Shown here piece by piece: positions 1 to 64,000 of a stretch of 64,000 nt of DNA (its first letter is position 1; each line of letters opens with the position of its first letter). The translations under genes were made by a program, and so were the position numbers. The stretch spans positions 1 through 64,000 of the forward strand of contig JAHLWZ010000804.1 of assembly GCA_020536535.1 (NCBI GenBank), read 5' to 3'. The notes beneath the pieces are model-generated. The model made no database searches and was not told the origin of the DNA. It saw nothing but the letters and a program-made list of their open reading frames with translations. The stretch comes from Pelomyxa schiedti (Eukaryota > Protista > Evosea).

Positions 1-135
1 CACCCCGTGGCCGATGGTCTTGTAGAAAACGCCTTTTTTTTCCGTCTCAGTTCCTCGTCTCTGGACTGAGAAAACTAATAAACCCGATAAAAAGTGTGCA
101 CACTTGGGCAGTCCCAAAATTAAATTTAATGCTGC

Positions 136-837
136 ATGTCCAACTGGGCCCTGTGCGGGGCCTGCGGGAGCGGCAACCTCGCCCTGGCGCAGTGGCTCGC
201 GGACACCTTCGCGCTCACGGCCGCGGACGCGCGGAGCCTCCCGGCCCAGGGGGGCGCGCTGGAGCAGGCCTGCCGGAACGGCCGCCTGGAGACGGCCCAG
301 TGGCTCGTGCGCAGGTTCGGCCTCGGGCGGCCCGACCTGATGGGGCGCAACGGCACCTGCCTGGTCGCCGCGGCCCTGAGCGGCAACACGGCGCTGCTGC
401 AGTGGCTGGGCGAGCACTTTGGGCTCACCGCCAGCGACGTCCGCGTCGGCACCAACGAGGTCCTGCGGGCCGTCTGCGCCCGCGGCCTCGCGCACGCCTG
501 CGAGTGGCTGTGCACGGCGTTCGCGCTGACCCCCGCGGACGCCCGCGCGTGCGACAACGAGGCCCTGAGGAAGGCGTGCAAGGGAGGCCACCTGGACGTG
601 GCCCAGTTCCTGCAGTCGAAGTTCTCGCTGGGTCCTGAGGACGCCAGGTCGCGGGGGAACTACGCGTTCCGCAGGGCGTGCGCAAATGGGCACTTGGACG
701 TGGCCAGGTGGCTGATGGCCCAGTTCCACTTGGGCGCGGCCGACGTGGCTGCGTCCCACAATGAAGCTATCCAGGCCAGTGTGATAAAGGGGCACAAGCA
801 CGTGTCCGAGTGGCTCAGCTCCCTCACTTTCGAATGA
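136..837 (+). CDS. Ankyrin-repeat protein (intronless, 233 aa)
   Basis: Repeated ankyrin-like units: ALEQACRNGRLETAQWL, ALRKACKGGHLDVAQFL, AFRRACANGHLDVARWL. Codon usage is GC-rich. Confidence 0.9.
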   Translation: MSNWALCGACGSGNLALAQWLADTFALTAADARSLPAQGGALEQACRNGRLETAQWLVRRFGLGRPDLMGRNGTCLVAAALSGNTALLQWLGEHFGLTASDVRVGTNEVLRAVCARGLAHACEWLCTAFALTPADARACDNEALRKACKGGHLDVAQFLQSKFSLGPEDARSRGNYAFRRACANGHLDVARWLMAQFHLGAADVAASHNEAIQASVIKGHKHVSEWLSSLTFE

Positions 838-1065
838 CCGGGAACAGAGTATCTTATCTTACATAACCATGTGGCACACTCGTATCTTTCAACCACCAAC
901 ACTTGTCCACACCCCCACTGCTCATCACCAATTCTTCATTTTTTTTCACCCACGAGATCTCGTATGTGATGGAGAAAAAAAAAAAACGTGTGTAGATCTG
1001 ACAACGACCTGGGGCACTGGGACAAGGCCGAAAAAAAAAATCGGCGAAACACAAAAGAACAATAA

Positions 1066-4000
1066 ATGGGGAACCTTGCATTCAAAGACTACGAGGTGGT
1101 GTCGCAAGTGGGATCCGGTGGTTGTGCTTGTTGCTGGTTCGTCTATTTCGTGTGGCTGTTGGATTAGAACTTAAAACAAAACCCAAAAGGAAAATATGTG
1201 ATGCAGTCAAGAAATCCACGAAGGAAGAAGTGTCCTTATTTGTGAGGCCTCCAGCTTATTTATTGAACTCACTTTATGTGGTTGTTTGGCTTTGGCAGTT
1301 AATGTTTGAATGTAGATCTTTGAAAAGAAAATGCTGGAGAAATACCCCAAATCAGTGCAAGAATCTGTCTTGACAACCCTTCGTAAGGGTTGCCAAATGG
1401 CATCTAGGCTGCACCACCCACTCATTCTTAAGTAGTTGTCATTCATAATTCTCTCAGTACTCACCTATATATTCATTTCTTAAAAACCCATATATTGAAG
1501 GTCTAATACAAAGGGTGGCTATGACGAGTCAAAAGAGCATATTGTGGTTGAAACTGAGCGTGTTAAAGTACATAAACCTCCCGCCATTGCAGCTAATGTG
1601 AATGCAGATGTCCTTGGCGAATGTGCAAAAAAACTTCTCAAACATTCAACCAGTACCAGAGCAATTGCAATCCGTAGATTTTTCCCCACTTGAAGTACTG
1701 ATCATTACTGCACTGCATTATTGTCCTCACACATTTGAATTCATAGCTCAAAATTGGAATTTTGAATGTTTTAGAGGCTATGATGTTTTTGCATAGCCAG
1801 GCCCAATTGATCCACCTTGGCCTCTCACCTGAATGCGTCTTCATAACAAACGTTTGTCGCGACTCCTCTGTGTAATGCACTTATGATTCTCACACAGGAC
1901 TCCAAGTGGAAGTTAGGCTCGTTTTCTTTCTCTGTCATATCTGGGTACAAGCCCGGAGAAGCCAATTTCTCTTGGAAAGAATTAGATAACAAGGAAATAT
2001 TTCCCTTGAATGTATGCACATTCACCTGAAAACAGTCCCTTACCGGTCTTGTGCAGCCATGTCTAGATTATGCAGCTCCAGAAACTGTATTTTTGAAAAG
2101 GTCTACATTTTCAAGTGATCTCTTCAGCTTGGGTTGTATGGTATCCTGCATTGTCCTTCCTTCTTTTTGATAATATCTATAGATATGGGAGTTGTACAAT
2201 ATCAAAAAAGTCATGGCATCACCAACCAAGGAATCAGAGTCATCACACCTGATGAGGAACTACAACAACCTCCTTCGTTATAAACAAAACATAGAGAGAG
2301 TTCACCCTCTTGATGTCGCCAACATCCCTGACAATCTTCAAGGTATAAACTGGCACCTTTTCCTTCTTCCTTTCTTTTGATACTGTAATCAGCACCTCTT
2401 GCTCAACTGCTTCATGCTGATCCAGACCACCGTCTCCCACTTCGAGGTTTTGCAGAATCTCCTTTTTTTAGCTCAGATATTTTGGTTGTCTTGGCTCTCG
2501 CTCCATTGAAGTTAACTCCGCAATTTTTCCAGTTGCAAAGCCTATCTTTTGTGGCCGATATCAACTCGAAAGATGATCCTACTAAGACAAGATTTCTAAA
2601 AGGATTTTCAAAAATTATAGTTCAATATCCTCTGTCGCTTCTAAAGTCCAATGTATTTTCACATTTTTAATTTTTTTGTGTTCCAAGAATTTTCTGCAGA
2701 TACTTCCACCCCTTTCTCGAGAAATACTCAACCGTACCGCTCGTACATTCGTCCTGGAGAACCTCTTAACACTGACTACCATGTTTACTCCACGCGATTT
2801 CACTACTTATATTATGCCCATCTTGCAACCAGTGCTCATAAGTTCTGATATATCTGACTCCTTATTGGTGCTATGCAACAACATTCCCACTTTGGCTTCC
2901 AAAATGACACCTCAGATGTTGAACAACTGTTTGTTTGTACTTGAAACTTCTTCTTTCCAACTTATAGAACTGTTAGATCTGATAAGAATGGTAGAGACAG
3001 CACTAAGTTCCAATGAGACAGCTGTACTGATCTCTGTTTTGCAACAAATTCCTCCTCTTATGAACTCTATGGAATACGGAAACATCAAAACAAAAATCGT
3101 TCCAAAAATTCAAGTGTGTACCCCATTCAGTAGGTACCATCCCATTGATACGTTCTAGGCTTTATGCAAAATAGCTTCATTGAATCACAATGTTTTAGGT
3201 TTTACACCTGCCTCAGAATCAACTAAACAAATATACCACAGTTTGTGCCTTGCAGTGTCTCTCAATGTTACTACCATTGCTTGATAAAACTTGGATTTGT
3301 GATAATATTATACCCATTCTACAATCCGCCATCACATCGCACGCAAATTCCTCCAAAGCGGTTATGGCTTCTGTGGGAGTCTGTGTCGGGGCTGTCAAAC
3401 TACTTGGAGTTGAATTTGCTGCGAAGCAAGTGTTACCTTTCCTGGTTCCCTTTCTTGTAAATCCATCTTTGACTTCAAAGCAGGTACCTTATCTAACAGA
3501 ATAAATAGATATATAAATAACGTACAAAAATAAACTTTTGTCAGTTCTCTGTTTTCTTCTCTAGTCTCCGTGATATGCTCACAGAAATTGAAAAAGAAAG
3601 ACTTGCTTTCTTTGAAAATGCTGATAAGCTTTCTCAGGCTCAGTCAACTCAAATAGGTATTAATCGAAATAAAACTTCTCATCCGCTTTAAGTTTTCCCA
3701 CAGAGCAACAACAATTCCAACAAATTGTGCAAACTGAGTTTAAGCAAGATAAAAGTCGTGACTCACCAAGTGTACCAATGCGACATGATAGCATCAAACC
3801 CCCTGAGTAAGAGTAACACCTTTCTTTACTGAGACTAAGATACCAAGTGAGGAAGATGTAGCCCTTTTCAAAGACCTGGTCATGCGCCAACAGAATAGGT
3901 CATGGATGGACTTCTATACGCCTAGTGAAGCTGTGGCTCCTGTTTTGCAACCCACTCCTCTCAACCCGGAACAGACTGCGACCTCTGCCATGACACCAAT

Positions 4001-5284
4001 TCAGCCTCAATCGCCCAGTCAAGTTCCATCTTCACCTCCCTTGACTCAACCAATTCAACCTATGCACTCCACAGCTCTCCCAGCAACACAGTTGATGCAA
4101 CCACCAGTTCAAATACAACTGGGCCCAACACCAATCCAGTCATCTGTGGGTTCAATGTCATCACCATATGGTTATGCACAACCAACTCTGTCGTCGTCTT
4201 CATCAATGCTGCTCCCATCCACACAACCTTTAGTTTCGACACAGTCCGTCACCTCGTCTCCCTCAATGACATTACCTCCATTTATGACATTACCCCCCCA
4301 ACAACCGTCGGTAGCACTCACTCCAACTACTTTGGTGCCAACATCCACTCTCACGCTCAAGGACAAACCCGCACCTTCCCAGCCAACTCCCTCTGCCTCA
4401 ATTCCACTTGTAAGTCTCCTTTTGATATAACTTTTGGATTTACCTTCATACCCAGCAGAATCCTTTGGGTGCAGCCTCAGGACCAAGTGCTTTGGGAGAT
4501 GGGTCGCGCCCTATGATACCAGACCCTAAAACGGGTAAATGTTATTGATACATTGAGTAGGAGACAATTAGCTTATTCTTGGTACCAGGAATTTGGATTG
4601 AGATTCCCGATACCCAATCAGGAAAGTCGTACTTCTGGAATACAGCAACAAACCAAACATCTTGGGAGAGACCTGCTGCATCTGTGCCATTATCTACGCT
4701 GTCTCCTGTTGTTTCGGGACAGGGAGGCCTACAAATAGTAAATTTTCACCCCTCATGCAAGTAGACTCACAGGGATTTCACAGGTTCTAGGGTCCGGTGG
4801 TTCCCCCCAAGGCACTCCCCCTGCATATTCTTCCGCCGCCCTGCAGCCTCAACAACAAACTGCACCCCCACTAACAACAACCCCAATCAATAGAACAATA
4901 GATACACCATCACTATCACTACCACAAATTCCAGCAGCAACTGCAACAACACCCTCTTCCACTCCAATGATGCTACTCCCCACTCCCACACCAACACCAA
5001 CACAAATACCCACCCTCCCACCACCTAATTCCACATCTACATCCACCTTCCCAGCTTTTCCCACACCCACTCCCACAATTAGTCTTACACCCAAGCCACT
5101 ACCACAACCTGCGCCAATCACACCCACGTCATCAGTGTCCCCACTACAAAATCCATCCAGTGGCTGGAGTGATTTCTTCTCAGCCGAGACCTTCCAGCAA
5201 CCAGCGGCGACTTCAACAACAACAACAAGCGCCGCCGCATCGACAAGCACAACAAGTAACCCCAAGTCACTCATTTCATTCTGA
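1066..5284 (+). CDS. SCYL2: SCY1-like pseudokinase (SCYL2/CVAK104-like) with HEAT region, Pro/Thr/Ser-rich tail and a WW domain; multi-exon
   Basis: Spliced N-terminus MGNLAFKDYEVVSQVGSGGCACCW|KICDAVKKSTKEEVSLF..FEKKMLEKYP..RLHHPLILK matches the SCY1-family start. HEAT-like exons lie at 2676-3504 (FAAKQVLPFLVPFLVNPSLT). WW motif WIEIPDTQSGKSYFWNTATNQTSWERP lies at ~4590-4675. Confidence 0.8.
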
Positions 5285-5431
5285 AGATGAAGAAATTCCG
5301 GGGCTCACTTCTGTCTCTGATTCCCGTGAACCTGATTACCATCTTGATCAACCGTTGCTTCTCTGAACCCGAAAACATTTTTGTTTAAGACACTTTTTAT
5401 TTGTGGTGAGAGCGTTGCTACATTGGCGAAA

Positions 5432-7090
5432 ATGTTCGTTCTAGCACTTTTTTCGTTCGTGTCGTTGATGTCGGCATCCTCGGCAGCAACGGCACGGGGA
5501 GTCTCTCAAAACCTCATTATGGTTGGCGGTGCCCTCGACGACTACAACTCCCAAATCTACAGCAAGTTCGTGGAGTTGTCAGGGGGACTTGGCTCGCGAG
5601 TGGGCGTTATTCCTGCGGCCTCTGACGACCCAGTCAGCAGCGCTGAATACTACGTTGATCTTCTGAGAAACACTTGGGGACTGGATCCTTACTGGATAAT
5701 GGTACGCTACTGCGGTAGATGTTTAGTTAGGTGAACTTATGGGTCGATATAAAATTGCCAAACGAAATAAAAGATGTGAGTGTGTGAAAGTTTGAGTTTT
5801 TATGTCTGAGCTTCATATTAAAATGAATAATTTCTGTGAGTAGGTTGATGAAGCTCATCTGGATAATGCATCTAACCCTGAAGTTGTTGAACTGGCTAAC
5901 AGCATGAGTGGATTCTATTTCAGTGGGGGTGATCAGGCGAGAGTAACAGCCAGCTTTTTGTTTCCAAATGGGACTGATACTCCTGTCATGGCTGCAATAC
6001 GGGCAAAGTACAACGCGGGTGCTGTAGTTCTGGGCTCAAGGTATTTTTTTTCCTTGACTTTTTCTTCTTTGTGATGCAAACACTTTCTTTCAGTGCTGGG
6101 ACGGCATGCCAGACTTCTTACCCAATGGTGGATGGTGGTGAAAGGTGAGGATCCATCTGTATCAAAGGTTGAGACACACTTACTCATGCACAGTTACGAA
6201 GCACTCATTTATGGCACATTTGACACCTGCGATATTGATCCTTCATATCTTTGTGTAGATGGGTTCGGTCTGGGCCTATTCACGTGGGGCTATCTCGACA
6301 CACACTTCAGTGACCGTGGTCGAGAAGGACGGTTAATGAGACTAATTTCTGATGTCACACCATCTGGGTCTGCATTGCGAGGCTATGGTTGTGATCAAAA
6401 TACGGCACTACTAGTTAGTGCAAGTGATGAAGTGGCCACTGCCACAGTTATTGGGTCTGAGGGTGTCCTCATTGTTGATATGACTGGAGCAATGGTAATT
6501 AAGGACCCTGACACGGGAATGTGGTCAGCACATGGGATAACAACGTCGTATCTCACAGAAGATGACACTGTGGACCTTATTACTGGAAAAGTTATTTCTT
6601 TTGCGCCGGGAAAGCGAGTAAGCCTCTTCCCTCGCCATTGCCGAGTTGACACGCCCCACAGGCCCTTAAAGGAAGAGAACACACCACAAATGCAGTGACT
6701 TCCAGCGATATTTTTAATGTGGTTAGAGGTGAAAGAAACTTAGAGGTTGTCTCCCACCAACTTTTCATTGTACCGACTTGATTGACAGTATGTCAATGTG
6801 GCTACCTCACTGTTTGATGCAAGTGCCTCTCAATCAACATATGGGACCACTGTCCAGAAAAAGCCTGAGTACACGGTACCTGACCACAGCTAAATTAGAA
6901 GCTTTCTCTAATCTTGCTCTCAACAAGGTGTTCTTTACCAAAGCACCCGATGGGGCTGGTTACGACGGCGTCACAAGTTTCGACGTATATGTAATCAGTA
7001 AGCACTCCATTCTCTCCCTTTCTGTGCAATAGGTCTAAGATACCCAGGTTACACCGGTTGTATTGTAGACGTGTACCCAACTGAGTAAAA
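5432..7090 (+). CDS. Secreted cyanophycinase-like serine peptidase (peptidase S51, CphB/CphE-like); multi-exon, 3' end approximate
   Basis: Signal-peptide-like MFVLALFSFVSLMSASSAA, then LIMVGGAL, VGVIPAAS and FYFSGGDQ. The nucleophile motif GSSAG is built across an intron (GGCTCAAG|TGCTGGG). Also GGESYEAL and YLDTHFSDRGREGRL. Confidence 0.85.
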
Positions 7091-7184
7091 AGAACAAAAG
7101 TTACAAGAATAGAGGAAAGATTTGGGCCTTTTTTTTTACATAAGTTGTACATCATTCAATGAATTCAACAACACAACACTGGCC

Positions 7185-9044
7185 TCAGTCATCCGCATAA
7201 GCAGAATCATCCCCGTCCTCATCCTCGTCCTCTCCCTCGTTGCCCTCGCTTCCTGAACCCTCTTGTGGTACACCAAAGTCCACATCAGCTTCAACTGCAG
7301 CAAGGGCTGTTGGGTGAAGCCTTCTTTCATGCATTTTGCTTGTCATTATGGCGTTTTCAACCACGCCAATTCTTGTGTCCATTTTGTGGATTTCCGTCTG
7401 TGAAGTGATCAGTTGATGGAACAAGACTGCTCAGTTCGAACCTCGATTTTTTTCAGAGCGGTCTTTACTTCCAGAACGGGTTTGTTGTCACCCAAAGCGG
7501 ACTTATACATTTCCATTTCTTCCTTCGGTACCGTAAAGAGGTGAAGTGAAAAGAACAAAGTACACACATTTACAGCTGCTATCTCGTTGTCAATTTCCGA
7601 GATTTCCTCCAACAAAGAATCGCGTGACTTGGTACCCGCCATGTACCTGGCCTGAAGCTCATTTACAGCAGCTGATGCCGCTCTGTATTCGGCCACCTGT
7701 GTACCTTAGTATTGTGTCAAGGAATGAGAGAGAATAACCAATTGAGAGAGTTGGCTGTTGAGATGCCGTTCGTGACTTTCTATCTCTGTCAATTGAGTAG
7801 CAATATCTGTAGATATCTGCTGCAGCTGAGGTTTCATGGAAGGAAGAAGAGAACTGATGGTAGAGTGGTGCTTGTTGAGTAGTTCTCGTCGCGTGCGCCA
7901 ATCGCGGGTGTCTGGTGCAATTTGAACTTTTAGCTGTGCTGACACACGTTCCACTTCAACTTGCCAGGCTTGTATTTCTGCTTCAGAAAGGGTTCCAGGT
8001 GCGTTGCTTGTCCTTTGGTTTTGTTTAAGTCTCAAGCACAGATTAAAGGAAATAAGTGGGAATACTTGGGGGCTGAATCCAACGCATCTTCGTGTTCGTT
8101 CTCATTGTCAAAGACAAGTGGTCGCTCATCCAATTCGTCAGGTTCAGCTTCATCAACCATATCCTCTTCAAATTCGTCCTCTTTTGTTACTCTAAGTCCA
8201 ATGTTGAGACGCGACAGAGAGGAAACAAGGAATACTGTTGGAGCTCTTTTTCGTGATGAGGATTTTCAAAACGGAACCCAGCATTGGTCAAAGCAACACC
8301 CAGTAATTGATTTAATATGCTACATACAACTTCCCCATATCCCAATCTGACACGACTCGGTGGCATTTCACCGTTGAATCCCATAACTTTGAGTTCCGCC
8401 ACTGTAAGTATAGTAGTAGAGTGAGCATTTCGAAAACGAAAACTTGAAAGCCAAAATGAGAACCTATTGAGCCAGCAACAGAATTCGGGTCATCACTCCG
8501 CCCTGCAGGGCTCACTTTTCTCCCACACAGACCAGCCAGCCAGGCAAACAGCTGAGAAAAGTAAAAAAACTGAGGTGGTGTAGTCTGAGGTGACGGCAGT
8601 GCAACGCCTCCCCTGTTGTTGGAATTCCCTGATGAAGCAGATGATGACGTCACGACAGGCAGAGCAAAAAACCCAGGAGGAAGTGGCGGCAGGGCCCCCC
8701 TTGTGTAACCCCGGCAAAATCTAATTTCAAAACCAAAGTCCACATGGGTTACAACATAAAACATAAAACCATAAGAACAAAAAGCAGTCAGCAAACACAC
8801 ACTTGTTTTCGTAATCCAGGAGCCTCAATTTGTCCGCAATTTCGTCCATGAGGGTGAAGGCAGCCTGCTCACCCACGGGCTTCATCGGCGTCCCACCCGC
8901 GTCCCCAGAGCCGCCTCCTGCTCCTCTCAGGCTCTTGCCCTCCCCATTGGCACCACTCCCCGGTTGCTTTGTAGTCGCGTTCGTGGGCACGTACCCGCCC
9001 TGCGACGGCGTCTGATTTGCGGCTGGTGGGTTGCTACTCGCCAT
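7185..9044 (-). CDS. IFT57: Intraflagellar transport protein 57; multi-exon
   Basis: LMDEIADKLRLLDYE; AWQVEVERVSAQLKVQIAPDTRDWR; IESHERHLNSQL; MDTRIGVVENAI. All match IFT57/HIPPI conserved blocks. Confidence 0.9.
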
Positions 9045-9112
9045 TTCAGTGGCAACGGAATTTGGAACGAAAATTTGATCGTGAAAAAAGAAAAAACCTG
9101 TTTCTTCTTCTT

Positions 9113-11277
9113 TTAGTTGTGATCCTGCTGTGGTTGTTGGGTTTCTTCGTTGTTGGTTGCTTGGTGGGTGTCTACATCAATTCGCTGGGCATATGCCTGG
9201 AAGTAATTGTTGAAGAGTTGTGACTGCAGCAGTGCGGTCAAAAACGGTCTATCACTTAGTGGTGACACTGTCAGAAACACTTCATTCACAAGCACAGTTA
9301 CAGGAGTTGGTGTGGTCACACTGCGGGCGCAGCACGGCGGTATGTTCTTGGTAATGTGGAACACCAGGTGTTCATATATATTGCCGCATATTTCAGCCCA
9401 CACTGCAGCCTGTGACCGGCTCAGGAATGTGCTGCCGCTCTGAACACAGCTCTCCACCATCTGCTGAAGTGTGGTCCACATTGGGTCAATGGTGGATTCC
9501 AGTTTGCTGTGATTTGGGAGGAGTGGAATTGCGCAGCTGCTGGTGAGGGCTCCGGTGACCAAGTTGACAACAACATACTCGCCGGTGGGAACATCATCTC
9601 CTGTAACGCCTACAATGAAAGGCACAGGTGCCTCCAAGACACCACGCATTGACTGTGGGAGAACGGGGATGATGATGCTGCACCACTCAAATGGGTGGAG
9701 GAGAGTGAGTAACGCGCAGATGACACAGGACAGTGATTTCAGGTTTGGGGAGATGAGTACAATTTTCAGTTCCATCATCAAGGCTGACAGTAGAAGTATC
9801 AGGGCCTTGGCGCTTATGCTATTCACAAGCACAAGGGCACCCCAGTCTGCAAACATGTAGTTGTCATCATCACCAGGAAAGGGTCGAGTGAATGCATGAG
9901 ATATTCTGAGTGGTGGGGCAAACACCACGTCGATGCACTGTCCAGGACATGGGATTGGGATAGTCTGGTATGCACTAAGTAGTGCAGTAATTGAGTGGTG
10001 TGCAAAGAGAGGTGCTGTTGGGTGTGAACTTTCAGTAATTGTTGAAGGGTGTGCCGCCAGAGAAAACTTCATTAAATGCATGTCGTAAGAGAGTAAGTCA
10101 TGCAGAACTCCAAAATGGAGACGGAAGAATGGGTAGGCCGTGAGAATGCAATAGCATCGAGGTGTTAGAATAAACTCTCCTGTTGCTGTTTTCGCACATG
10201 AATTCAACATTTCTTTGTGACTAAGCTGAAATAAGGTGTTTTTGTTTTACGATAAAGTAAATATTAATGCTGTGAAACAACATGAAACAATAAAGTTGGG
10301 AGAAGCTCGCAGGAAAAATACCTTAGGTGAGTTGTGCCAATCCCGTAATACTGGCCAGTTTGCTGGCTCGAGTCGCCACATACAAACACCGTATTTCGGT
10401 ATGGCCTTGTCACTTGTCATAATGAATACAAACGACCATTCTGTATTCATGTGCGATTTATTGGCATGGTTTAACATTTCTGTGATATCCAGTGTGTCTT
10501 TTTCTGTTTCTTGATTAATAGTGGAACAACTTGATGCATTGAACCAATTAAAGTCGGCTTGGGAATTCCATCAGGGAAACAAAATTTTTCAACAGAAGTG
10601 AGAGATGGATCGACTTTGCCAGAAGAAAGAGGCCACTGGTACAGAATGTGTGGTTGCTCCAGTAATTTTGATGAGGTAGGTGCTAAATTGCACATAGTGC
10701 AAGAAGGTGTTTCCGTCCCTCTAGGAGTACTCGAAAGACTATTCGTAGTTGTAGATGTCGTAGTAGTAGTAGTGGTTGTAGTTGTTGTTGTTGTTGTGGT
10801 TGCTGTTGATGTGGGAGGTAATGAAACTGTAGACGAGAAATTTGAGAAAGGAGAAGGGGAACTCTGGCTTTCCGTAGAGAATGAATTCCTATTCTCTGCC
10901 GAGAATTCGTCCTTGGTTCGGTTCGTTCCTGTGCCTTTTCCGCCGCCTCCGCTCTCCGCCTCTCGGCGCTGAGTAGCCGTCGCAGTCGGCGTCGGCATCA
11001 TCATCACCGGTGCCCCGACTACAAAGAACTTCTCAAACATTGCGCAGCACGCGGCGCCGTCGTCGCGGTCGCTGGCGCAGCAGTTGCAGCAAAGCCTGAT
11101 GACGTCACCGCCGCCGCCGTCGGCGGCTGCGGCGGTCAGTATCCGCGTCCCGTGCGCGCGGAGCGACGACCGCCTGAACCCGCCGTAGTTCTCCCGCGAG
11201 AACTGCTCGTTCGTGATCTGTGTGACCACGACGTCGGTATCCACAGACGGAAGTTCCGCCTGTCCAAGTTGTTGTTG

Positions 11278-11310
<33 letters not shown>

Positions 11311-11466
11311 AAGCCTGGACCCGCTGAGGTTTCGCTTCCTTCTTCGCGCCGGAGAGAGCGAGAAGGGCGAAGAAGACGACGAGCCGAGGTCCTCAGATTC
11401 GCCCAGCGTGGGAGTCACCGACGGCGTCGGCGCCCGCGGCATCAACCAACCCGCGATAGTGTCCAT
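9113..11466 (-). CDS. DENN-domain protein (Rab GEF family) with low-complexity polyQ/polyT N-terminus
   Basis: FEKFFVVG, ILYQWP and FCFPDG (uDENN); CYCILTAYPFF; ALMMELKIVLIS..LLHPFEW..IIPVLP..VLEAPVPFIVGV (cDENN); FLTALLQSQLF (dDENN). Confidence 0.9.
11268..11310. repeat. CAG/CAA microsatellite encoding polyQ in the DENN protein
   Basis: The + strand (ctg)n/(ttg)n run reads QQQQQQQQQQQQQ on the minus-strand ORF. Confidence 0.9.
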
Positions 11467-11536
11467 TCGCAGAAGAACAATTTTGTTTGTAGTGTGTGAT
11501 GGAATGGAATGAGCGCCGAACGAATGAATCGTTTAC

Positions 11537-13328
11537 TCAAAACATTTGTGTTGTTACAAACAAGGCCGGTTCAGTGTCATCCCCTCCTCCGCTCCTTTGG
11601 AAAGAGACATGCTGCTTCCTTAGTTTAGAGAACGGCCGGTCTGTATTAGGATACAAGTAGCACACATTCCAGTTCCCTTGGGGTGCAATGGATCCTGATT
11701 TATGCACTTTGGTGGCTTGTAGGAACTGATATTCTCCGCCGAATTGAACGTAGCCTCCTTGTATCCGGCACACATTGGAGGGTGTAAAAGACTCCAGGCT
11801 CATCAGGCCACCACCGTGGGCTTTGGCGGTGCTGAATATCCAGCGCTTCATTGGCTCCTTATTCAAGTCCGCTTCAGTGACCATTCGGAATCCTGGATAT
11901 TTACCAGTTGACCTGCCAACGGCGATCACGAATTTCGGACTGCTGTGCACTTGCACGGGTACTGTTACGGCTGGTGCGGTGAGTGGATGAAGCTTGATGG
12001 ATATTTGGTGGTTTCCGGTGGCTTCAAAAGGTCCCACTTCAACAGACCACCCCTTCACATTTAGCGGTGGTGGAGATAAAGCATCAGGCTCTTCCTTGGG
12101 ATTTCGCTCAGTTTGGTGGTTATAGAGTAAATTGGAAGTACTTACCAAAAAGGATGCTTGCACTTGAGGTGCTAGTTTGGAATGAAATGACTCCATTACA
12201 GGTCTGCCGTTTCGGTCACAAAAACAGGGCTCCACGGTAATGACAGATTTTGCCCCGGGTCCAAGGTCACATTTTGTTGGGGTAACAGTGAATGAACTGT
12301 GGCTTAGGGAGATGCCAAACACAAACTCGCCCGATGTAGCTATTTGTTCTGCTGAGATTATTTGTGATGGGCAAAACACCACATCCAACGGAGGTACAGA
12401 AGGAAGTTGCAGTGAATGACATGGGGAGACTCGAGCTTCAAACACTTGTTTGTGTGATTGCAAGAACGAGAGCCCAGTGAGCGAGTCAAGCTGCTGCAGT
12501 GCCAATCGTGCTTGGGAGGTATGCTCACCCGACACTTCAAGTGAGGCAAGGAGCTCATTAAATGTGGCATCTAGCACGAGTCACTGGTAGCTATTTATAA
12601 TGTAATTACCTTGGTCTTTATACAATCTATCAGCTTCCGAAATAAGTTTAGCTTGCCTGCATTCAAGTGCCTCTCTAAGAGTGTCAAAGTGCTCACGTAT
12701 CGCACCCTTGACAGTCTCATATGCCTGGAATGCATTCAACCTATTAGAGAGAGCAGGAAAACATGGGAAACGCAACGCAAACTTCCCTCCCTATGTTTCA
12801 GTGCAAAACGCGCACCAATTTTGATGCTCCCTGCGCAGAAATAATCTCTGCCTTCCTGTACCCGATTGACCCGCCCAACTTGCTCACGAACGCGAGCTCG
12901 TCGGCGACGGCGGCGCGCCTGAGCGCCTCCGCCTCCTCGATTGTGACGCAGGCGTGGGGGACCCCCGTGGAGGGGTCGCGGTGCGGCCCGAGGAGGAGGC
13001 AGCGGGCGCACACCAGCTCCGAGTCTTGAGAGCAGAACATGTCCAGGTCGCACTGCTTGTGCAGCCCGCAGCGGGCGGCCGGCCTCGCCTCGGCGGCGCG
13101 GGCTTCGCAAGCAGTGGTGCCTGGCCCCGCTGGTGCTGCCGCTGGCGTTGGCGTGCCGCCGCGGAGAGGGACGGGGAGCGGGGAGGGGGCGTGGGACCTC
13201 AGAGCCCTGTTGGCGTGGAGTTGCTTGGAGCACGAGTCACACAGCGGCCCACAGTGCTCGCACTCCACCGTCGCCGTCGATCCCTCGCACGACCCACATT
13301 TCACCACTCCCTCGTCGGCCCGTATCAT
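11537..13328 (-). CDS. B-box zinc-finger / coiled-coil protein (TRIM-like, no RING seen) with an unidentified beta-rich C-terminus
   Basis: B-box1 CGSCEGSTATVECEHCGPLCDSCSKQLHANRALRSH; B-box2 CGLHKQCDLDMFCSQDSELVCARCLLLGPH; coiled coil IREHFDTLREALECRQAKLISEADRL. Confidence 0.8.
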
Positions 13329-13452
13329 CGTTTTGAGAACAACAATTTCGGAAAAGGAGAAAAATAACGCTGTCATCAAACAACAACCCGCTCACTCTGC
13401 GTCACTAGTTAGTATCTGTGCGTTACCTCTCGTTTTTGACCTCCCCATAGGT

Positions 13453-13671
13453 ATGGCAGGAGACCCAATTTGGCTGGAGGCTCTGTACGCCATCCTCTGG
13501 GCCATTGGAGGTGCAGTGGTGGTATTCTCATTTTTTGGCTGGCGTGCTGGTACTGCATACGTAGTTGGCATGTCGTTACTTGGTGGACTGTGCTGTGTTG
13601 TGTTCCTGCATCTGCAATACAGAGATCGTATCTGGATGCAAAGGCTGGAAGAAGCACATGGAGTAAATTAG
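13453..13671 (+). CDS. Hypothetical membrane protein (two TM helices), possibly the first exon of a longer + strand gene running to ~14830
   Basis: MAGDPIWLEALYAILWAIGGAVVVFSFFGWRAGTAYVVGMSLLGGLCCVVFLHL. An upstream GTTAGT..ATAG intron-like element is present. Downstream splice-like sites could not be assembled reliably. Confidence 0.35.
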   Translation: MAGDPIWLEALYAILWAIGGAVVVFSFFGWRAGTAYVVGMSLLGGLCCVVFLHLQYRDRIWMQRLEEAHGVN

Positions 13672-15045
13672 GGCGGGCGCCCTATCATTTACTGTGTAAA
13701 ACGCCCGTCCCAGGTATCCACTCCTACCGACACCACACTACCTTAGGATTATCCCTCCCAGTAATGAAGTTTAAGAGAGAACCTCTACTCCATAGTATTT
13801 CTACAATGCTACATCATCACTACTTTGCAACAGAGTTGCAAATGACCATGAAACGTGCCGTGCCGACTTGCATGCGAAATGGAGGCACCCCACATCCATA
13901 GATAAGAGGAAGAAATGTACACTCGCTCATCTGCTATTGAGTTTAAAAAATCAAAATCTTTAATGTCTTCTGAAGGTCCATTTTTGACCTCGCGGCACTG
14001 CCAGGTCGTCACCACGTTGAATTAGATGTCATCCGGGAAATGCTACTCTGGGAAGACATCTTGGCGCGAAAAAGGTAAATATCCAAAAAATTACACAGAT
14101 CTTTAATAAAAAAGCCCGGAAGTGTCCTCGGTGACTGGCGGTTACGTTGTTCCGCATAAGACGTTTCTCTACTGGATCTGTGGGTACATCCAAGTGATTA
14201 CACCTGGTGTGGGACTAATATATTTCACTACAGAACAAAGCCAAGACCGGACCAAAGGCAGCAGAAAGAAAGAGACTACAACTAAATTGCAGCAGTAGTG
14301 CCTTGGATTTTGAGTCCATTGCCATTGGGGTTGTTGCCGATTGTATTGGACACGATTCTCTACTGAATTCATCATTCTCGTGATCTCAGGAGGTTCATAC
14401 TCTCTTTTACTACTCCAAGCTAATATTCGCTACAGAATCAAGATTTTGAGTGGAGATTGTTGGATCGGGTTGGACTGGATTTGATTGGGGGATTGGGGGG
14501 GGGGGTGGGCCGGGGAAGCTCGTACGTTGGAGTTGGACTGGCATTGCCAGAGCCCTGCCTCTCAGCCATTTGCCAAGCCTCTCGTGGGAGAGGGCTGGTG
14601 GTGGTCGTTGAGGTTTGGTTTTGGAGGGTTTCACACCTCAGGGAGAGATCTCCCTGTACTTTGGAGTCCTGCTGTGGCGTCCTTCGGGGCCTACAGGGCT
14701 GCCCCAGCCAGCACTCCACCTGTGTGGAGGCAGAAGTAACCAGATGCACTTTGTGGTTTTGTGGTAAAGTGTTACAGTGGACTTATCCGCCCACTGGACG
14801 ATCGTTGCCAAACAAGAGCGGGAGAGAACTATGAGTGAAGAACCGGAGGGTTGGAGGGAGGGCAGAGCTTTGGTTTCGAGAAATAATCAGGAATGGCCTA
14901 ATAAAAGAACTCAAAACCGACAGAAAATAAAAAACGAATAAAAGGACAAAGCACGAAAATCTTTGGAAAATTGGTTTTTCTTGCTGATAAAAAAAAAAGA
15001 AACCAACACCGCTACAGGCGACAGTGACAAAACAAAAAAAAAACT

Positions 15046-16105
15046 ATGTCGACAGCAACACCCGATACTGCCGCAGCAGCACCAGCCACTCCCGGAACAC
15101 CAAAACAAAACCTTTTCCAATGCCCCAAGTGGGTCACACTCGTGCAACCAACTGACGACCCACTGTCTTTGTTCCCACTTGGTTCCTACAAGGTTTGTTG
15201 CTTTTATTTTTTTATTATTATTATTGAATCCCCCTTTGCTGTCGTTCTTTGCTTCTCGCCTCGTAGTTATCACCCGCTCAAGTTCTAGCCTTAGTAGTAG
15301 TTAGATGTTAACTATCACATTAAGCAGTAACTACACAACTCAACTGGTAGTGATGCCTTTACATGACTGATTTTAACAGGGACTAGTTGACGACCAGATT
15401 GACACATGGGAGGTGACATTCAAGGCACGTGACCAGGCCTGGGGACCGTGCAAGAGCAGGGTCGTGCTCCGCATCATGACAACCACGCCCTCAGGAGTCA
15501 TCAACACCGACGCCGACCTGGGCGCGGTGACCCACGAGTGGACCGACTTCCGGTGGGTGTGGGACGCCTCCAAGCTCAAGATCAACCCGGGCGACAAGTT
15601 CGAGTTCATGGGAGTCGTCGGCGGCGGCGGCGGCATGTGCCTGATCGTCAGCGAGTTCAACAGCGTCCTGACCTACGCCGCGACCGGCCGCCGCGTCGAG
15701 ATCGTCGAGGGCCCCACGTCGGTCCACTTCACCACGAGCTCCGACGACGCGATCCCCCTGTGGTCCTACAAGTACAACTGCGAGGCCAACTCGGTGCCCC
15801 GCGTCAAGGCCACGTGGCGCGCAAAGGACCAGGGCTGGGGCAACCTCAAGGGCAAGCTCTACCTGCACGTGACCGAGGCCGGCGTCGCGCGCAACGTCGA
15901 CATGCACCCTGACACCGTCCCCCACGAGTGGACCGACATGACGTTCACGACCCCGGCCGACTTCAGGGTCGCGCCAAACGGCTCCGTGGAGTTCTACTGC
16001 TCTGTTGGTGGAGGAGGCGGCCACGAGCTCTTTGTTGAGAACTTCAGGGCTGAGATCACTGTCCAGGCTCCCCAGGGCCCAGAGATGGCTGCTAGCTCCC
16101 ATTAG
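15046..16105 (+). CDS. Uncharacterised protein with two tandem copies of a DQ(A/G)WG...HEW...VGGGGG domain
   Basis: Copy 1: TFKARDQAWGPCKS..VTHEWTDF..FMGVVGGGGGM. Copy 2: TWRAKDQGWGNLKG..VPHEWTDM..FYCSVGGGGGHELFV. The probable 5' exon starts MSTATPDT at 15046. Confidence 0.75.
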
Positions 16106-16233
16106 AAACAAAAAACCTAAAAAACCCAAATAAAAATAGAAGAGAAAGACCCTTTTGTTGTTTTGAAAAAATTGCATTTCTTTCTTCTGTTTTTGCCTTA
16201 TTTTTAATTCTATTTTTGAATAGTTCTACCTTG

Positions 16234-18188
16234 TTACAGGATACCCACCAGAGCAACACTACAAACACACAAGGCACTCACGAGGATCCCAGCGGCTCGT
16301 GTGCGTGCCGATACTGAAGACGATGATGACTCTTCTATCACCACATCAATGACCTGGAACGAGTCCGGGTCAGTGTACTGTGTCACGTCGCCCTGGTACA
16401 GGTCGCTAGAAGTGTCGTCAACAAGAGTCTCCATTGTCTGAATAAGGATATTTGCAGCTTCCTCAGTGGTGTAGTCCTCCATCTCCGGCACCTCCACAGT
16501 GTATGTGACATCAGTAGTGTCTATTCCGCCCTCGGTATCTATGACCACGGTGATGATTGTGATGCTCTCGGGTGGAACGTCCAAGCTGGCTGCAATGTCT
16601 GCAATAAAGAGATCATTGAAATCACTGGTCATCTCGTCAGCTGCGTGGAGAGAGTGGGAGGTGTGTTAACGTGAAGGGGAGGAAAGGGATGGGTGGTCTA
16701 CTTGGCACGAGAAGAGTCAGCCCCATTTCGACATAAGACTTCTCTGGGAAGTTTCCAGATGACTCGTAGGATTCTGATTCTGACTCTGATTCCGATTCCG
16801 AGACTGAACTAGATACTGAGCGAGACAGCGAAGTTGAAGTGGACCGAGACAATGAGTCTGAGTGAGATAGGGACCGGGAAGTGGAGCGCGAAATGGAGCT
16901 AGACAATGAGGCCGAGTCCGAGAGTGAATGTGAAGAAGATAACGAGACGGATGTTGATACCGACTCAGAGTTTGAGAGTGAGTTAGATGTAGAGTGCGAA
17001 ACAGACGTTGATGAGGAGTCTGAACTTGAGAGTGATTTAGATGACGATAGAGAGTCAGAACTTGACAGCGATTTAGATGTGGATGTGGAGAGTGAGCTTG
17101 AGTGTGAAGAGGATAATGAGTTAGAACTAGAGTCGGACTGTGATGAGGATACTGATGAAGAAGCGGAGGTGGAACTGGACTCCGAGCTTGAGATTGATGA
17201 AGAAATGGAAATAGAACTAGATTCTGAGCTTGAGATTGATGATGAAATCGAAGTAGAACTGGACTCCGAGCTTGAGATTGAGATCGACGAAGAAGTCGAG
17301 GTAGAACTGGAGCTAGAGAGTAACCCAACAGGAATTGCCAAGCACTTTCCACTCACAGCACTGTCAAGGCTAGAAAGTGTTCCAGAGGATATGAGAACAA
17401 ATTGAACGTTCGAACCTACTGTAAAGAATCTGAACTGGTCAAAAATCTGAAGAAAGAAAAAAAGAACTTACAAAGCGTCGGGGTTCATTGGGTCTCCAGC
17501 CATGCCAGACACTGTTCCAAGAGCTAGTCCAGACCACAACGTGGAGACTGTGCATGACGGCACAGTAATTTTGACAATTGTTTTTGATGTTTCTATCCAC
17601 CCATAAAACTCTCCTGCAATGTAGCTGGCAGCTATTTTGTCAATGACTTGGGTAGTTGAGCACACAACAGTCGGGGCAGCAGTGGAAGTATCGAGTGTGA
17701 ACATGGTTTTAGTTTCCAGAGAATACATGTACAACTTGGAGGCCATCCAGCTCCAAGCAATGGAAGCCAGTTCGGTGGTAGCTACAGTTGTGGATCCAAT
17801 GTCGGTGTCCACACAAGTTCCCAGAGTATACTTATGCAAGTGATATCTGAGTCCAAAAACTGTCAAATGGGGGGGAGACAGGGAAAAAAAAAAGAAACAT
17901 TGGCTCTTACAGCGAGTCGCCTCCGTGTGGATTCACAGCATACACCCCAGATGAACCAGGGGCCGAAGTGCACGAATCTGGTACCGTAACAGACACCTCC
18001 GAGCACGCCGTCGTCCACGTGGTGCCCTGGTCGATGGGGAAAGTAACCAGATCTGGGTTCGTGGTGACAACGACTGCGGACGACGAGTACAACGACCCCA
18101 TTGCAGTCCCTGACAGCAGCACCACAGCCACAACTACTACACAAACAACCGCCGCTCGTACGTGTACAACAGCATCTCGTGCTTGCAT
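16234..18188 (-). CDS. Cell-surface protein: signal peptide, beta-propeller-like repeats, Ser-rich stalk, membrane-proximal domain, C-terminal hydrophobic anchor
   Basis: Hydrophobic N-terminus AAVVCVVVVAVVLLSGTAMG; Ser-rich repeat region; FIADIAASLDVPPESITI; C-terminus AAGILVSALCVCSVALVGIL*. Confidence 0.75.
16790..17320. repeat. Degenerate coding tandem repeats (~36 nt units, e.g. gaactggactccgagcttgagattga) encoding the Ser-rich stalk
   Basis: Near-identical units are visible at 17170-17310 and translate SSSISSSESSS(T/I) on the minus strand. Confidence 0.8.
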
Positions 18189-18420
18189 TTTTATTCTTTT
18201 GTTTGTGTGTGGTTGCGTTTCTTCTGGGGTTTTCAAAGCTGCACACAAGAAAAACGGCAAAACGTCCTGTTGGGTCGCTGGACAAATTTGGAAAGTGACG
18301 ATAGCGGAATGAACCTTTCGGTTTGTTTTTAAGGGGTTTTCTTCTTTTACAACAGAATAAAATGAACAAAACTTCAATAGGCAAGGAGTCAAGACAATAA
18401 TAATTGATTCTTGTAAGTGT

Positions 18421-19467
18421 TTAGAGGTCGTCTTCTGCGCTCGGGTGTTTTCCGGGGCCCTCCCTCTTCTTATCTTGTGATTCGGTCCTGTTACAAGGAA
18501 TGAGTGGGTAACTTCAGTACAATCAGTTTACCAAGTCTTGGCAATCATTCTTTTCATTTCATCATCACCGTCGTCGTACAAGCTGTTCGACTGTTAAGAA
18601 GGGATAAGAGAAATTATGAAGTCGTACTTCTTCATCATTTCCATCAAGCCCTTTGAGGGATCCTTGTCTTCCATCTTTGGGACCTTTGGCTGTGACTTGT
18701 TAGTTTTCTCTTGGAGGAAATTGTTCACAGCACACCTTCCTCTCCTCCTTCCATTCAAGTGATGACCAGAAAGCTTGCTCTTGCATGCGCATTTTCACAA
18801 CGAGACGGCTAGAGGTAACACTGAACGTGGAAGACGTGGGATTGATTGGTTTGTTCAGCTTGCGAATAGATAGTCTCAGATTTTCCCCGCGGAACTCCAT
18901 GATAGTCACGCACATAGAACTTGTCTCAAACTGTACGCCGATTTTGTCTCTCGGGTGGGCTCCAATCCCAGGCAGAGGTATGTAAATCCTACAGTTGTTC
19001 GTTAGTTGTTTGAAGTTAGAAGCAATATAACACAAAGTCACGCCACAACAAAACAGGTCAAAATAAATAAATCAATCAATAAATAAATAAAGCCCTGTAT
19101 CACAATTTGCCGGCCACATTTTCACTCACGTTACAACACCAGAAGACTGGTCCCAAGCGAAATTCGATATTGCCTTATACATCACCTCGTGCGTTGCGGG
19201 CTTCACAGCGAGCAACACCGGGGCCGGAACAGCGGCAGCAGAGGCGGTCGACGTCGTCGCAGCGGGAGGAGTCACTGTAGATGCCGTAGGCGCCGCAGTT
19301 GCATCTACTGCGGCGGGCGTAGTAGATTCAGTTGCCGGTGTTGCGGGCGCGTCGGCCTTGGGAACGAGTGCCGAAAGTCGGTCGATCTCGGCATTGATGA
19401 ACTGAACGACGTGGGGGCGTGTGGCCTGCGACACAAGACTACGTAGTTCCGCAATGTCCTGCTCCAT
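18421..19467 (-). CDS. CACYBP: Calcyclin-binding protein / Siah-interacting protein (CS + SGS domains); multi-exon
   Basis: MEQDIAELRSLVSQATRPHVVQFI; YKAISNFAWDQS (CS domain); KDPSKGLMEMMK..YDDGDDEMKRMIAKTW (SGS domain). Confidence 0.9.
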
Positions 19468-19655
19468 TCGATGGATGATCTTGGTATTAAATAGTAGATT
19501 ATGTTGTAATTTTTTTTTTCCTTTGTTCTCTTCATCACGATGCACAAAAAAAGAAGGAAAAAATAAGGCAAGCTATTCGGGAGACAAGTCGCCTAGAAGT
19601 GGGGGAATTTTTGCCCAAGTTTCCGGCACCAAGTTGTTGCTGTTGCAGACAGAGA

Positions 19656-20595
19656 ATGGGGTTGTTGTCGTTAATACGCAAGTTGCAAAGGCAGGAGAAG
19701 AACATACGACTACTTGTTTTGTGTGAAAGCTTCTTGGCTGTTATTTTGTTGATAACACCAACCAACACAGAGGTTTGGACAATGCTGGAAAAACCACTGT
19801 GATGAGGAGAGTTAGTGGTGAGGACATACTGCAAGTACAACCTACAAAAGGATTTAACATTGATTCGGTTACTTATAAGGAGTAAGGATGAAACTCTTTC
19901 TTACTTTTGAATTACATTCGGGGCAACTTACCACCTAATTGTAGGTTCACACTACATTTTTTTGATATTGGAGGGCAAGCGTCCCTTAGACCCTTCTGGA
20001 GAAATTAGTTTGTAATCTCCTCCCTTTACTTTCGTATAACCCTCTTTTTCTTTTACTTCCAGTGTGAGCTCCACTTAATCTATGATTACTTCTTTGTCTG
20101 ATCTTTTTTGTGTGAACCATAAGTTCGAGAAGAATGACGGTGTGATTTGGGTTGTGGACGCAGCAGATGATTGTAGACTTCAACAAACTGAAACAGAACT
20201 ACGTGAGCCTCTACCTTCTTCTTACACCTTACTCACCTTGCCAAAAAAAAAAAAAAAAACAGTATCATTGTTGATTACAGAAAAACTTGCCGGAGCATCA
20301 CTACTTGTATTCATTAACAAAATCGGTTTGTACCCCACCCACTACCTTTGCTCCACAAACCCACTGACCAAATTCCACTAACCACATTTTACATCACACA
20401 GACTTGCTCCCAGCTGACCAGCAGAACCAGTGCCCAGCACTCCGGCACATGCAGGAGGTTGTTGCCCGTGCTTCGGCTGATGGAACCAGACACTGCAGGA
20501 TACAGCTGTGCAGTGCTGTCACAGGCTCAGGCCTATTGGATGGCCTCGACTGGTTGGTGTCTGACATTGCCTCCCGTATTTTCTTGGACTTGTGA
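19656..20595 (+). CDS. ARL2: ADP-ribosylation factor-like GTPase 2; multi-exon
   Basis: [22 protein letters not shown]|GLDNAGKTT; [22 protein letters not shown]; [14 protein letters not shown]; [25 protein letters not shown]. Confidence 0.88.
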
Positions 20596-20691
20596 TTGTG
20601 GTGTGGGTTACATAGTGGAATCCAACTAACAAAAACAAAGGAAGAAAAGGATTTGTTTGGCTTTTAACAAAACAAGTGTTCCCTTTTCCCT

Positions 20692-22400
20692 CTAGTCTCT
20701 TTTTTTGTTGTTATTGCGTGCCAACAACATTAGTACGCCTCCAAATAAGGCAGTGCCGGTTGCTATGCAAATACAAGGAAATTGTAGAGTCCAAAACATG
20801 GATTCCCCACCATAGGCCTCTCTGGCATACATTACAACTTGAAGGGGAATGCCAAGCACAATGCCTTGCCAGAAAACCTTATTTCCAATGGTAAATTACA
20901 TCTCCGGGATGGAAAAGACAACACACAAAGTTTCCTAGCTTGGTGTCTCTAAGTCCTTCACCAAAAATATAGAGTGGCATTTGCAACATCATAAGCTATT
21001 GTACATTAAAAAGGATGTGAGTGTTGACAGTACATACAGTGAGAAAGTACAGTCTCACTATTCTGAAAGTGACGATGAAAAACAGTTCGTGTGCAATAGC
21101 AGATACGAAGAAAGTACACAGCCCTGCTGTGATTTTGGAGGTGGACCAGTTCTTTTGAATCTTAGAAGAGCATTAGATAGAAAAATTTCGCAGAAAGGAG
21201 GAAACCTCGATGTAAACATATTTCATGAGCCACTCGTGCACAGGCCTGTTCCACTTGCGATTGTACTCAGAAACTGTAGTACTATTCCACCAGTCGAGGT
21301 AGAACTGCCGTGGTTGAAATCTAGATATTTCAGCAAAGCCTGTCAATATAATTAGAAAAATTGTTTTAGGAATGCAACCAAACCAGATAATATAGTGTCG
21401 AACACCAGAAACCATATTAATAAATATCCAATAAGGAACGGAAGAAGCAACTTGATTACACTTTCCACTGCAGGTGTAGCCGTTGCCTGCTCAAGAACAG
21501 GGGCAATGACCTCTGTACATAGGAAATACAGTACCTTTGTGAATCTTATGTGAAAGAGACTAAACTGAAAGAGGGGCAAACTGTCATGGCTCCGATGCAC
21601 AGGAATATTTGCTGGATAAAATACCGCCAATCAATGCGATCAGTTCTCGGGTAAGATGGTTGGTAGATGAGGGTTGGAAAAAGCAAGAATTCAAAGTACT
21701 GCCAGAAAGTGGGAGGTGATGGAGTCGGAACAGTATGTCTGTGATAGTGCACAAAGGAGTGCATTTTGAGAGAAAGCACTAACATTTCCACGAAACCAGC
21801 AGTACGAGGAGTGAGTGCCAGATGCCAGGATAGGCATATGTACACCGTGCTGTGAGAGGTTTGTCATTCAACAACACAATGAAAGCAAAGGGCTACCTCC
21901 CAAACAGAAGCCCCAAATGGCAGTAGTGGATTAATCCTGACCAAAACTTGGGTAATTGGTGAATGTGAAAAACTGCTATCAAAGCCCATGCAGTAAATGA
22001 CAATAAAACCTCCACTAACAAAAACCAGCACACCTATCAAAGGATTAGTCTTGTTATATGACATTCTTCAAACAAGAGCTGAAACACTCACCAGAATAAG
22101 AAAATCAACAGACAAAAAGCCTGACACGAGAAGTCTCGTGTCAATCAATCTGCTCCCAGCAAAGTAATTGAGACTGAGAGTAGTGATCACGTAGTCTAGC
22201 CCCGCCACGAAAAGCAGAGTCCTCACACCGTCGACATTATTCTTCGGCTTCTTCCCGTCAGATCTACCACTATCATTCCCACTCGTAGGTGTTGCATTTA
22301 CGATCGTGCGGCTAGACTGCTTTTTTGTCTGTTTCTTTTTTTTTTTTGCAAGAGTGAGCTTTGTTGTTCGACAATGGCAATTGGCTCCTTTCCACACCAT
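20692..22400 (-). CDS. MBOAT acyltransferase, DGAT1/sterol O-acyltransferase (ACAT) family; start approximate
   Basis: [19 protein letters not shown]; [32 protein letters not shown]; [20 protein letters not shown]. Confidence 0.88.
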
Positions 22401-22805
22401 TCAGACTGGGCTATATGTACACGTTAAGGGTAAAACAACAACACAGCGTGGGTTATTTATTTGTTTTTTTTTTCGCCTTCGATCTTTTAATTATGCATGT
22501 GAGGCTAAATTTACTGTAAGGTAGGTTATCCTATGTACCTTTCCTGCGTTGACTTTCCTTTTGTCGGAGTGTGTGAGAAGATCTTTCTTTCGAGATGGCA
22601 GATTTTCGTTGATTTTCTTCCCCGGTCTGGCACTACACAAACCACAGGCCGCACCAATCACAAGTGCCTACCAACAAACAGTCACCCTATCACCAGCCCA
22701 ACAACAAACCAACTTTCTTGTTGTTGCCCCCCAACCACTCTGCGAATTCCCCATCATTTCACAAGTCGCAGATGAGAACGCCCTTTTTCCAAGTCGGACA
22801 AAGCC

Positions 22806-24500
22806 ATGTCAACCGCCACGGCGAACCAGGGCGGTGGTGCCTTTGACCGGACCAAGGTGCACGTCACCGCCGCGCTTGTGGGACACGTGGACTGCGGCAA
22901 GACGACGCTGATGGGGCACGTCCTGTACAAGCGCGACGGGCTGCCCAAGCGGACGAAGGAGAGGATCGCGGAGGAGGAGCGGCTGTCGGGGCTGGCGGCG
23001 CGCTTCGGGTCGTGGGTGACGAGGCTGAGCGTGGAGAGGGAGCGGGGGATCACGGTCGACGTGGGGCAGTGGAGGATATCGACCCAGAGGTACGAGTGGA
23101 CGCTGCTGGACACCCCTGGCCACAGGGACTTCATCAAGAACACGATTGGGGGACTCTCCAGGGTGTGTGTTTGGAGTTTGGGGGTGTTTTTTTGTTTTTG
23201 GTTTTGTTTCTGGGTTTCTATTTTTAGGTTTTTTTTTTTTTCCTTCAATTCTGTAATTTGTGTATTGGTGACAAACCAAAGGCTGATGTGGGAGTAGTTG
23301 TGGTTGCTGCACCTCTTGGGGAATTTGAAGCAGGTATGTGCAGGAATGGGCAGACGAGAGAACATATTCTCCTTTGCTTCACTATGGGTGTGAAACAGCT
23401 TATTGTGGTTGTAAACAAGATGGATGACCGTACTGTCAAATGGAGCGAATCCCGTTTCAATGAAATCAAAGACGAAGTTAGCATTATTTTATCCAAGGTA
23501 TTTTTACTCTCCACCTTTATATGACAGCATTTAATTACTTCACAGACTGGGTTCAATGCTCAGAAAATTCCTTTTATCCCTCTTTCTGCGTGGCAGGGTG
23601 ACAATGTTATTGAGCGTTCTTCTAGAATGCCTTGGTATCACGGACCAACATTTTTTGACGCCCTTGATGTTGTAGAACCTCCCAAGAGACCTGTTGAGAA
23701 GCCCCTTCGTATCCCACTGAGTGATGTGTATTTCATTGGCGGCGTAGGAACTGTCGCAGTGGGAAAAGTGGAATCTGGCATTCTGAGGCCTTCTATGGTC
23801 ATTACTTTTGCCCCCGCCAACATTACCACTGAAGTGAAATCTATTGAAATGCATCATACCGTTTTAACTGAAGCCAAGCCAGGCGATTATGTAGGATTTA
23901 ACGTGAAGAATGTGATGGTAGATGATTTGGAGAGAGGATTCGTTGCTGGAGATGCAAAGAACAATCCCCCAAGCCCGATCGAGAGCTTTGTTGCCACGGT
24001 ACCCTTCGAGACTCCTTCTAGGCACCTAACTTGTTGCGTAGATAATTGTGCTTAATCACCCAGGGCAAATTCGGCAAGGCTATACCCCAGTGTTCGACTT
24101 CCACACAGCACACGTTTCTTGTTGCTTTGCCGAGATACGGAGCAAAGTGGATCGCCGCACCGGCAAGGAAATAGAGGCCAACCCAACCTCGCTAAGGACA
24201 GGAGACGCGGCCGTGGTGCTTGTGGTTCCCACCAAGCCGCTCTGTGTGGAAGTATTCTCCGAATTCCCCCAGCTTGGAAGATTTTCGGTACGGGACATAC
24301 GCCAGACCATTGCCGTGGGTATTGTGAAGTCCAAGACTGTTGGCAATTCTGTTGCAAAATGGAACATGATTCAAAGAAAAGCTGTGGAGGCTGAACAAGC
24401 CCAAAAGCGGAAATTGGCTCCACCAAAAAAAACCCCTCCAGCAGCACCCCCAAAAGGCAAGAATACAACAAAAGCACACCCAAAGAAAGGAAGCTCTTGA
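22806..24500 (+). CDS. Divergent elongation factor 1-alpha paralog; three introns
   Basis: [37 protein letters not shown]; [26 protein letters not shown]; [20 protein letters not shown]; [16 protein letters not shown]. Confidence 0.9.
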
Positions 24501-24601
24501 ACCAAGCTGTTCTCCCCACATTGTCCTGTTGTTGTACTGTGTTATGTGGCCTTTGGGATAAAGAAGAAATAAATAAAATTAAGCTTGTTTCCTCGTTTAA
24601 T

Positions 24602-27600
24602 TTAACACTCAAAATTTGCCAACTCTTTTTCCAGTGCACTAGTTACTACAGCAAAACCTGAAGAATCAACATTAGAATGACTGTTGGAAGACAAAAAAAT
24701 GTACTTGGCCTCATGTGATAGTCCTGATGCCAACATTGGGTAACGAGCTCAGTAGAAAATTCAGAAAAGCCATCCAAAGGAAGTCTCTGAGAAAAAGTTT
24801 GGGAATGACAAAAGGAAGAGACAAAGAACCTTGCCCGAAGTTACAAACTCGGTAATTTCTGAATTGTGTTAATTTGAGAAATGAAAATTGTTGGAGCTAC
24901 TCCATAGTGACTCAAAGCCCTCAGAGTAAGGTGATTTTTCTGAAATCATTTGATACGCCAGAACAGCAAAACTAATACAGTCAGGAGCATAGAAAACGAG
25001 CACGTTCCATTACCTATAAACATCTGTAGACTCGTTGTACTTGCCATAATTGTATTAGAATCTAGGAGAACTGACGAGGTACTTACTTTACCGGTATTCA
25101 ACAGTTCCTAAAGGTATTGTAAGCAAAGAAAAAAAAATAAAATAAAATACTGGGGACATGAAAGAGGGTGTTCCTATCCCTGAAGTCAGGTTCTGGGTTT
25201 CATCTTTATCTAGAAACTGTTACATGGGTGGTGGGAAAAATATGCACACTGAAGTCTCTGCACGTGCCAAAGTCTATATATTTGTGAGGAAAAAATAGAA
25301 TTCGTGAATGAACCAGTAATTTTGCAGTTAACAGCTGCAGAGATCTCAAGCGATAAAACCAGAAGATTGTCAGGTTTAAGATCCCGATGCAATAGGTTTG
25401 ACTCGAGGGAAATCAGAAAAAGAGAAGCAAAAACTTGAAATACCTTATGAAGGAATGTCATACCCCTGGCACAGTCCAAAAGACACTTCATCTTTAGCTG
25501 TTCAGAAAATTTGTGGTTTTTCATGCACGATACAACACTACCAAAAGGAAGGAATTCCTAATAGTTGTTACAGGAGTACCACTAGAATTTGATTACCGTC
25601 ACAATTGCAAGTTTTCCCTCCGTTTTAACTTGTATAAGGTTAGAATAGGATAAGATTCAAAAGATAAACCAGCTCCAAAGAAGTTAACAATCTTCACCAG
25701 ACATTAGTTTGGAGAAAAAAAAAAAAAAAAAACCTGTGGGCACCGTATAGCCTCCATGGTGCGCATCTCCGCTTCTAAAAAAAAAATATGACAAAAGGGA
25801 ATACAAATAAATGTAGCCAACCAAACTCTTTCATTGAGCCTTGGCCAGTTTGATTCTACTCAAAGTTAAAGTAATATTTAGCAGTAGAAGGAACAAACTT
25901 TCAGAGTCTTAATGGCTACCTCTTGTCCTCGCCTGCAGGAAGTTAATTTCCATATCAATAAAGTGAGTAAACCAATGGCCAAAGTAAACAATCCCGTAGG
26001 CGCCTTCTCCAATCACTTTTTCGAGCTTTATACAGTTTAGGGAGGAATTATTGTCATGGAAGTGGTACTATCAGTTCCTTATAGTCGAGAGATGTTGAAA
26101 GAAGGGACTTAAATTTCGCTTTCAAAGCCACAAACTCCTTTCAATTTCGTTCAGATAACGAAATCACAGTACTACCAACCTGTTCTTTGACTGCTAAAAT
26201 GATAATTTCAGTGTCTATTTCAGTGGTGCATAAAACTGTCATACTAACTGTAATAGCTATTTCCTCCCCCTAGCTGCGCTTTAGGAAAATAGCCTTGGAA
26301 TAATGCATACTGCTGCTATTACGCCTTCACAAGGACTTGCCATTAAAGAGTATTGGTGACTTGATGGAGCTTCAATTTTGAACTCAATTCCATGTTTAGT
26401 ATAGTTGGTCAGTGTAATCGTATCAGTTAGTGCTGTGCCAACTGGGGCTTGGTGTTCGTTTAAGCCAAAAGACAGAAAGTCGCTTGGTTCAACCTAAGTT
26501 CTTCTAAATGAGTGATAAATTACAGGAGAGGATTACATCAAGAGGAAAGTCTTCAATTGGAACAATACTGTAAGCAGAGTTTAGAAGAAAGTTGTCTGGT
26601 GGAAGACATTAAACTCACGTGCCAATTGAAGCCATATCTTTATCAGAAAGGTAAAGTGGTGAGAGTTTCGCATGCTCAGATTCATATTTGCGTTTTTTTC
26701 TTTTTCGAGTAAATACATCATGAGGCGTAGGTGTGTTACTTACATTTTTTGTTTTCTTTTGTAGATAGCGACACCTGCCACCACACTGGCAATTGTCAGT
26801 CCCGCAACACCTCCTACTACTCCTCCTATAATTCCTCCTTTGTTGTCCGAATTTGGAGGGACAGGAGGTTCTGGTATTCCACAGATTGCACGCGTACAAG
26901 GATTCCATGAAGAGAGCAGGTGATAGTAATGTTGACTGGAATAGTAGGTGTGATTATTGTAATCCAAAACGGTGCCATTCATCTTTCCAGGTTTTGAAAC
27001 GACACCATAACCACCCCCATCACTTGTGTTGCGCACAGAACGCAATAAAGTCTCAGAAGCACAGTCAAAAGCTATTCCCCCATATTCCAGTTCCAGTGCA
27101 GAAGGAAAAGAATACTCCTCAGACTTGACTGCCACAAAATCTATCAACGAAATTGCATAAACACTGCCATCCGTGTGTGCAGCATATAACGTGTTGTTGT
27201 CACATATGGAAAACATGTCAATAATTCCATCAGTGGGCAGGCCTTCCACATGACCCATGAGTACATAAGGAGAGTTGGTTGTGATGTTTCTTTGCTTGTA
27301 GATATCAGAGTTATTGGTGAGCGTATAGACAGATGGATATGAGAACCATGACAGTACTATTCCGATCGCATCGCCCACAAGTCCAGTAACTGGAGTCTGC
27401 CCTGACTATTTACTGTTGTTAAAAAAAAAAAATCAACTCTTGGGGGTTTTTACATCACAGTCTTTGGATGCCACCATCTGAAGCAACAATGGAGATCCAC
27501 CGGGCACCTTGAAAACGAAGAGAACATAAAAAATATCCAAGACAGCATCACCAGCCAATATCCCCCAAGTGCTCATTCCAGGGGCACAGAGAGCTATTTC

Positions 27601-27981
27601 GTGAACCCAAGGTGGCCCATCTTGCACACTGGAACTGGAGCTGGAAAGACTGGAGCTGGAGCTGGATTCAGACAAAAGGGATGAGTTAGAGCTGTTGTGA
27701 GTCTCAGGTGGCTTCTTCAGATATATCTATTTTTTATGCGTTGTGGAAACAAGTCAACAAACGAATAAACGGCCAAAACCCAATTTATGAACGACCTCAG
27801 TAATAAAACGATACTCGCCAATCCAATCAAATGGAGCCCCAAGAACAACCCAGTCGTCGCCCCAACAATTGACAAAACCCCCCAATCCAAAACAAACTAC
27901 AACGAGTTAGTAAGAAAGCAAAACAACAAGGCCAAGGGAAAACAAACTGAATGCAATGAGTGTCAATACACCTATTGGCAT
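24602..27981 (-). CDS. Transmembrane receptor-like kinase (TKL group); many introns, 5' end uncertain
   Basis: TM segment GGIIGGVVGGVAGLTIASVVAGVAIYKRKQK at ~26750-26850; kinase motifs LLDCARGMTFLH and LLHRDLKPDNLLV; C-terminus CWHQDYHMRP..FAVVTSALEKEL. Confidence 0.8.
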
Positions 27982-28157
27982 CTGCTAAGGAAGAGGGAGT
28001 TTTTTTTTTGTTTGTTCTTGTGTTTGCGTTTCGGCGTTTCGGAAATCTGCTAAATCGAGAGCAAAAGACAAAGTCAGAAAGGATTTTGGCACTTCTTCTG
28101 GAAGAAGATCTCAAAACGCAAGAAAAGTTGATTCCGCCCCGAGGAAGGGAATGGATT

Positions 28158-28870
28158 TCACAGGAGTTGCAGGACTTTGTCGGCAATGGCAGGAACACCC
28201 AGTGACAGAGGCCATATCTGAACGCCCTGTGGTGGGGTGGGGACGGAATTGGGACTGGAAGTGGAAGTGGTTGGGGGGTTTGGATTAAGGTAGGTTGAGA
28301 GTTCCTCGGCATTGGGTGTGATTATGGCTACTATGCCTGGTATGTGGAGTGCAAGGGGTGGCTCTGACTTCTCCGTTTTTCTCCACACTTCAACTTTGGG
28401 TACACCTGTGGCCATCTTATCTCCCTCTACAAGAAAGATATCACAGCACCGGGAGTACATGGGCTCAAGCAAGGAGTAAACATCAGTCCCTGGGCTGAGG
28501 TCCATGAACACCTGAGAAAAACGAGAGAGTTTCAGCGATTGAGCGGTACTAACCATAAAGTATAGGAGGACAACACTTACAAAAAAAAAAAAAAAGTGTT
28601 CCCAACATACCGCCATTTTGTCCAGAGTCACAACAGCAGAAGGAGATGCGCCGGCGGCAGCGTGACACTGCGAGTCCTTTCCTGGCGCATCCAATGTGTC
28701 AAAGTGGTGCGGTGTGTGCTTGGCCGAGCCCACCCTCACACCTCGCGACTTGAGTTCACTGATAACCTGCGTTATAAGGTGGGTCTTTCCTGACTTGAGA
28801 ATCAGAATGCAAATCACAAAGCCTGGCAACAACCGGAGTCCGAGGTGCCAACAAAATGAACCCGCCTCAT
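28158..28870 (-). CDS. mobB: Molybdopterin-guanine dinucleotide biosynthesis protein B-like (MobB) P-loop protein; two introns
   Basis: Spliced MRRVHFVGTSDS|GKTHLITQVISELKSRGVRVGSAKHTPHHFDTLDAPGKDSQCHAAAGA; CDIFLVEGDK..PKVEVWR. These are MobB signature blocks. Confidence 0.85.
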
Positions 28871-28942
28871 TTTCCAAGAATCGAAGGGTGATCACCCTGT
28901 AGCGTTCGCGCCGAACTTTTTTTTAAAATCGGTTTCGTATGC

Positions 28943-29801
28943 ATGGGGAATGTGTACTGTCTGGACGACGATCTGGACCCCTCACTAACAACCGTAAATA
29001 CCACTCAACAAACGCTGTGCACAGAAGGCAACTGCAAGACATGTAGTGTTCCTCGATTAGCAGCTTACGAGGTGATTCCGCGGCACAAGGCACTGCATAA
29101 TGTGGGCACTTTTTCTTCTACATACACTGTGATGGCGATCCGTTGTCAATAACAGCCGATTGTGAAAATCGTGCCTTGTAACACTCACTACAGGTATTTA
29201 CGAATTTTGTGCTGGATGACCTTTGCCATTTGGAGCAGGACACGAGAACCCAGGCAGTTTTGTGCCGCAAAATGTGGAAAGAGTGCCACCGTGTGGGCCG
29301 GGGGATTGCAGATAAATCATCATTCACAGAAGCGCTCTCCTGCACTCCACCAGTAAAACGCCTTGAAATGCACAACTTCGAGGCTATGGGCAGGAATGTT
29401 CTGTGCAAGATAGGACTTGAATATTCACATAAACGCTCTGAGCTGTGTGCAGAAATGATCTTTCTCTGTGTTCAGGTTTTCCTCTCGCGGACTTTTATCT
29501 TCTGGGAAGAAGGCTCCTCTCTTGACCCGAAGGTGTTCCCGTCAGTATGTGCCCCCCCCTTTTTTTTTTGGACTCACCACAACTTCACCAGCAAAGTTTG
29601 AATGAAACACAGGTGTTTGTTGTTGATTTTTATGTTCTTCCTGGACTGCACGAGCTTTCCAATGACCAAAGAACAACCCCAGTGGCTTTTGTAAAGTACG
29701 TGCCAGAAAATAAATTAGTGAGTGGTGTTTATGATCGTGTCTGGAAACCACAGCCTTTTGAACTGGGAAAACTTGCTCGAGTCCATGGAAATGGTCTCTA
29801 A
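28943..29801 (+). CDS. Cluster partner protein 1: MGNVYC start plus the shared MIEAP/GrpE-like C-terminal domain; two introns
   Basis: Spliced ..YEVIPRHKALHN|VFTNFVLDDL..QAVLCRKMW..LCAEMIFLCVQVF..DPKVFPS|QSLNETQVFVVDFYVLPGL..VAFVKY. It is clearly paralogous to the genes at 38058, 39235, 35794, 49016 and 50324. Confidence 0.7.
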
Positions 29802-29844
29802 ACTGTAAATTTGCAAAGGATGTGATCCAAAGAAAGAAAATTTT

Positions 29845-32193
29845 TCAGAAGAGCTGGGAGGACAGTGCAGACGAGATTTGGGTGAAAGCATTCAACAGTT
29901 CAGCTCCTGACTTCCCAAATGAAATGTACCCACCAGCAGCAGCAGTCAGCGATTCGAGTTGTACAGTGTCAACATCTTGGCCAAAACCAACCACAAAAGT
30001 TTTCAGTCCACAGTCTTTGTAGTGTGCCTGTAGCAGCTTCATTTCAGCAACACCATTGCCGCACAGCCCATCAGACATGAACAACAAAATGGGTGTCCTC
30101 CCAGCAAACTTATTGTCTCCCCGGGCATCTGCTAGCACTTTGTCACATAGCTCCAAACCAGCTGCAAAATTAGTAGAATGACCGGCATCAGGCTCAAGTG
30201 GGTGATTCAACAAAGTAGATAGAGAACATGTGGGGCTTCTTATTCTAGCTGATGCACTATAGGTCACTATACAAGCACTATCCCCATTCGGGCACTTTAT
30301 GAGTCGGCATTTTGTAAATGCCAGAACTGCTTCTTTGAGTTCTGCCCATTTTTCCCCATACATTGATCCAGATTCATCCAGACAGAACACAATGTGATAC
30401 AGGGGTTCTGGAGGTGCACAGCTGTAAATATTCTCAGTCCACGAGGCAGAGGAGCCAGCAGTTTTGGCCTCAACAGAAATTAATGTGGATCCGAATTGTA
30501 AAGTAACATCAACTGCCCTTCGCTCAACTCTGGATCCAAGGTTAGGGATATTCTTTACCTCCAATCCCCCTTTCACCAAAAAGAGGCCAGGTTCGTCTGG
30601 GTAGAGTATCTCTCGCTTCTTAGACTTGAAGACAGAAAACACCACACTTTCTTGGTTTGGAGTCAAAGGATAAAAAGTTAGGTGGGTAGAGTGCCCAACA
30701 TCAAGGGTATCCCTGCACTTCACGAAAGTTTTCAACACATGACACCGCTTCTCACCTTGCTCAGTTAAAAAGACAAGCCTTCCTGGGTGCTTGCACGCAA
30801 GGTCCGACGTTAGTATGCTGTAGGTGTAAGGAACACATCTCTGGCTTATAGACATGGGGTGTATTCCAAATTCCACAGCACCTTCCGCCACAGCGGAAAT
30901 TGGCCTGTTAGGCCATTTGACAACCAATGGAGAAAGAAAGTCATTGATAACTTGACGATAGATGGGAGAAGCAGCAAATCCGCCAACCAAAAACACTTTG
31001 GGTGAAACAGAACCAGGCAAAACCTCTTTAATACGCTGCCGAATATGCCAACTTGCAATTTCGGCTTGCTTGGAAATAAAATTGGTGAAAACTGCGGGAG
31101 GTAATCGCAGTTCATTGTGTGGACTAAGGTTCACAGGGAGCACTGGATGTTCCAAGTTATACTTCTTGACAAGAACAGGAATTGCTGGCTTGTCAAGTAA
31201 AGCAAGGGTATTCCCAATAGCAGTAAGCTGCAAATTTTGAGTCTCCGCACTACACTTCATCTCCTCAATTTCATCTTCCAACCGAAACCATTCCACATCT
31301 TGCTTTGCTCTTGAAAATACATCCCCACCTTCATCAAAAATGCGGCCCAGAAATGATATTGCAGCGGCGTTTACTTTCGTGGAGCCCCATGGACCGCCTG
31401 TTGGGGGACAAAGCTCACAAAGCTCAGTGGGGGAAGTACACTTGTGCATTGTAATATCGACAGTACCTCCTCCAGCATCAACCATTAAGTATATCGCACC
31501 TGGTGTTAGATCAATTTGGAAAGCCTTCTTTACTGCCAGGGAGGCTGCCTCTGCCTCCAGTACAATCATTACATCAGAAAGCTTAGCCCTCAAACATACA
31601 TCTCGCATAAATAGCCGAGCAGCTTGGTCCCATATGGCAGGGACAGTGACTACCCATTGAACATCACTCTCAGAAAGCCGAGTGAAACCAAGTGTGTTCT
31701 CCATATCCCTCATAGCTTTAGCCTTCACATGTTCAATCACTTTTTGAATAACTACGTCGAGACTCATAGTACGGGCAGGGTACTCAGTGTCAGATACAAT
31801 ATTGTTTCTAGATGACTCCCCTTCCAGATGCATTTTGAAATTTCGGAAATGGTACATGTGGATGCGCTCTGCCGCATCCATGTTTCGCACCCTGTCGCGA
31901 GCCAAATAGCCGAAGGCATCAACCGTGTATTCGATTGTGCCTCCAACGTTCCTTTCCAAAATGAGTACTTCAGTCAGCGTCTTGAAGTTCGTTGTGCCCT
32001 GCCACCGGGACAATTCTGTTGGTGCTTTTCCAGCCATGTCACGGTACGCGAAACCGGTGCCAGAGGTTCCAAAATCAATGGCGCAACTCACTAGCTTGGA
32101 TTCGACGCGCATTGACCCGCTAAGAGCGCGTAGGTTCGGGGTGCTGCACGTCGGTGCAGTTGTAGAGGCAGTAGGAGCTCTTAGTCTCCACAT
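29845..32193 (-). CDS. HSPA12-like atypical Hsp70 fused to a C-terminal vWA domain (copy 1), intronless
   Basis: AIDFGTSGTGFAY; WVVTVPAIWDQ; VLEAEAAS; VDAGGGTVDIT; VFLVGGFAAS; AVAEGAVEFG. vWA part: IVFCLDESGSM..STNFAAGL..ILLFMSDG..TFVVGFG. First ATG is at 32193. Confidence 0.9.
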   Translation of the reverse strand: MWRLRAPTASTTAPTCSTPNLRALSGSMRVESKLVSCAIDFGTSGTGFAYRDMAGKAPTELSRWQGTTNFKTLTEVLILERNVGGTIEYTVDAFGYLARDRVRNMDAAERIHMYHFRNFKMHLEGESSRNNIVSDTEYPARTMSLDVVIQKVIEHVKAKAMRDMENTLGFTRLSESDVQWVVTVPAIWDQAARLFMRDVCLRAKLSDVMIVLEAEAASLAVKKAFQIDLTPGAIYLMVDAGGGTVDITMHKCTSPTELCELCPPTGGPWGSTKVNAAAISFLGRIFDEGGDVFSRAKQDVEWFRLEDEIEEMKCSAETQNLQLTAIGNTLALLDKPAIPVLVKKYNLEHPVLPVNLSPHNELRLPPAVFTNFISKQAEIASWHIRQRIKEVLPGSVSPKVFLVGGFAASPIYRQVINDFLSPLVVKWPNRPISAVAEGAVEFGIHPMSISQRCVPYTYSILTSDLACKHPGRLVFLTEQGEKRCHVLKTFVKCRDTLDVGHSTHLTFYPLTPNQESVVFSVFKSKKREILYPDEPGLFLVKGGLEVKNIPNLGSRVERRAVDVTLQFGSTLISVEAKTAGSSASWTENIYSCAPPEPLYHIVFCLDESGSMYGEKWAELKEAVLAFTKCRLIKCPNGDSACIVTYSASARIRSPTCSLSTLLNHPLEPDAGHSTNFAAGLELCDKVLADARGDNKFAGRTPILLFMSDGLCGNGVAEMKLLQAHYKDCGLKTFVVGFGQDVDTVQLESLTAAAGGYISFGKSGAELLNAFTQISSALSSQLF

Positions 32194-32312
32194 ATCCAAT
32201 AAGACCCCACGCAGTCCAAGACAACTTACTTTGGCTAGGTCGCTTCGCTCTGACAGCAAAGTCTTCTTGCAAAAAAAAAAAATCTTCCACCCCTACTTTT
32301 TCAGAAAATTTG

Positions 32313-34022
32313 ATGGGTCTGCAAGAAAGCACATGCCCACCAAATTTCGTCTGTTGCGCCATAGATTTCGGAACGTCGTACACGGGGTTCGCCTTCCGTG
32401 ATAGGCGTAAGGGCCCTCACTCGCGCGCCGTGATGTCGGATTGGGCCTCGTGCCAATTGCCCAAGACGCCCACCGAGGTTGTTCTGGACGTCGCTCCTCC
32501 CCATGCACTCATCAAGTTTGGGCACGACGCCAGAGTGTATATGAGAAATCTCGACGACGAGGTGTCGATGAAGTGTCTGCATTTCAAGGGCCCGAAGATG
32601 TTGTTGTACGAGCGTTCCAACAGATCGGAGGTTTTCAGCACGAACCAGCCGAGGGTGTCAGTTACTCTGAAGCACCTTGTCACATGCATACTTGGGCATT
32701 TGGTGGAGAAGGCACTGGCTCAGATGAACAGGGACTTCCCCACCAGAATCGAGGAAGTCAAGTGGGTTCTCACTGTTCCCGCAATATGGGACCAGTGTTC
32801 GAGGGCTTTCATGGAGGAATGCGCAACTCGGGCAGGCATTAACAACGTCATACTGGCTTTGGAGCCAGAGGCGGCTTCGGTGGCAATGAAGGACAAACTG
32901 CGCTTTTCTGTTGGAACTAAGTACATACTTGTTGATGCGGGAGGTGGTACTGTTGACATCACAGTTCATGAGACCATCAGTGACACCACTATTGTTGAAC
33001 TGCTTCGTCCATCTGGTGGCCCATGGGGATCAACCAATGTCAATTCTCATTTCTTTAAGCTCATGGAGGATGTTTTTGGGGATGATGTGATTGCCATGGC
33101 AAAGGAAGACGCTTCTGTGTTTGATCTAGAGGATGCTATTGAATCAATGAAGCTTAATCTCTGTGAAGAAGTACCAAAGATCAACATTTCAATGTATTGC
33201 ATTGCTAGGTGCCTGAAGCAGATGTCAAAGCCACCAATTCCTCAAATGATCAACAACTTCAACACATCCCATCCCACAATGGTTAATGCCAAGGGCGAGC
33301 CTCTCCTGTCCCCCCTTCAAGATCACGGAATAAGAATCGACGCATCGTTGATGAAATCCAAGATCAAGCAGCTTGCAACAGAAACGAGCAATCACATCAA
33401 GGACAATCTGTTGCCATCTCTCTCTGGAGTAACTGATGTATACCTAGTTGGTGGCCTGGCAAAGTGTCCGTATTACTACGACACCATGGTTACCTTGCTC
33501 CCGGGTCAATTGAGTGTTCATTTACCAAATGATCCCTTGGTTGCTGTTTTGGAAGGAGCAGTGATTGCTGGGGAGAAAGCTCAGTGCGTGAAAAAAAGAT
33601 GCGTGCCGTACACCTATGCAGTAAGCACAACAGATCTGGCTCCCCGGCACCCTGGAAGGCCCACATTCCTAGTTGACGGGCAGAGGCGCTGCCATGTACT
33701 TCAAACCTTAGTTAGAAGTGGAGATTTAGTTGACACTGAGAGTGAAGTTTCTCTTGCCTTCTCCCCTATCAACCCCGATCAAGACCGCATCACATTCGAT
33801 ATCTTCAAGTCCAAAAAAACAAATGTGGAATACCCTGACGACCCAGGAGTGGAATTGGTCAAAGCAGGACTGCAAGTGAATAACCTCCCCGGCGTTGGCC
33901 TCCCTGTTCAGCAACGCCCACGTGTTACACTGAAGTTCAAGTTTGCCTCCACTATCATTACTGCGCAAGCTGTGTGTCCTGGCTTTCCACCTGTCGTGGC
34001 CAAGTGGAATGAGGGCTTGTAA
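32313..34022 (+). CDS. HSPA12-like atypical Hsp70 (copy A1), intronless
   Basis: AIDFGTSYTGFAF; WVLTVPAIWDQ; LALEPEAAS; VDAGGGTVDITVH; GGPWGS; VYLVGGLA; VAVLEGAV. No EEVD or KDEL tail. Confidence 0.9.
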   Translation: MGLQESTCPPNFVCCAIDFGTSYTGFAFRDRRKGPHSRAVMSDWASCQLPKTPTEVVLDVAPPHALIKFGHDARVYMRNLDDEVSMKCLHFKGPKMLLYERSNRSEVFSTNQPRVSVTLKHLVTCILGHLVEKALAQMNRDFPTRIEEVKWVLTVPAIWDQCSRAFMEECATRAGINNVILALEPEAASVAMKDKLRFSVGTKYILVDAGGGTVDITVHETISDTTIVELLRPSGGPWGSTNVNSHFFKLMEDVFGDDVIAMAKEDASVFDLEDAIESMKLNLCEEVPKINISMYCIARCLKQMSKPPIPQMINNFNTSHPTMVNAKGEPLLSPLQDHGIRIDASLMKSKIKQLATETSNHIKDNLLPSLSGVTDVYLVGGLAKCPYYYDTMVTLLPGQLSVHLPNDPLVAVLEGAVIAGEKAQCVKKRCVPYTYAVSTTDLAPRHPGRPTFLVDGQRRCHVLQTLVRSGDLVDTESEVSLAFSPINPDQDRITFDIFKSKKTNVEYPDDPGVELVKAGLQVNNLPGVGLPVQQRPRVTLKFKFASTIITAQAVCPGFPPVVAKWNEGL

Positions 34023-34150
34023 TATAAAATACTCAATAAAAAGCCGGCGAATAAGGAGAGGCAAAGTGTGTCCCTTTGATAGGGTACACAGTTGTTCCTC
34101 TTTGTCTTCACCAACTTGAAGCTTTCGGCTTTACGTTAAAACCAACTGAA

Positions 34151-35761
34151 ATGCGGATCTCTGTACCAGCACCCACACTCACCAAAAGAGAACCACACGC
34201 ACATCCATCACGTCATCATACGGCGCACGTTGCGGCGACAAGTACAAAGTCATCATCTGCAGCGCCGACTGGGACATTAACCTTAACGCCACACAGGACC
34301 GCTAACCCTGGCCCACAAGCCACAGCGCATGCAGTTGGTCTCCGTCCCACAGCGGAGGTGACGTTCCAGCAGCCCAAACCACCGCCGACGAACTGGTTGT
34401 GCTGCTGCGCGATTGAATTTGGGTTGATATCCGCCGGCTTCGCATTTCGTGACAAACGCAAGGGGAACCCACGCGTGGTGATGGCCGAATGGAACACGCA
34501 GCTTCAGTTTCCGACTACTCCGATCGAGGCGGTAATGGACGCTGCGCCGCCCCACGCGCTCCTCAAGTTTGGTCAGGAGGCGAGAACTTTCATGCAAAAC
34601 GCAGATTCGAAGGTTTCCGGCAATGCTCTGTACTTCAAGGATCTCGGCCACCTTTGCGATGGGAAGACTGAAGTTTTCAGCACGAATCAGCCGCGCGTGT
34701 CTGTTCCTCTGAAGCACTTGGTGACGTGCATTCTCAGCCACTTGGCTCAAAAGGCTCTAGCTCAGATGAGAAGGGATTTTCCGACCGAGATGGACGACGT
34801 GAAGTGGATCATAACTACCCCTGCAATTTGGAATCAGAGTGTCAGAGATTTCATGCAAGAATGCTCATTAAAAGCTGGCATTGTGGGCGGAGTTATCATT
34901 TCTGATTCAGAGGCCGCCTCCGTTGCAGTTAAAACTCATTTTAACATTCCTATTGGAGGCATGTATATGGTGGCAGACTTAAGAGGACCTACTGCTAGCA
35001 TCACAGTTCATAAGTGCCTGGGTGATTCCGTAATTGCCGATATTTACGCTCCCTCTGTCGGCCCTTGGGGAGCAACCTTGATAAATAACTATTTCTTTCA
35101 GCTTATGACAGATATATTTGGAGATGATGTGCTGGCCAAGGCGAAAGAAGACCCTGGTATGTCTGACTTAGAGGAGGAAATCGAGGTCGCTAAGCTCACC
35201 CTCTCCGATTCTGTCCCAAAGGTCAACATCCCAATGGACTGTATTGTTAGCACCCTTCTACAGATGGCAAAGCCACCATTTACGCAAGTAGTCAATAACT
35301 TCAGCGCATCCAATCCCAAAATGGTCGATTCTACTGGTGCTCCTCTTATTTGTACATTTAAACACAAATTAAGAATAGACACATCACTGATCAAATCCAA
35401 GATTGAGGCACTTGCAGCAGAAATGAGTAATCACATCGACGCCAAATTGTTGCCCTCTCTACCAGGGGTCAAAGTTGTTTATCTTGTTGGTGGTAGTGAA
35501 TGTGAGCGGTATCGGATAGCCATGGCCATCAAGCTTGCTGGAAAACTGGAGATTGTGTCTCAATTGCCTCTGACACTTGTTTTAGAAGGAGCAGTACTTC
35601 ACGGGGAGAGGTCATGGTCTGTGAAAAAAGAATACCCAACCCCACACATAACAACTATCCCTGAACGTATTCCAATGCACACTGTGTCAATATGTACTAG
35701 GCATGTACTGAAAGAAGGACCGAGCCCAGAAAAAGACCGCCCTAAAGTAGCAATACGTTAA
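34151..35761 (+). CDS. Degenerate HSPA12-like Hsp70 (predicted pseudo-ATPase, C-terminally truncated), intronless
   Basis: Alignable with the neighbouring Hsp70s (VFSTNQPRVSVPLKHLVTCIL, PAIW, YLVGG, VLEGAV). Phosphate-1 is AIEFGLISAG and phosphate-2 is ADLRGPTASIT. Confidence 0.85.
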   Translation: MRISVPAPTLTKREPHAHPSRHHTAHVAATSTKSSSAAPTGTLTLTPHRTANPGPQATAHAVGLRPTAEVTFQQPKPPPTNWLCCCAIEFGLISAGFAFRDKRKGNPRVVMAEWNTQLQFPTTPIEAVMDAAPPHALLKFGQEARTFMQNADSKVSGNALYFKDLGHLCDGKTEVFSTNQPRVSVPLKHLVTCILSHLAQKALAQMRRDFPTEMDDVKWIITTPAIWNQSVRDFMQECSLKAGIVGGVIISDSEAASVAVKTHFNIPIGGMYMVADLRGPTASITVHKCLGDSVIADIYAPSVGPWGATLINNYFFQLMTDIFGDDVLAKAKEDPGMSDLEEEIEVAKLTLSDSVPKVNIPMDCIVSTLLQMAKPPFTQVVNNFSASNPKMVDSTGAPLICTFKHKLRIDTSLIKSKIEALAAEMSNHIDAKLLPSLPGVKVVYLVGGSECERYRIAMAIKLAGKLEIVSQLPLTLVLEGAVLHGERSWSVKKEYPTPHITTIPERIPMHTVSICTRHVLKEGPSPEKDRPKVAIR

Positions 35762-35793
35762 ACAAGTAGGGAAATCTAACCCTTTCACAGAAT

Positions 35794-37990
35794 ATGGAGG
35801 AGCTCACACAAATTCTGGCCAGGGAGAAGCTAGAAAAAGACAAAATGGAGCATGCATTTGATGACTTGAAGAAAGACCATGAGAAGATAAAGATTGAGCT
35901 GGCCCGTTTGAAGGCACAACATAATGATCAGTCACTAAGTAAGTCTTCCTTCAGGTGGAAAAATTCCACTTTCTGTTTTGCTTATTTTTTCAAGATCTTC
36001 CCCTGTTCACTAATGCGTCGTTGTTTGTGCTGTCTTCTCCTCATTTGGAACGAAGTATGGAAAGCGCTATCTTTTCGGCTCTTCCAACTCCTTGTGGGCC
36101 CCATCAGATCGACTTGTACAAATTAGTCAGCACACAGAAGGAATACACTGGAAAAATATCAGTGACTCAGCCAGAGTACATATATAGGGAAGTTCTTACC
36201 ACCAACCTGTACCGTGCACTGGGGGTCAAAGCAGCAAAAGCCACGTTGTCACGTTTTAATATTGCCAGCCCTATTTCACGGGACGTCTCAGAACCTAGGT
36301 TTGCCAGTATGACCAAGAAAGTGACACCATTTTATGCGCTTGGCACAGAGTTTGTGCAGAAATTAATGCTACAAAACACAAGGACCACGCCTGTCACCAT
36401 CACTGCACCATACAGGGGTTACTTGCAACTGCCACAGCTTACTGTGGAGGGTCTATGGAAGCTAGCTGCTGTGGCAAAATGGTTCGGTGATACAAACTTT
36501 CTTGGCTGTTCCGGAGACTCTGCAGGATTCAAAGTAATCATGAGAAATCAAAGAACCGGTGATATAGAATCAGTGGCGAGCATCAAGAAAATATTCTCTA
36601 ATTCGAGTGGCGGGGAAATCACGCCCCAAAGCCACCCAACTAAAGGATTTCAGATGAAGGACATCACCTTTGGCTCCGACAACCAGTACATACCCTTCCG
36701 GAGTCTCTGTTCCCTGGAGAGAGATGAATTCCTCAGTACAGTTCGTGAAATTATTCAGATGTCTGAAGGTGATATCACTTCACTGGTACTGACCAAGGCA
36801 TGTCTAATACCTGTGACAACAGCCAATACTCCTGGTGAGATCATCGCCGTGAAAGAAGTTGTGGATCGATCCGTAATAGCATCTCTCATTTCCAGGCAGC
36901 AGGAACTAAGAGAGATATACCATGACGAACTGTTCAAGGATCAAATACTAGTCACAAGATCTATTATTCCAAATCTAGCATCCCCAAATCCACCTCCCCA
37001 AAAGACAAGCGCTAATACAAGAGTGAGGCCCCTCCCTCCCATCCCTCTCCCACCTGTGTCTCTTTTCACACTGAAGCCTGAGACTTCACATGAAACGTCA
37101 GTTACCGACAGTAAGCGCACGCAGCCCGAAACCCCTGCCATAAACAATACATCACCATCCAGCACAAGCAAGAGAAACGATGACGAAAAAAGCTCTCGGC
37201 AATCAGTGGTTCTCAGCTTTTCAATGTCACCTGCCCCCAAATTTTCTCAAATAGAACTCGGACATTCACCAATTTGGCCGCAACCGGCTTCTCAATTTTC
37301 ATTATCTGGATATCGACCCCAGATTGCAGCTCCTTGTCAAGATAACTCTCTTGGAGTGATGCTTCAACCTTATGTGTCTTTGGCAAGTGCCAAGAAACTA
37401 GACGTAGATTCTCTTCCACCTGCCCCATTCCCACTACCAGTTGAAATGTGGCGCCATCAGTCGTATGACGACATCGCCCTCCTGTGGGAAAACCTCCGTA
37501 ATGTAAGTGTCACTTCAAAATTGTCACTAATTATCTTGTACAGGACATGATAAACGTTGCACTGGATGTTCTCCCATCCATGGGACTTTGCAGTCCTACT
37601 GAGAAAGCTCAATTCGTGAAGCGCATTTGGGACTTTTTCCACAACAAAACCGTGACTCTGTTAGAGCAACAGCAAAAGGGGCAATCTCCAGAAGGGGATA
37701 TCGTCCAAGCATCAGTTGTCTCTTTCACGAGCCAATTGCGTGGACTCAACACCCAGGACACCAGCGTAATGGGTGACTTGTGTGAACTCATTTTGAACCT
37801 CTGCTTTTGCACTGTGGGGCGGGATGGCTTCTGGCTCACATACCCACAAGTTGGTGACACATACAACTCACAAGAAATGGAGCCATTTCTTTTTGACCAA
37901 GGAACTGCTGGTACAGTCGCACTCTGTGTGATCCCTGAGGTTCATTGTGCCCCAAGAGGCAGTGTGCCTGCCCTTGTTCTCCTCGAGTAA
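35794..37990 (+). CDS. Cluster partner protein 2: coiled coil + degenerate PI4K/HipA-like kinase-fold region + Pro/Ser-rich linker + shared C-terminal domain; two introns
   Basis: Coiled-coil N-terminal exon; YREVLTTNLYRALGVKAA and WFGDTNFLGCSGDSAGF; spliced LRN|DMINVALDVL..KAQFVKRIW..YNSQEMEPF..VALCVIPEV. Confidence 0.7.
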
Positions 37991-38057
37991 AAAACAATTG
38001 TGCTGGTGTTTTTTTTCAAGGAACGGTACTGGTGTTCAAGTGGAAATATTGACCAAC

Positions 38058-39195
38058 ATGGGTCACAGGTGCAGCACAGCATTCGCCGTAGAACCAGAAA
38101 ACAGCAGAGTTCAACCGGCACAAAAACACGGCGATCCTTCCACTTTGCAGGTTGCATCAGCCGCACCCCAGTCTGCACAAACCGACTGTCCCCGCGCCCC
38201 CACTGATCGTCACCGCCACTACCACTACCACGATCGCGACCACGACCACGGCCACCACCGCCATCGGCACGGGCACGGGCACGAACACGGGTCCAAGGAG
38301 CGAGTTGGAGCAGAGGACCGACACGGCAACAGCCGCAAGCATCAAGGCCATAACCAACATCGCCGTGGCCATCGGAAAGAACCAACATGTCTGTCTTCTC
38401 GCTGCTCCTATTCTAGTCGTAGCGTTCGTGTCCCTGTCCACAAGCACATCAAAAAACCCTTGCCGCGGCAGCATCGGCGGAGAACGCGAGGCCTCTGGTA
38501 TCACGTCACTCCGGTGGCGCCGCACGAGGTGGACCTCAGACACAGTGCGCTGATAAATGTGTGCGCCTTTGTGCCGCCCACAATCCCCGTACTGCTCACA
38601 ATTTACCCCAAAAACCATGCAGATATTTGTTAACTTCGTGGTGGATGACCTCGACGACATGGAGAAGGACTGCAGGAAGCAAGCACACTTTTGCCGGAAA
38701 ATGTGGAATCTGTGTACCTCTGTTGGACTCGACACTGCCAGACATTCCACCAGTAATCAACCGTACACATCATCCACAGCTACAAGCACAAGCACAAGCG
38801 ACAAACACAAGGAACAAGAGGAGCCGCTTGGACAAGAGCAGCTCGAGACACTCAGTCACCGTGTTCTGTCAGATTTGCATCTGCCAATCACGAAGCAGAG
38901 GACCCAGCTCTGTGCTGCTATGATCTCCCTTTGTGTTCAGGTATATATCTCAACAGATATGTTCTCGTTCTGGGAGCCATCTGAAGGCACTGTGCTACCG
39001 GCAGTGGCTCCTTTTGATGTAGAGGTGTTTCCTTCTGTATGTCTAAACATATGTTCTTTGCTGTGCACTAACATTTCAAAGCAAAGCTGGGATGAAACTC
39101 GAAGGTTGGGTGTCGATTTTCATGTAATTCCTGGGCTGTGCTTCCAGGGCAACAACAGAAAAACTAAACCCATTGTATTTGTCAAGTATTTGTAA
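38058..39195 (+). CDS. Cluster partner protein 3: MGHRC start, His-rich insert, shared C-terminal domain; two introns
   Basis: DRHRHYHYHDRDHDHGHHRHRHGHGHEHG; spliced HEVDLRHSALIN|IFVNFVVDDL..QAHFCRKMW..LCAAMISLCVQV..VEVFPS|QSWDETRRLGVDFHVIPGL..IVFVKYL. Confidence 0.75.
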
Positions 39196-39234
39196 TCTGT
39201 AAATAGAAAAAAAACTTTTTGTTATGTGTAACGG

Positions 39235-42200
39235 TTAAACTTGGTCCAAGAAAACCACTGCCTTTTGGTTTGCAAAACCAGGCAGTACACACATCAGCAC
39301 TGTGCCAGACTCGCTAGCCGGCTGTGACAAGAATCACCTTCAGAAAGAGAAAAGAGGGAGAACATACAGCGTATTGAGGGAAAATTTGCATTATCGAACC
39401 ATCAAATTCAGAACCCGGCACGACAGATTGAGGGCTGTAAACTGTTCCAGTACTACTATTTTGTGGGAAACAGTTCACACATAGTTTTAGAGCTTCCTTG
39501 CATATGGGTTGAAAGCAACTGTGAAGTTTTGTAGCCTTGTCAAGAAGCTTCTTGGCAGTGTGGTTCAGCATGGCGTCATCGATGCAGTATCCATAGTTTG
39601 TGCTCAGGCTCTTACTCATATCAAAGCAGTGCGCCCACATTTCCTTGCAGAGCTCGGCCTGTTTCATTGGTTCCGGGTGGTATTTAGAAAGGGTGTCCAG
39701 CACAAAGTTGGTAAAGACAGTTTCGAAGAAACACTTGGCGCTTGTCACAAGTTCATGAGGATGAGGAGGAGCTCGAGTCGGAACAATTGGGATGGAGGGA
39801 GTGGGGCACAGTGTTAATGCCGGAGATGCGGGGATTAGCTTTGTCAATCTCTCCACCTCAGCTTTCAGTTGCGAGACTTCTTTTTCCTTTTCACGCAATT
39901 CGTTCCCCTGTGTTTCCAGTGATTTCTCCAGTTCCTCCACACGAGTTTTCAAGGCAGTACTATCTGTTTGCGTGCTGAGCTCAATGGCGGGCGTAGGAGC
40001 GATAATGGGAGGCTGAGTAAGAACTCTGACAAGGCGTTCAGTTACAACTGTGGTGTTTTCTTGAACGTATAAGGAGAAACGCTTATTAAAGGCTGATGTT
40101 CTCTTCTCAACTTCAGTTTGCAGTTCTATTATCAGATTGTTTAGAGACTCCTCATTAAACATAGATGTTCCAGTCTCAACGTGATTTTGTTCCAAGAGTA
40201 GAAATTTTTTTTGAATGTCTTGCTTGAACTCAAGTGCTTTACTTAGCAACTTCTTGCTTTCTATCTCCAGTGCTGTTCTCTGCTCAAGAATCTCAGGTAG
40301 AGCATTCCCAAATTCGGCAGGAGTTTGCAGTAAATAGATGGAATTTGTTAGCCATATTATGGCTTCCAAACAGAGCACATTCAAGTCTCTCACAAGTTCT
40401 TCTTTGTCTTCTTCTTCCTTCAGCAGAGTTTCAAGTGCAATTCTTCGGTTTTTTCCATCTCTGTTTAGCATTTTATATGCTTGTAACACATCGTTGAAAG
40501 AACTTTTCACTGCCTAATAATGGCGTGGGAACGAACAGGGAAAAAAAAAAAGCGTGAACCTCAGATCCACGAAAGTTATCATGAATCAGAGCTTGAAACT
40601 TTGTAGTTACCCCATTTAGTGAGAAAGTCTTTATCTCCTCTGCAATTCGCCATTCTTGGTTGATCTACACGAAAAAAGACTTAAAAACTGAGAGTGATGT
40701 GTGACTGAGACCTGCTCATGAACGGCACACAAGGAAAGATTTTGAGAAATGGGCCTTTGTGATCTTGCAGCACACCAGGATCGTATCCTCTCAGCTTCAG
40801 CAACAAACTCTTTATGGACGGCATCAAGACGTTGTTGTCTACAGGGAGAATGAAAAACGGATATAGAATCATAGCACTAACTTTTGACTTTCCTGTCTAA
40901 GTTCCAGCAACCGTGAGTTCACGAATGAGCCCATTTCAGACCACATGGTCTCAATCTCAGATTTTGTTATCGACAGTGGCATGACAGGTGGAAGAGGGTC
41001 AAGGCCGGTAGTCAATAAGTCGAAAAGAGCTATAATTTGCGTTTTTTCGGCAAGTTTTTTTTGCTGTGTTAGACTGAAAGTCCGGAAGGGTTCATCCAAA
41101 CAATGAGCACCTTGAAGTGGGTCGAAATGTAATAGCTGGAATCGTTTCACTTCTTCTTTTATCCAGTTCTTCAACTATTCCATTGTAAACAAAGTAAAAA
41201 CAAGAGAGCAGTCACCTACCGCTGAAGACGAACTGGAATAGAACTCCGCAAGTGAGAACTGCATAGACTTCCACCACTCGGTAAATTCTTGAAAGAGGGT
41301 ATTGTATTCCTCTAACTGTCTAGTTGTTTTTGAACTGCTTATCTCAGTATCTTGGCTTTGGATCTCCTGGGCGAGGCTCTCCAGGTCTCTGATTTGACCG
41401 TATAGAACCCGTGATTGCTCTATACAATCCCGAGCACATCCAGTACTACTTTCAGAGAGCTCACGAGTAATAAACTTGTAAGATGAATTTCGGGTGAGCC
41501 CTCTCAGTGCTTCCTTTCTGAGTGCTACTGCTTCAGTATACTTCGTGCACCTTACAACGAAGCCCGAGATCATCGAGCACTTCTTCTGACTCTCTGTTAT
41601 TGTGTATGTTAATTTGTTGAACCACTCGGTGACCTCTTGTTTCTCTTCGCATAAGGCAGCTAGGGCGTTTGGGGGGTTCACTACTATTTTCGGCAAAATG
41701 TTATCCAGCTCTGCAATTGTTTTGGCGGCATCTGCTTTAGCTTCCTCAATACTCTTCAGTTTGCGGGTTGCCTCATCTAAACTGACGCTAAATATAGGCT
41801 GATTAATAGTTGATATCGTGTCTCTGACCCTCTGGCAGAATGTAGTAGATTTTGCATGATAGGCATGTAAGGCTTCATTAGAGCTTTCCCTTACCAGAGC
41901 TCGTGCAAGCTCTTGGGCTTTCTCAGTTTTCAACTTGTGAAGAGCTTGCCATTGACTTTTTAGGCCCAATAGTATGCTTTGAACTTCCTGGCCACAATTA
42001 AGTCATCGTAATGCATATTAAAAGAAAACTGTCCACCTGTTTTTTGCTGAAATCACTTGCAACCAAGCGTAGATATGCACTTTCTGCTGCAAGTACTTTT
42101 TTTTCACATTCAGGCCATTCCATTTCAATTCGACTCATTGATTGCTCCTGAGTAATAATTAGACCCTTAAACCAGGAGCAGTTACCTGTTCCTGTGCTTC

Positions 42201-44552
42201 TTTCAATGAACTTATTTCTCTAAAAGAGGAAAGTGCTTTCTGAGTATGTACAATGCTCTTTTCAAGCTCAGTTACTGATGTGGAAAAAATTATATACTCT
42301 ATGTCGATTTGTCTGGGAATGTCTTAGGTTCCAACTTATGTTACCGAACTTAGAAACCTTTTCAGTTGAGAATTAGCTGCATCACTGTAGGAATTTTCCA
42401 GATTTTCCATGTACTGCCAGCTCTTCAGAATCTCAGGGATAGGTGACGGCGAGCAATTAAACTGCCCGAGCATTTCAAAAATTTTCTCAAGTTTCTCTTT
42501 ATCTCCTTTCTGTTGATTCTTTTCGTTATAGTACTGCTTCATGTAACTAGCAGCAATAACACAAGAGAGTATACTGTCAAATTTTGGAACCTCTGCAAAT
42601 TTCGCTATCTGCTGCATCATCCATTGCATAATCTAAGGGAGATAAGTTCCATTTTTGAAGGCACCCACCAACATTGTTGGCCCTTATGTGCCACTCCTCA
42701 TTAAGTGATCTGAGATTTTGAAAAATTGCAGTGTGCTTTGTTGTAATATTCTCTTCCAACGTGGCCACTGTGATTCGGAGGTTTTCATTTTCAGTCCTTC
42801 CTGTGGCCAGTCGTAGTTTTGTGGATTTAACTGCAAGCTCCCGTAGTGCTGTGAGCCTTTGTAATTTTGGGTTCCAAATGCACTTTAATTCGTGTAGCCA
42901 TAGAAGAGGCTCTGCCATCTCTCTAATAGGCTCAGAGAATTTCCCACTCAATGAAAGATAGGTTCGAACCCCAGCCGATTCTTTTTCAAATTGCAGCTCT
43001 GTGCGGTAAATATCCAGCAAATCTCCCAAGGTTTTTCCCACTTCCGCAAACTGGGATCGCACATTCTCACATGGGGCATGGAAGTTATTCAACTTGGCAC
43101 GCGCCTCTTGAATTTCACTGCCTCTAGTTATGTAGTCGGACTCCTGTGTGCATTCGGGAAAGGGAGCTTCCCACTCTAAGGTTTTTTTCTTTGCCCAAAT
43201 ATAGAGGAGAGTGGTTTCAATGACTAGCTGTAGTTTTTTTTTGCCTTTCTTAATGTCTGCATAAGTTTGCTTCAGCTTCTCACAGATAATCTGGGTAAGT
43301 AAGATGAAACTTTAATATTAGGAAATATCGACCTTGCTACTAGAAGTAGCGTACTTGGAAGCTAATCCACTCATCTGTTGGGAAATAGTACCATTGTATT
43401 CATCTTTGTATTTTCGAGAGAGATCATACTTGAGAAAGTTAATTCGGAGCCTTCTCTTTTAAATACCTGGTCTTGTGCTTCAGTCAAACAGGTAAAAGTG
43501 AGAGAAAGTGAGAGGGTCTTCCTACACCAGTCCCGTATCAGGCTCAACTCGAGGCTTTGTGAAAAATCGGACTCACTAAATTAGATATGAAAATTTCAGT
43601 GTTCAAGAATTTGGGCCACCTCTGTATTTCATTGTAGAACTGTTCGTAGTCATGTTTGACTTGTTTTTCCAGTTCCAGCCAATACTGCTCGATATCGGGG
43701 ATGTCCAGCATGGAAGATGACTGGTCACTTCTACAGTCCAACTGCTCGAGACATTTTTTAAGGTACAGCGAGTCAGATTTCTTTGTGTCTTCATCACAAA
43801 CAAACTGCATATATTTTGCTTCCAGAGATTGTGTGCTGGGAGCAACATCCTGACTCCTTTGAAAGAGGGTCTTATTTGCCATTGTCCACGTCACCACCTT
43901 TAATACAGAAATACAAGATGTGATGAAATATATGAGGAGCAATCAACAAGGGCGGAAAATTCGTGCCTTGCGTAAAAGTGTTGTTATTATCTCCTTCAGA
44001 TGTTCAATGACAAACTTGTTCAAGATCGAGAGCGAAACAGCTGCAAGAGTATCAGATGGACAATCACCAAAACTTTGCTGTATTTCATGCAATTTCCCGT
44101 CAAGAGTGCACAACCCCTGAACCATTTGATGTGCCTCTGGAAGGCCACACATATGAAATACTTCTTTTATGTCTTCCACATAGGGGGCTTCTGTGAAGCT
44201 CAGAATTTTGTCTTTTGCTTGGGTGAATGTAGCTGTATATTTGACAACTTCCTCGTCGCAATATTTGGATATCCTCTGTGTTGCACTTTGCCACACTAAT
44301 TTCCAGGAATCAAGGGACTGGGATTCCTTCTCCTTCTTGTTTTTTTTTTCGTTTGTTTGTTGGTTTGTTTACAGAAACAAGAATGATGCTCTGTTTACCA
44401 CAACGGCAATGTGATCGCGCAAACGACAAATCTTTGTTAAGTCAACCAAAGGATCAGGCTAGAGAACCACCTACCATCTCTTCTGCATCGCACAAAGAAT
44501 TGATAGGTCCACCAAACGCGGGGGTGTCGTTTCGCTCCCCTACGGTTGCCAT
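39235..44552 (-). CDS. Cluster partner protein 4: long spectrin-repeat-like helical rod + coiled coil + shared C-terminal domain; many introns
   Basis: Helical repeats with periodic Trp (LTQAQDQVFKRE, EVTEWFNKL, FQEFTEWWKSM, EAERIRSWCA). A plausible splice GSE|AVKSSFND joins the ORF at 39314-40510, which lacks its own ATG. The end reads VFTNFVLDTL..QAELCKEMW..EFDGSIMQIFPQYA|PASESGTVLMCVLPGFANQKAVVFL. Confidence 0.65.
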
Positions 44553-44636
44553 TTCACAGGGTCAAGTTGGTTTTTCTTTTCACTTAAGTTGTTGTCCCTT
44601 TTCGCTTAACTCAGAACGAGAACAAAGGTTTTACTA

Positions 44637-47024
44637 CTACACAGAGTTAAAAAACTGGGAACACAGTGAGGAAGAGATGTGAGTGAAGGCATGCAACAGC
44701 TCAGTGCCGTTTCGGCCAAAGGAAATGTATCCACCAACAGCAGCAGCAAGGGATTCCAGCTGAGCGGTGTCCACATCAGTTCCAAAGCCAACCACAAACG
44801 TCTTCAGGCCGCAGTCTTTGTAGTGTGAGTGAATGAGCTTCATTTCAGCCAGGCCGTTCTTGCAAAGCCCATCAGACATTAAAATCAGAATTGGTGTCCT
44901 GCCGCCAAAGTTATTGGTCCCCCTGGCTTGCATCAGAGCGGTGTCACATAGTTTCAAACCCGCCGCGAAACTTGTTCCCCCACCAGAACGGGAGTGGAGT
45001 GGGTGCCTTTGCAAACTGGAAAGAGGGCCGTTTGGCCTTCTTATTCTAGCCGTGCTGCTATAGGTAACTATACAGGCAGTATCACCGCAATTTCCATCAG
45101 GAAATTTTTCGAGCCGGCGTGTTACAAATGCGTTTACTGCCTCCTTGAGTTCCTCCCATTTGGTTCCTTTCATAGAACCAGATTCATCCAGACAGAATGC
45201 AATGTGGTAAAGCGGCTGTGAAAGTGGATTACTATAAATACTTTCACTCCAGGAGGCGGAAGAGCCAGTAGCTTCGGCTTCAACATGAATTAGAGTAGCT
45301 CCAAATTTTAAGGTAACATTGATTGCCCTTTCCTCGACTCTGGCACCAACATTAGGAATATTTCTCACCTCCAATCCTCCTTTCACCAGAAAAACGTCAG
45401 GATCATTTGGGTAAAGTATGTCTTTCTTCTTAGACTTGAAGACAGAAAACAACACAGTCTCTTGAGTTGGAGTGAGGGGATAAAAGGTTGCACTGGTTGG
45501 TTCTTCAATTTCTAGATTATCCCTGTATCGAACAAAAGTTTTCAACACATGGCATCGTTTCTGTCCTTGCTCAGTCAAAAAGGTTAGCTGTCCTGGATGC
45601 TTGGATGCAAGTTCCGATGTGAGAACCGCATAAGTGTAAGGAACGCACCTCTGCGTGATAGACATTGGCTGTATGCCAAATTCCACGGCACCTTCTAAAA
45701 CTGCAGAAATTGGGTTGTTTGGCCACTTGACTACATGATCAGGGAGGGCTTTCTGGATAAAATTGCGATAAATTGAGCTTGCGGCAAATCCTCCAACCAT
45801 GAATACTTTGGGGAGAACTTTGGTTTCAAGAGGAATCTCGTTAATAAGGTGCTGAACATGGTTGCTTGTTATTTGTGCTTGCTTGGTAATGAGATCGTTG
45901 AAAACAGAAGGGGGTAGTCGTAGTTTCATATTCTGTAGATTTTTAACCTGTTGCTCAGGATGTGACAAATTCCACTTGTCTATAAGAGCCGAAAATGTTG
46001 GTTTATTAAGTTTGACTAACGCGTTCTTTATACAGAGAACACCCAAGTTTTGGATGTATCCTACTTCAGCAGATATTTTTTTGGTCTCAATATCATCTTC
46101 CAATACAAGCCAATCCGCATCTTGTTTTGCTTGTTCAATTACATCCCCCCGTTCATCAAAAATACTGCCTATGAAAGAGATGACGTCACTATTGACCTTG
46201 GTGGAACCCCACATTCCGCCTGAAGGAGGGTAAAGCTCGCGAAGTTCAGTAGGAGACAGGTACTGATGTACTGTAATATCAACGGTTCCTCCACCCGCAT
46301 CCACCATCAAGTATACCGTACCTGGGGTTAACTCTGATTGTAGGTCCTTTCTTATAGCAAGAGATGCAGCTTCTGGCTCCAGGGCAATCATTACATCTGA
46401 AAGATGAGCCTGCAAACATGTATCTCGCATCATAAGTCTGGCAGCTTGATCCCAGATGGCAGGGACAGTTACTACCCACTGAACACTCGTCTCGGAAAGA
46501 TTGGGGAAGAAACGAGACATTTGTGTCATGGCCTGGTCTCTGACGAATTCAACCACCTTCTGAATCACACGCTCCAAACTCATAGTCCGGTGTGGGAACT
46601 CTGCATCAGATAGCTGTTTATTGCGGTCTCCTTCTCCTTCAAGTTGCATTTTGAACTGGCGGAAATGATAGATACCTCGGCGCTCTTCGTCATCCATATT
46701 TTTCACCATATTGCGCGCCTCAATTCCAAAGGCAATAACCACGGGTCCTGTAGGAGTTTCCTTGATAATAACCTCAGTGAGGGTTTTGGGGCTCGATGTA
46801 TACTGCCATATCGACAGCACGGCCGACGGTAGTACAACACCGGCTATGTCCCGAAAAGCAAAACCGGTACCCGAAGTGCCAAAGTCAATGGCGCAGCACA
46901 CTAGTTTGGTTTCTACACGCATAGAACCGTGCATGCTAGCTGAGCTTTTGATCTTGACGGATGGTGTTGAAACGGGAGCAGAGACGGTCGGAACCGATTT
47001 AGTTGGAAAGCTGCGGTGATACAT
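44637..47024 (-). CDS. HSPA12-like atypical Hsp70 fused to a C-terminal vWA domain (copy 2), intronless
   Basis: AIDFGTSGTGFAF; VTVPAIWDQ; IALEPEAAS; VDAGGGTVDIT; VFMVGGFAAS. vWA part: IAFCLDESGSM..GTSFAAGL..ILILMSDG. Paralogous along its full length to 29845-32193. Confidence 0.92.
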   Translation of the reverse strand: MYHRSFPTKSVPTVSAPVSTPSVKIKSSASMHGSMRVETKLVCCAIDFGTSGTGFAFRDIAGVVLPSAVLSIWQYTSSPKTLTEVIIKETPTGPVVIAFGIEARNMVKNMDDEERRGIYHFRQFKMQLEGEGDRNKQLSDAEFPHRTMSLERVIQKVVEFVRDQAMTQMSRFFPNLSETSVQWVVTVPAIWDQAARLMMRDTCLQAHLSDVMIALEPEAASLAIRKDLQSELTPGTVYLMVDAGGGTVDITVHQYLSPTELRELYPPSGGMWGSTKVNSDVISFIGSIFDERGDVIEQAKQDADWLVLEDDIETKKISAEVGYIQNLGVLCIKNALVKLNKPTFSALIDKWNLSHPEQQVKNLQNMKLRLPPSVFNDLITKQAQITSNHVQHLINEIPLETKVLPKVFMVGGFAASSIYRNFIQKALPDHVVKWPNNPISAVLEGAVEFGIQPMSITQRCVPYTYAVLTSELASKHPGQLTFLTEQGQKRCHVLKTFVRYRDNLEIEEPTSATFYPLTPTQETVLFSVFKSKKKDILYPNDPDVFLVKGGLEVRNIPNVGARVEERAINVTLKFGATLIHVEAEATGSSASWSESIYSNPLSQPLYHIAFCLDESGSMKGTKWEELKEAVNAFVTRRLEKFPDGNCGDTACIVTYSSTARIRRPNGPLSSLQRHPLHSRSGGGTSFAAGLKLCDTALMQARGTNNFGGRTPILILMSDGLCKNGLAEMKLIHSHYKDCGLKTFVVGFGTDVDTAQLESLAAAVGGYISFGRNGTELLHAFTHISSSLCSQFFNSV

Positions 47025-47177
47025 GGTCGGCTAATACTTTTTTCGGGCTGGTGCTTGCCACTATGGTTGGTTTTTTACAGGTTTTGAACACCGGTTTTTT
47101 TTTTCTTTCGGTGTGTAGCTTGGTGGCGGGAACAAAGTTGGTTTGTTCTGCACACAGTAAACTAAATTTGGACAGTG

Positions 47178-48950
47178 ATGGCAGGCGTGACCATCCAACC
47201 GCAGGCCACTGCGCCCTCGCCCTCGGTGGCAACTGCCTCTACCACAAAAACCAAGGTGTGCTGCGCGATAGATTTCGGCACCTCGTTCACCGGGTTTGCG
47301 TTTCGTGACAAGCGCAAGATCGGCAACCAACGCATTGTGATGGCCGAATGGAACTCACAACTGCTGCACCCGAAGACGCCGACCGAAGTTGTTCTCGCCG
47401 CGGCGCCGCCTCACGAGCTTGTCGAATTCGGACACGAGGCCAGGACCTACATGCGAAACCTCGACGCGGCGGTGGCTCGAACCGTTTTGCACTTCAAGGG
47501 GTTCAAGATGCTTCTTTACGGGAATGACAAGAAGACTGAGGTTTTCAGCACGAATCAGCCGCGTGTGTCGGTTTCTCTGAAGCACTTGGTGACGTGCATT
47601 CTCAGCCACTTGGCTCTAAAGGCTCTGGCTCAGATGAGAAGGGATTTTCCGACCGAGATGGACGACGTGAAGTGGGTCATAACTGTCCCCGCAATTTGGG
47701 ATCAGAGTGCAAGAGCTTTCATGCAAGAATGCGCCACTGGAGCAGGGATGAAGCAGGTGGTCCTTGCTTTGGAACCAGAGGCCGCTTCTCTTGCCGTGAA
47801 GGCCAACCTGAATTTTCCCATCGGCACCAAATACATCCTCGTTGACGCGGGTGGTGGCACCATCGACATCACGGTGCACGAGTGTATAAGTACAACTCAG
47901 ATTGCGGAGCTTCACCGTCCAACTGGTGGCCCATGGGGATCGTCCTTTATAAACGAGTATTTCTTTCAGCTCATGGGCGAGGTATTTGGAGAGGACGTGG
48001 TGACCAAGGCGCAAGAAGACCCCGGTATATTTGACTTGGAGGACGAAGTCGAAGGAATGAAGCTCACTCTTTCTGATTCCATCCCAAGACATAACATTTC
48101 AGTTTATTGCATCGTCAGCCTCCTTTCACAGATGTCAAAGCCACCTTTTTCTCAAGTAGTCAACGACTTCAATAAATCTCATCCCAAACTGGTTGATGTT
48201 AATGGCACTGCTTCTATTCTCACCCTTCAGAATCATAAACTCAGAATTGATGCCGCCCTGATTAAAGCCAAGATCGAGAAGCTTGCTGCAGCAACAAGCA
48301 ATCACATCCAAGCCAACTTGCTGCCATCTCTGTCTGGAGTCAAGGTTGCTTACCTTGTTGGCGGTCTGAGTAGGTGCGAGTATTACCGCCAAGTTATGAA
48401 GACACAGCTCACTGGCAAATTGGAAGTTGAGTCACCAACTGATCCTTCCGTTGCTGTATTAGAGGGGGCAGTGCTCTTCGGGGAGTCAGTGATTGGGGAC
48501 TCAGTTGGGAGTGTCAAAAAACGATGCATGCCACATACCTATGCAGTTAGTACCACAGACCTCGCACCACGACACCCTGGAAGGCCCACATTCCAAGTCG
48601 ATGGGCAGAGGCGGTGCGAAGTACTCCAAGTCCTAGTCAGAAGCGGCGAGTCACTTGACAGTGACAGCGAGATAGGTCTGGAGTTTTCACCCATTAGCTC
48701 TGACCAGGACAGCATCACATTTGATATTTTCAAATCCGCAAAGCCCAATGTGATGTACCCTGATGAGAAAGGTGTGGAACTGGTCAGGGCTGGACTTCAA
48801 GTAAACAACCTCCCTGGTGTTGGTCTACCTGTTAAGCAGCGCCCACATATTACTTTGAAGCTAAAGTTTGCCTCCACCATTATTACCGTTCAGGCTCTCT
48901 GTCCCGGTTTCCCCCCCATTGAGGCCAAGTGGAAAGAAACTCTGGAATAA
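47178..48950 (+). CDS. HSPA12-like atypical Hsp70 (copy A2), intronless
   Basis: AIDFGTSFTGFAF; WVITVPAIWDQ; LALEPEAAS; VDAGGGTIDITVH; AYLVGGLS; VAVLEGAV. Paralogous to 32313-34022. Confidence 0.92.
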   Translation: MAGVTIQPQATAPSPSVATASTTKTKVCCAIDFGTSFTGFAFRDKRKIGNQRIVMAEWNSQLLHPKTPTEVVLAAAPPHELVEFGHEARTYMRNLDAAVARTVLHFKGFKMLLYGNDKKTEVFSTNQPRVSVSLKHLVTCILSHLALKALAQMRRDFPTEMDDVKWVITVPAIWDQSARAFMQECATGAGMKQVVLALEPEAASLAVKANLNFPIGTKYILVDAGGGTIDITVHECISTTQIAELHRPTGGPWGSSFINEYFFQLMGEVFGEDVVTKAQEDPGIFDLEDEVEGMKLTLSDSIPRHNISVYCIVSLLSQMSKPPFSQVVNDFNKSHPKLVDVNGTASILTLQNHKLRIDAALIKAKIEKLAAATSNHIQANLLPSLSGVKVAYLVGGLSRCEYYRQVMKTQLTGKLEVESPTDPSVAVLEGAVLFGESVIGDSVGSVKKRCMPHTYAVSTTDLAPRHPGRPTFQVDGQRRCEVLQVLVRSGESLDSDSEIGLEFSPISSDQDSITFDIFKSAKPNVMYPDEKGVELVRAGLQVNNLPGVGLPVKQRPHITLKLKFASTIITVQALCPGFPPIEAKWKETLE

Positions 48951-49015
48951 AAACAACTTTGTACTTATGACCTTGTCATTGATGTCTTTCTGTGAAAGGA
49001 ATAAAAAAAACAGAA

Positions 49016-50280
49016 ATGCAAGGTCCGGGGTTGCAAGAGGTACTGGCCAACCAGAACAAAATTATTGCCAAATTGGATTCCATACTTCATGTACTGTGGG
49101 GCATGTGGGAACGCAAAAGACAAAAGGCGGAACACAAGAAGCATGTCATAGACGAAGAGAAATCTTTCGATTCCCTGTTGGCTGGTGTCTTCGACCAAGT
49201 AACTTTCCTTCAATCCACGATGAATCAGCCACCATTGGAGAGGCCTCCCAATTCTCCACTGAGTTTAGGCGGGCACCAGCAACTTGTGGTGACTCCCATT
49301 TCACCCCTACGTAATGTGGCTACATCTGCTAGTAGATATTCAAGTGCTTGCCTTGACTCCCATCTTCCGCCAATGCACCCCTCACTTCCAGATGCCGCCA
49401 TCAAAAACGAGAAAGGCCGGAATGAAGTCTCTACTAGTGGTGCCATACAGCAAGCTTCTTTGAATGGTACACAGTGCCAAGTCCAACAACAACCCAGTCA
49501 GGCACAAACCAACAAAGCTATTCCAAACTCACAAGTACCTTCGCCATTACCTCTACCCAAATCTAGTCAGACGAGTCAAATTTCAACAGCAAACCAATGT
49601 CAAGTGCCACGTTCACCAAATGTTACTCCAAAACAGAGAAATGAAGATAATACTGCAAATTCCAACAAACCTGTTCTCGATTATTCCCAAAGGCAGCCTT
49701 CTACACAATTTTCATTGCAACTTCAGGAATTGCGCAATCAGGCGCAGCATAATGTAATGGCTCAGGGGAAAAAGCTTCAAAATGTAAGTGACTCCAAACA
49801 TGGAGAAATTAACTCTTCGTTAACAAGGTAATGACGAACGTAGTATTGGACATTTGTCCCGCCATTGAGCAGACTGACCCTTGTCAGCAAGCCCAGTTCG
49901 TGAAGAGCATTTGGGACTTCCTTTACAATGGTGCTGCGAATATTGTGGACCAACACAGAAAGGGACAGTGCCCTGGAGGTGATGTAGTTCGAATCTGGGT
50001 TAACTCTGTCACGAGCAAACTGCGAGGACTTAGCATCAAGCAACAGGTCATGGTAACTGAAATGTGTGAACTCATTTTCAACCTCTGTCTGTCCACTGTG
50101 GAGCGACCTGGATATAGCTTCACATGCTCCCTCCCTGATGTCATTTACAACCCAAAGGAAATGGAGCTCTTTCCTTCCCAGGAGGTACCCACATCCCCCG
50201 GAAAAGTTATGCTCTGTGTGATTCCCGGACTGCAGTACTACGGTCATACCCTTCTTTCACCCTTTGTTTTAGTAAAGTGA
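49016..50280 (+). CDS. Cluster partner protein 5: N-terminal helical domain, Q/S/P-rich disordered linker, shared C-terminal domain; one intron
   Basis: LQEVLANQNKIIAKLDSILHVLWGMWERKRQKAE; spliced KLQN|VMTNVVLDIC..QAQFVKSIW..IYNPKEMELFP..VMLCVIPGL..SPFVLV. Confidence 0.75.
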
Positions 50281-50323
50281 ACTTAACGGAACAAACATTA
50301 ATTTGTGTAAAGGCAATTTTTTT

Positions 50324-51755
50324 ATGTCGGGTGAGACTGACAATAACATTCAGTTGGTGGTGCAAACCCAGTACACCATTATGGAGTCTCTGCAGCAAGT
50401 CCTCAGACTGGTTGTTGGGGTACTCGCCATTAAGAAACGCAAGGTCGAGCGGCGCATCGCAGCCGCCGGGCAGCTGGACGACATCGCGGCCCTCGTTCTC
50501 GCCGCCGAGACGCAAGTTACCAAACTCCAGGACAACATTCAGCTGCTCTCCTCCAGCCCCAGGGCTGCGGCAACAACAATTCCTCAGGGGTGCCCGGCAG
50601 ATGATTTGATACAACGCCAAAAGAGGCGGCAGCAGCAACAGCAACAGCAACAACGAGAGCAGACGGGCGTCGAAGCCACGCCCTCACATATGATGCAGGC
50701 ACCGCAAGTCACACCGACAGGGACTGGTTTCACGCCCCAGAAAGGGGTGCAGGCTGCTGCATCGACGTGTTCGTCGCCCCCGGTGGACCCTTCTAGGGTT
50801 TCACCAGGTCGCGGACTGCGAAATTCCGAGGCGTACCCGCAGTACCAGGCTCAATACCAATATCAGAACCATACTACAAGTCCGAATGCATACCCGAACC
50901 AGAATCAAAACCAGAACCAGAACTTGATCCACCACCATCACCGCCGGAAGATTGCCGAAGATTCCTCCGGCCAGGAGATGAGCGTTGATGGGAATACCCA
51001 GAAGGATGTGGATTGTGTTGGTATTAGTAACAACACCAAGTCCCAACCTCCGCCCGAAAGAGTTGACCAGCTGCCTCCCCAAAATGGCCCAAGGGCAAAC
51101 CAACAGCCGGGTATACAACACCAAAATCCTGTGCGACCGTTGGCAAATAGTCCACAGCCTCCACTTAGTGCACGAATCCAAAAGAACGCTGTATCTCCAG
51201 CACAAAATCGGCCTGTCAGGGGAATTCCTTACCAACCTCATGAGATAACGACCTTGCTAAAATCTTTCCAAAATGTACACACAGGAGGTTCTTTTCTTTT
51301 CTAACCTTTCAAAACAGAACCTCACAAATCTGCTTGCAGATGCTCTTCCTTTTTCAAGTATCACCGAGCCAATGGCTCAAGCTAAACTCTTCTTCAAAAT
51401 TTGGAAATACTTCAGTGATGCGGCTTCCCATACCCCAGTTATGTCTGAGGAACAATTTGACAAAAAGGTTTCAGCAGCACTCTGCCTCTTCGTGGGCCTC
51501 AGGGAAAAGGACTACAATCACGCCAAATCCATTTGTGAAGCAATGCTGCGCATTCATCTTGCGTTCACCCAAACCTCTGGCTATACATTATGGGCACCAC
51601 AAACAGGAACCACACACTTCAACACACAGAAAATGGAGGCACTCCCTGTACATTCCAATCCAACACCACAGGATTATGTAGCTGCTTGCGCGATCCCTGC
51701 GGTATTTTATAACCGTAACCTCGTGTTTAAGGCACAAGTGGCCCTGAACAACTGA
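50324..51755 (+). CDS. Cluster partner protein 6: N-terminal helical domain, Q/N/H-rich linker, shared C-terminal domain; one intron
   Basis: IQLVVQTQYTIMESLQQVLRLVVGVLAIKKRKVE; polyQ and QYQAQYQYQN..NQNQNQNQN..HHHH; spliced SFQN|NLTNLLADAL..QAKLFFKIW..HFNTQKMEAL..VAACAIPAV..FKAQVAL. Confidence 0.75.
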
Positions 51756-51850
51756 TGTACATTACCCACTTGACAAGTAAAAATGTGTAAAGTTTTTGCA
51801 GGAAGTGTCTTTCTTTAAAATCAACAAGGCTTGAAAATTTCACACGGTTG

Positions 51851-53707
51851 TTAATGGCCACCAGAGGCAGTGGTTGATGTGGTGGTACTGGTGGCACCCT
51901 CTTCTGGGTGTTCTTTGGGCTTGAGTACAAGGTCCTTGCCTGTGATGCGGCGATACATGCTCATGACATCCTCAACAGTGGACTCAAAGTGAGTAGTGGC
52001 ATCATACGACTTGCTAATGAACACTCTGTCCGCGGTACCGTCAGCAAGGGGTACGTAACTATCGGTAACAGAGATGAACCTAATGGATTGTGAGCACCGT
52101 AATTTGAGAAAAGTTTGGCTTACTGTTCATCGATTGGGTTCAGGAGATTGAGACCAGGGGTGAGCTCAGCCTCTGGATTGGGGGTCTCAACGGAGGTGGC
52201 AACAATTGCAATCCAGCGCCCTTTGGGGCAAACAAAGTTTGCAGAAGACATGACACAAATGTAGATATCTGAGGGTGCGGGTGAGAGGCGTGTTTAATGT
52301 CGACAACCAAGATACCAGACTGCCTGCCAACTTGTTTCTGTGGGATAATAATCTGAGTTGATTCAGCATCCTCGGTATCCCTCACTGGATGAGAAAGAAT
52401 GCAAATGGCCCTGATGACCTGACCAACTTTCTTCACCTTGTCAGGGAAATAGGAAGGATCAGCAACGACGAATTTGCATCTTGCAATCTAGTCACGTCAG
52501 ATCAGGAAAAACCAACATTTCAGTTACCGGATTGGGTGGTTCGGTTGATTGAATGCCAACAATTTTGCCGGCTTCATAAATTGCAGGACCAATCGGTCCA
52601 TTGAGCATGTATGTTCCACCATAGATGGCGCTCAAGCTAGTAACGTTAGAGGGAATAAAACAAAGCTTTCATCTTACCGAGCAAAGCCCTGGGGAAGTTC
52701 ACCAAGACCGTAGAGTGGATAAAGGTATGGAGACTTGGAATAACGGGCAAGAGAAGAGAAGTACAACTTCACTTTCCTTACAGTCTCAACGGCTGGTTGA
52801 GTGAGGTACCTGAAAGAGGTTAGTCTTGACCGAATTCCTGCAATACTCACGAGTCATCACGATAAAGAGCGATAGCATGACCAACAAAGTCAATTGTGTC
52901 CGGTTCCAAAGAGAATTTGGCAAACAGTGCACTCATTGGCATGCGAGTAAGATCAGCGCCTGTACAAATGAGATTGGGAAGACTCAGGAAGAACAATACC
53001 GTCATGGGTCTTAGGGTCGTTTTCCTCGTAGTCGGAGATATATTGGAAGAATTTCTTGCAACGTCTCTTCTCAAAAGGTCCCATCAGCGGGGACTTCAGG
53101 GCCTCCATATCTGTGGCAGGAACCTTGTGAATCCTTCCACTCCTAGAAAAGGTCACAAGCATCCTCCCATAAGAACGTTTGTACCTGTAGACGTAACTTC
53201 CAGCAATTGATTTGAACTCCAAGTAGCGAGTAACATCAGTGTGAAGGAGCATCTGAACAAGAAGACCTAAATAACAGTTAGTACAAAACACAACTCGTAG
53301 ATAAAAAAAAAGACACCGTCAGCCATGATGAACCTGGGAACAAGTTAAACTAAAAAAAATGGCTCCCAACATACTTGGGGACAATATCGACGTTGTACTC
53401 TCGGTTTTGCCCAAGCGTGGCTGGGGGCTTGGCGCCGCCTTTGAATTGCTCAAACAGTTGATTGATGTTGAGAGACGCGCAAGCTCCACCATAGTACCCA
53501 TTTCTACCAGGAAGAAAAAGTCACACTAGGGCCACAACAACACAACGCAGCGAGTGTACGCGCCGAGAGGCAAAAAAAAAAAAACACGACAAAAAGGTCA
53601 CACCTGTCGAGGTGCAGCACCTTAAGGCCATCAACAGAAAGGAGACCGGAAAGAATACACTCTTTGAGGCCGGTGCCCATCACGATAGCGTCATACGTGT
53701 CCTCCAT
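51851..53707 (-). CDS. GDI: Rab GDP-dissociation inhibitor; multi-exon
   Basis: [35 protein letters not shown]; [28 protein letters not shown]; [10 protein letters not shown]. Confidence 0.95.
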
Positions 53708-53940
53708 GGCGGATCTCTCCCTTCGGTTTTTTTTTGTTTTTTTTTCTTTCTGGTTGGTTTTTCAGTAAATAAAAAATAGCTTTTTCCTTGCCCCTTCAAA
53801 CACCATCTCGCTGGATTTTATTTCCCTCTTTAGAGCAGGCAACTAACGTCACTTGTCGGGCAGTTGCACCGTTTGAACTATCAGATCTACCGATGCCCTC
53901 GTTCTAACAAAACAGAAAAAAGTGTTTTCCTACTTTTCAC

Positions 53941-56009
53941 TTAGAGTAAAAACTCCTCGGGTTTTGTTGCCTCAGACCAAGGCACCTCAGTCGCAACTGA
54001 GGCAGCACCCTCGCCACCCTCGTAGTTGATCTGGTGAGATGCCTCCATTGTGAATCCCATAAACGGCGTTTTCAGCAGCAGCTCCACCTTGACCACGAAC
54101 TTCGCCGTGCCCTTGGTGCTGAGCTTCACCCCAAACGGCGGCTCGGTCTGTTTGACTTGGTCCTGGCCCCCGACCCACGGCGGCATCTTCCAAATGGCCT
54201 GGCGCACCACGTGGGCCGCATTCTCCCCGATGCTGATGTGCCACTGGTGGGTCACGCCGTCCGCAGCCACTGTGTGAGACTGCACAATCCTCAGGGGCCC
54301 CTCGATTGGCCTCGGCGGCGGTGGCATCTCAGGAGCCCGGTCGATCCCGTGCTTCCAGCAGACCGCCGGCTGATTGATCACGGGCAGGACATCAACGCCG
54401 CCAGCCAGGGCCGTATTGATCCACCACCGGCCCAGGACAAACGGCCTGAGATTGTTGAACGCGATGAGGTAGTCGCCGTCGGGGGTCTTGCCGGTGACCT
54501 TGCCGACCTTCCCATAATTGATGGCGCCGCGGTTGGCTATCGTCAGAACAGAGTCCTCGCGCAGGTTGAGCCTTAGCCTCATGGACTCGTCGTGGCTGCC
54601 GGTGGAATCGTACGGCACGTCGTAGACGTCGCCCTCTGGGCACGTGACTGCTGGGGGCTCGATGGGCCCTAGTCCCATAATTTCCGCAAGCAAGCGGAAT
54701 GCGTCGTCGAGCTTAGCCCATACTCTGACAGAGGCGCTTTCATCGAGGTGGGTCTGCTGCAGATTGATAATCACTGTTCCTTTGCCAAATTTGTGATGCG
54801 AGTATCGCTTGGCAACATTCGTGGGGACTCTGTCTGCATTCTGGGAAGATATTTTTGGGGTTTTGGATTTAAAAAAAAATTAGTTGTAAGGAAAACTTAG
54901 AAACCATTCCAGAGAGGGAGGTTCCAAGACATAGAACGAGGTCCGCTTTCCCCTCTGTTCTGAGCATCCATTCAAAGAGGTCATTCCGTAAATGTCCAGT
55001 GAACTGCACAACCGGGTTGGAGGGATCATACCAAGCTCCATGTATCTAAGAATCAGTTGGTCCTCTCTTTCATTTTTATTTCGGCCAAACCTCATTGACA
55101 TATTGCTGAGGAAATCCTGCTTTCTAACCAAAAAGGTGAGTACTGAAAAAAGGATAGAAAGGAATTACTTGAGGCAGTCCATCATGATTCTGTTGCAGGC
55201 TAAAAGCCTTAGTAGGCAAGGGTGAAAGTAAAGGAAGGTTCATACACACCACTCTTTGACTAACCCATTTTGCTGGAGTTTCGTCAAAACCAAATGGGCA
55301 TATCTTTGGGAATGAGTGATACAATTATCAATTGCTATACATACGTAGGTGGTGCATTAAGAGGATTGTTTGTAGTTCTGCTGCTTTTGGCAATTGTGTT
55401 TCCAGGATTAGTGGCATAGTCAGGAATCCTTTCAAATAGAATACTATTAAATGGCATCCTGTTAAGGCTTGGGTGTCACACCCACTGGACTTGCTCAAGC
55501 CAGCGCCGCAATATGCCACACAGAATTCGCTCGATTTGATAAGCTGCGCAACAACCTCCAGCTTTGCTCTCAACACTTCAGGCGTATCCAAGAACTCATG
55601 AGCCAACATCTTATTGCCTTGATCGATTCTTGTAGGCTCTGTGGAAGTTGTCACGCAAGTAGGGAATGCCCATCCCTTCCCTCTGCCAAGTAATCCATGT
55701 GCCTCTCTCTGTATTGAATTTTTTTTTAAAGAAATTAGAAGGGAGTTAGAGGCAGAAATTAGTTTTCAGGTTATGTCAAAATAGTCTGGCTACCTCGCGA
55801 TGGAAAACCGGAGTTGGATTGGTGACGTGTTTTCCCGTAAGACCACTGGTGACTACTGTTTCAGTGTGTGACAGAGTTCCCCGGTCGAAGTCGGAGACCT
55901 GGTCAGACACCGACCCACTGGAAGCAGCGTCCATCGGCGGAGGCGGAGGGGGCGGTGGAGGCGGCGGCGGCGTACTTGTGGGAGACGCAGTGTCGTCTGT
56001 GGCTGACAT
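53941..56009 (-). CDS. Sirtuin (class IV-like NAD+-dependent deacylase lacking the Zn ribbon) with an N-terminal thymosin/WH2-like motif and a C-terminal YEATS-like domain; multi-exon
   Basis: YCGAGLSKSSG|IPDYA; QQNHDGL; NE|IHGAWYDPSNPVVQF; GTVIINLQQTHLDESASVRVWAKLDD. N-terminus DFDRGTLSHTETVV. C-terminus THQWHISI..TEPPFGV..F.VKVEL..HQINY. Confidence 0.85.
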
Positions 56010-56284
56010 CGGTTAAGTTCCGAAGCTCTTCTTTGTCTTTTTTGGTTTGTTTTCCGGAAAACAAGAACCAAACAAGACCTGAGAAAAAGCAGAGAACACA
56101 CAGTCAGATAGGAGCACTAGCCAAACAAGAACCTCTCCGATGAACGCACCGTTTCGTTGGCACTGAGTTCTCTCCCTAGAAGTCCAGGTTTCCAGGACTA
56201 ACAATCACGAATATTTTCCTTCCAATAACAATTGTTGGTGGGGCTCTTATCTCCTTGTACGTGGTAGAGTTGTCATAGTCAACG

Positions 56285-56448
56285 ATGTCGGCGATTGATG
56301 CAAGCGAACGTGTGGCGCCTGAGGTCCGGATGAAAAAACGAGGGAGAGGACTCGCCGACGGCAACGACCTTGATGGAAGATACACTGGAAAGGGTACTTG
56401 TTATGTCTTATTTCTTTCTTTCTTTCTTGTTTTTCCCCCTTCTTTGTT

Positions 56449-56483
<35 letters not shown>

Positions 56484-57101
56484 CTTTTCTGGAGTTGTTA
56501 AATGTATTATAATAAGGTGGAGACTTTGAAGAAATTGAGCAAACGGGGGATAGTGGCCCAGGGAGGTCAATCGAGGGGTGGTTGGTGTTTGTAACCAATG
56601 TGAACGAGGTACCTATCCCTATCCCTTTTCCTTCTCCTTCTCACATTGCCCTTCTGTTTGCAACTTTTGTCCCTCATCACTAAAAGGAAGCTGCTGAAGA
56701 TGATCTCCATGACAAATTTGGCGAGTTTGGGGAAGTTCGCAACCTTACTCTTCCTCTGGATAGACGCACTGGTTTTGTGAAAGGATATTCATTGGTGGAG
56801 TACGAATCAAAGAAGGAAGCTGAAAACGCCATTAGGGTTTCTCTCAACTACACTTTCACACCCAAAACAATCACTCAACTGCCAACAAACTCTAAATTTT
56901 TTCCCCCACCAGGTAATGAACGGAACAATGTTCATGGGACAGCCACTTTATGTTGACTGGGCATTCCAGGCTGGTGCTTCTAGCAACAGGCGTGGCCGCG
57001 GTGGCTCCTCCGAGACATCCACCACAACAACCACTTCTAGCCACAGGCCCCGCCGTGATACATCCCTGTCACCTCAAGGCCGCCATAAGCGCAGATACTA
57101 A
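56285..57101 (+). CDS. RBM8A: RNA-binding protein Y14 (exon junction complex); three introns
   Basis: MKKRGRG; [17 protein letters not shown]|[39 protein letters not shown]; LYVDWAF. Confidence 0.95.
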
Positions 57102-57568
57102 ATGCATCACACCCACAGCAACCCAACCATCACACTCTAAACTACACCCAACCACAGCAACAAAACCAGTCGATTCACCACCACCTCCATCAACCATCAA
57201 AGAACCCAAACAATCCACCACAATCCCGTTATTTTCCCTCTGACAGCAGGAACAAAACAAAGAGTGACGATTGGAGCCTCGTCGTGTTTTTTTACGCCCT
57301 AAGTGTCTAAGTTTAGACTGAGAGTCATTCCAACTCAAATGAAAAGAAAAAACCAACAAGGGAACGAAAAAAGGGCAAGAAAACAAAATAAATCAGGAAC
57401 CAACAACAAGCACATCCACAACCAGGTACCGCGACACACAACCAACAGCAAGACCCATAATGCATATGCATAACGCCGCACCAAACAATTCCGACCGCCA
57501 CCGCCGCATTGCCTAACGCGGGTTTTTTTTTTTTTTACCCCCTTCACTAACCAAACGCCACAGTAAGA

Positions 57569-58320
57569 ATGGCAACAAAAGGAATGAAAATACGAACAGT
57601 CGGAGAGTTGGTGTCGTTCAGCGAGCCGAGAATGGGATTTCAGCTACCGTTGTTGGAGGACATCCTCGTAAGGCTGTACGGAAATGTGGAATATTTCTTG
57701 CTTGATTACATCCTCTTGTGGCTTGTACTGACCCTTTTCTTGAGGTGAGCAGTCATTTCCGCCCTCTTTTTTCCTTTTTTTTTTTTTTGTTCCTTCAGGG
57801 ATAAATCATTCTATGAAGCTGCACAGCACCCTCTTCCGCCAATTATAGCTGACTTAACATAACCATTTTAGTGCAAGCTAACTTTGGTACAGCACATGGT
57901 CACCTATGGGATTTATAATGATTTGTGCGATCGGTTTCCTGGGAATGGGATTGTTTGCTGGGCCTATGGCTCCCAAGATGTCCGGACTCATGAAATCATT
58001 TGCAATCACTTTCGGTATGTTGTGCTTGACTCTAGAAATCACTGACAACCGAGCGAAGGCGTAATGGGAATCATCTACTTTACTGGCACTGCTGGTTTCC
58101 TAATCCGTACTTTTACATTCACTGCCATAGGTAGTTGCTTTCTGTGTTTTTATCTTAATTTGTCATTTTCCCCTTGGTTCTTTTTGTCTAACACCAAATT
58201 TTAGTGTCCCTGGCACATGCTTTCATGCGAACCCCTGTAAAGGTTGCAGCCCCAGAAACAGCTGCTGCCCAACCACCCCCTGTGGACCCAACCACCTCAC
58301 CACTCACAAACAACTCTTGA
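57569..58320 (+). CDS. PRA1 (prenylated Rab acceptor)-family membrane protein; multi-exon
   Basis: IRTVGELVSF; VRLYGNVEYFLLDYILL; hydrophobic helices; C-terminal LAHAFMRTP. These fit the PRA1 consensus RL..NL.YF..NY and H A.FR. Confidence 0.7.
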
Positions 58321-58488
58321 TTTTTGGACTATTGCCCTTGTGTACCAGAACTTTGTTATTTACCATAACAAGAAAAAATCCATCAATTTGTTTTTTCGTA
58401 TGGCTTTGATTTTTTGTTAGTGTGCCAATAATAAGTTCAAATAGGTGCAGGGGCCAGTCAAGCAGCCAACTTCTTTCACCAGCTGTAA

Positions 58489-61400
58489 TTAGGCCAGTGA
58501 TATTTGGAAACACTTGTTGCTGGCAGACTGTTTCAAGATAGAGAGCCCGAGGCTTGCTAACCCTTCACATAGTGCTACACCATACACCAGGGCCTCCCCA
58601 TTGCGCTCTATGGGTACACCAACTTTTTTTGGTTGGCGGTGTTAGTGGGACAGTATTTTTTGTAAGGGAGACTTACTTTTCAAGTGCTTGATGCCGATTT
58701 GTTGGGACACTTCCATGACACTCTTAACTAGTACCGGCAGCAACCCGGTACTAAGTTCCTTCTTATTCATGGCTAAATTGAAAACGGCATTGGATCGACT
58801 GCACTTAATTATCCTGTTTATAAAGGTCAGTTGTGTGGGAGAAGAATAAAGAAAAACCTTGCATTGGCAATTATGGAACCACCTTCCACCACAATAATGG
58901 TGATGGAATCCAAAGGGTTTGCAAATAGTATTCTAACCATGCACTCGTGTGAAATGCGCTGCTCCAAAGTTGTAGCTGCATTAAGCGATACGAAAACACT
59001 TTCCTCCTCCAGTTGTGTTTGCCACGTTTTCCACATATGGTGGTTATCTGCTCTGTGTGGTGTTAGGCCTGTTAATTTGAGGTGCACAAGGTTACATACT
59101 GTAGAACTTTTACAAGAACTTGGTTACTTGAAACTTCGACTATTTTTGAATAGTCTAGTGAAAATAAAGATAACGCTGGCTAAGAATAATCAGTGTAAGG
59201 AAGAGGAATAACAACAGTTAGACACACAGGTACAGCCTTAGGAGTATTTCCCCAGATAACTACACGTGCATCAACAGCCATTATTCGTTCTGCTGAAGCT
59301 AATACAGGATTTATGTCACATTCCTGTGAACATAAAGAACTGGTCAAATACAACCAAGAGAAAAAATCAAGGTCATACCTTAATGAGAGGATGCCGAAGG
59401 AGCAGCTCCCCAAAGGAAACGAGAATTCCTGCTAGTTTATCAAGATCAATAGGTGCTTGCCCTCGGAACCCAGTGAGGGCGTGGTAAATTTTAGTCTAGA
59501 CAGTGTAAGAAGGGGTTGGGAGGCACGGGAAACCTGGCGCATTAGAATGAGAGCCAAATTGTGGTTAAGTGGAGGAAGAGTGACAGCCATATCTTTATAG
59601 ATCTCTACCATTTTCCCACCACAACCAAACGCAACTACGGGACCAAGCTGGCTATCACTAATCCCTAGAAATTATTAAAGAAGTCAAACGGGAGCCTGTA
59701 CCTCCGATTAAAAGTTCTTGACTGTTGGAGATATTTAACATAGGTTGCACTGTTACCCCCATAAAGTGCATTTCCCAATCCTTTGGATGGTATTTTTGCA
59801 GGTTCATCTAGGGAAAAAGGTTATTCTCGGCATTTCATCAAGTGAAACAACTTTGACAGTATTAAAAGCTGCTCGAACTTCAGCATCTGATTGGAGTGAC
59901 AGAATCACTCCTCCCACATCGGATTTGTGGGTGATAGTTTCAGATAGTAATTTTACGACAACCTTGCTTCAGGTCACTATGGAAAATGTGGATAGAATTG
60001 TACAGGGTATCCAATTTGGTTGGCAGCTACTACAGCCTCATCAGCAGAGGAAGCATTAAGTGTAGTGGATATGGGAATTCCATATGCAGATAGCACTTTC
60101 TTTGACTCTGATTCGGTGAGTATGCATCTACCCTTTTGGCTAACCTAAAAAATTTTGAGATCAAATAGGGTTGGTGGTATATTACTTCATTTAAAATTGC
60201 ATCCACAGCAGCTTGTGCAGTGGAGAAGTCGCCACTATCACATGGCTCGGGGAATTGATGTGCCTGGTTCAACATATCACGGTAGTTCCACAGGCTAAGT
60301 ATATTAGACTGAAGAAACGTGAGAACGTTTCAAAACCTGTCAACGATTGTGGCAGCTGTGTCACTTGCAGCAAAAACTGGGACACCATATTTCATCATGG
60401 CCTGACGTTTGGCAACGGCCCCAAGGCCAATTCCAATACCGCATTTCTGGGATTTCTGGACAAACTCGTACACATGAGACACTATATCCGCAGACGCTAA
60501 GGGACCAAGTAGCACCAAGGCAGTATGGATGTCCTTGCTACTGCTAATTGCATCAAGGCTCTGGCGGTAGCTTTCTCCTGTAGCGGCTGCGGTAAGATCT
60601 ATGGGATTGCTCTGGTTTCCTCGGTTGGTTTTACATCAGGAATAATGTGGGGCATACACGTGACCAATGCTTGGGAAGAACTCTGTCGAGGTTTTCAACA
60701 ACAGCTTCAGAAAGACTTGCGAGCTTCCCACCAGACTAAAACCAATTATCAACTAACTGCATTATGGTTGGGTGATAATACTTGTTCAAGTGCATCTGCA
60801 CATAACACGCCAGGACCCCCACCATCAGAAATAATAACGGCATTGGGTCCAGTGGGAATTGAACCAAAAGTAAGCATCATGACAGTCTAAAATAACAATC
60901 AGAATGAAGGAGAGGCTCTTCATGCAACTTCAAACATATCAGGAAGTGTATTGACTCGTAAGATTCCTGCCCTTCTAAATGCAGCATCCATAGCAACATC
61001 CGAACCAGCAACTGAACCCGTGTGTGACATTGCAGCTTTTGCTGCAGCCTTATTTCTTGAGGAAGAACAAATGATATTGTGCAACAAACCATGGTCCTGC
61101 CTGGTTTCAACAGAATAATTGGTTTTCGCAGTGAAACTTTCTTTGCCATTGCTAGAAAAGAGGGAGCATTTCCAATGGATTCCATATATATAGCAATAGA
61201 TTTGGTATGAGGGTCCTGCCAAAAATACTCAAGAATATCCGCCCTATTCAGATATTCGTATGAAGATTACTGAGACAGTTGAAGGGATGTAAGAACTTAC
61301 CACCCCATGTCAAGCATAGACCCCACTGACACCATACTACTAAAACCGACATTATGCTCATTGGCCCAATCAATCAGTGAAGCAATAATTGCCCCACTTT

Positions 61401-62154
61401 GACTAACAACAGCACAACTGCCCTAGCCAGTGTTAACATGGCAGTATAGAATTAGAATAGATACTGTCTTGCAGGTGGCAACTCCAAATGTAGTGTCAAG
61501 ATGGGTGTGAGAATTTATCAGCCCAAAACAATTGGGACCAATCATTCTGGTTCTGCCTTGAGCCCTTTTGAGATGTTTGTCGATCTCTTCTTCCAATGCC
61601 ACGCCTTCCGGTCCTATCTCCTTGAAGCCAGAAGGGAGTGCTATCACAGACTAGAGACACAAGTAAGAAATATTTTCAAACGAAAAGAAAATAAAGAGAA
61701 GGGCGGGTAAAGTACCTTCACACCAAGATCGACGCATTGCCGTACAACATCTGGAACGACAGGAGCCGCAGTAACAATCACCACAAGATCAGGAACGGCG
61801 GGCAATTTCATCAAAGCAGGAAAACAAGGTGTCCCCAGCACCTTATCTCGCCCAGGATTAACAGCCCAGACTGTTGCTCTCATTCCCTCCGACTACACGT
61901 ATCAATAAGTGCTTTGCCAATTAATCGATAGTACACGCCAAAAAAAAAAAAAAAGACCCAACAACCTTGCCACGCAATACGTTCGACGTGCACACTCGGC
62001 CAATGCCAGCGCGCTCCGTAGCACCAACGATGGCGATTGTGGACGGGTCGAAAAAAGACCACAGCGAGGGGTCGCCGTCCCCAGTGCAATCCACCTGGGC
62101 ACATGAGAAAACGCCAGAGTCTGTTACAGCCAGAGCCCCCTCGTAACGGTCCAT
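58489..62154 (-). CDS. ADP-forming acyl/acetyl-CoA synthetase (alpha+beta fused) with a C-terminal GNAT-like domain (Pat/YfiQ architecture); many introns, start approximate
   Basis: FFDPSTIAIVGAT; DLVVIVTAAPVVPDVV; RMIGPNCFG; KPIILLKPGRT..AAMSHTGSVAG; ESKKVLSAYGIP; THKSDVGGV; ECDINPV..AVDARVV. Then an extra domain ..IIVVEGGSIIANA|RII..AVFNLAM..TGLLPVLVKSVMEVSQQIGIKHL. Confidence 0.85.
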
Positions 62155-62510
62155 ATCTGCTTCTCTCACTGCGGCGGTGGTACGTAGCAGAAATCTGGGT
62201 CTTTTTTTTCCTTTTCTCCTTCTTGAACCTTGGATCTGCTGTCCATAAAAAGACTATTGCTCTGTCAACACCTGACGAAATTCCATTCCTATTATCAACC
62301 AACCCCCATCTCTGGGGGAAAATCGATCGAACGATTCTGAGGAAAAGTGTAAGATCCGCGAACTCGACTCGTTCCCTAAAATCTGTGACAACAACACGCC
62401 GGAAGTCATGCGGTCAGGAAAAAGCCCTTGCACATCATCTCATCTAATGCTTTTGGGTTGTTCTTGTTGTGGCACCCTTTTTCTTGTTCTTTTCGTCTTT
62501 ATCATAGGAT

Positions 62511-64000
62511 TTAGTGTCCACTGCTGCTACTGGTAGGAGTGGGTGTGGTGGTTTCTGCGGGTGTTGTTGCTGTTGGTGTGGGGGTGGGAGGAACAACAGG
62601 CTCGGCAGCCCTTTGCTGGAGAGCTCGGAACCGGCGCTCTGTTTGCTCCACAAGCTGTGGGTGCAACAAGGCAGCTGTCTCGGGGTGCTCGCGTGTAAGG
62701 CGCAGGAATCGGTTCTCCCTGGCAATGAATTCGGAAACGCCGCGTGTTGGTGGGCGGGAGTCAAACTGTAGTGGATTCTTCCCCTGGATTCGAAGTTAGA
62801 AGTCGGAACAGGAAGAATGAGAAACTGTACCTGTGCTCGTAGTGAGGGATTGTATCTATAAAGAGGCCAATAGCCACTGGCAACAGCCAGCTTGACTTCG
62901 TCAACCCAATCCCCGCCCTCTATGCCATGCTCTATGCACGGGCAGTAACAAATAATTACAGCCGACCCTGGGTAAGCATCTGCTTCAAGGAATGCACGGA
63001 TCGTCTGCATTGGATTAGCATACAGTGCTACCTGTGCCACGTAGATATTCTCGTAGCTGTAGAAGGGTCAGTTTCCTAACGTCACTCAGTAATGCTCTTA
63101 CCTCATAACAATGCTGCCGAAATCCTTCTTATTTTGTGTGTGGCCTCCTGATGCAAATTTGGAGACACTCCCTTTGGCACTGCCCTTACTCTTCTGCCCT
63201 CCTGTGTTAGAATAAACCTCAGTGTCCAAAACAATGGCCTTTATCTCCGTGCCAAGGGAAAGGACATGGTCCAGGCCACCTGAAATGAGTCAACAACACG
63301 AAAATGAAGGTCATGGTCTCACCAAAATCGATATCGTAAGCCCATCCATCACCACCGACAGCCCACTGAGTAATCTTCGGTAAAGCATCACGTTCCTTCC
63401 ACACTTGAGCTAATGCAGCATTTGCTGTGTGCTCAGTCTCAAGAAGGTGTGCAAGTAGCTTTGCATTGGTAAGAGAGGCAGAAGCATCTGTAAAATCTCC
63501 CAGCCATTTCACGAAAGCTGAACGTAACTCCGCAGACATCTTCGATATGGTCAAGGAACTGGATTCAACCAAGTAAGAATACCGTGATGCTGGTATCTTC
63601 AAGTAGGAGTTTTATCTTGGCCATCAGCTTTTCACGCAGTACTCGGTGTCCTTGAAGAGCTCCCAACGAAAATTCTTCATTTATTTTAGTTATTTCTTTA
63701 CTTCCATGTAATGGGAAAAATCACTTACCAGCAGCATCTATGTGAGATTAGTGCTAAGAAAAGAGTGAAAAAGGGGTCTACTTTCAAACAAGGAAATACT
63801 CAGGCAAGGACCCCAGCCGGACTCGGTATTCTTTGTATACGGGGAAGATGGGAAACTGATTGCAATAGCCGCACTGCACCCAGCAGCATTTCCAAGTGAA
63901 AGCCTCTCACCAAACAAGGAGGAGAGAAGTTTCAGGTAGGGAGCCTCACCACACCCAGCACATGCGCCACTGAACTCAAACAGTGGTTGCACAAGTTGAG
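62511..64000 (-). CDS. PFO: Pyruvate:ferredoxin oxidoreductase, 3' part (continues beyond the window)
   Basis: QPLFEFSGACAGCGEAPYLKLL; WAVGGDGWAYDIDFG; VLDTEVYSNTGGQKSKG; EADAYPGSAVIICYCPCIEHG; AVASGYWPLYRYNP. Stop codon is at ~62511. Confidence 0.95.

Follow-up and report, generated by a model that had tools for sequence, protein, structure and literature searches.

The described systems closest to the locus reported here are the HSPA12-type Hsp70s, the Mieap/SPATA18 proteins and certain vWA-containing NTPase systems. Among the last, vWA-MoxR combines an AAA+ ATPase with a neighbouring MIDAS-type vWA protein-binding domain. The human genes HSPA12A, HSPA12B and SPATA18 lie on separate chromosomes. 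Mieap has a hydrophilic N-terminal half made of coiled-coil and IDR segments, and a structured, hydrophobic C-terminal half which drives condensates (PMC10845071). A literature search found no published description of the cluster reported below or of an HSPA12-MIEAP gene neighbourhood.

The window, which is the whole 64-kb stretch of Pelomyxa schiedti DNA that we analysed, contains a real cluster of 11 genes in which HSPA12-type Hsp70s (g2, g3, g4, g8 and g9) are interspersed with six partner genes sharing a C-terminal domain (g1, g5, g6, g7, g10 and g11). The cluster and its flanks are composed as follows.

28158..28895, minus strand: MobB-like gene, left flank, outside the cluster (PF03205, 9.5e-24)
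28943..29801, plus strand: g1, small partner of 239 aa (model P0126), domain at 29185-29702 (own-genome profile match 6.4e-38)
29845..32193, minus strand: g2, HSPA12-like Hsp70 with a C-terminal vWA carrying a MIDAS motif (PF00092/PF13519 ~1e-10; own-genome search 1.5e-109)
32314..34022, plus strand: g3, stand-alone HSPA12-like Hsp70, ATP-binding motifs intact (PF00012, 5e-09)
34076..35761, plus strand: g4, degenerate HSPA12-like copy (alignment)
35794..37990, plus strand: g5, partner, domain at 37547-37990 (profile match 2.1e-56)
38058..39195, plus strand: g6, partner, start approximate, domain at 38614-39195 (profile match 4.6e-43)
39238..44552, minus strand: g7, long helical 'rod' partner of 1539 aa (model P0125), domain at 39238-39766 (match 2.4e-40)
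44637..47024, minus strand: g8, HSPA12-like Hsp70 with a vWA carrying a MIDAS motif (PF00092 6.2e-11, PF00012 1.4e-05)
47178..48950, plus strand: g9, stand-alone HSPA12-like Hsp70, motifs intact (PF00012, 1.1e-07)
49016..50280, plus strand: g10, partner with a Gln/Ser/Pro-rich N-part, domain at 49831-50280 (profile match 2.9e-59)
50324..51755, plus strand: g11, partner with a Gln/Pro/Asn-rich (prion-like) N-part, domain at 51273-51755 (profile match 6.9e-48)
52953..53291, minus strand: Rab GDP-dissociation inhibitor exon, right flank, outside the cluster (PF00996 GDI, 4.8e-34)

The genes have few introns and are separated by only 33-153 bp, and all eight open reading frames of at least 390 aa in the window fall inside the cluster. 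The tight 11-gene arrangement between mobB and Rab-GDI that had been described in the first-pass annotation is therefore borne out, both by the Pfam matches of the flanks and by the spacers. No heat-shock element was found within the 64-kb window, which we count toward reading the region as a module of two families.

Pfam, database matches and alignment agree with the annotated set of five HSPA12-type Hsp70s, comprising two vWA fusions, two stand-alone copies and one degenerate copy. PF00012 scores above its cut-off in g3, g8 and g9 and slightly under it in g2 (17.9 vs 20.6 bits), g4 has no Pfam match of any kind, and g2, g3, g4 and g8 all match g9 at 1e-109 to 1e-256 in an own-genome search. 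Among the best 120 matches of g9, the non-Pelomyxa proteins bearing a family name are HSPA12A/B-like or Hsp70, and the best matches outside Pelomyxa are all HSPA12A/B-like. The intact Pelomyxa copies resemble HSPA12A and HSPA12B in having an actin-like ATPase core and no EEVD tail, and in alignment the nucleotide-binding motifs (phosphate-1 DxG, phosphate-2 DxGGGT and adenosine GG) are preserved in g2, g3, g8 and g9. As in the HSPA12 expansions of bivalves such as oysters, the genes are intron-poor and tandemly duplicated; g2/g3 and g8/g9 are each arranged head-to-head (~120 and ~153 bp apart, respectively), and g3 and g9 are 67% identical. The Pelomyxa copies differ from HSPA12A/HSPA12B, to which they are merely 27-32% identical, in forming their own clade, with two subtypes, in bearing a C-terminal vWA on at least three copies, and in the loss of ATP-binding motifs from one copy.

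The vWA domains of g2 and g8 (PF00092/PF13519, ~1e-10 to 1e-11) align with the MIDAS residues D-x-S-x-S, T and D in place (LDESGSM, a later T, and MSDG). Both proteins pair an ATPase with a MIDAS-type vWA, as vWA-MoxR does, but here the ATPase has an Hsp70/actin fold rather than being AAA+, is fused to the vWA rather than neighbouring it, and is found in a eukaryotic setting. Outside Pelomyxa, two environmental sequences, P0011 and P0012, were the only ones in which the Hsp70-vWA fusion was seen. The degenerate copy, g4, is altered in all three nucleotide-binding motifs (DFGTS to EFGLI, LEPEAAS to SDSEAAS and DAGGGTVD to DLRGPTAS), lacks the final ~120 residues corresponding to the C-terminal beta-rich part, and sits on a long branch (0.67 vs 0.12 for g9), while its frame is still open over 561 codons. 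Judging from these motifs, g4 is probably inactive, as had been supposed.

The six partners carry unrelated N-termini and, as first described, end in the same C-terminal domain. It measures ~145 aa in our domain searches, shows 14-44% pairwise identity, has invariant N, D, W, C and P positions across the six copies, and sits at the extreme C-terminus in these genes as well as in the copies found elsewhere in the genome (on contigs C500 and C22, see below). The N-terminal parts are diverse. The g1 protein starts with Met-Gly and has Cys residues near this start, and two short introns interrupt its domain. In g5 a short coiled-coil start leads into an unassigned stretch of ~400 aa and a linker rich in Pro and Ser, which precede the shared domain; the earlier label 'kinase-like' found no support for this gene, whose N-part has no Pfam or PDB-sequence match, to kinase profiles or otherwise. 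The g6 N-part is His/Arg-rich (H 15%, R 14%) and disordered. The start of g7 lies 85 bp beyond the g8 stop, and the protein is homologous over more than 1000 aa to rod proteins of C500; its description as a spectrin rod found no support in Pfam spectrin and PDB sequence searches of P0125. Part of the cluster is transcribed and spliced. RNA-library contigs cover 47873-48940 of g9 and part of the g11 domain (contig at 51322-51770), and another joins 49783 to 49828 across the 44-nt GT..AG intron of g10 (49784-49827), showing that one mRNA encodes both the variable N-part of g10 and its shared domain.

The shared domain is probably a very divergent MIEAP-like domain, which is the best available reading. 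An ESM Atlas feature search of three domain copies, with 13-25% mutual identity, placed MIEAP clusters ahead of every other named family for all three (scores 0.88, 0.92 and 0.93; 148-153, 172 and 180-185 features shared with MIEAP clusters), with GIL1_IRKI_C lower down in each list. The better AlphaFold model of the domain (pLDDT 84) shows four helices and a small sheet, and in a shape search matched a GIL1_IRKI_C cluster with TM 0.47/0.51; no MIEAP cluster appeared in that search. Alignment methods do not demonstrate homology to MIEAP. PF16026 gave no match in scans of 6+8+4 sequences at E up to 10, and found nothing in a six-frame search of the genome in which the controls were equally silent. 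Among 1.84 billion representatives, a profile of 11 domain copies recovered proteins of Pelomyxa alone, pairwise scores against MIEAP were at shuffle level, and hhalign against a shallow four-species MIEAP alignment (Lottia, Branchiostoma, Haliotis and Potamilus exons) gave a co-linear match over 139 columns with P = 0.069. Sequence profiles would miss MIEAP because the partners evolve fast, with dN/dS of 0.62-0.78 between near-copies vs 0.24 for the adjacent Hsp70 N-terminus. In overall design the partners resemble Mieap/SPATA18 (PF16026) and plant GIL1/IRKI (PF24994), which also join a variable coiled-coil or disordered N-part to a compact C-terminal domain. They differ from Mieap in the length of the domain (~145 aa, or ~190 aa in the C22 copies, vs 195 model positions) and in their lipidation-type, His-rich and Q/N-rich N-parts, which are undescribed for Mieap.

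Profile searches of the 52-Mb genome found the domain solely on contigs which also bear HSPA12-like genes. Both families occur together at three separate loci, which indicates non-random linkage, with six domain copies in the window, four on C500 and two on C22. Beside its four domain copies, C500 (26 kb) has five Hsp70-like genes, including one vWA fusion. The two C22 copies are highly divergent, and one of these genes and an Hsp70-vWA gene of a third type are arranged head-to-head, ~170 bp apart. Between the three loci, identity is 31-46% for the Hsp70s and 13-35% for the domains, indicating that the loci are old paralogues and not assembly copies. They may descend from one ancestral pair and hence would not represent three independent events. 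One further Hsp70 paralogue, on C941, has no partner gene within the 15 kb read.

The link between the two families also extends beyond Pelomyxa. In four of ten informative look-ups (Lottia, Haliotis, Potamilus and Branchiostoma) an HSPA12 gene lies immediately beside a bona fide PF16026 MIEAP gene, whose product has coiled-coil Pfam matches followed by MIEAP, with Pfam confirming the MIEAP exons down to 1.7e-18. In the three molluscs a gene for a ~420-aa coiled-coil plus MIEAP protein is head-to-head with HSPA12 (1.4-1.7 kb apart in Lottia and Potamilus), and in Branchiostoma the MIEAP gene is directly upstream of three HSPA12 genes. No annotated MIEAP was present within 10 kb of HSPA12 in the other six look-ups (Mya, Crassostrea, Lytechinus, Glandiceps, a cichlid and an environmental contig). 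The HSPA12s of the three molluscs group as a single orthologue clade that evolves slowly (support 100/100), so the HSPA12-MIEAP pair is older than the gastropod-bivalve split.

We favour, with moderate confidence, the interpretation that a module of two families has undergone lineage-specific expansion here, a module in which HSPA12-type ATPases act with partners built like Mieap/SPATA18 that end in a divergent domain of MIEAP/GIL1-IRKI type. The partners would be self-associating scaffolds or adaptors, whose N-parts (lipid anchor, His-rich tail, long rod, or prion-like tails rich in Q/N) set their place or material state. The constant domain would serve as the common handle by which the ATPases recognise them, ATP would be spent to assemble, remodel or dissolve the partners, and the vWA-bearing copies could contribute a second, MIDAS-dependent contact. 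Target capture, the role first suggested for the vWA, is a tentative candidate. Both the physical contact between Hsp70s and partners and the direction of action are part of this proposal; a complex prediction for the g9 Hsp70 with the g10 domain scored 0.00, which is evidence neither way.

The constant domain had previously been called 'GrpE/MIEAP-like', and was suggested to be a nucleotide-exchange factor freeing ADP from the HSPA12-type Hsp70s. The MIEAP half of that label stands as the best reading, from the ESM Atlas results and the TM of ~0.5 to GIL1_IRKI_C, whereas we consider the GrpE half, and the exchange mechanism with it, highly improbable. The domain resembles GrpE/Mge1 in that its helices precede a small beta part and in that it would partner an Hsp70 encoded nearby, and Foldseek did list GrpE chains, far down (9blt_B, E 3.5; 8gb3_E, E 4.4), as did the Atlas shape list for one GrpE cluster (TM 0.38/0.22). 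However, TM values of 0.22-0.38 are under the level of a shared fold, no structural match rises above background, and the long dimeric helix pair is not apparent in the model. The GrpE Pfam model, PF01025, matches elsewhere in the genome, on C1976, C570 and C187 (one match passing the cut-off once neighbouring pieces are added), and no domain copy at E up to 10. It is also rather unlikely that tandem and segmental duplication simply multiplied two genes adjacent by chance, the families being functionally unlinked and the domain a Pelomyxa-specific orphan unrelated to MIEAP. One ancestral adjacency could account for all three Pelomyxa loci, block duplication is clear for the rod-type partner and the Hsp70 next to it, and sequence methods tie the domain to no family. 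Yet the linkage has been kept down to 13% domain identity and in several orientations, including the C22 head-to-head pair, and chance is a very unlikely source of the independent adjacency of HSPA12 to true MIEAP in molluscs and amphioxus, since the family is small. MIEAP is also the family to which language-model searches of the Pelomyxa domain had already pointed.

An innate-immunity or biological-conflict locus, controlling for example prokaryotic endosymbionts or viruses, in which the N-parts would sense or localise and the degenerate Hsp70 would be a decoy or regulator, seems to us unlikely as a description of the region, and would provide a context for the two-family module instead of competing with it. 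Such a role would fit the duplication and diversification of one constant domain with very different N-parts, the fast evolution of the partners, and the retention of an open frame in g4, a copy predicted to be catalytically dead. An HSPA12 relative from a public run, P0038, carries an N-terminal DZIP3-type HEPN domain (1.9e-25), a domain treated as immunity-linked in animals (PMC3710099, PMC9646362), and P. schiedti is described in PMC10579272 as harbouring prokaryotic endosymbionts. On the other hand, the 11 genes showed no known effector, sensor or death-type domain, a dN/dS below 1 is equally consistent with relaxed constraint, and the mollusc HSPA12-MIEAP pair, slowly evolving and apparently a single orthologue, resembles housekeeping and not an arms race.

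A role in cardiolipin biology is doubtful for the Pelomyxa domain, as this organism has just reduced mitochondrion-related organelles. The presence of an HSPA12/MIEAP-like neighbourhood in an amoeba, in molluscs and in amphioxus suggests a working partnership between the two families which has not been described before.

Eleven genes (g1-g11) are packed into positions 28943-51755 of a 134-kb contig from a 52-Mb assembly of the amoeba Pelomyxa schiedti, with intergenic spacing of just 33-153 bp, between two flanking genes:

28158-28895, minus strand: MobB-like gene, left flank
52953-53291, minus strand: Rab-GDI exon, right flank

All eight open reading frames of at least 390 aa in the 64-kb window fall within the cluster, and the flanking genes are split into short exons. 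Introns inside the cluster are few and very short (42-44 nt where seen), and its reading frames are long. Public gene models fuse several of these genes, P0121 running from g3 to g6 and P0122 joining g10 and g11. We nevertheless treat them as eleven separate genes, the number counted in the first-pass annotation, because the conserved C-terminal ending of the family comes right before every stop codon. Contigs from RNA libraries cover parts of g9, g10 and g11, and one of them joins 49783 to 49828 over a 44-nt GT..AG intron, which places the variable N-terminal part of g10 on the same mRNA as its constant domain. The stop of g8 and the start of g7 lie 85 bp apart on the same strand (44552-44637), and co-transcription or read-through is therefore possible. 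The heat-shock element had no match in the window, where about one was expected. The left flank is a bacterial-type gene of molybdopterin-guanine dinucleotide synthesis, on a eukaryotic contig beside intron-containing genes, and may have been acquired laterally by Pelomyxa, an anaerobe.

Five of the cluster genes are Hsp70-like:

29845-32193, minus strand: g2, Hsp70-like with a C-terminal vWA domain, all MIDAS residues present
32314-34022: g3, stand-alone Hsp70-like
34076-35761: g4, degenerate Hsp70-like, its 561-codon frame still open
44637-47024, minus strand: g8, Hsp70-like with a C-terminal vWA domain, all MIDAS residues present
47178-48950: g9, stand-alone Hsp70-like

HSPA12A and HSPA12B are Hsp70 relatives without the canonical substrate-binding domain. 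Outside Pelomyxa, g9 is most similar to HSPA12A/B-like proteins from molluscs and other animals (27-32% identity), and g2, g3, g4 and g8 match g9 at 1e-109 to 1e-256. In the Hsp70 tree, the vWA-type and stand-alone-type genes form separate subfamilies, and both vWA copies stand head-to-head with a stand-alone copy at a spacing of 120-153 bp. The description of g4 as a degenerate copy was correct, as all three nucleotide-binding motifs are replaced, the final ~120 residues are absent and the branch is long; this copy may act as a decoy. The vWA part alone, used as a query, returned just two marginal vWA proteins. Elsewhere, P0038, an HSPA12-type relative of 804 aa from a Logan contig, carries an N-terminal DZIP3/hRUL138-like HEPN domain (PF18738, 1.9e-25), a domain linked with immunity-type expansions in oysters. 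The HSPA12 genes of oyster and amphioxus are compact too, taking about 2.4-3.4 kb for about 580-605 aa.

The other six genes, which we call partners, share one domain of ~145 residues at their end, preceded by unrelated N-terminal parts:

g1: 50 residues, with a Met-Gly start and cysteines nearby
g5: a region of ~400 aa matching no Pfam or PDB sequence, then a Pro/Ser-rich linker
g6: a His/Arg-rich tail
g7: a helical rod of 1385 residues
g10: a Gln/Ser/Pro-rich tail
g11: a Gln/Pro/Asn-rich tail

The labels "kinase-like" and "spectrin", proposed earlier for two of these parts, found no support in Pfam and PDB sequence searches.

Whole-genome profile searches of the assembly placed the shared domain only beside HSPA12-like genes. 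Besides the six copies in the window, four occur on C500, a 26-kb contig which also carries five Hsp70-like genes, one of them a vWA fusion. On contig C22, a local profile found two further copies that have diverged much more strongly (13-14% identity to the rest). Both lie immediately upstream of an Hsp70-vWA gene of a third kind, and the closer one is head-to-head with it at about 170 bp. The two families have thus been kept together through old duplications and rearrangements, and the three loci may descend from one ancestral pair. Contigs C1856, C2809 and C2211 repeat the pairing, and were not counted as independent because they are 83%, 97-98% and 89% identical, respectively, to parts of C22 or C500; each is a haplotype copy or a very recent duplicate. 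Homology between the rod-type partners of the window and those of C500 extends over more than 1000 residues (24% identity), and both rod genes on C500 have Hsp70-like open reading frames immediately upstream on the same strand. The C500 model P0124 (about 1415-6645, minus strand; 1485 aa) combines an HSPA12-like ATPase domain, which is without its C-terminal beta part, with a long rod and the shared domain. It may be a natural fusion of both families if its splice is real, or an erroneous join of the kind seen in P0121 and P0122.

An Hsp70 paralogue on contig C941 had no partner within the 15 kb read. In a DNA run from the source sample, one contig aligned to g9 (47646-47975) only as short, diverged segments separated by other sequence. 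Its most probable source is the C941 paralogue, which is 78% identical, rather than a variant of the window locus. The Hsp70-vWA gene of C22 clusters with two environmental Hsp70-vWA proteins, whose contigs showed no shared domain in flanks too short to be informative.

The shared domain had been labelled as GrpE/MIEAP-like, and the two halves of this label fared differently. When 18 domain sequences were scanned against Pfam at E up to 10, nothing relevant was returned; the GrpE model matched elsewhere in the genome, once above the cut-off when neighbouring pieces were added, and never a copy of the domain. In two AlphaFold models (pLDDT 76 and 84), four helices precede a small sheet of three strands, a fold without a clear solved relative, since Foldseek at E up to 0.001 found no PDB match to either model. 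GrpE chains appeared in the Foldseek list only at E 3.5-4.4, with a TM of about 0.25, and a profile search of the PDB with the domain gave rows at chance level only. The GrpE half of the label was therefore abandoned, and a GrpE-like exchange mechanism acting on the HSPA12-type Hsp70s is very unlikely. A complex prediction for the Hsp70 g9 and the g10 domain scored 0.00 in two runs, which gives no answer either way and is not counted as evidence.

The MIEAP half (PF16026, Mieap/SPATA18) drew support from feature and shape searches, which provide leads and not proofs, and none at a significant level from profile and pairwise comparisons. In the ESM Atlas feature search, MIEAP clusters were the best named family for all three copies submitted, which are 13-25% identical to each other (scores 0.88, 0.92 and 0.93; 148-153, 172 and 180-185 features in common, against a guide value of 170 for the same family). 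The plant family GIL1_IRKI_C stood lower down in all three lists, and the model of pLDDT 84 matched a GIL1_IRKI_C cluster with TM 0.47/0.51 over residues 52-155. An exhaustive search of 1.84 billion representatives with an 11-copy profile recovered only Pelomyxa's own six gene models, a word-indexed search with a 13-sequence alignment gave no match at E up to 10, and a metagenome scan for relatives of one C22 copy was negative. A six-frame genome search with PF16026 was empty, its controls being likewise silent, and the Pelomyxa profile did not match MIEAP exons in six-frame translations of animal loci. Using hhalign, the domain aligned co-linearly with the MIEAP exons of four animals over 139 columns (P = 0.069), and pairwise Smith-Waterman scores against animal MIEAP were not significant, lying at shuffle level. 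Fast evolution is a plausible reason for this lost signal, because dN/dS, an estimate made possible by the 83%-identical contig pair, is 0.62-0.78 for partner near-copies versus 0.24 for the adjoining Hsp70 N-terminus. We consider that the shared domain is probably homologous to MIEAP.

The genomic surroundings of HSPA12 matches in other organisms were read in ten look-ups, and a MIEAP neighbour was present in four of them, which was unexpected. In Lottia gigantea, Haliotis cracherodii and Potamilus streckersoni, the neighbour of HSPA12 is a ~420-aa protein with coiled coils and PF16026, arranged head-to-head with a spacer of 1.4-1.7 kb in Lottia and Potamilus. Branchiostoma lanceolatum has three HSPA12 genes in tandem, with a MIEAP gene encoding 632 aa immediately upstream of them. 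Pfam independently confirmed the MIEAP exons, down to 1.7e-18. In the tree, the HSPA12s of the three molluscs group in one clade of slow evolution (support 100/100), separate from the HSPA12A/B clade and from an expanded bivalve clade; the pair is thus an old orthologous arrangement common to gastropods and bivalves. No annotated MIEAP was found within 10 kb of HSPA12 in the remaining six look-ups (Mya, Crassostrea, Lytechinus, Glandiceps, a cichlid and an environmental contig), the neighbours in the last two being unrecognisable as MIEAP. By informal estimate, four in ten greatly exceeds what a small gene family should give. Pure coincidence plus duplication seems to us quite improbable as an account of the Pelomyxa cluster.

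In the cichlid (Astatotilapia calliptera), a 292-aa gene (L048:4691-9132, minus strand) with no Pfam match on record stands head-to-head with an HSPA12A-like gene; a short stretch in its open reading frame 5496-5759 (minus strand) recalls the first mollusc MIEAP exon by eye, a likeness that no profile score supports. The environmental contig (L050, ENA metagenome, 38.7 kb) is very gene-dense and apparently intron-free, carries UQ_con, Arf/Ras, DSPc, DEAD helicase and LAGLIDADG-like reading frames beside its HSPA12-like gene, and has small unassigned genes upstream of the latter. Its source could be a giant virus or a eukaryote with a very compact genome.

Mieap forms biomolecular condensates driven jointly by a hydrophilic N-terminal half, with coiled coils and disordered segments, and a structured hydrophobic C-terminal half (PMC10845071). 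This two-part plan recurs in the Pelomyxa partners, with N-terminal parts that are far more varied. On balance, we lean towards reading the cluster as an expanded HSPA12-MIEAP-type module, in which the partners would be self-associating scaffolds or adaptors whose N-terminal parts set their location. The constant C-terminal domain would serve as their common handle, on which the HSPA12-type ATPases would act through a putative contact, and the vWA-MIDAS would offer some copies a putative second binding site. The first-pass annotation, whose observation holds as a whole and whose interpretation is supported in part, had likened such a module to immunity or biological-conflict loci. Diversification, fast partner evolution, a dead copy and the fusion of an HSPA12 relative to a DZIP3-type HEPN domain all speak for that context; however, the cluster genes yielded no effector or sensor domain and the mollusc pair appears conserved rather than embattled, and we regard this role as unlikely.

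A full-text literature search returned no paper connecting HSPA12 with Mieap/SPATA18 (PF16026), vWA or GIL1. Both HSPA12 and Mieap/SPATA18 appear in a proteomics table of cadmium-increased proteins of the zebra mussel, an anecdotal co-occurrence (PMC11036304). HSPA12, vWA and probably MIEAP are families already known, and a chaperone-type ATPase with a partner family is a known kind of system; the HSPA12-MIEAP pairing, the Hsp70-vWA fusion and the design of the cluster appear undescribed.

Conservation of gene neighbourhoods is uncommon in eukaryotes, the partners of HSPA12A/B are poorly known and the mode of action of Mieap/SPATA18 is still debated. Since the two families adjoin in an amoeba, three molluscs and amphioxus, we propose that HSPA12 acts on MIEAP-type proteins. 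More tentatively, and with the odds against it, the two may constitute an ancient dedicated two-component machine, predating the split of Amoebozoa and animals, in which the HSPA12 ATPase would build or dissolve MIEAP-type assemblies, kept head-to-head in molluscs and expanded in Pelomyxa. If so, human HSPA12A/B would gain a class of partners and Mieap condensates a regulator. The Pelomyxa cluster, with its vWA fusions, its dead ATPase and its lipid-anchor, His-rich, rod-like and prion-like partners, contributes natural variants that may be useful for dissecting the system.

Follow-up and report, generated by a model that had tools for sequence, protein, structure and literature searches.

How does a protein that begins as an Hsp70 come to end in a vWA domain, and what might the added domain do for it? 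The question is raised by two genes, here called A1 and A2, in the 64,000 nucleotides of Pelomyxa schiedti contig JAHLWZ010000804.1 that we analyzed (the window).

29845-32193, minus strand: A1, HSPA12-like Hsp70-vWA fusion gene, intronless, 782 amino acids plus stop (open reading frame, Pfam, fold with pLDDT 90.5)
44637-47024, minus strand: A2, second fusion gene, 795 amino acids (vWA at 44640-45209; DESGS at 45174-45188)

The length and residue numbering of A1 take as its start the ATG that aligns with the start of A2. From end to end the two products share 63% identity, and each is encoded by a single continuous open reading frame that runs from an HSPA12-like NBD through an SBD-beta-like sandwich to a C-terminal vWA. 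A preliminary description of this DNA had reported this arrangement at A1, a second copy at A2, and an unbroken frame across the junction, and all three observations hold. Pfam gives a weak HSP70 match to the N-terminal part of both proteins and VWA/VWA_2 matches at their C-termini (E 4e-11 to 6e-11). A third full copy, A3 (789 amino acids; L001:6001-8370), is present on P. schiedti contig JAHLWZ010000500.1 and likewise has one open frame across the junction, and a partial copy, A4, lies on a contig other than that of A1 and A2. The fusion of Hsp70 and vWA in A1 and A2 is thus confirmed as real and lies far beyond chance. The family has so far been seen in one species, P. schiedti.

HSPA12-type Hsp70s are widespread, hugely expanded in some animals, lidless, and mechanistically obscure, and we know of no J-protein logic for them. 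By sequence, tree, and shape, the nearest homologs of the Hsp70 part of the fusion are HSPA12 proteins and not DnaK or Hsc70. In A1, this part and the linker that follows it are made up of:

32107-32193, minus strand: N-terminal extension of about 29 residues, disordered (pLDDT below 50), basic, Ser/Thr-rich, and free of acidic residues
30859-32106, minus strand: NBD, residues 30-445 (VIA Z 24-27 against Hsp70 NBDs; motif table)
30430-30849, minus strand: SBD-beta-like sandwich, residues 449-588, without a helical lid (structural alignment to DnaK and BiP)
30400-30429, minus strand: linker IYSCAPPEPL, residues 589-598 (pLDDT 62-69; end point of the vWA-less paralogs)

The N-terminal 70% of the protein matches HSPA12A proteins in word searches at 27-32% identity, and the same range holds over the whole Hsp70 part for HSPA12A/HSPA12B and the expanded invertebrate HSPA12-like genes. 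An HSPA12A-like cluster is nearest in shape (TM 0.66/0.86 over A1 residues 21-589), and the layout of NBD plus SBD-beta-like domain without a helical lid is shared, as are the motif variants TVPAIWD, LEPEAAS, and DAGGGTVDIT. However, none of the HSPA12-like proteins retrieved carries a vWA, and the Pelomyxa genes form a clade of their own. A1 retains the ATPase motifs AIDFGTSGTG, the FKM lysine, LEAEAAS, DAGGGTVD, and LVGGFA. The phosphate-1, phosphate-2, and adenosine motifs are kept, together with the catalytic lysine and glutamate, in A1, A2, A4, and the vWA-less paralogs B1 and B2 described below; according to the motif table, A3 and a further B-type copy, B1', have lost their ATPase motifs.

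An AlphaFold2 model of A1 (pTM 0.75), built on an alignment with fewer vWA fragments, places the NBD at residues 30-445, the beta domain at 449-588, and the vWA at 599-779. Canonical Hsp70s (DnaK, BiP, Hsc70) superpose on it through NBD, interdomain linker, and SBD-beta (Z 27, rmsd 4-5.5 A, about 460 residues) at an identity of 17-20%; A1 residues 34-589 match DnaK 2-503 (Z 27) and BiP 28-529, and residues 449-588 align with DnaK from about 393 to 503. Unlike these proteins, the fusion lacks both an SBD-alpha lid and an EEVD tail. There are no helices in the model between residue 588 and the vWA, and the C-terminus of the vWA-less B1 aligns at A1 residue 589. Since A1 34-589 superposes on DnaK 2-503, the vWA starts where the SBD-alpha lid would start, and because the vWA-less paralogs end at the same point, the earlier suggestion that the vWA stands in place of the missing lid is true topologically. 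The same description proposed that the vWA may recruit clients, as a substitute for the lid or for a J-protein. Our data support a lidless HSPA12-type Hsp70 part of NBD plus SBD-beta, and the model puts the vWA at the lid's position along the chain, joined to SBD-beta by a linker of low confidence.

The C-terminal domain of A1 and the residues of its MIDAS motif are as follows:

29857-30399, minus strand: vWA domain, residues 599-779 (Pfam VWA/VWA_2; pLDDT 92; Foldseek CMG2, BatB, Rpn10)
30364-30378, minus strand: MIDAS DxSxS, here DESGS, residues 606-610 (translation; subfamily conservation)
30172-30174, minus strand: MIDAS T674, in HSTNF (translation)
30070-30072, minus strand: MIDAS D708, in MSDG (translation)

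The fold is backed by a PDB profile search (E 3e-16), and the vWA modeled alone (pLDDT 92) matches CMG2, BatB, and Rpn10 at Foldseek TM 0.65-0.70. All matches to solved structures, whether by sequence, profile, or Foldseek, are generic MIDAS vWAs (PTMP1, collagen VI, CMG2, integrin I, BatB, Rpn10). The conservation of the MIDAS residues in both genes, noted previously, is borne out by translation: the complete DxSxS...T...D motif is present in A1 and in A2, where it reads DESGS, GGGTSF, and MSDG, and its columns are almost invariant among 45 members of the vWA subfamily. In A3, lysine replaces the MIDAS threonine. The vWA of A1 and A2 is therefore predicted to be a metal-binding domain with an intact MIDAS.

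When the vWA was used for an exhaustive profile search, 257 representatives were found at E<=1e-10. The best matches are the C-terminal vWAs of SecA_DEAD/P-loop_SecA proteins of about 2450-2560 amino acids from Arcella, Pyxidicula, Endostelium, Mesostigma, and others. These giant proteins, which occur in Amoebozoa and other eukaryotes and are uncharacterised, share with the fusion a C-terminal vWA of the same subfamily on an NTPase, with the signature YHxxFCLDxSGSMxGxPW...GGTxF...LLFMSDGG..NGE.E...IGFG, E values down to 1e-31, and 33-41% identity, but their motor is a SecA-like helicase-type ATPase and not an Hsp70. Other partners within the subfamily are URGCP, GBP, and RHD3 GTPases, RING, and NHL. 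A vWA-TerF-like Pfam model was weakly matched in 4 of 33 vWA relatives, and in neither A1 nor A2. We rejected a TerY- or kinase (VwkA)-type vWA, as the partners of the vWA in the top relatives are SecA-like ATPases or GTPases. The comparisons with TerY, VwkA, and MoxR drawn in the preliminary description thus turn out to be analogies only, the nearest vWAs being eukaryotic and C-terminal on SecA-like ATPases and GTPases.

A1-A3 stand together in the vWA tree as a single clade (support 100), whose sister group (91) is formed by the vWAs of the SecA-like giant proteins. The NBD tree unites the A clade (97) and the B clade (100) in a Pelomyxa-only clade (100), which is nested among eukaryotic HSPA12-like proteins, with the actinobacterial homologs outside. 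The trees indicate a single fusion event inside this Pelomyxa-only clade; the fusion apparently arose in the Pelomyxa lineage, and its vWA is a member of a eukaryotic subfamily whose usual place is the C-terminus of other NTPases.

The preliminary description had recognised no characterised Hsp70-vWA fusion. This stands for the literature searched, in which neither "Hsp70-vWA" nor related phrases were found, but at least seven to nine bacterial clusters in the ESM Atlas, each with 53-270 members, already carry the Pfam pair HSP70+VWA. The existence of these clusters means that the domain pair is neither unique nor unannotated, only uncharacterised, so that the caution that the architecture might prove common and annotated was justified in part. 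The bacterial proteins (HSP70+MreB_Mbl+VWA or VWA_4; Bacillota, Actinomycetota, Myxococcota; 676-751 amino acids) carry the automatic name "Hsp70 family protein" and resemble the Pelomyxa fusion in domain pair, in length, and apparently in N-to-C order. Against A1, however, 469-531 residues align over 33-781 at TM 0.51-0.56, below the TM by query of vWA-less HSPA12A clusters. Searches of plasmids by tblastn recovered only vWA-less actinobacterial HSPA12-like "Hsp70 family proteins" and one haloarchaeal vWA. A word search from a Streptomyces protein gave HSP70+DUF8340 proteins, with VWA in 0 of the 120 best matches listed, and no vWA is encoded by the genes that lie downstream of the Streptomyces homologs. 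Bacterial HSP70+VWA proteins were not among the detected nearest relatives of either Pelomyxa domain, which points to convergence, with the bacterial proteins compared through the shape of their clusters. The bacterial proteins look like an invention separate from that of Pelomyxa.

Each of the two fusion genes in the window is paired with a vWA-less paralog in the opposite orientation:

32313-34022, plus strand: B1, HSPA12-like paralog without a vWA, head-to-head with A1 (119 bp between the start codons)
34076-35761, plus strand: B1', third copy of B type, its ATPase motifs degenerate, merged into a 2074-amino-acid gene model by the source annotation
47178-48950, plus strand: B2, paralog without a vWA, head-to-head with A2 (153 bp between the start codons)
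32194-32312, no strand assigned: A1/B1 divergent intergenic region, short, with an A-run (A2/B2 counterpart, 47025-47177)

This head-to-head unit occurs at three loci, and we presume that A1 and B1 share a promoter in the region between them. No match to the heat-shock element GAAnnTTCnnGAA exists anywhere in the window, against 1.0 expected by chance; this gives no evidence for classical heat-shock control and argues weakly against it. In the one RNA run, assembled contigs covered only 33497-34092, the 3' end of B1, and none lay over A1. Neighbouring genes contain a repeated domain of about 140 amino acids that is MIEAP-like by language-model features; Pfam finds nothing in it even at E up to 5.

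Our best explanation, which we consider somewhat probable, is that A1-A4 constitute a Pelomyxa-specific family founded when a MIDAS-type vWA was added once, directly behind the C-terminal end of a lidless Hsp70 of HSPA12 type, where it would serve for targeting or as an adaptor within the same chain. The product would be an ATP-driven Hsp70-type machine. Through its metal ion, the vWA may bind an acidic residue on a partner and so anchor NBD and SBD-beta to one particular protein or assembly. The fusion protein probably acts together with the B paralog, whose gene is presumably co-transcribed. Its vWA would act much as vWA proteins do for MoxR AAA+ ATPases; in RavA-ViaA and in the MoxR-vWA systems treated in PMC7159879, an ATP-driven chaperone-like motor is likewise combined with a MIDAS vWA adaptor, although there the ATPase fold is different, the partners are usually separate polypeptides, the systems are prokaryotic, and homology is not implied. 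Since A3 and B1' are without ATPase motifs and A3 is without the MIDAS threonine, the family tolerates dead members, a pattern that suits a scaffold or decoy role of the family no less than a chaperone role.

Could the vWA instead belong to a gene of its own, or could the loci be pseudogenes in decay or artefacts of the assembly? The P. schiedti assembly comes from single cells, contains N gaps, and has a duplicated vWA fragment on L001; the GenBank model of A3 is a 573-amino-acid "partial" protein cut before the vWA; and no gene model on record matches the exact product of A1, from either of two candidate starts, or that of B1. But three independent paralogs keep one frame across the junction, A2 is called as a 795-amino-acid gene in the source assembly, and single contigs from three genomic runs cover 29700-33896 with no indels. 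The dN/dS values between A1 and A2 are 0.20 for the NBD, 0.18 for the beta domain, and 0.18 for the vWA, and all three domains are thus under purifying selection. We therefore regard this explanation as very improbable. Equally hard to credit is the arrival of a ready-made fusion by horizontal transfer of a bacterial Hsp70-VWA gene. Pelomyxa lives with bacteria, and the bacterial fusions are top language-model neighbours of the protein and align over nearly its whole length, but vWA-less HSPA12A clusters surpass them in TM by query, and the Hsp70 part groups with vWA-less paralogs of its own genome and with eukaryotic HSPA12-like proteins, leaving the actinobacterial homologs outside. Moreover, an HSPA12-like NBD is found by phmmer in 0 of the 150 closest vWA relatives, and Pfam HSP70 in 0 of 33 mid-length relatives.

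A non-chaperone role is possible, though we lean against it: the fusion could be an NTPase-plus-adaptor in a fast-evolving cluster that is immunity-like or surveys organelles or symbionts, with a vWA that oligomerises or signals and dead copies acting as regulators or decoys. This would suit the other settings of the vWA subfamily (GBP/URGCP-type GTPases, RING, NHL, and giant SecA-like ATPases), the tandem birth-and-death evolution seen in the 63% identical paralogs and the degenerate A3 and B1', and the MIEAP-like repeats nearby. The expanded immune and apoptosis architectures of the oyster contain HSP70 domains (PMC8195603), and Pelomyxa is host to several prokaryotic endosymbionts (PMC10579272). 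Against it, a PADLOC scan of A1, A2, B1, and B2 gave no matches, no effector domain was detected, the MIEAP likeness has no Pfam support, and an immune role is pure analogy. At the mechanistic level, this role and that of a targeted Hsp70 are compatible. More speculative, and in our view unlikely, is an A/B pair that forms a two-subunit, J-protein-independent Hsp70 machine, in which the vWA at the lid position would be a metal-dependent lid replacement whose MIDAS metal clamps an acidic residue belonging either to B or to a client bound in SBD-beta; the neighbouring genes with the MIEAP-like domain might then encode dedicated clients or adaptors. If true, this would be a new way of gating the Hsp70 substrate site.

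A practical point is that the GenBank model of one fusion copy omits the vWA. Because the domain at the lid position has a binding site, the MIDAS, that is well understood and can be mutated, it offers a direct experimental handle, and with it a way into the role of the HSPA12-type SBD-beta and its targeting. The pairing of Hsp70 with vWA probably has at least two origins, one bacterial and one amoebal, and Hsp70 would thereby join the NTPases that recruit vWA adaptors, alongside the AAA+ MoxR, SecA-like, and GBP-like proteins.

Two open reading frames encoding an HSPA12-like Hsp70 fused to a vWA domain, placed at the following coordinates by the preliminary description, were both recovered by ORF listing on contig JAHLWZ010000804.1 (positions 1-64000; Pelomyxa schiedti assembly GCA_020536535.1). 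Eukaryotic genes encoding DENN, RRM and GDI domains lie on the same contig.

29845-32193, minus strand: A1, fusion ORF
44637-47024, minus strand: A2, fusion ORF

The A1 start was set at the ATG at 32193, which aligns with the A2 start; the ORF lister runs on to a TTG at 32259. The two proteins are 63% identical end to end. Pfam finds VWA/VWA_2 at both C-termini (E about 1e-10 to 1e-11); its match to HSP70 is weak, and the only NCBIfam matches, DnaK and HscA, were sub-threshold. A2 is recorded in the source annotation as a 795-aa gene. Exact-product look-up found no record for A1 or its neighbor B1, and no transcript support for A1 or A2 was found in one RNA run; the evidence comes from a single species, in an assembly from single cells. 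The N-terminal extensions of A1 (32107-32193, minus) and A2 (46920-47024, minus), about 30-35 aa, are basic, Ser/Thr/Pro-rich and devoid of acidic residues, and in composition appear similar to an organelle-targeting presequence. The next gene downstream of A2 in the source annotation (39235-44552, also minus) encodes 1539 aa and has no Pfam match.

For the Hsp70 part, a word-indexed search against 5.8 billion proteins matched same-genome paralogs, a P. schiedti "70 kDa heat shock protein, partial", and HSPA12A-like proteins from bivalves, insects and protists, which are 24-32% identical to the query across its first 70%. An AlphaFold2 model of A1 built from a checked alignment (pLDDT 90.5, pTM 0.75) was divided as follows, counting from the ATG at 32193.

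Residues 1-27: disordered N-terminus
Residues 30-445: NBD
Residues 449-588: all-beta domain
Residues 589-598: low-confidence linker
Residues 599-779: vWA domain

With VIA-align, residues 34-589 superposed on DnaK 2-503 and BiP 28-529, mostly in ATP-like docked states (Z 27, ~460 residues, rmsd 4-5.5 Å). Because of this superposition, the beta domain of the model is assigned as SBD-beta, and the predicted vWA starts where the SBD-alpha lid starts in a canonical Hsp70. The best clusters in an ESM Atlas shape search were HSPA12A (TM 0.65/0.73) and HSPA12A-like (0.66/0.86, residues 21-589), so that word search, shape search and model all agree with the original reading of an HSPA12-like NBD plus beta domain. 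A1, A2, A4, B1 and B2 all retain their ATPase motifs. Further copies were located, including two fusion-type copies on P. schiedti contig JAHLWZ010000500.1 (L001).

L001 6001-8370, plus strand: A3, 789-aa full-length fusion
L001 3905-5737, plus strand: A4, interrupted by an assembly gap
34076-35761, plus strand (window): B1', a third B-type (vWA-less, HSPA12-like) copy, 62% identical to B2

The GenBank model of A3 stops at 573 aa ("heat shock 70 kDa protein, partial") and therefore misses the vWA. In A3 the phosphate-1 and phosphate-2 motifs are lost (its ATPase motifs read AVEIGT and DAGSYSID) and K replaces the MIDAS threonine; the adjoining, near-identical A4 keeps both motifs and the threonine. 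Past an N gap (L001 about 11190-11403, plus), a C-terminal piece of a vWA recurs that is identical to A3's; it is either a duplication introduced in assembly or A4's displaced end. All ATPase motifs of B1' are degenerate (AIEFGL, Lys gone, ADLRGPTAS). The source annotation fuses it into a 2074-aa multi-exon model reaching 39195; this model may have arisen by merging in the annotation or may represent a genuine pseudo-Hsp70 fusion.

A1 and A2 both have the MIDAS residues DESGS, T and D, as first described, and comparison with solved structures shows a generic MIDAS vWA domain. When 1.84 billion representatives were searched exhaustively with an HMM of the two-copy vWA profile, 1958 matched at E<=1e-3, of which 257 reached E<=1e-10. 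The subfamily has a sharp signature and near-invariant MIDAS columns. The best matches beside the window's own paralog (E 1e-33 to 1e-25) were C-terminal vWAs, either of short proteins (200-340 aa) or of ~2450-2560 aa proteins with SecA_DEAD/P-loop_SecA ATPase domains, the latter from Arcella, Pyxidicula, Endostelium, Nematostelium, Mesostigma, an acoel and many metagenomes. These giants share the vWA subfamily and its C-terminal position with A1 and A2, but their motor is a SecA-like ATPase. An HSPA12-like NBD occurred in none of the 149 top foreign matches (phmmer) and Pfam HSP70 in none of 33 mid-length matches, whose partner domains were SecA-like P-loop, URGCP/GBP/RHD3 GTPases, RING, NHL and Copine. 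The giants (P0028, P0029, P0033, P0040, P0055, P0056 and others) are an apparently uncharacterised eukaryotic/metagenomic family, with the ATPase near residues 1700-2270, the vWA at the extreme C-terminus and no Pfam match in the first ~1700 residues.

In a tree of the Hsp70 parts, with actinobacterial homologs as outgroup, the vWA-bearing copies form a clade (SH-aLRT 97), as do the B copies that lack the vWA (100); the two join in a Pelomyxa-only clade (100) within eukaryotic HSPA12-like sequences. A vWA tree placed A1-A3 in a single clade (100), with the SecA-giant group as its sister (91). The last residue of B1 aligns with A1 residue 589, where the linker begins. Together, the two trees and this end point indicate that the vWA was added in a single event at the C-terminal end of an HSPA12-like gene, following the duplication that gave A and B, and that the A/B unit was duplicated later. 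Each A gene is head-to-head with a B gene (start codons 119 bp apart for A1-B1, 153 bp for A2-B2), B1' follows B1, and the second contig has the same pairing, B(-)/A(+). The A1-A2 comparison gives dN/dS values of 0.20 (NBD), 0.18 (beta domain) and 0.18 (vWA); dS (~1.0-1.5) is near saturation, yet pN is far below pS.

As a pair of Pfam domains, the HSP70+VWA architecture is not new. Language-model neighbors of A1 are bacterial clusters (53-270 members each; Bacillota, Actinomycetota, Myxococcota) whose proteins are 676-751 aa long and are named only "Hsp70 family protein"; about 100% of members combine HSP70 with VWA or VWA_4. By shape they align over A1 residues 33-781 (TM 0.51-0.56, 469-531 residues) and therefore apparently share its domain order. 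The claim of novelty is weakened by these ESM Atlas clusters. In the library searched, no paper used "Hsp70-vWA" or similar phrases, and the conflict-system papers that deal with vWA and HSP70 treat them as separate components. Compared at the cluster level, the amoebal fusion looks convergent with the bacterial one, because the nearest relatives of both Pelomyxa domains are eukaryotic. Numerous actinobacterial HSPA12-like "Hsp70 family proteins" (HSP70+DUF8340, about 600 aa; for example L002 4986-6776 on Streptomyces plasmid NZ_CP107922.1) are 24-25% identical to A1 over the NBD and beta domain; these prokaryotic members related to the HSPA12 lineage lack a vWA. Behind each of the plasmid-borne genes lies a hypothetical gene (about 230-240 aa).

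At both P. schiedti loci, every HSPA12-like gene is flanked by genes that contain a repeated ~140-aa domain (N..D...A.....W...C...C..P; "..KMW..", "MEVFPS..CVIPG").

Window, plus strand: 29182-29598, 37502-37987, 38557-39192, 49813-50277, 51261-51752
L001: 8801-9274, minus strand; 10618-11040, plus strand

It has no Pfam match, lies near MIEAP (PF16026) clusters in an ESM Atlas feature search (0.90-0.91), and may be a dedicated partner family of the HSPA12-like Hsp70s.

A1 and A2 are lidless Hsp70s with intact ATPase motifs and SBD-beta, carrying a MIDAS vWA on a ~10-residue linker at the lid position; all three parts are under selective constraint, and each gene is paired with a vWA-less paralog. 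By analogy with MoxR-vWA pairs, in which an NTPase works with a MIDAS vWA (PMC7159879), and with the other NTPase-vWA proteins of this subfamily, the NBD and SBD-beta would undergo ATP-driven conformational cycling, coupled to metal-dependent partner binding by the vWA. Purely by analogy, an immunity-like or organelle-surveillance role is possible for the family, with which the partner domains of the vWA subfamily, the birth-and-death evolution of the genes and the MIEAP-like domains of their neighbors would be consistent.
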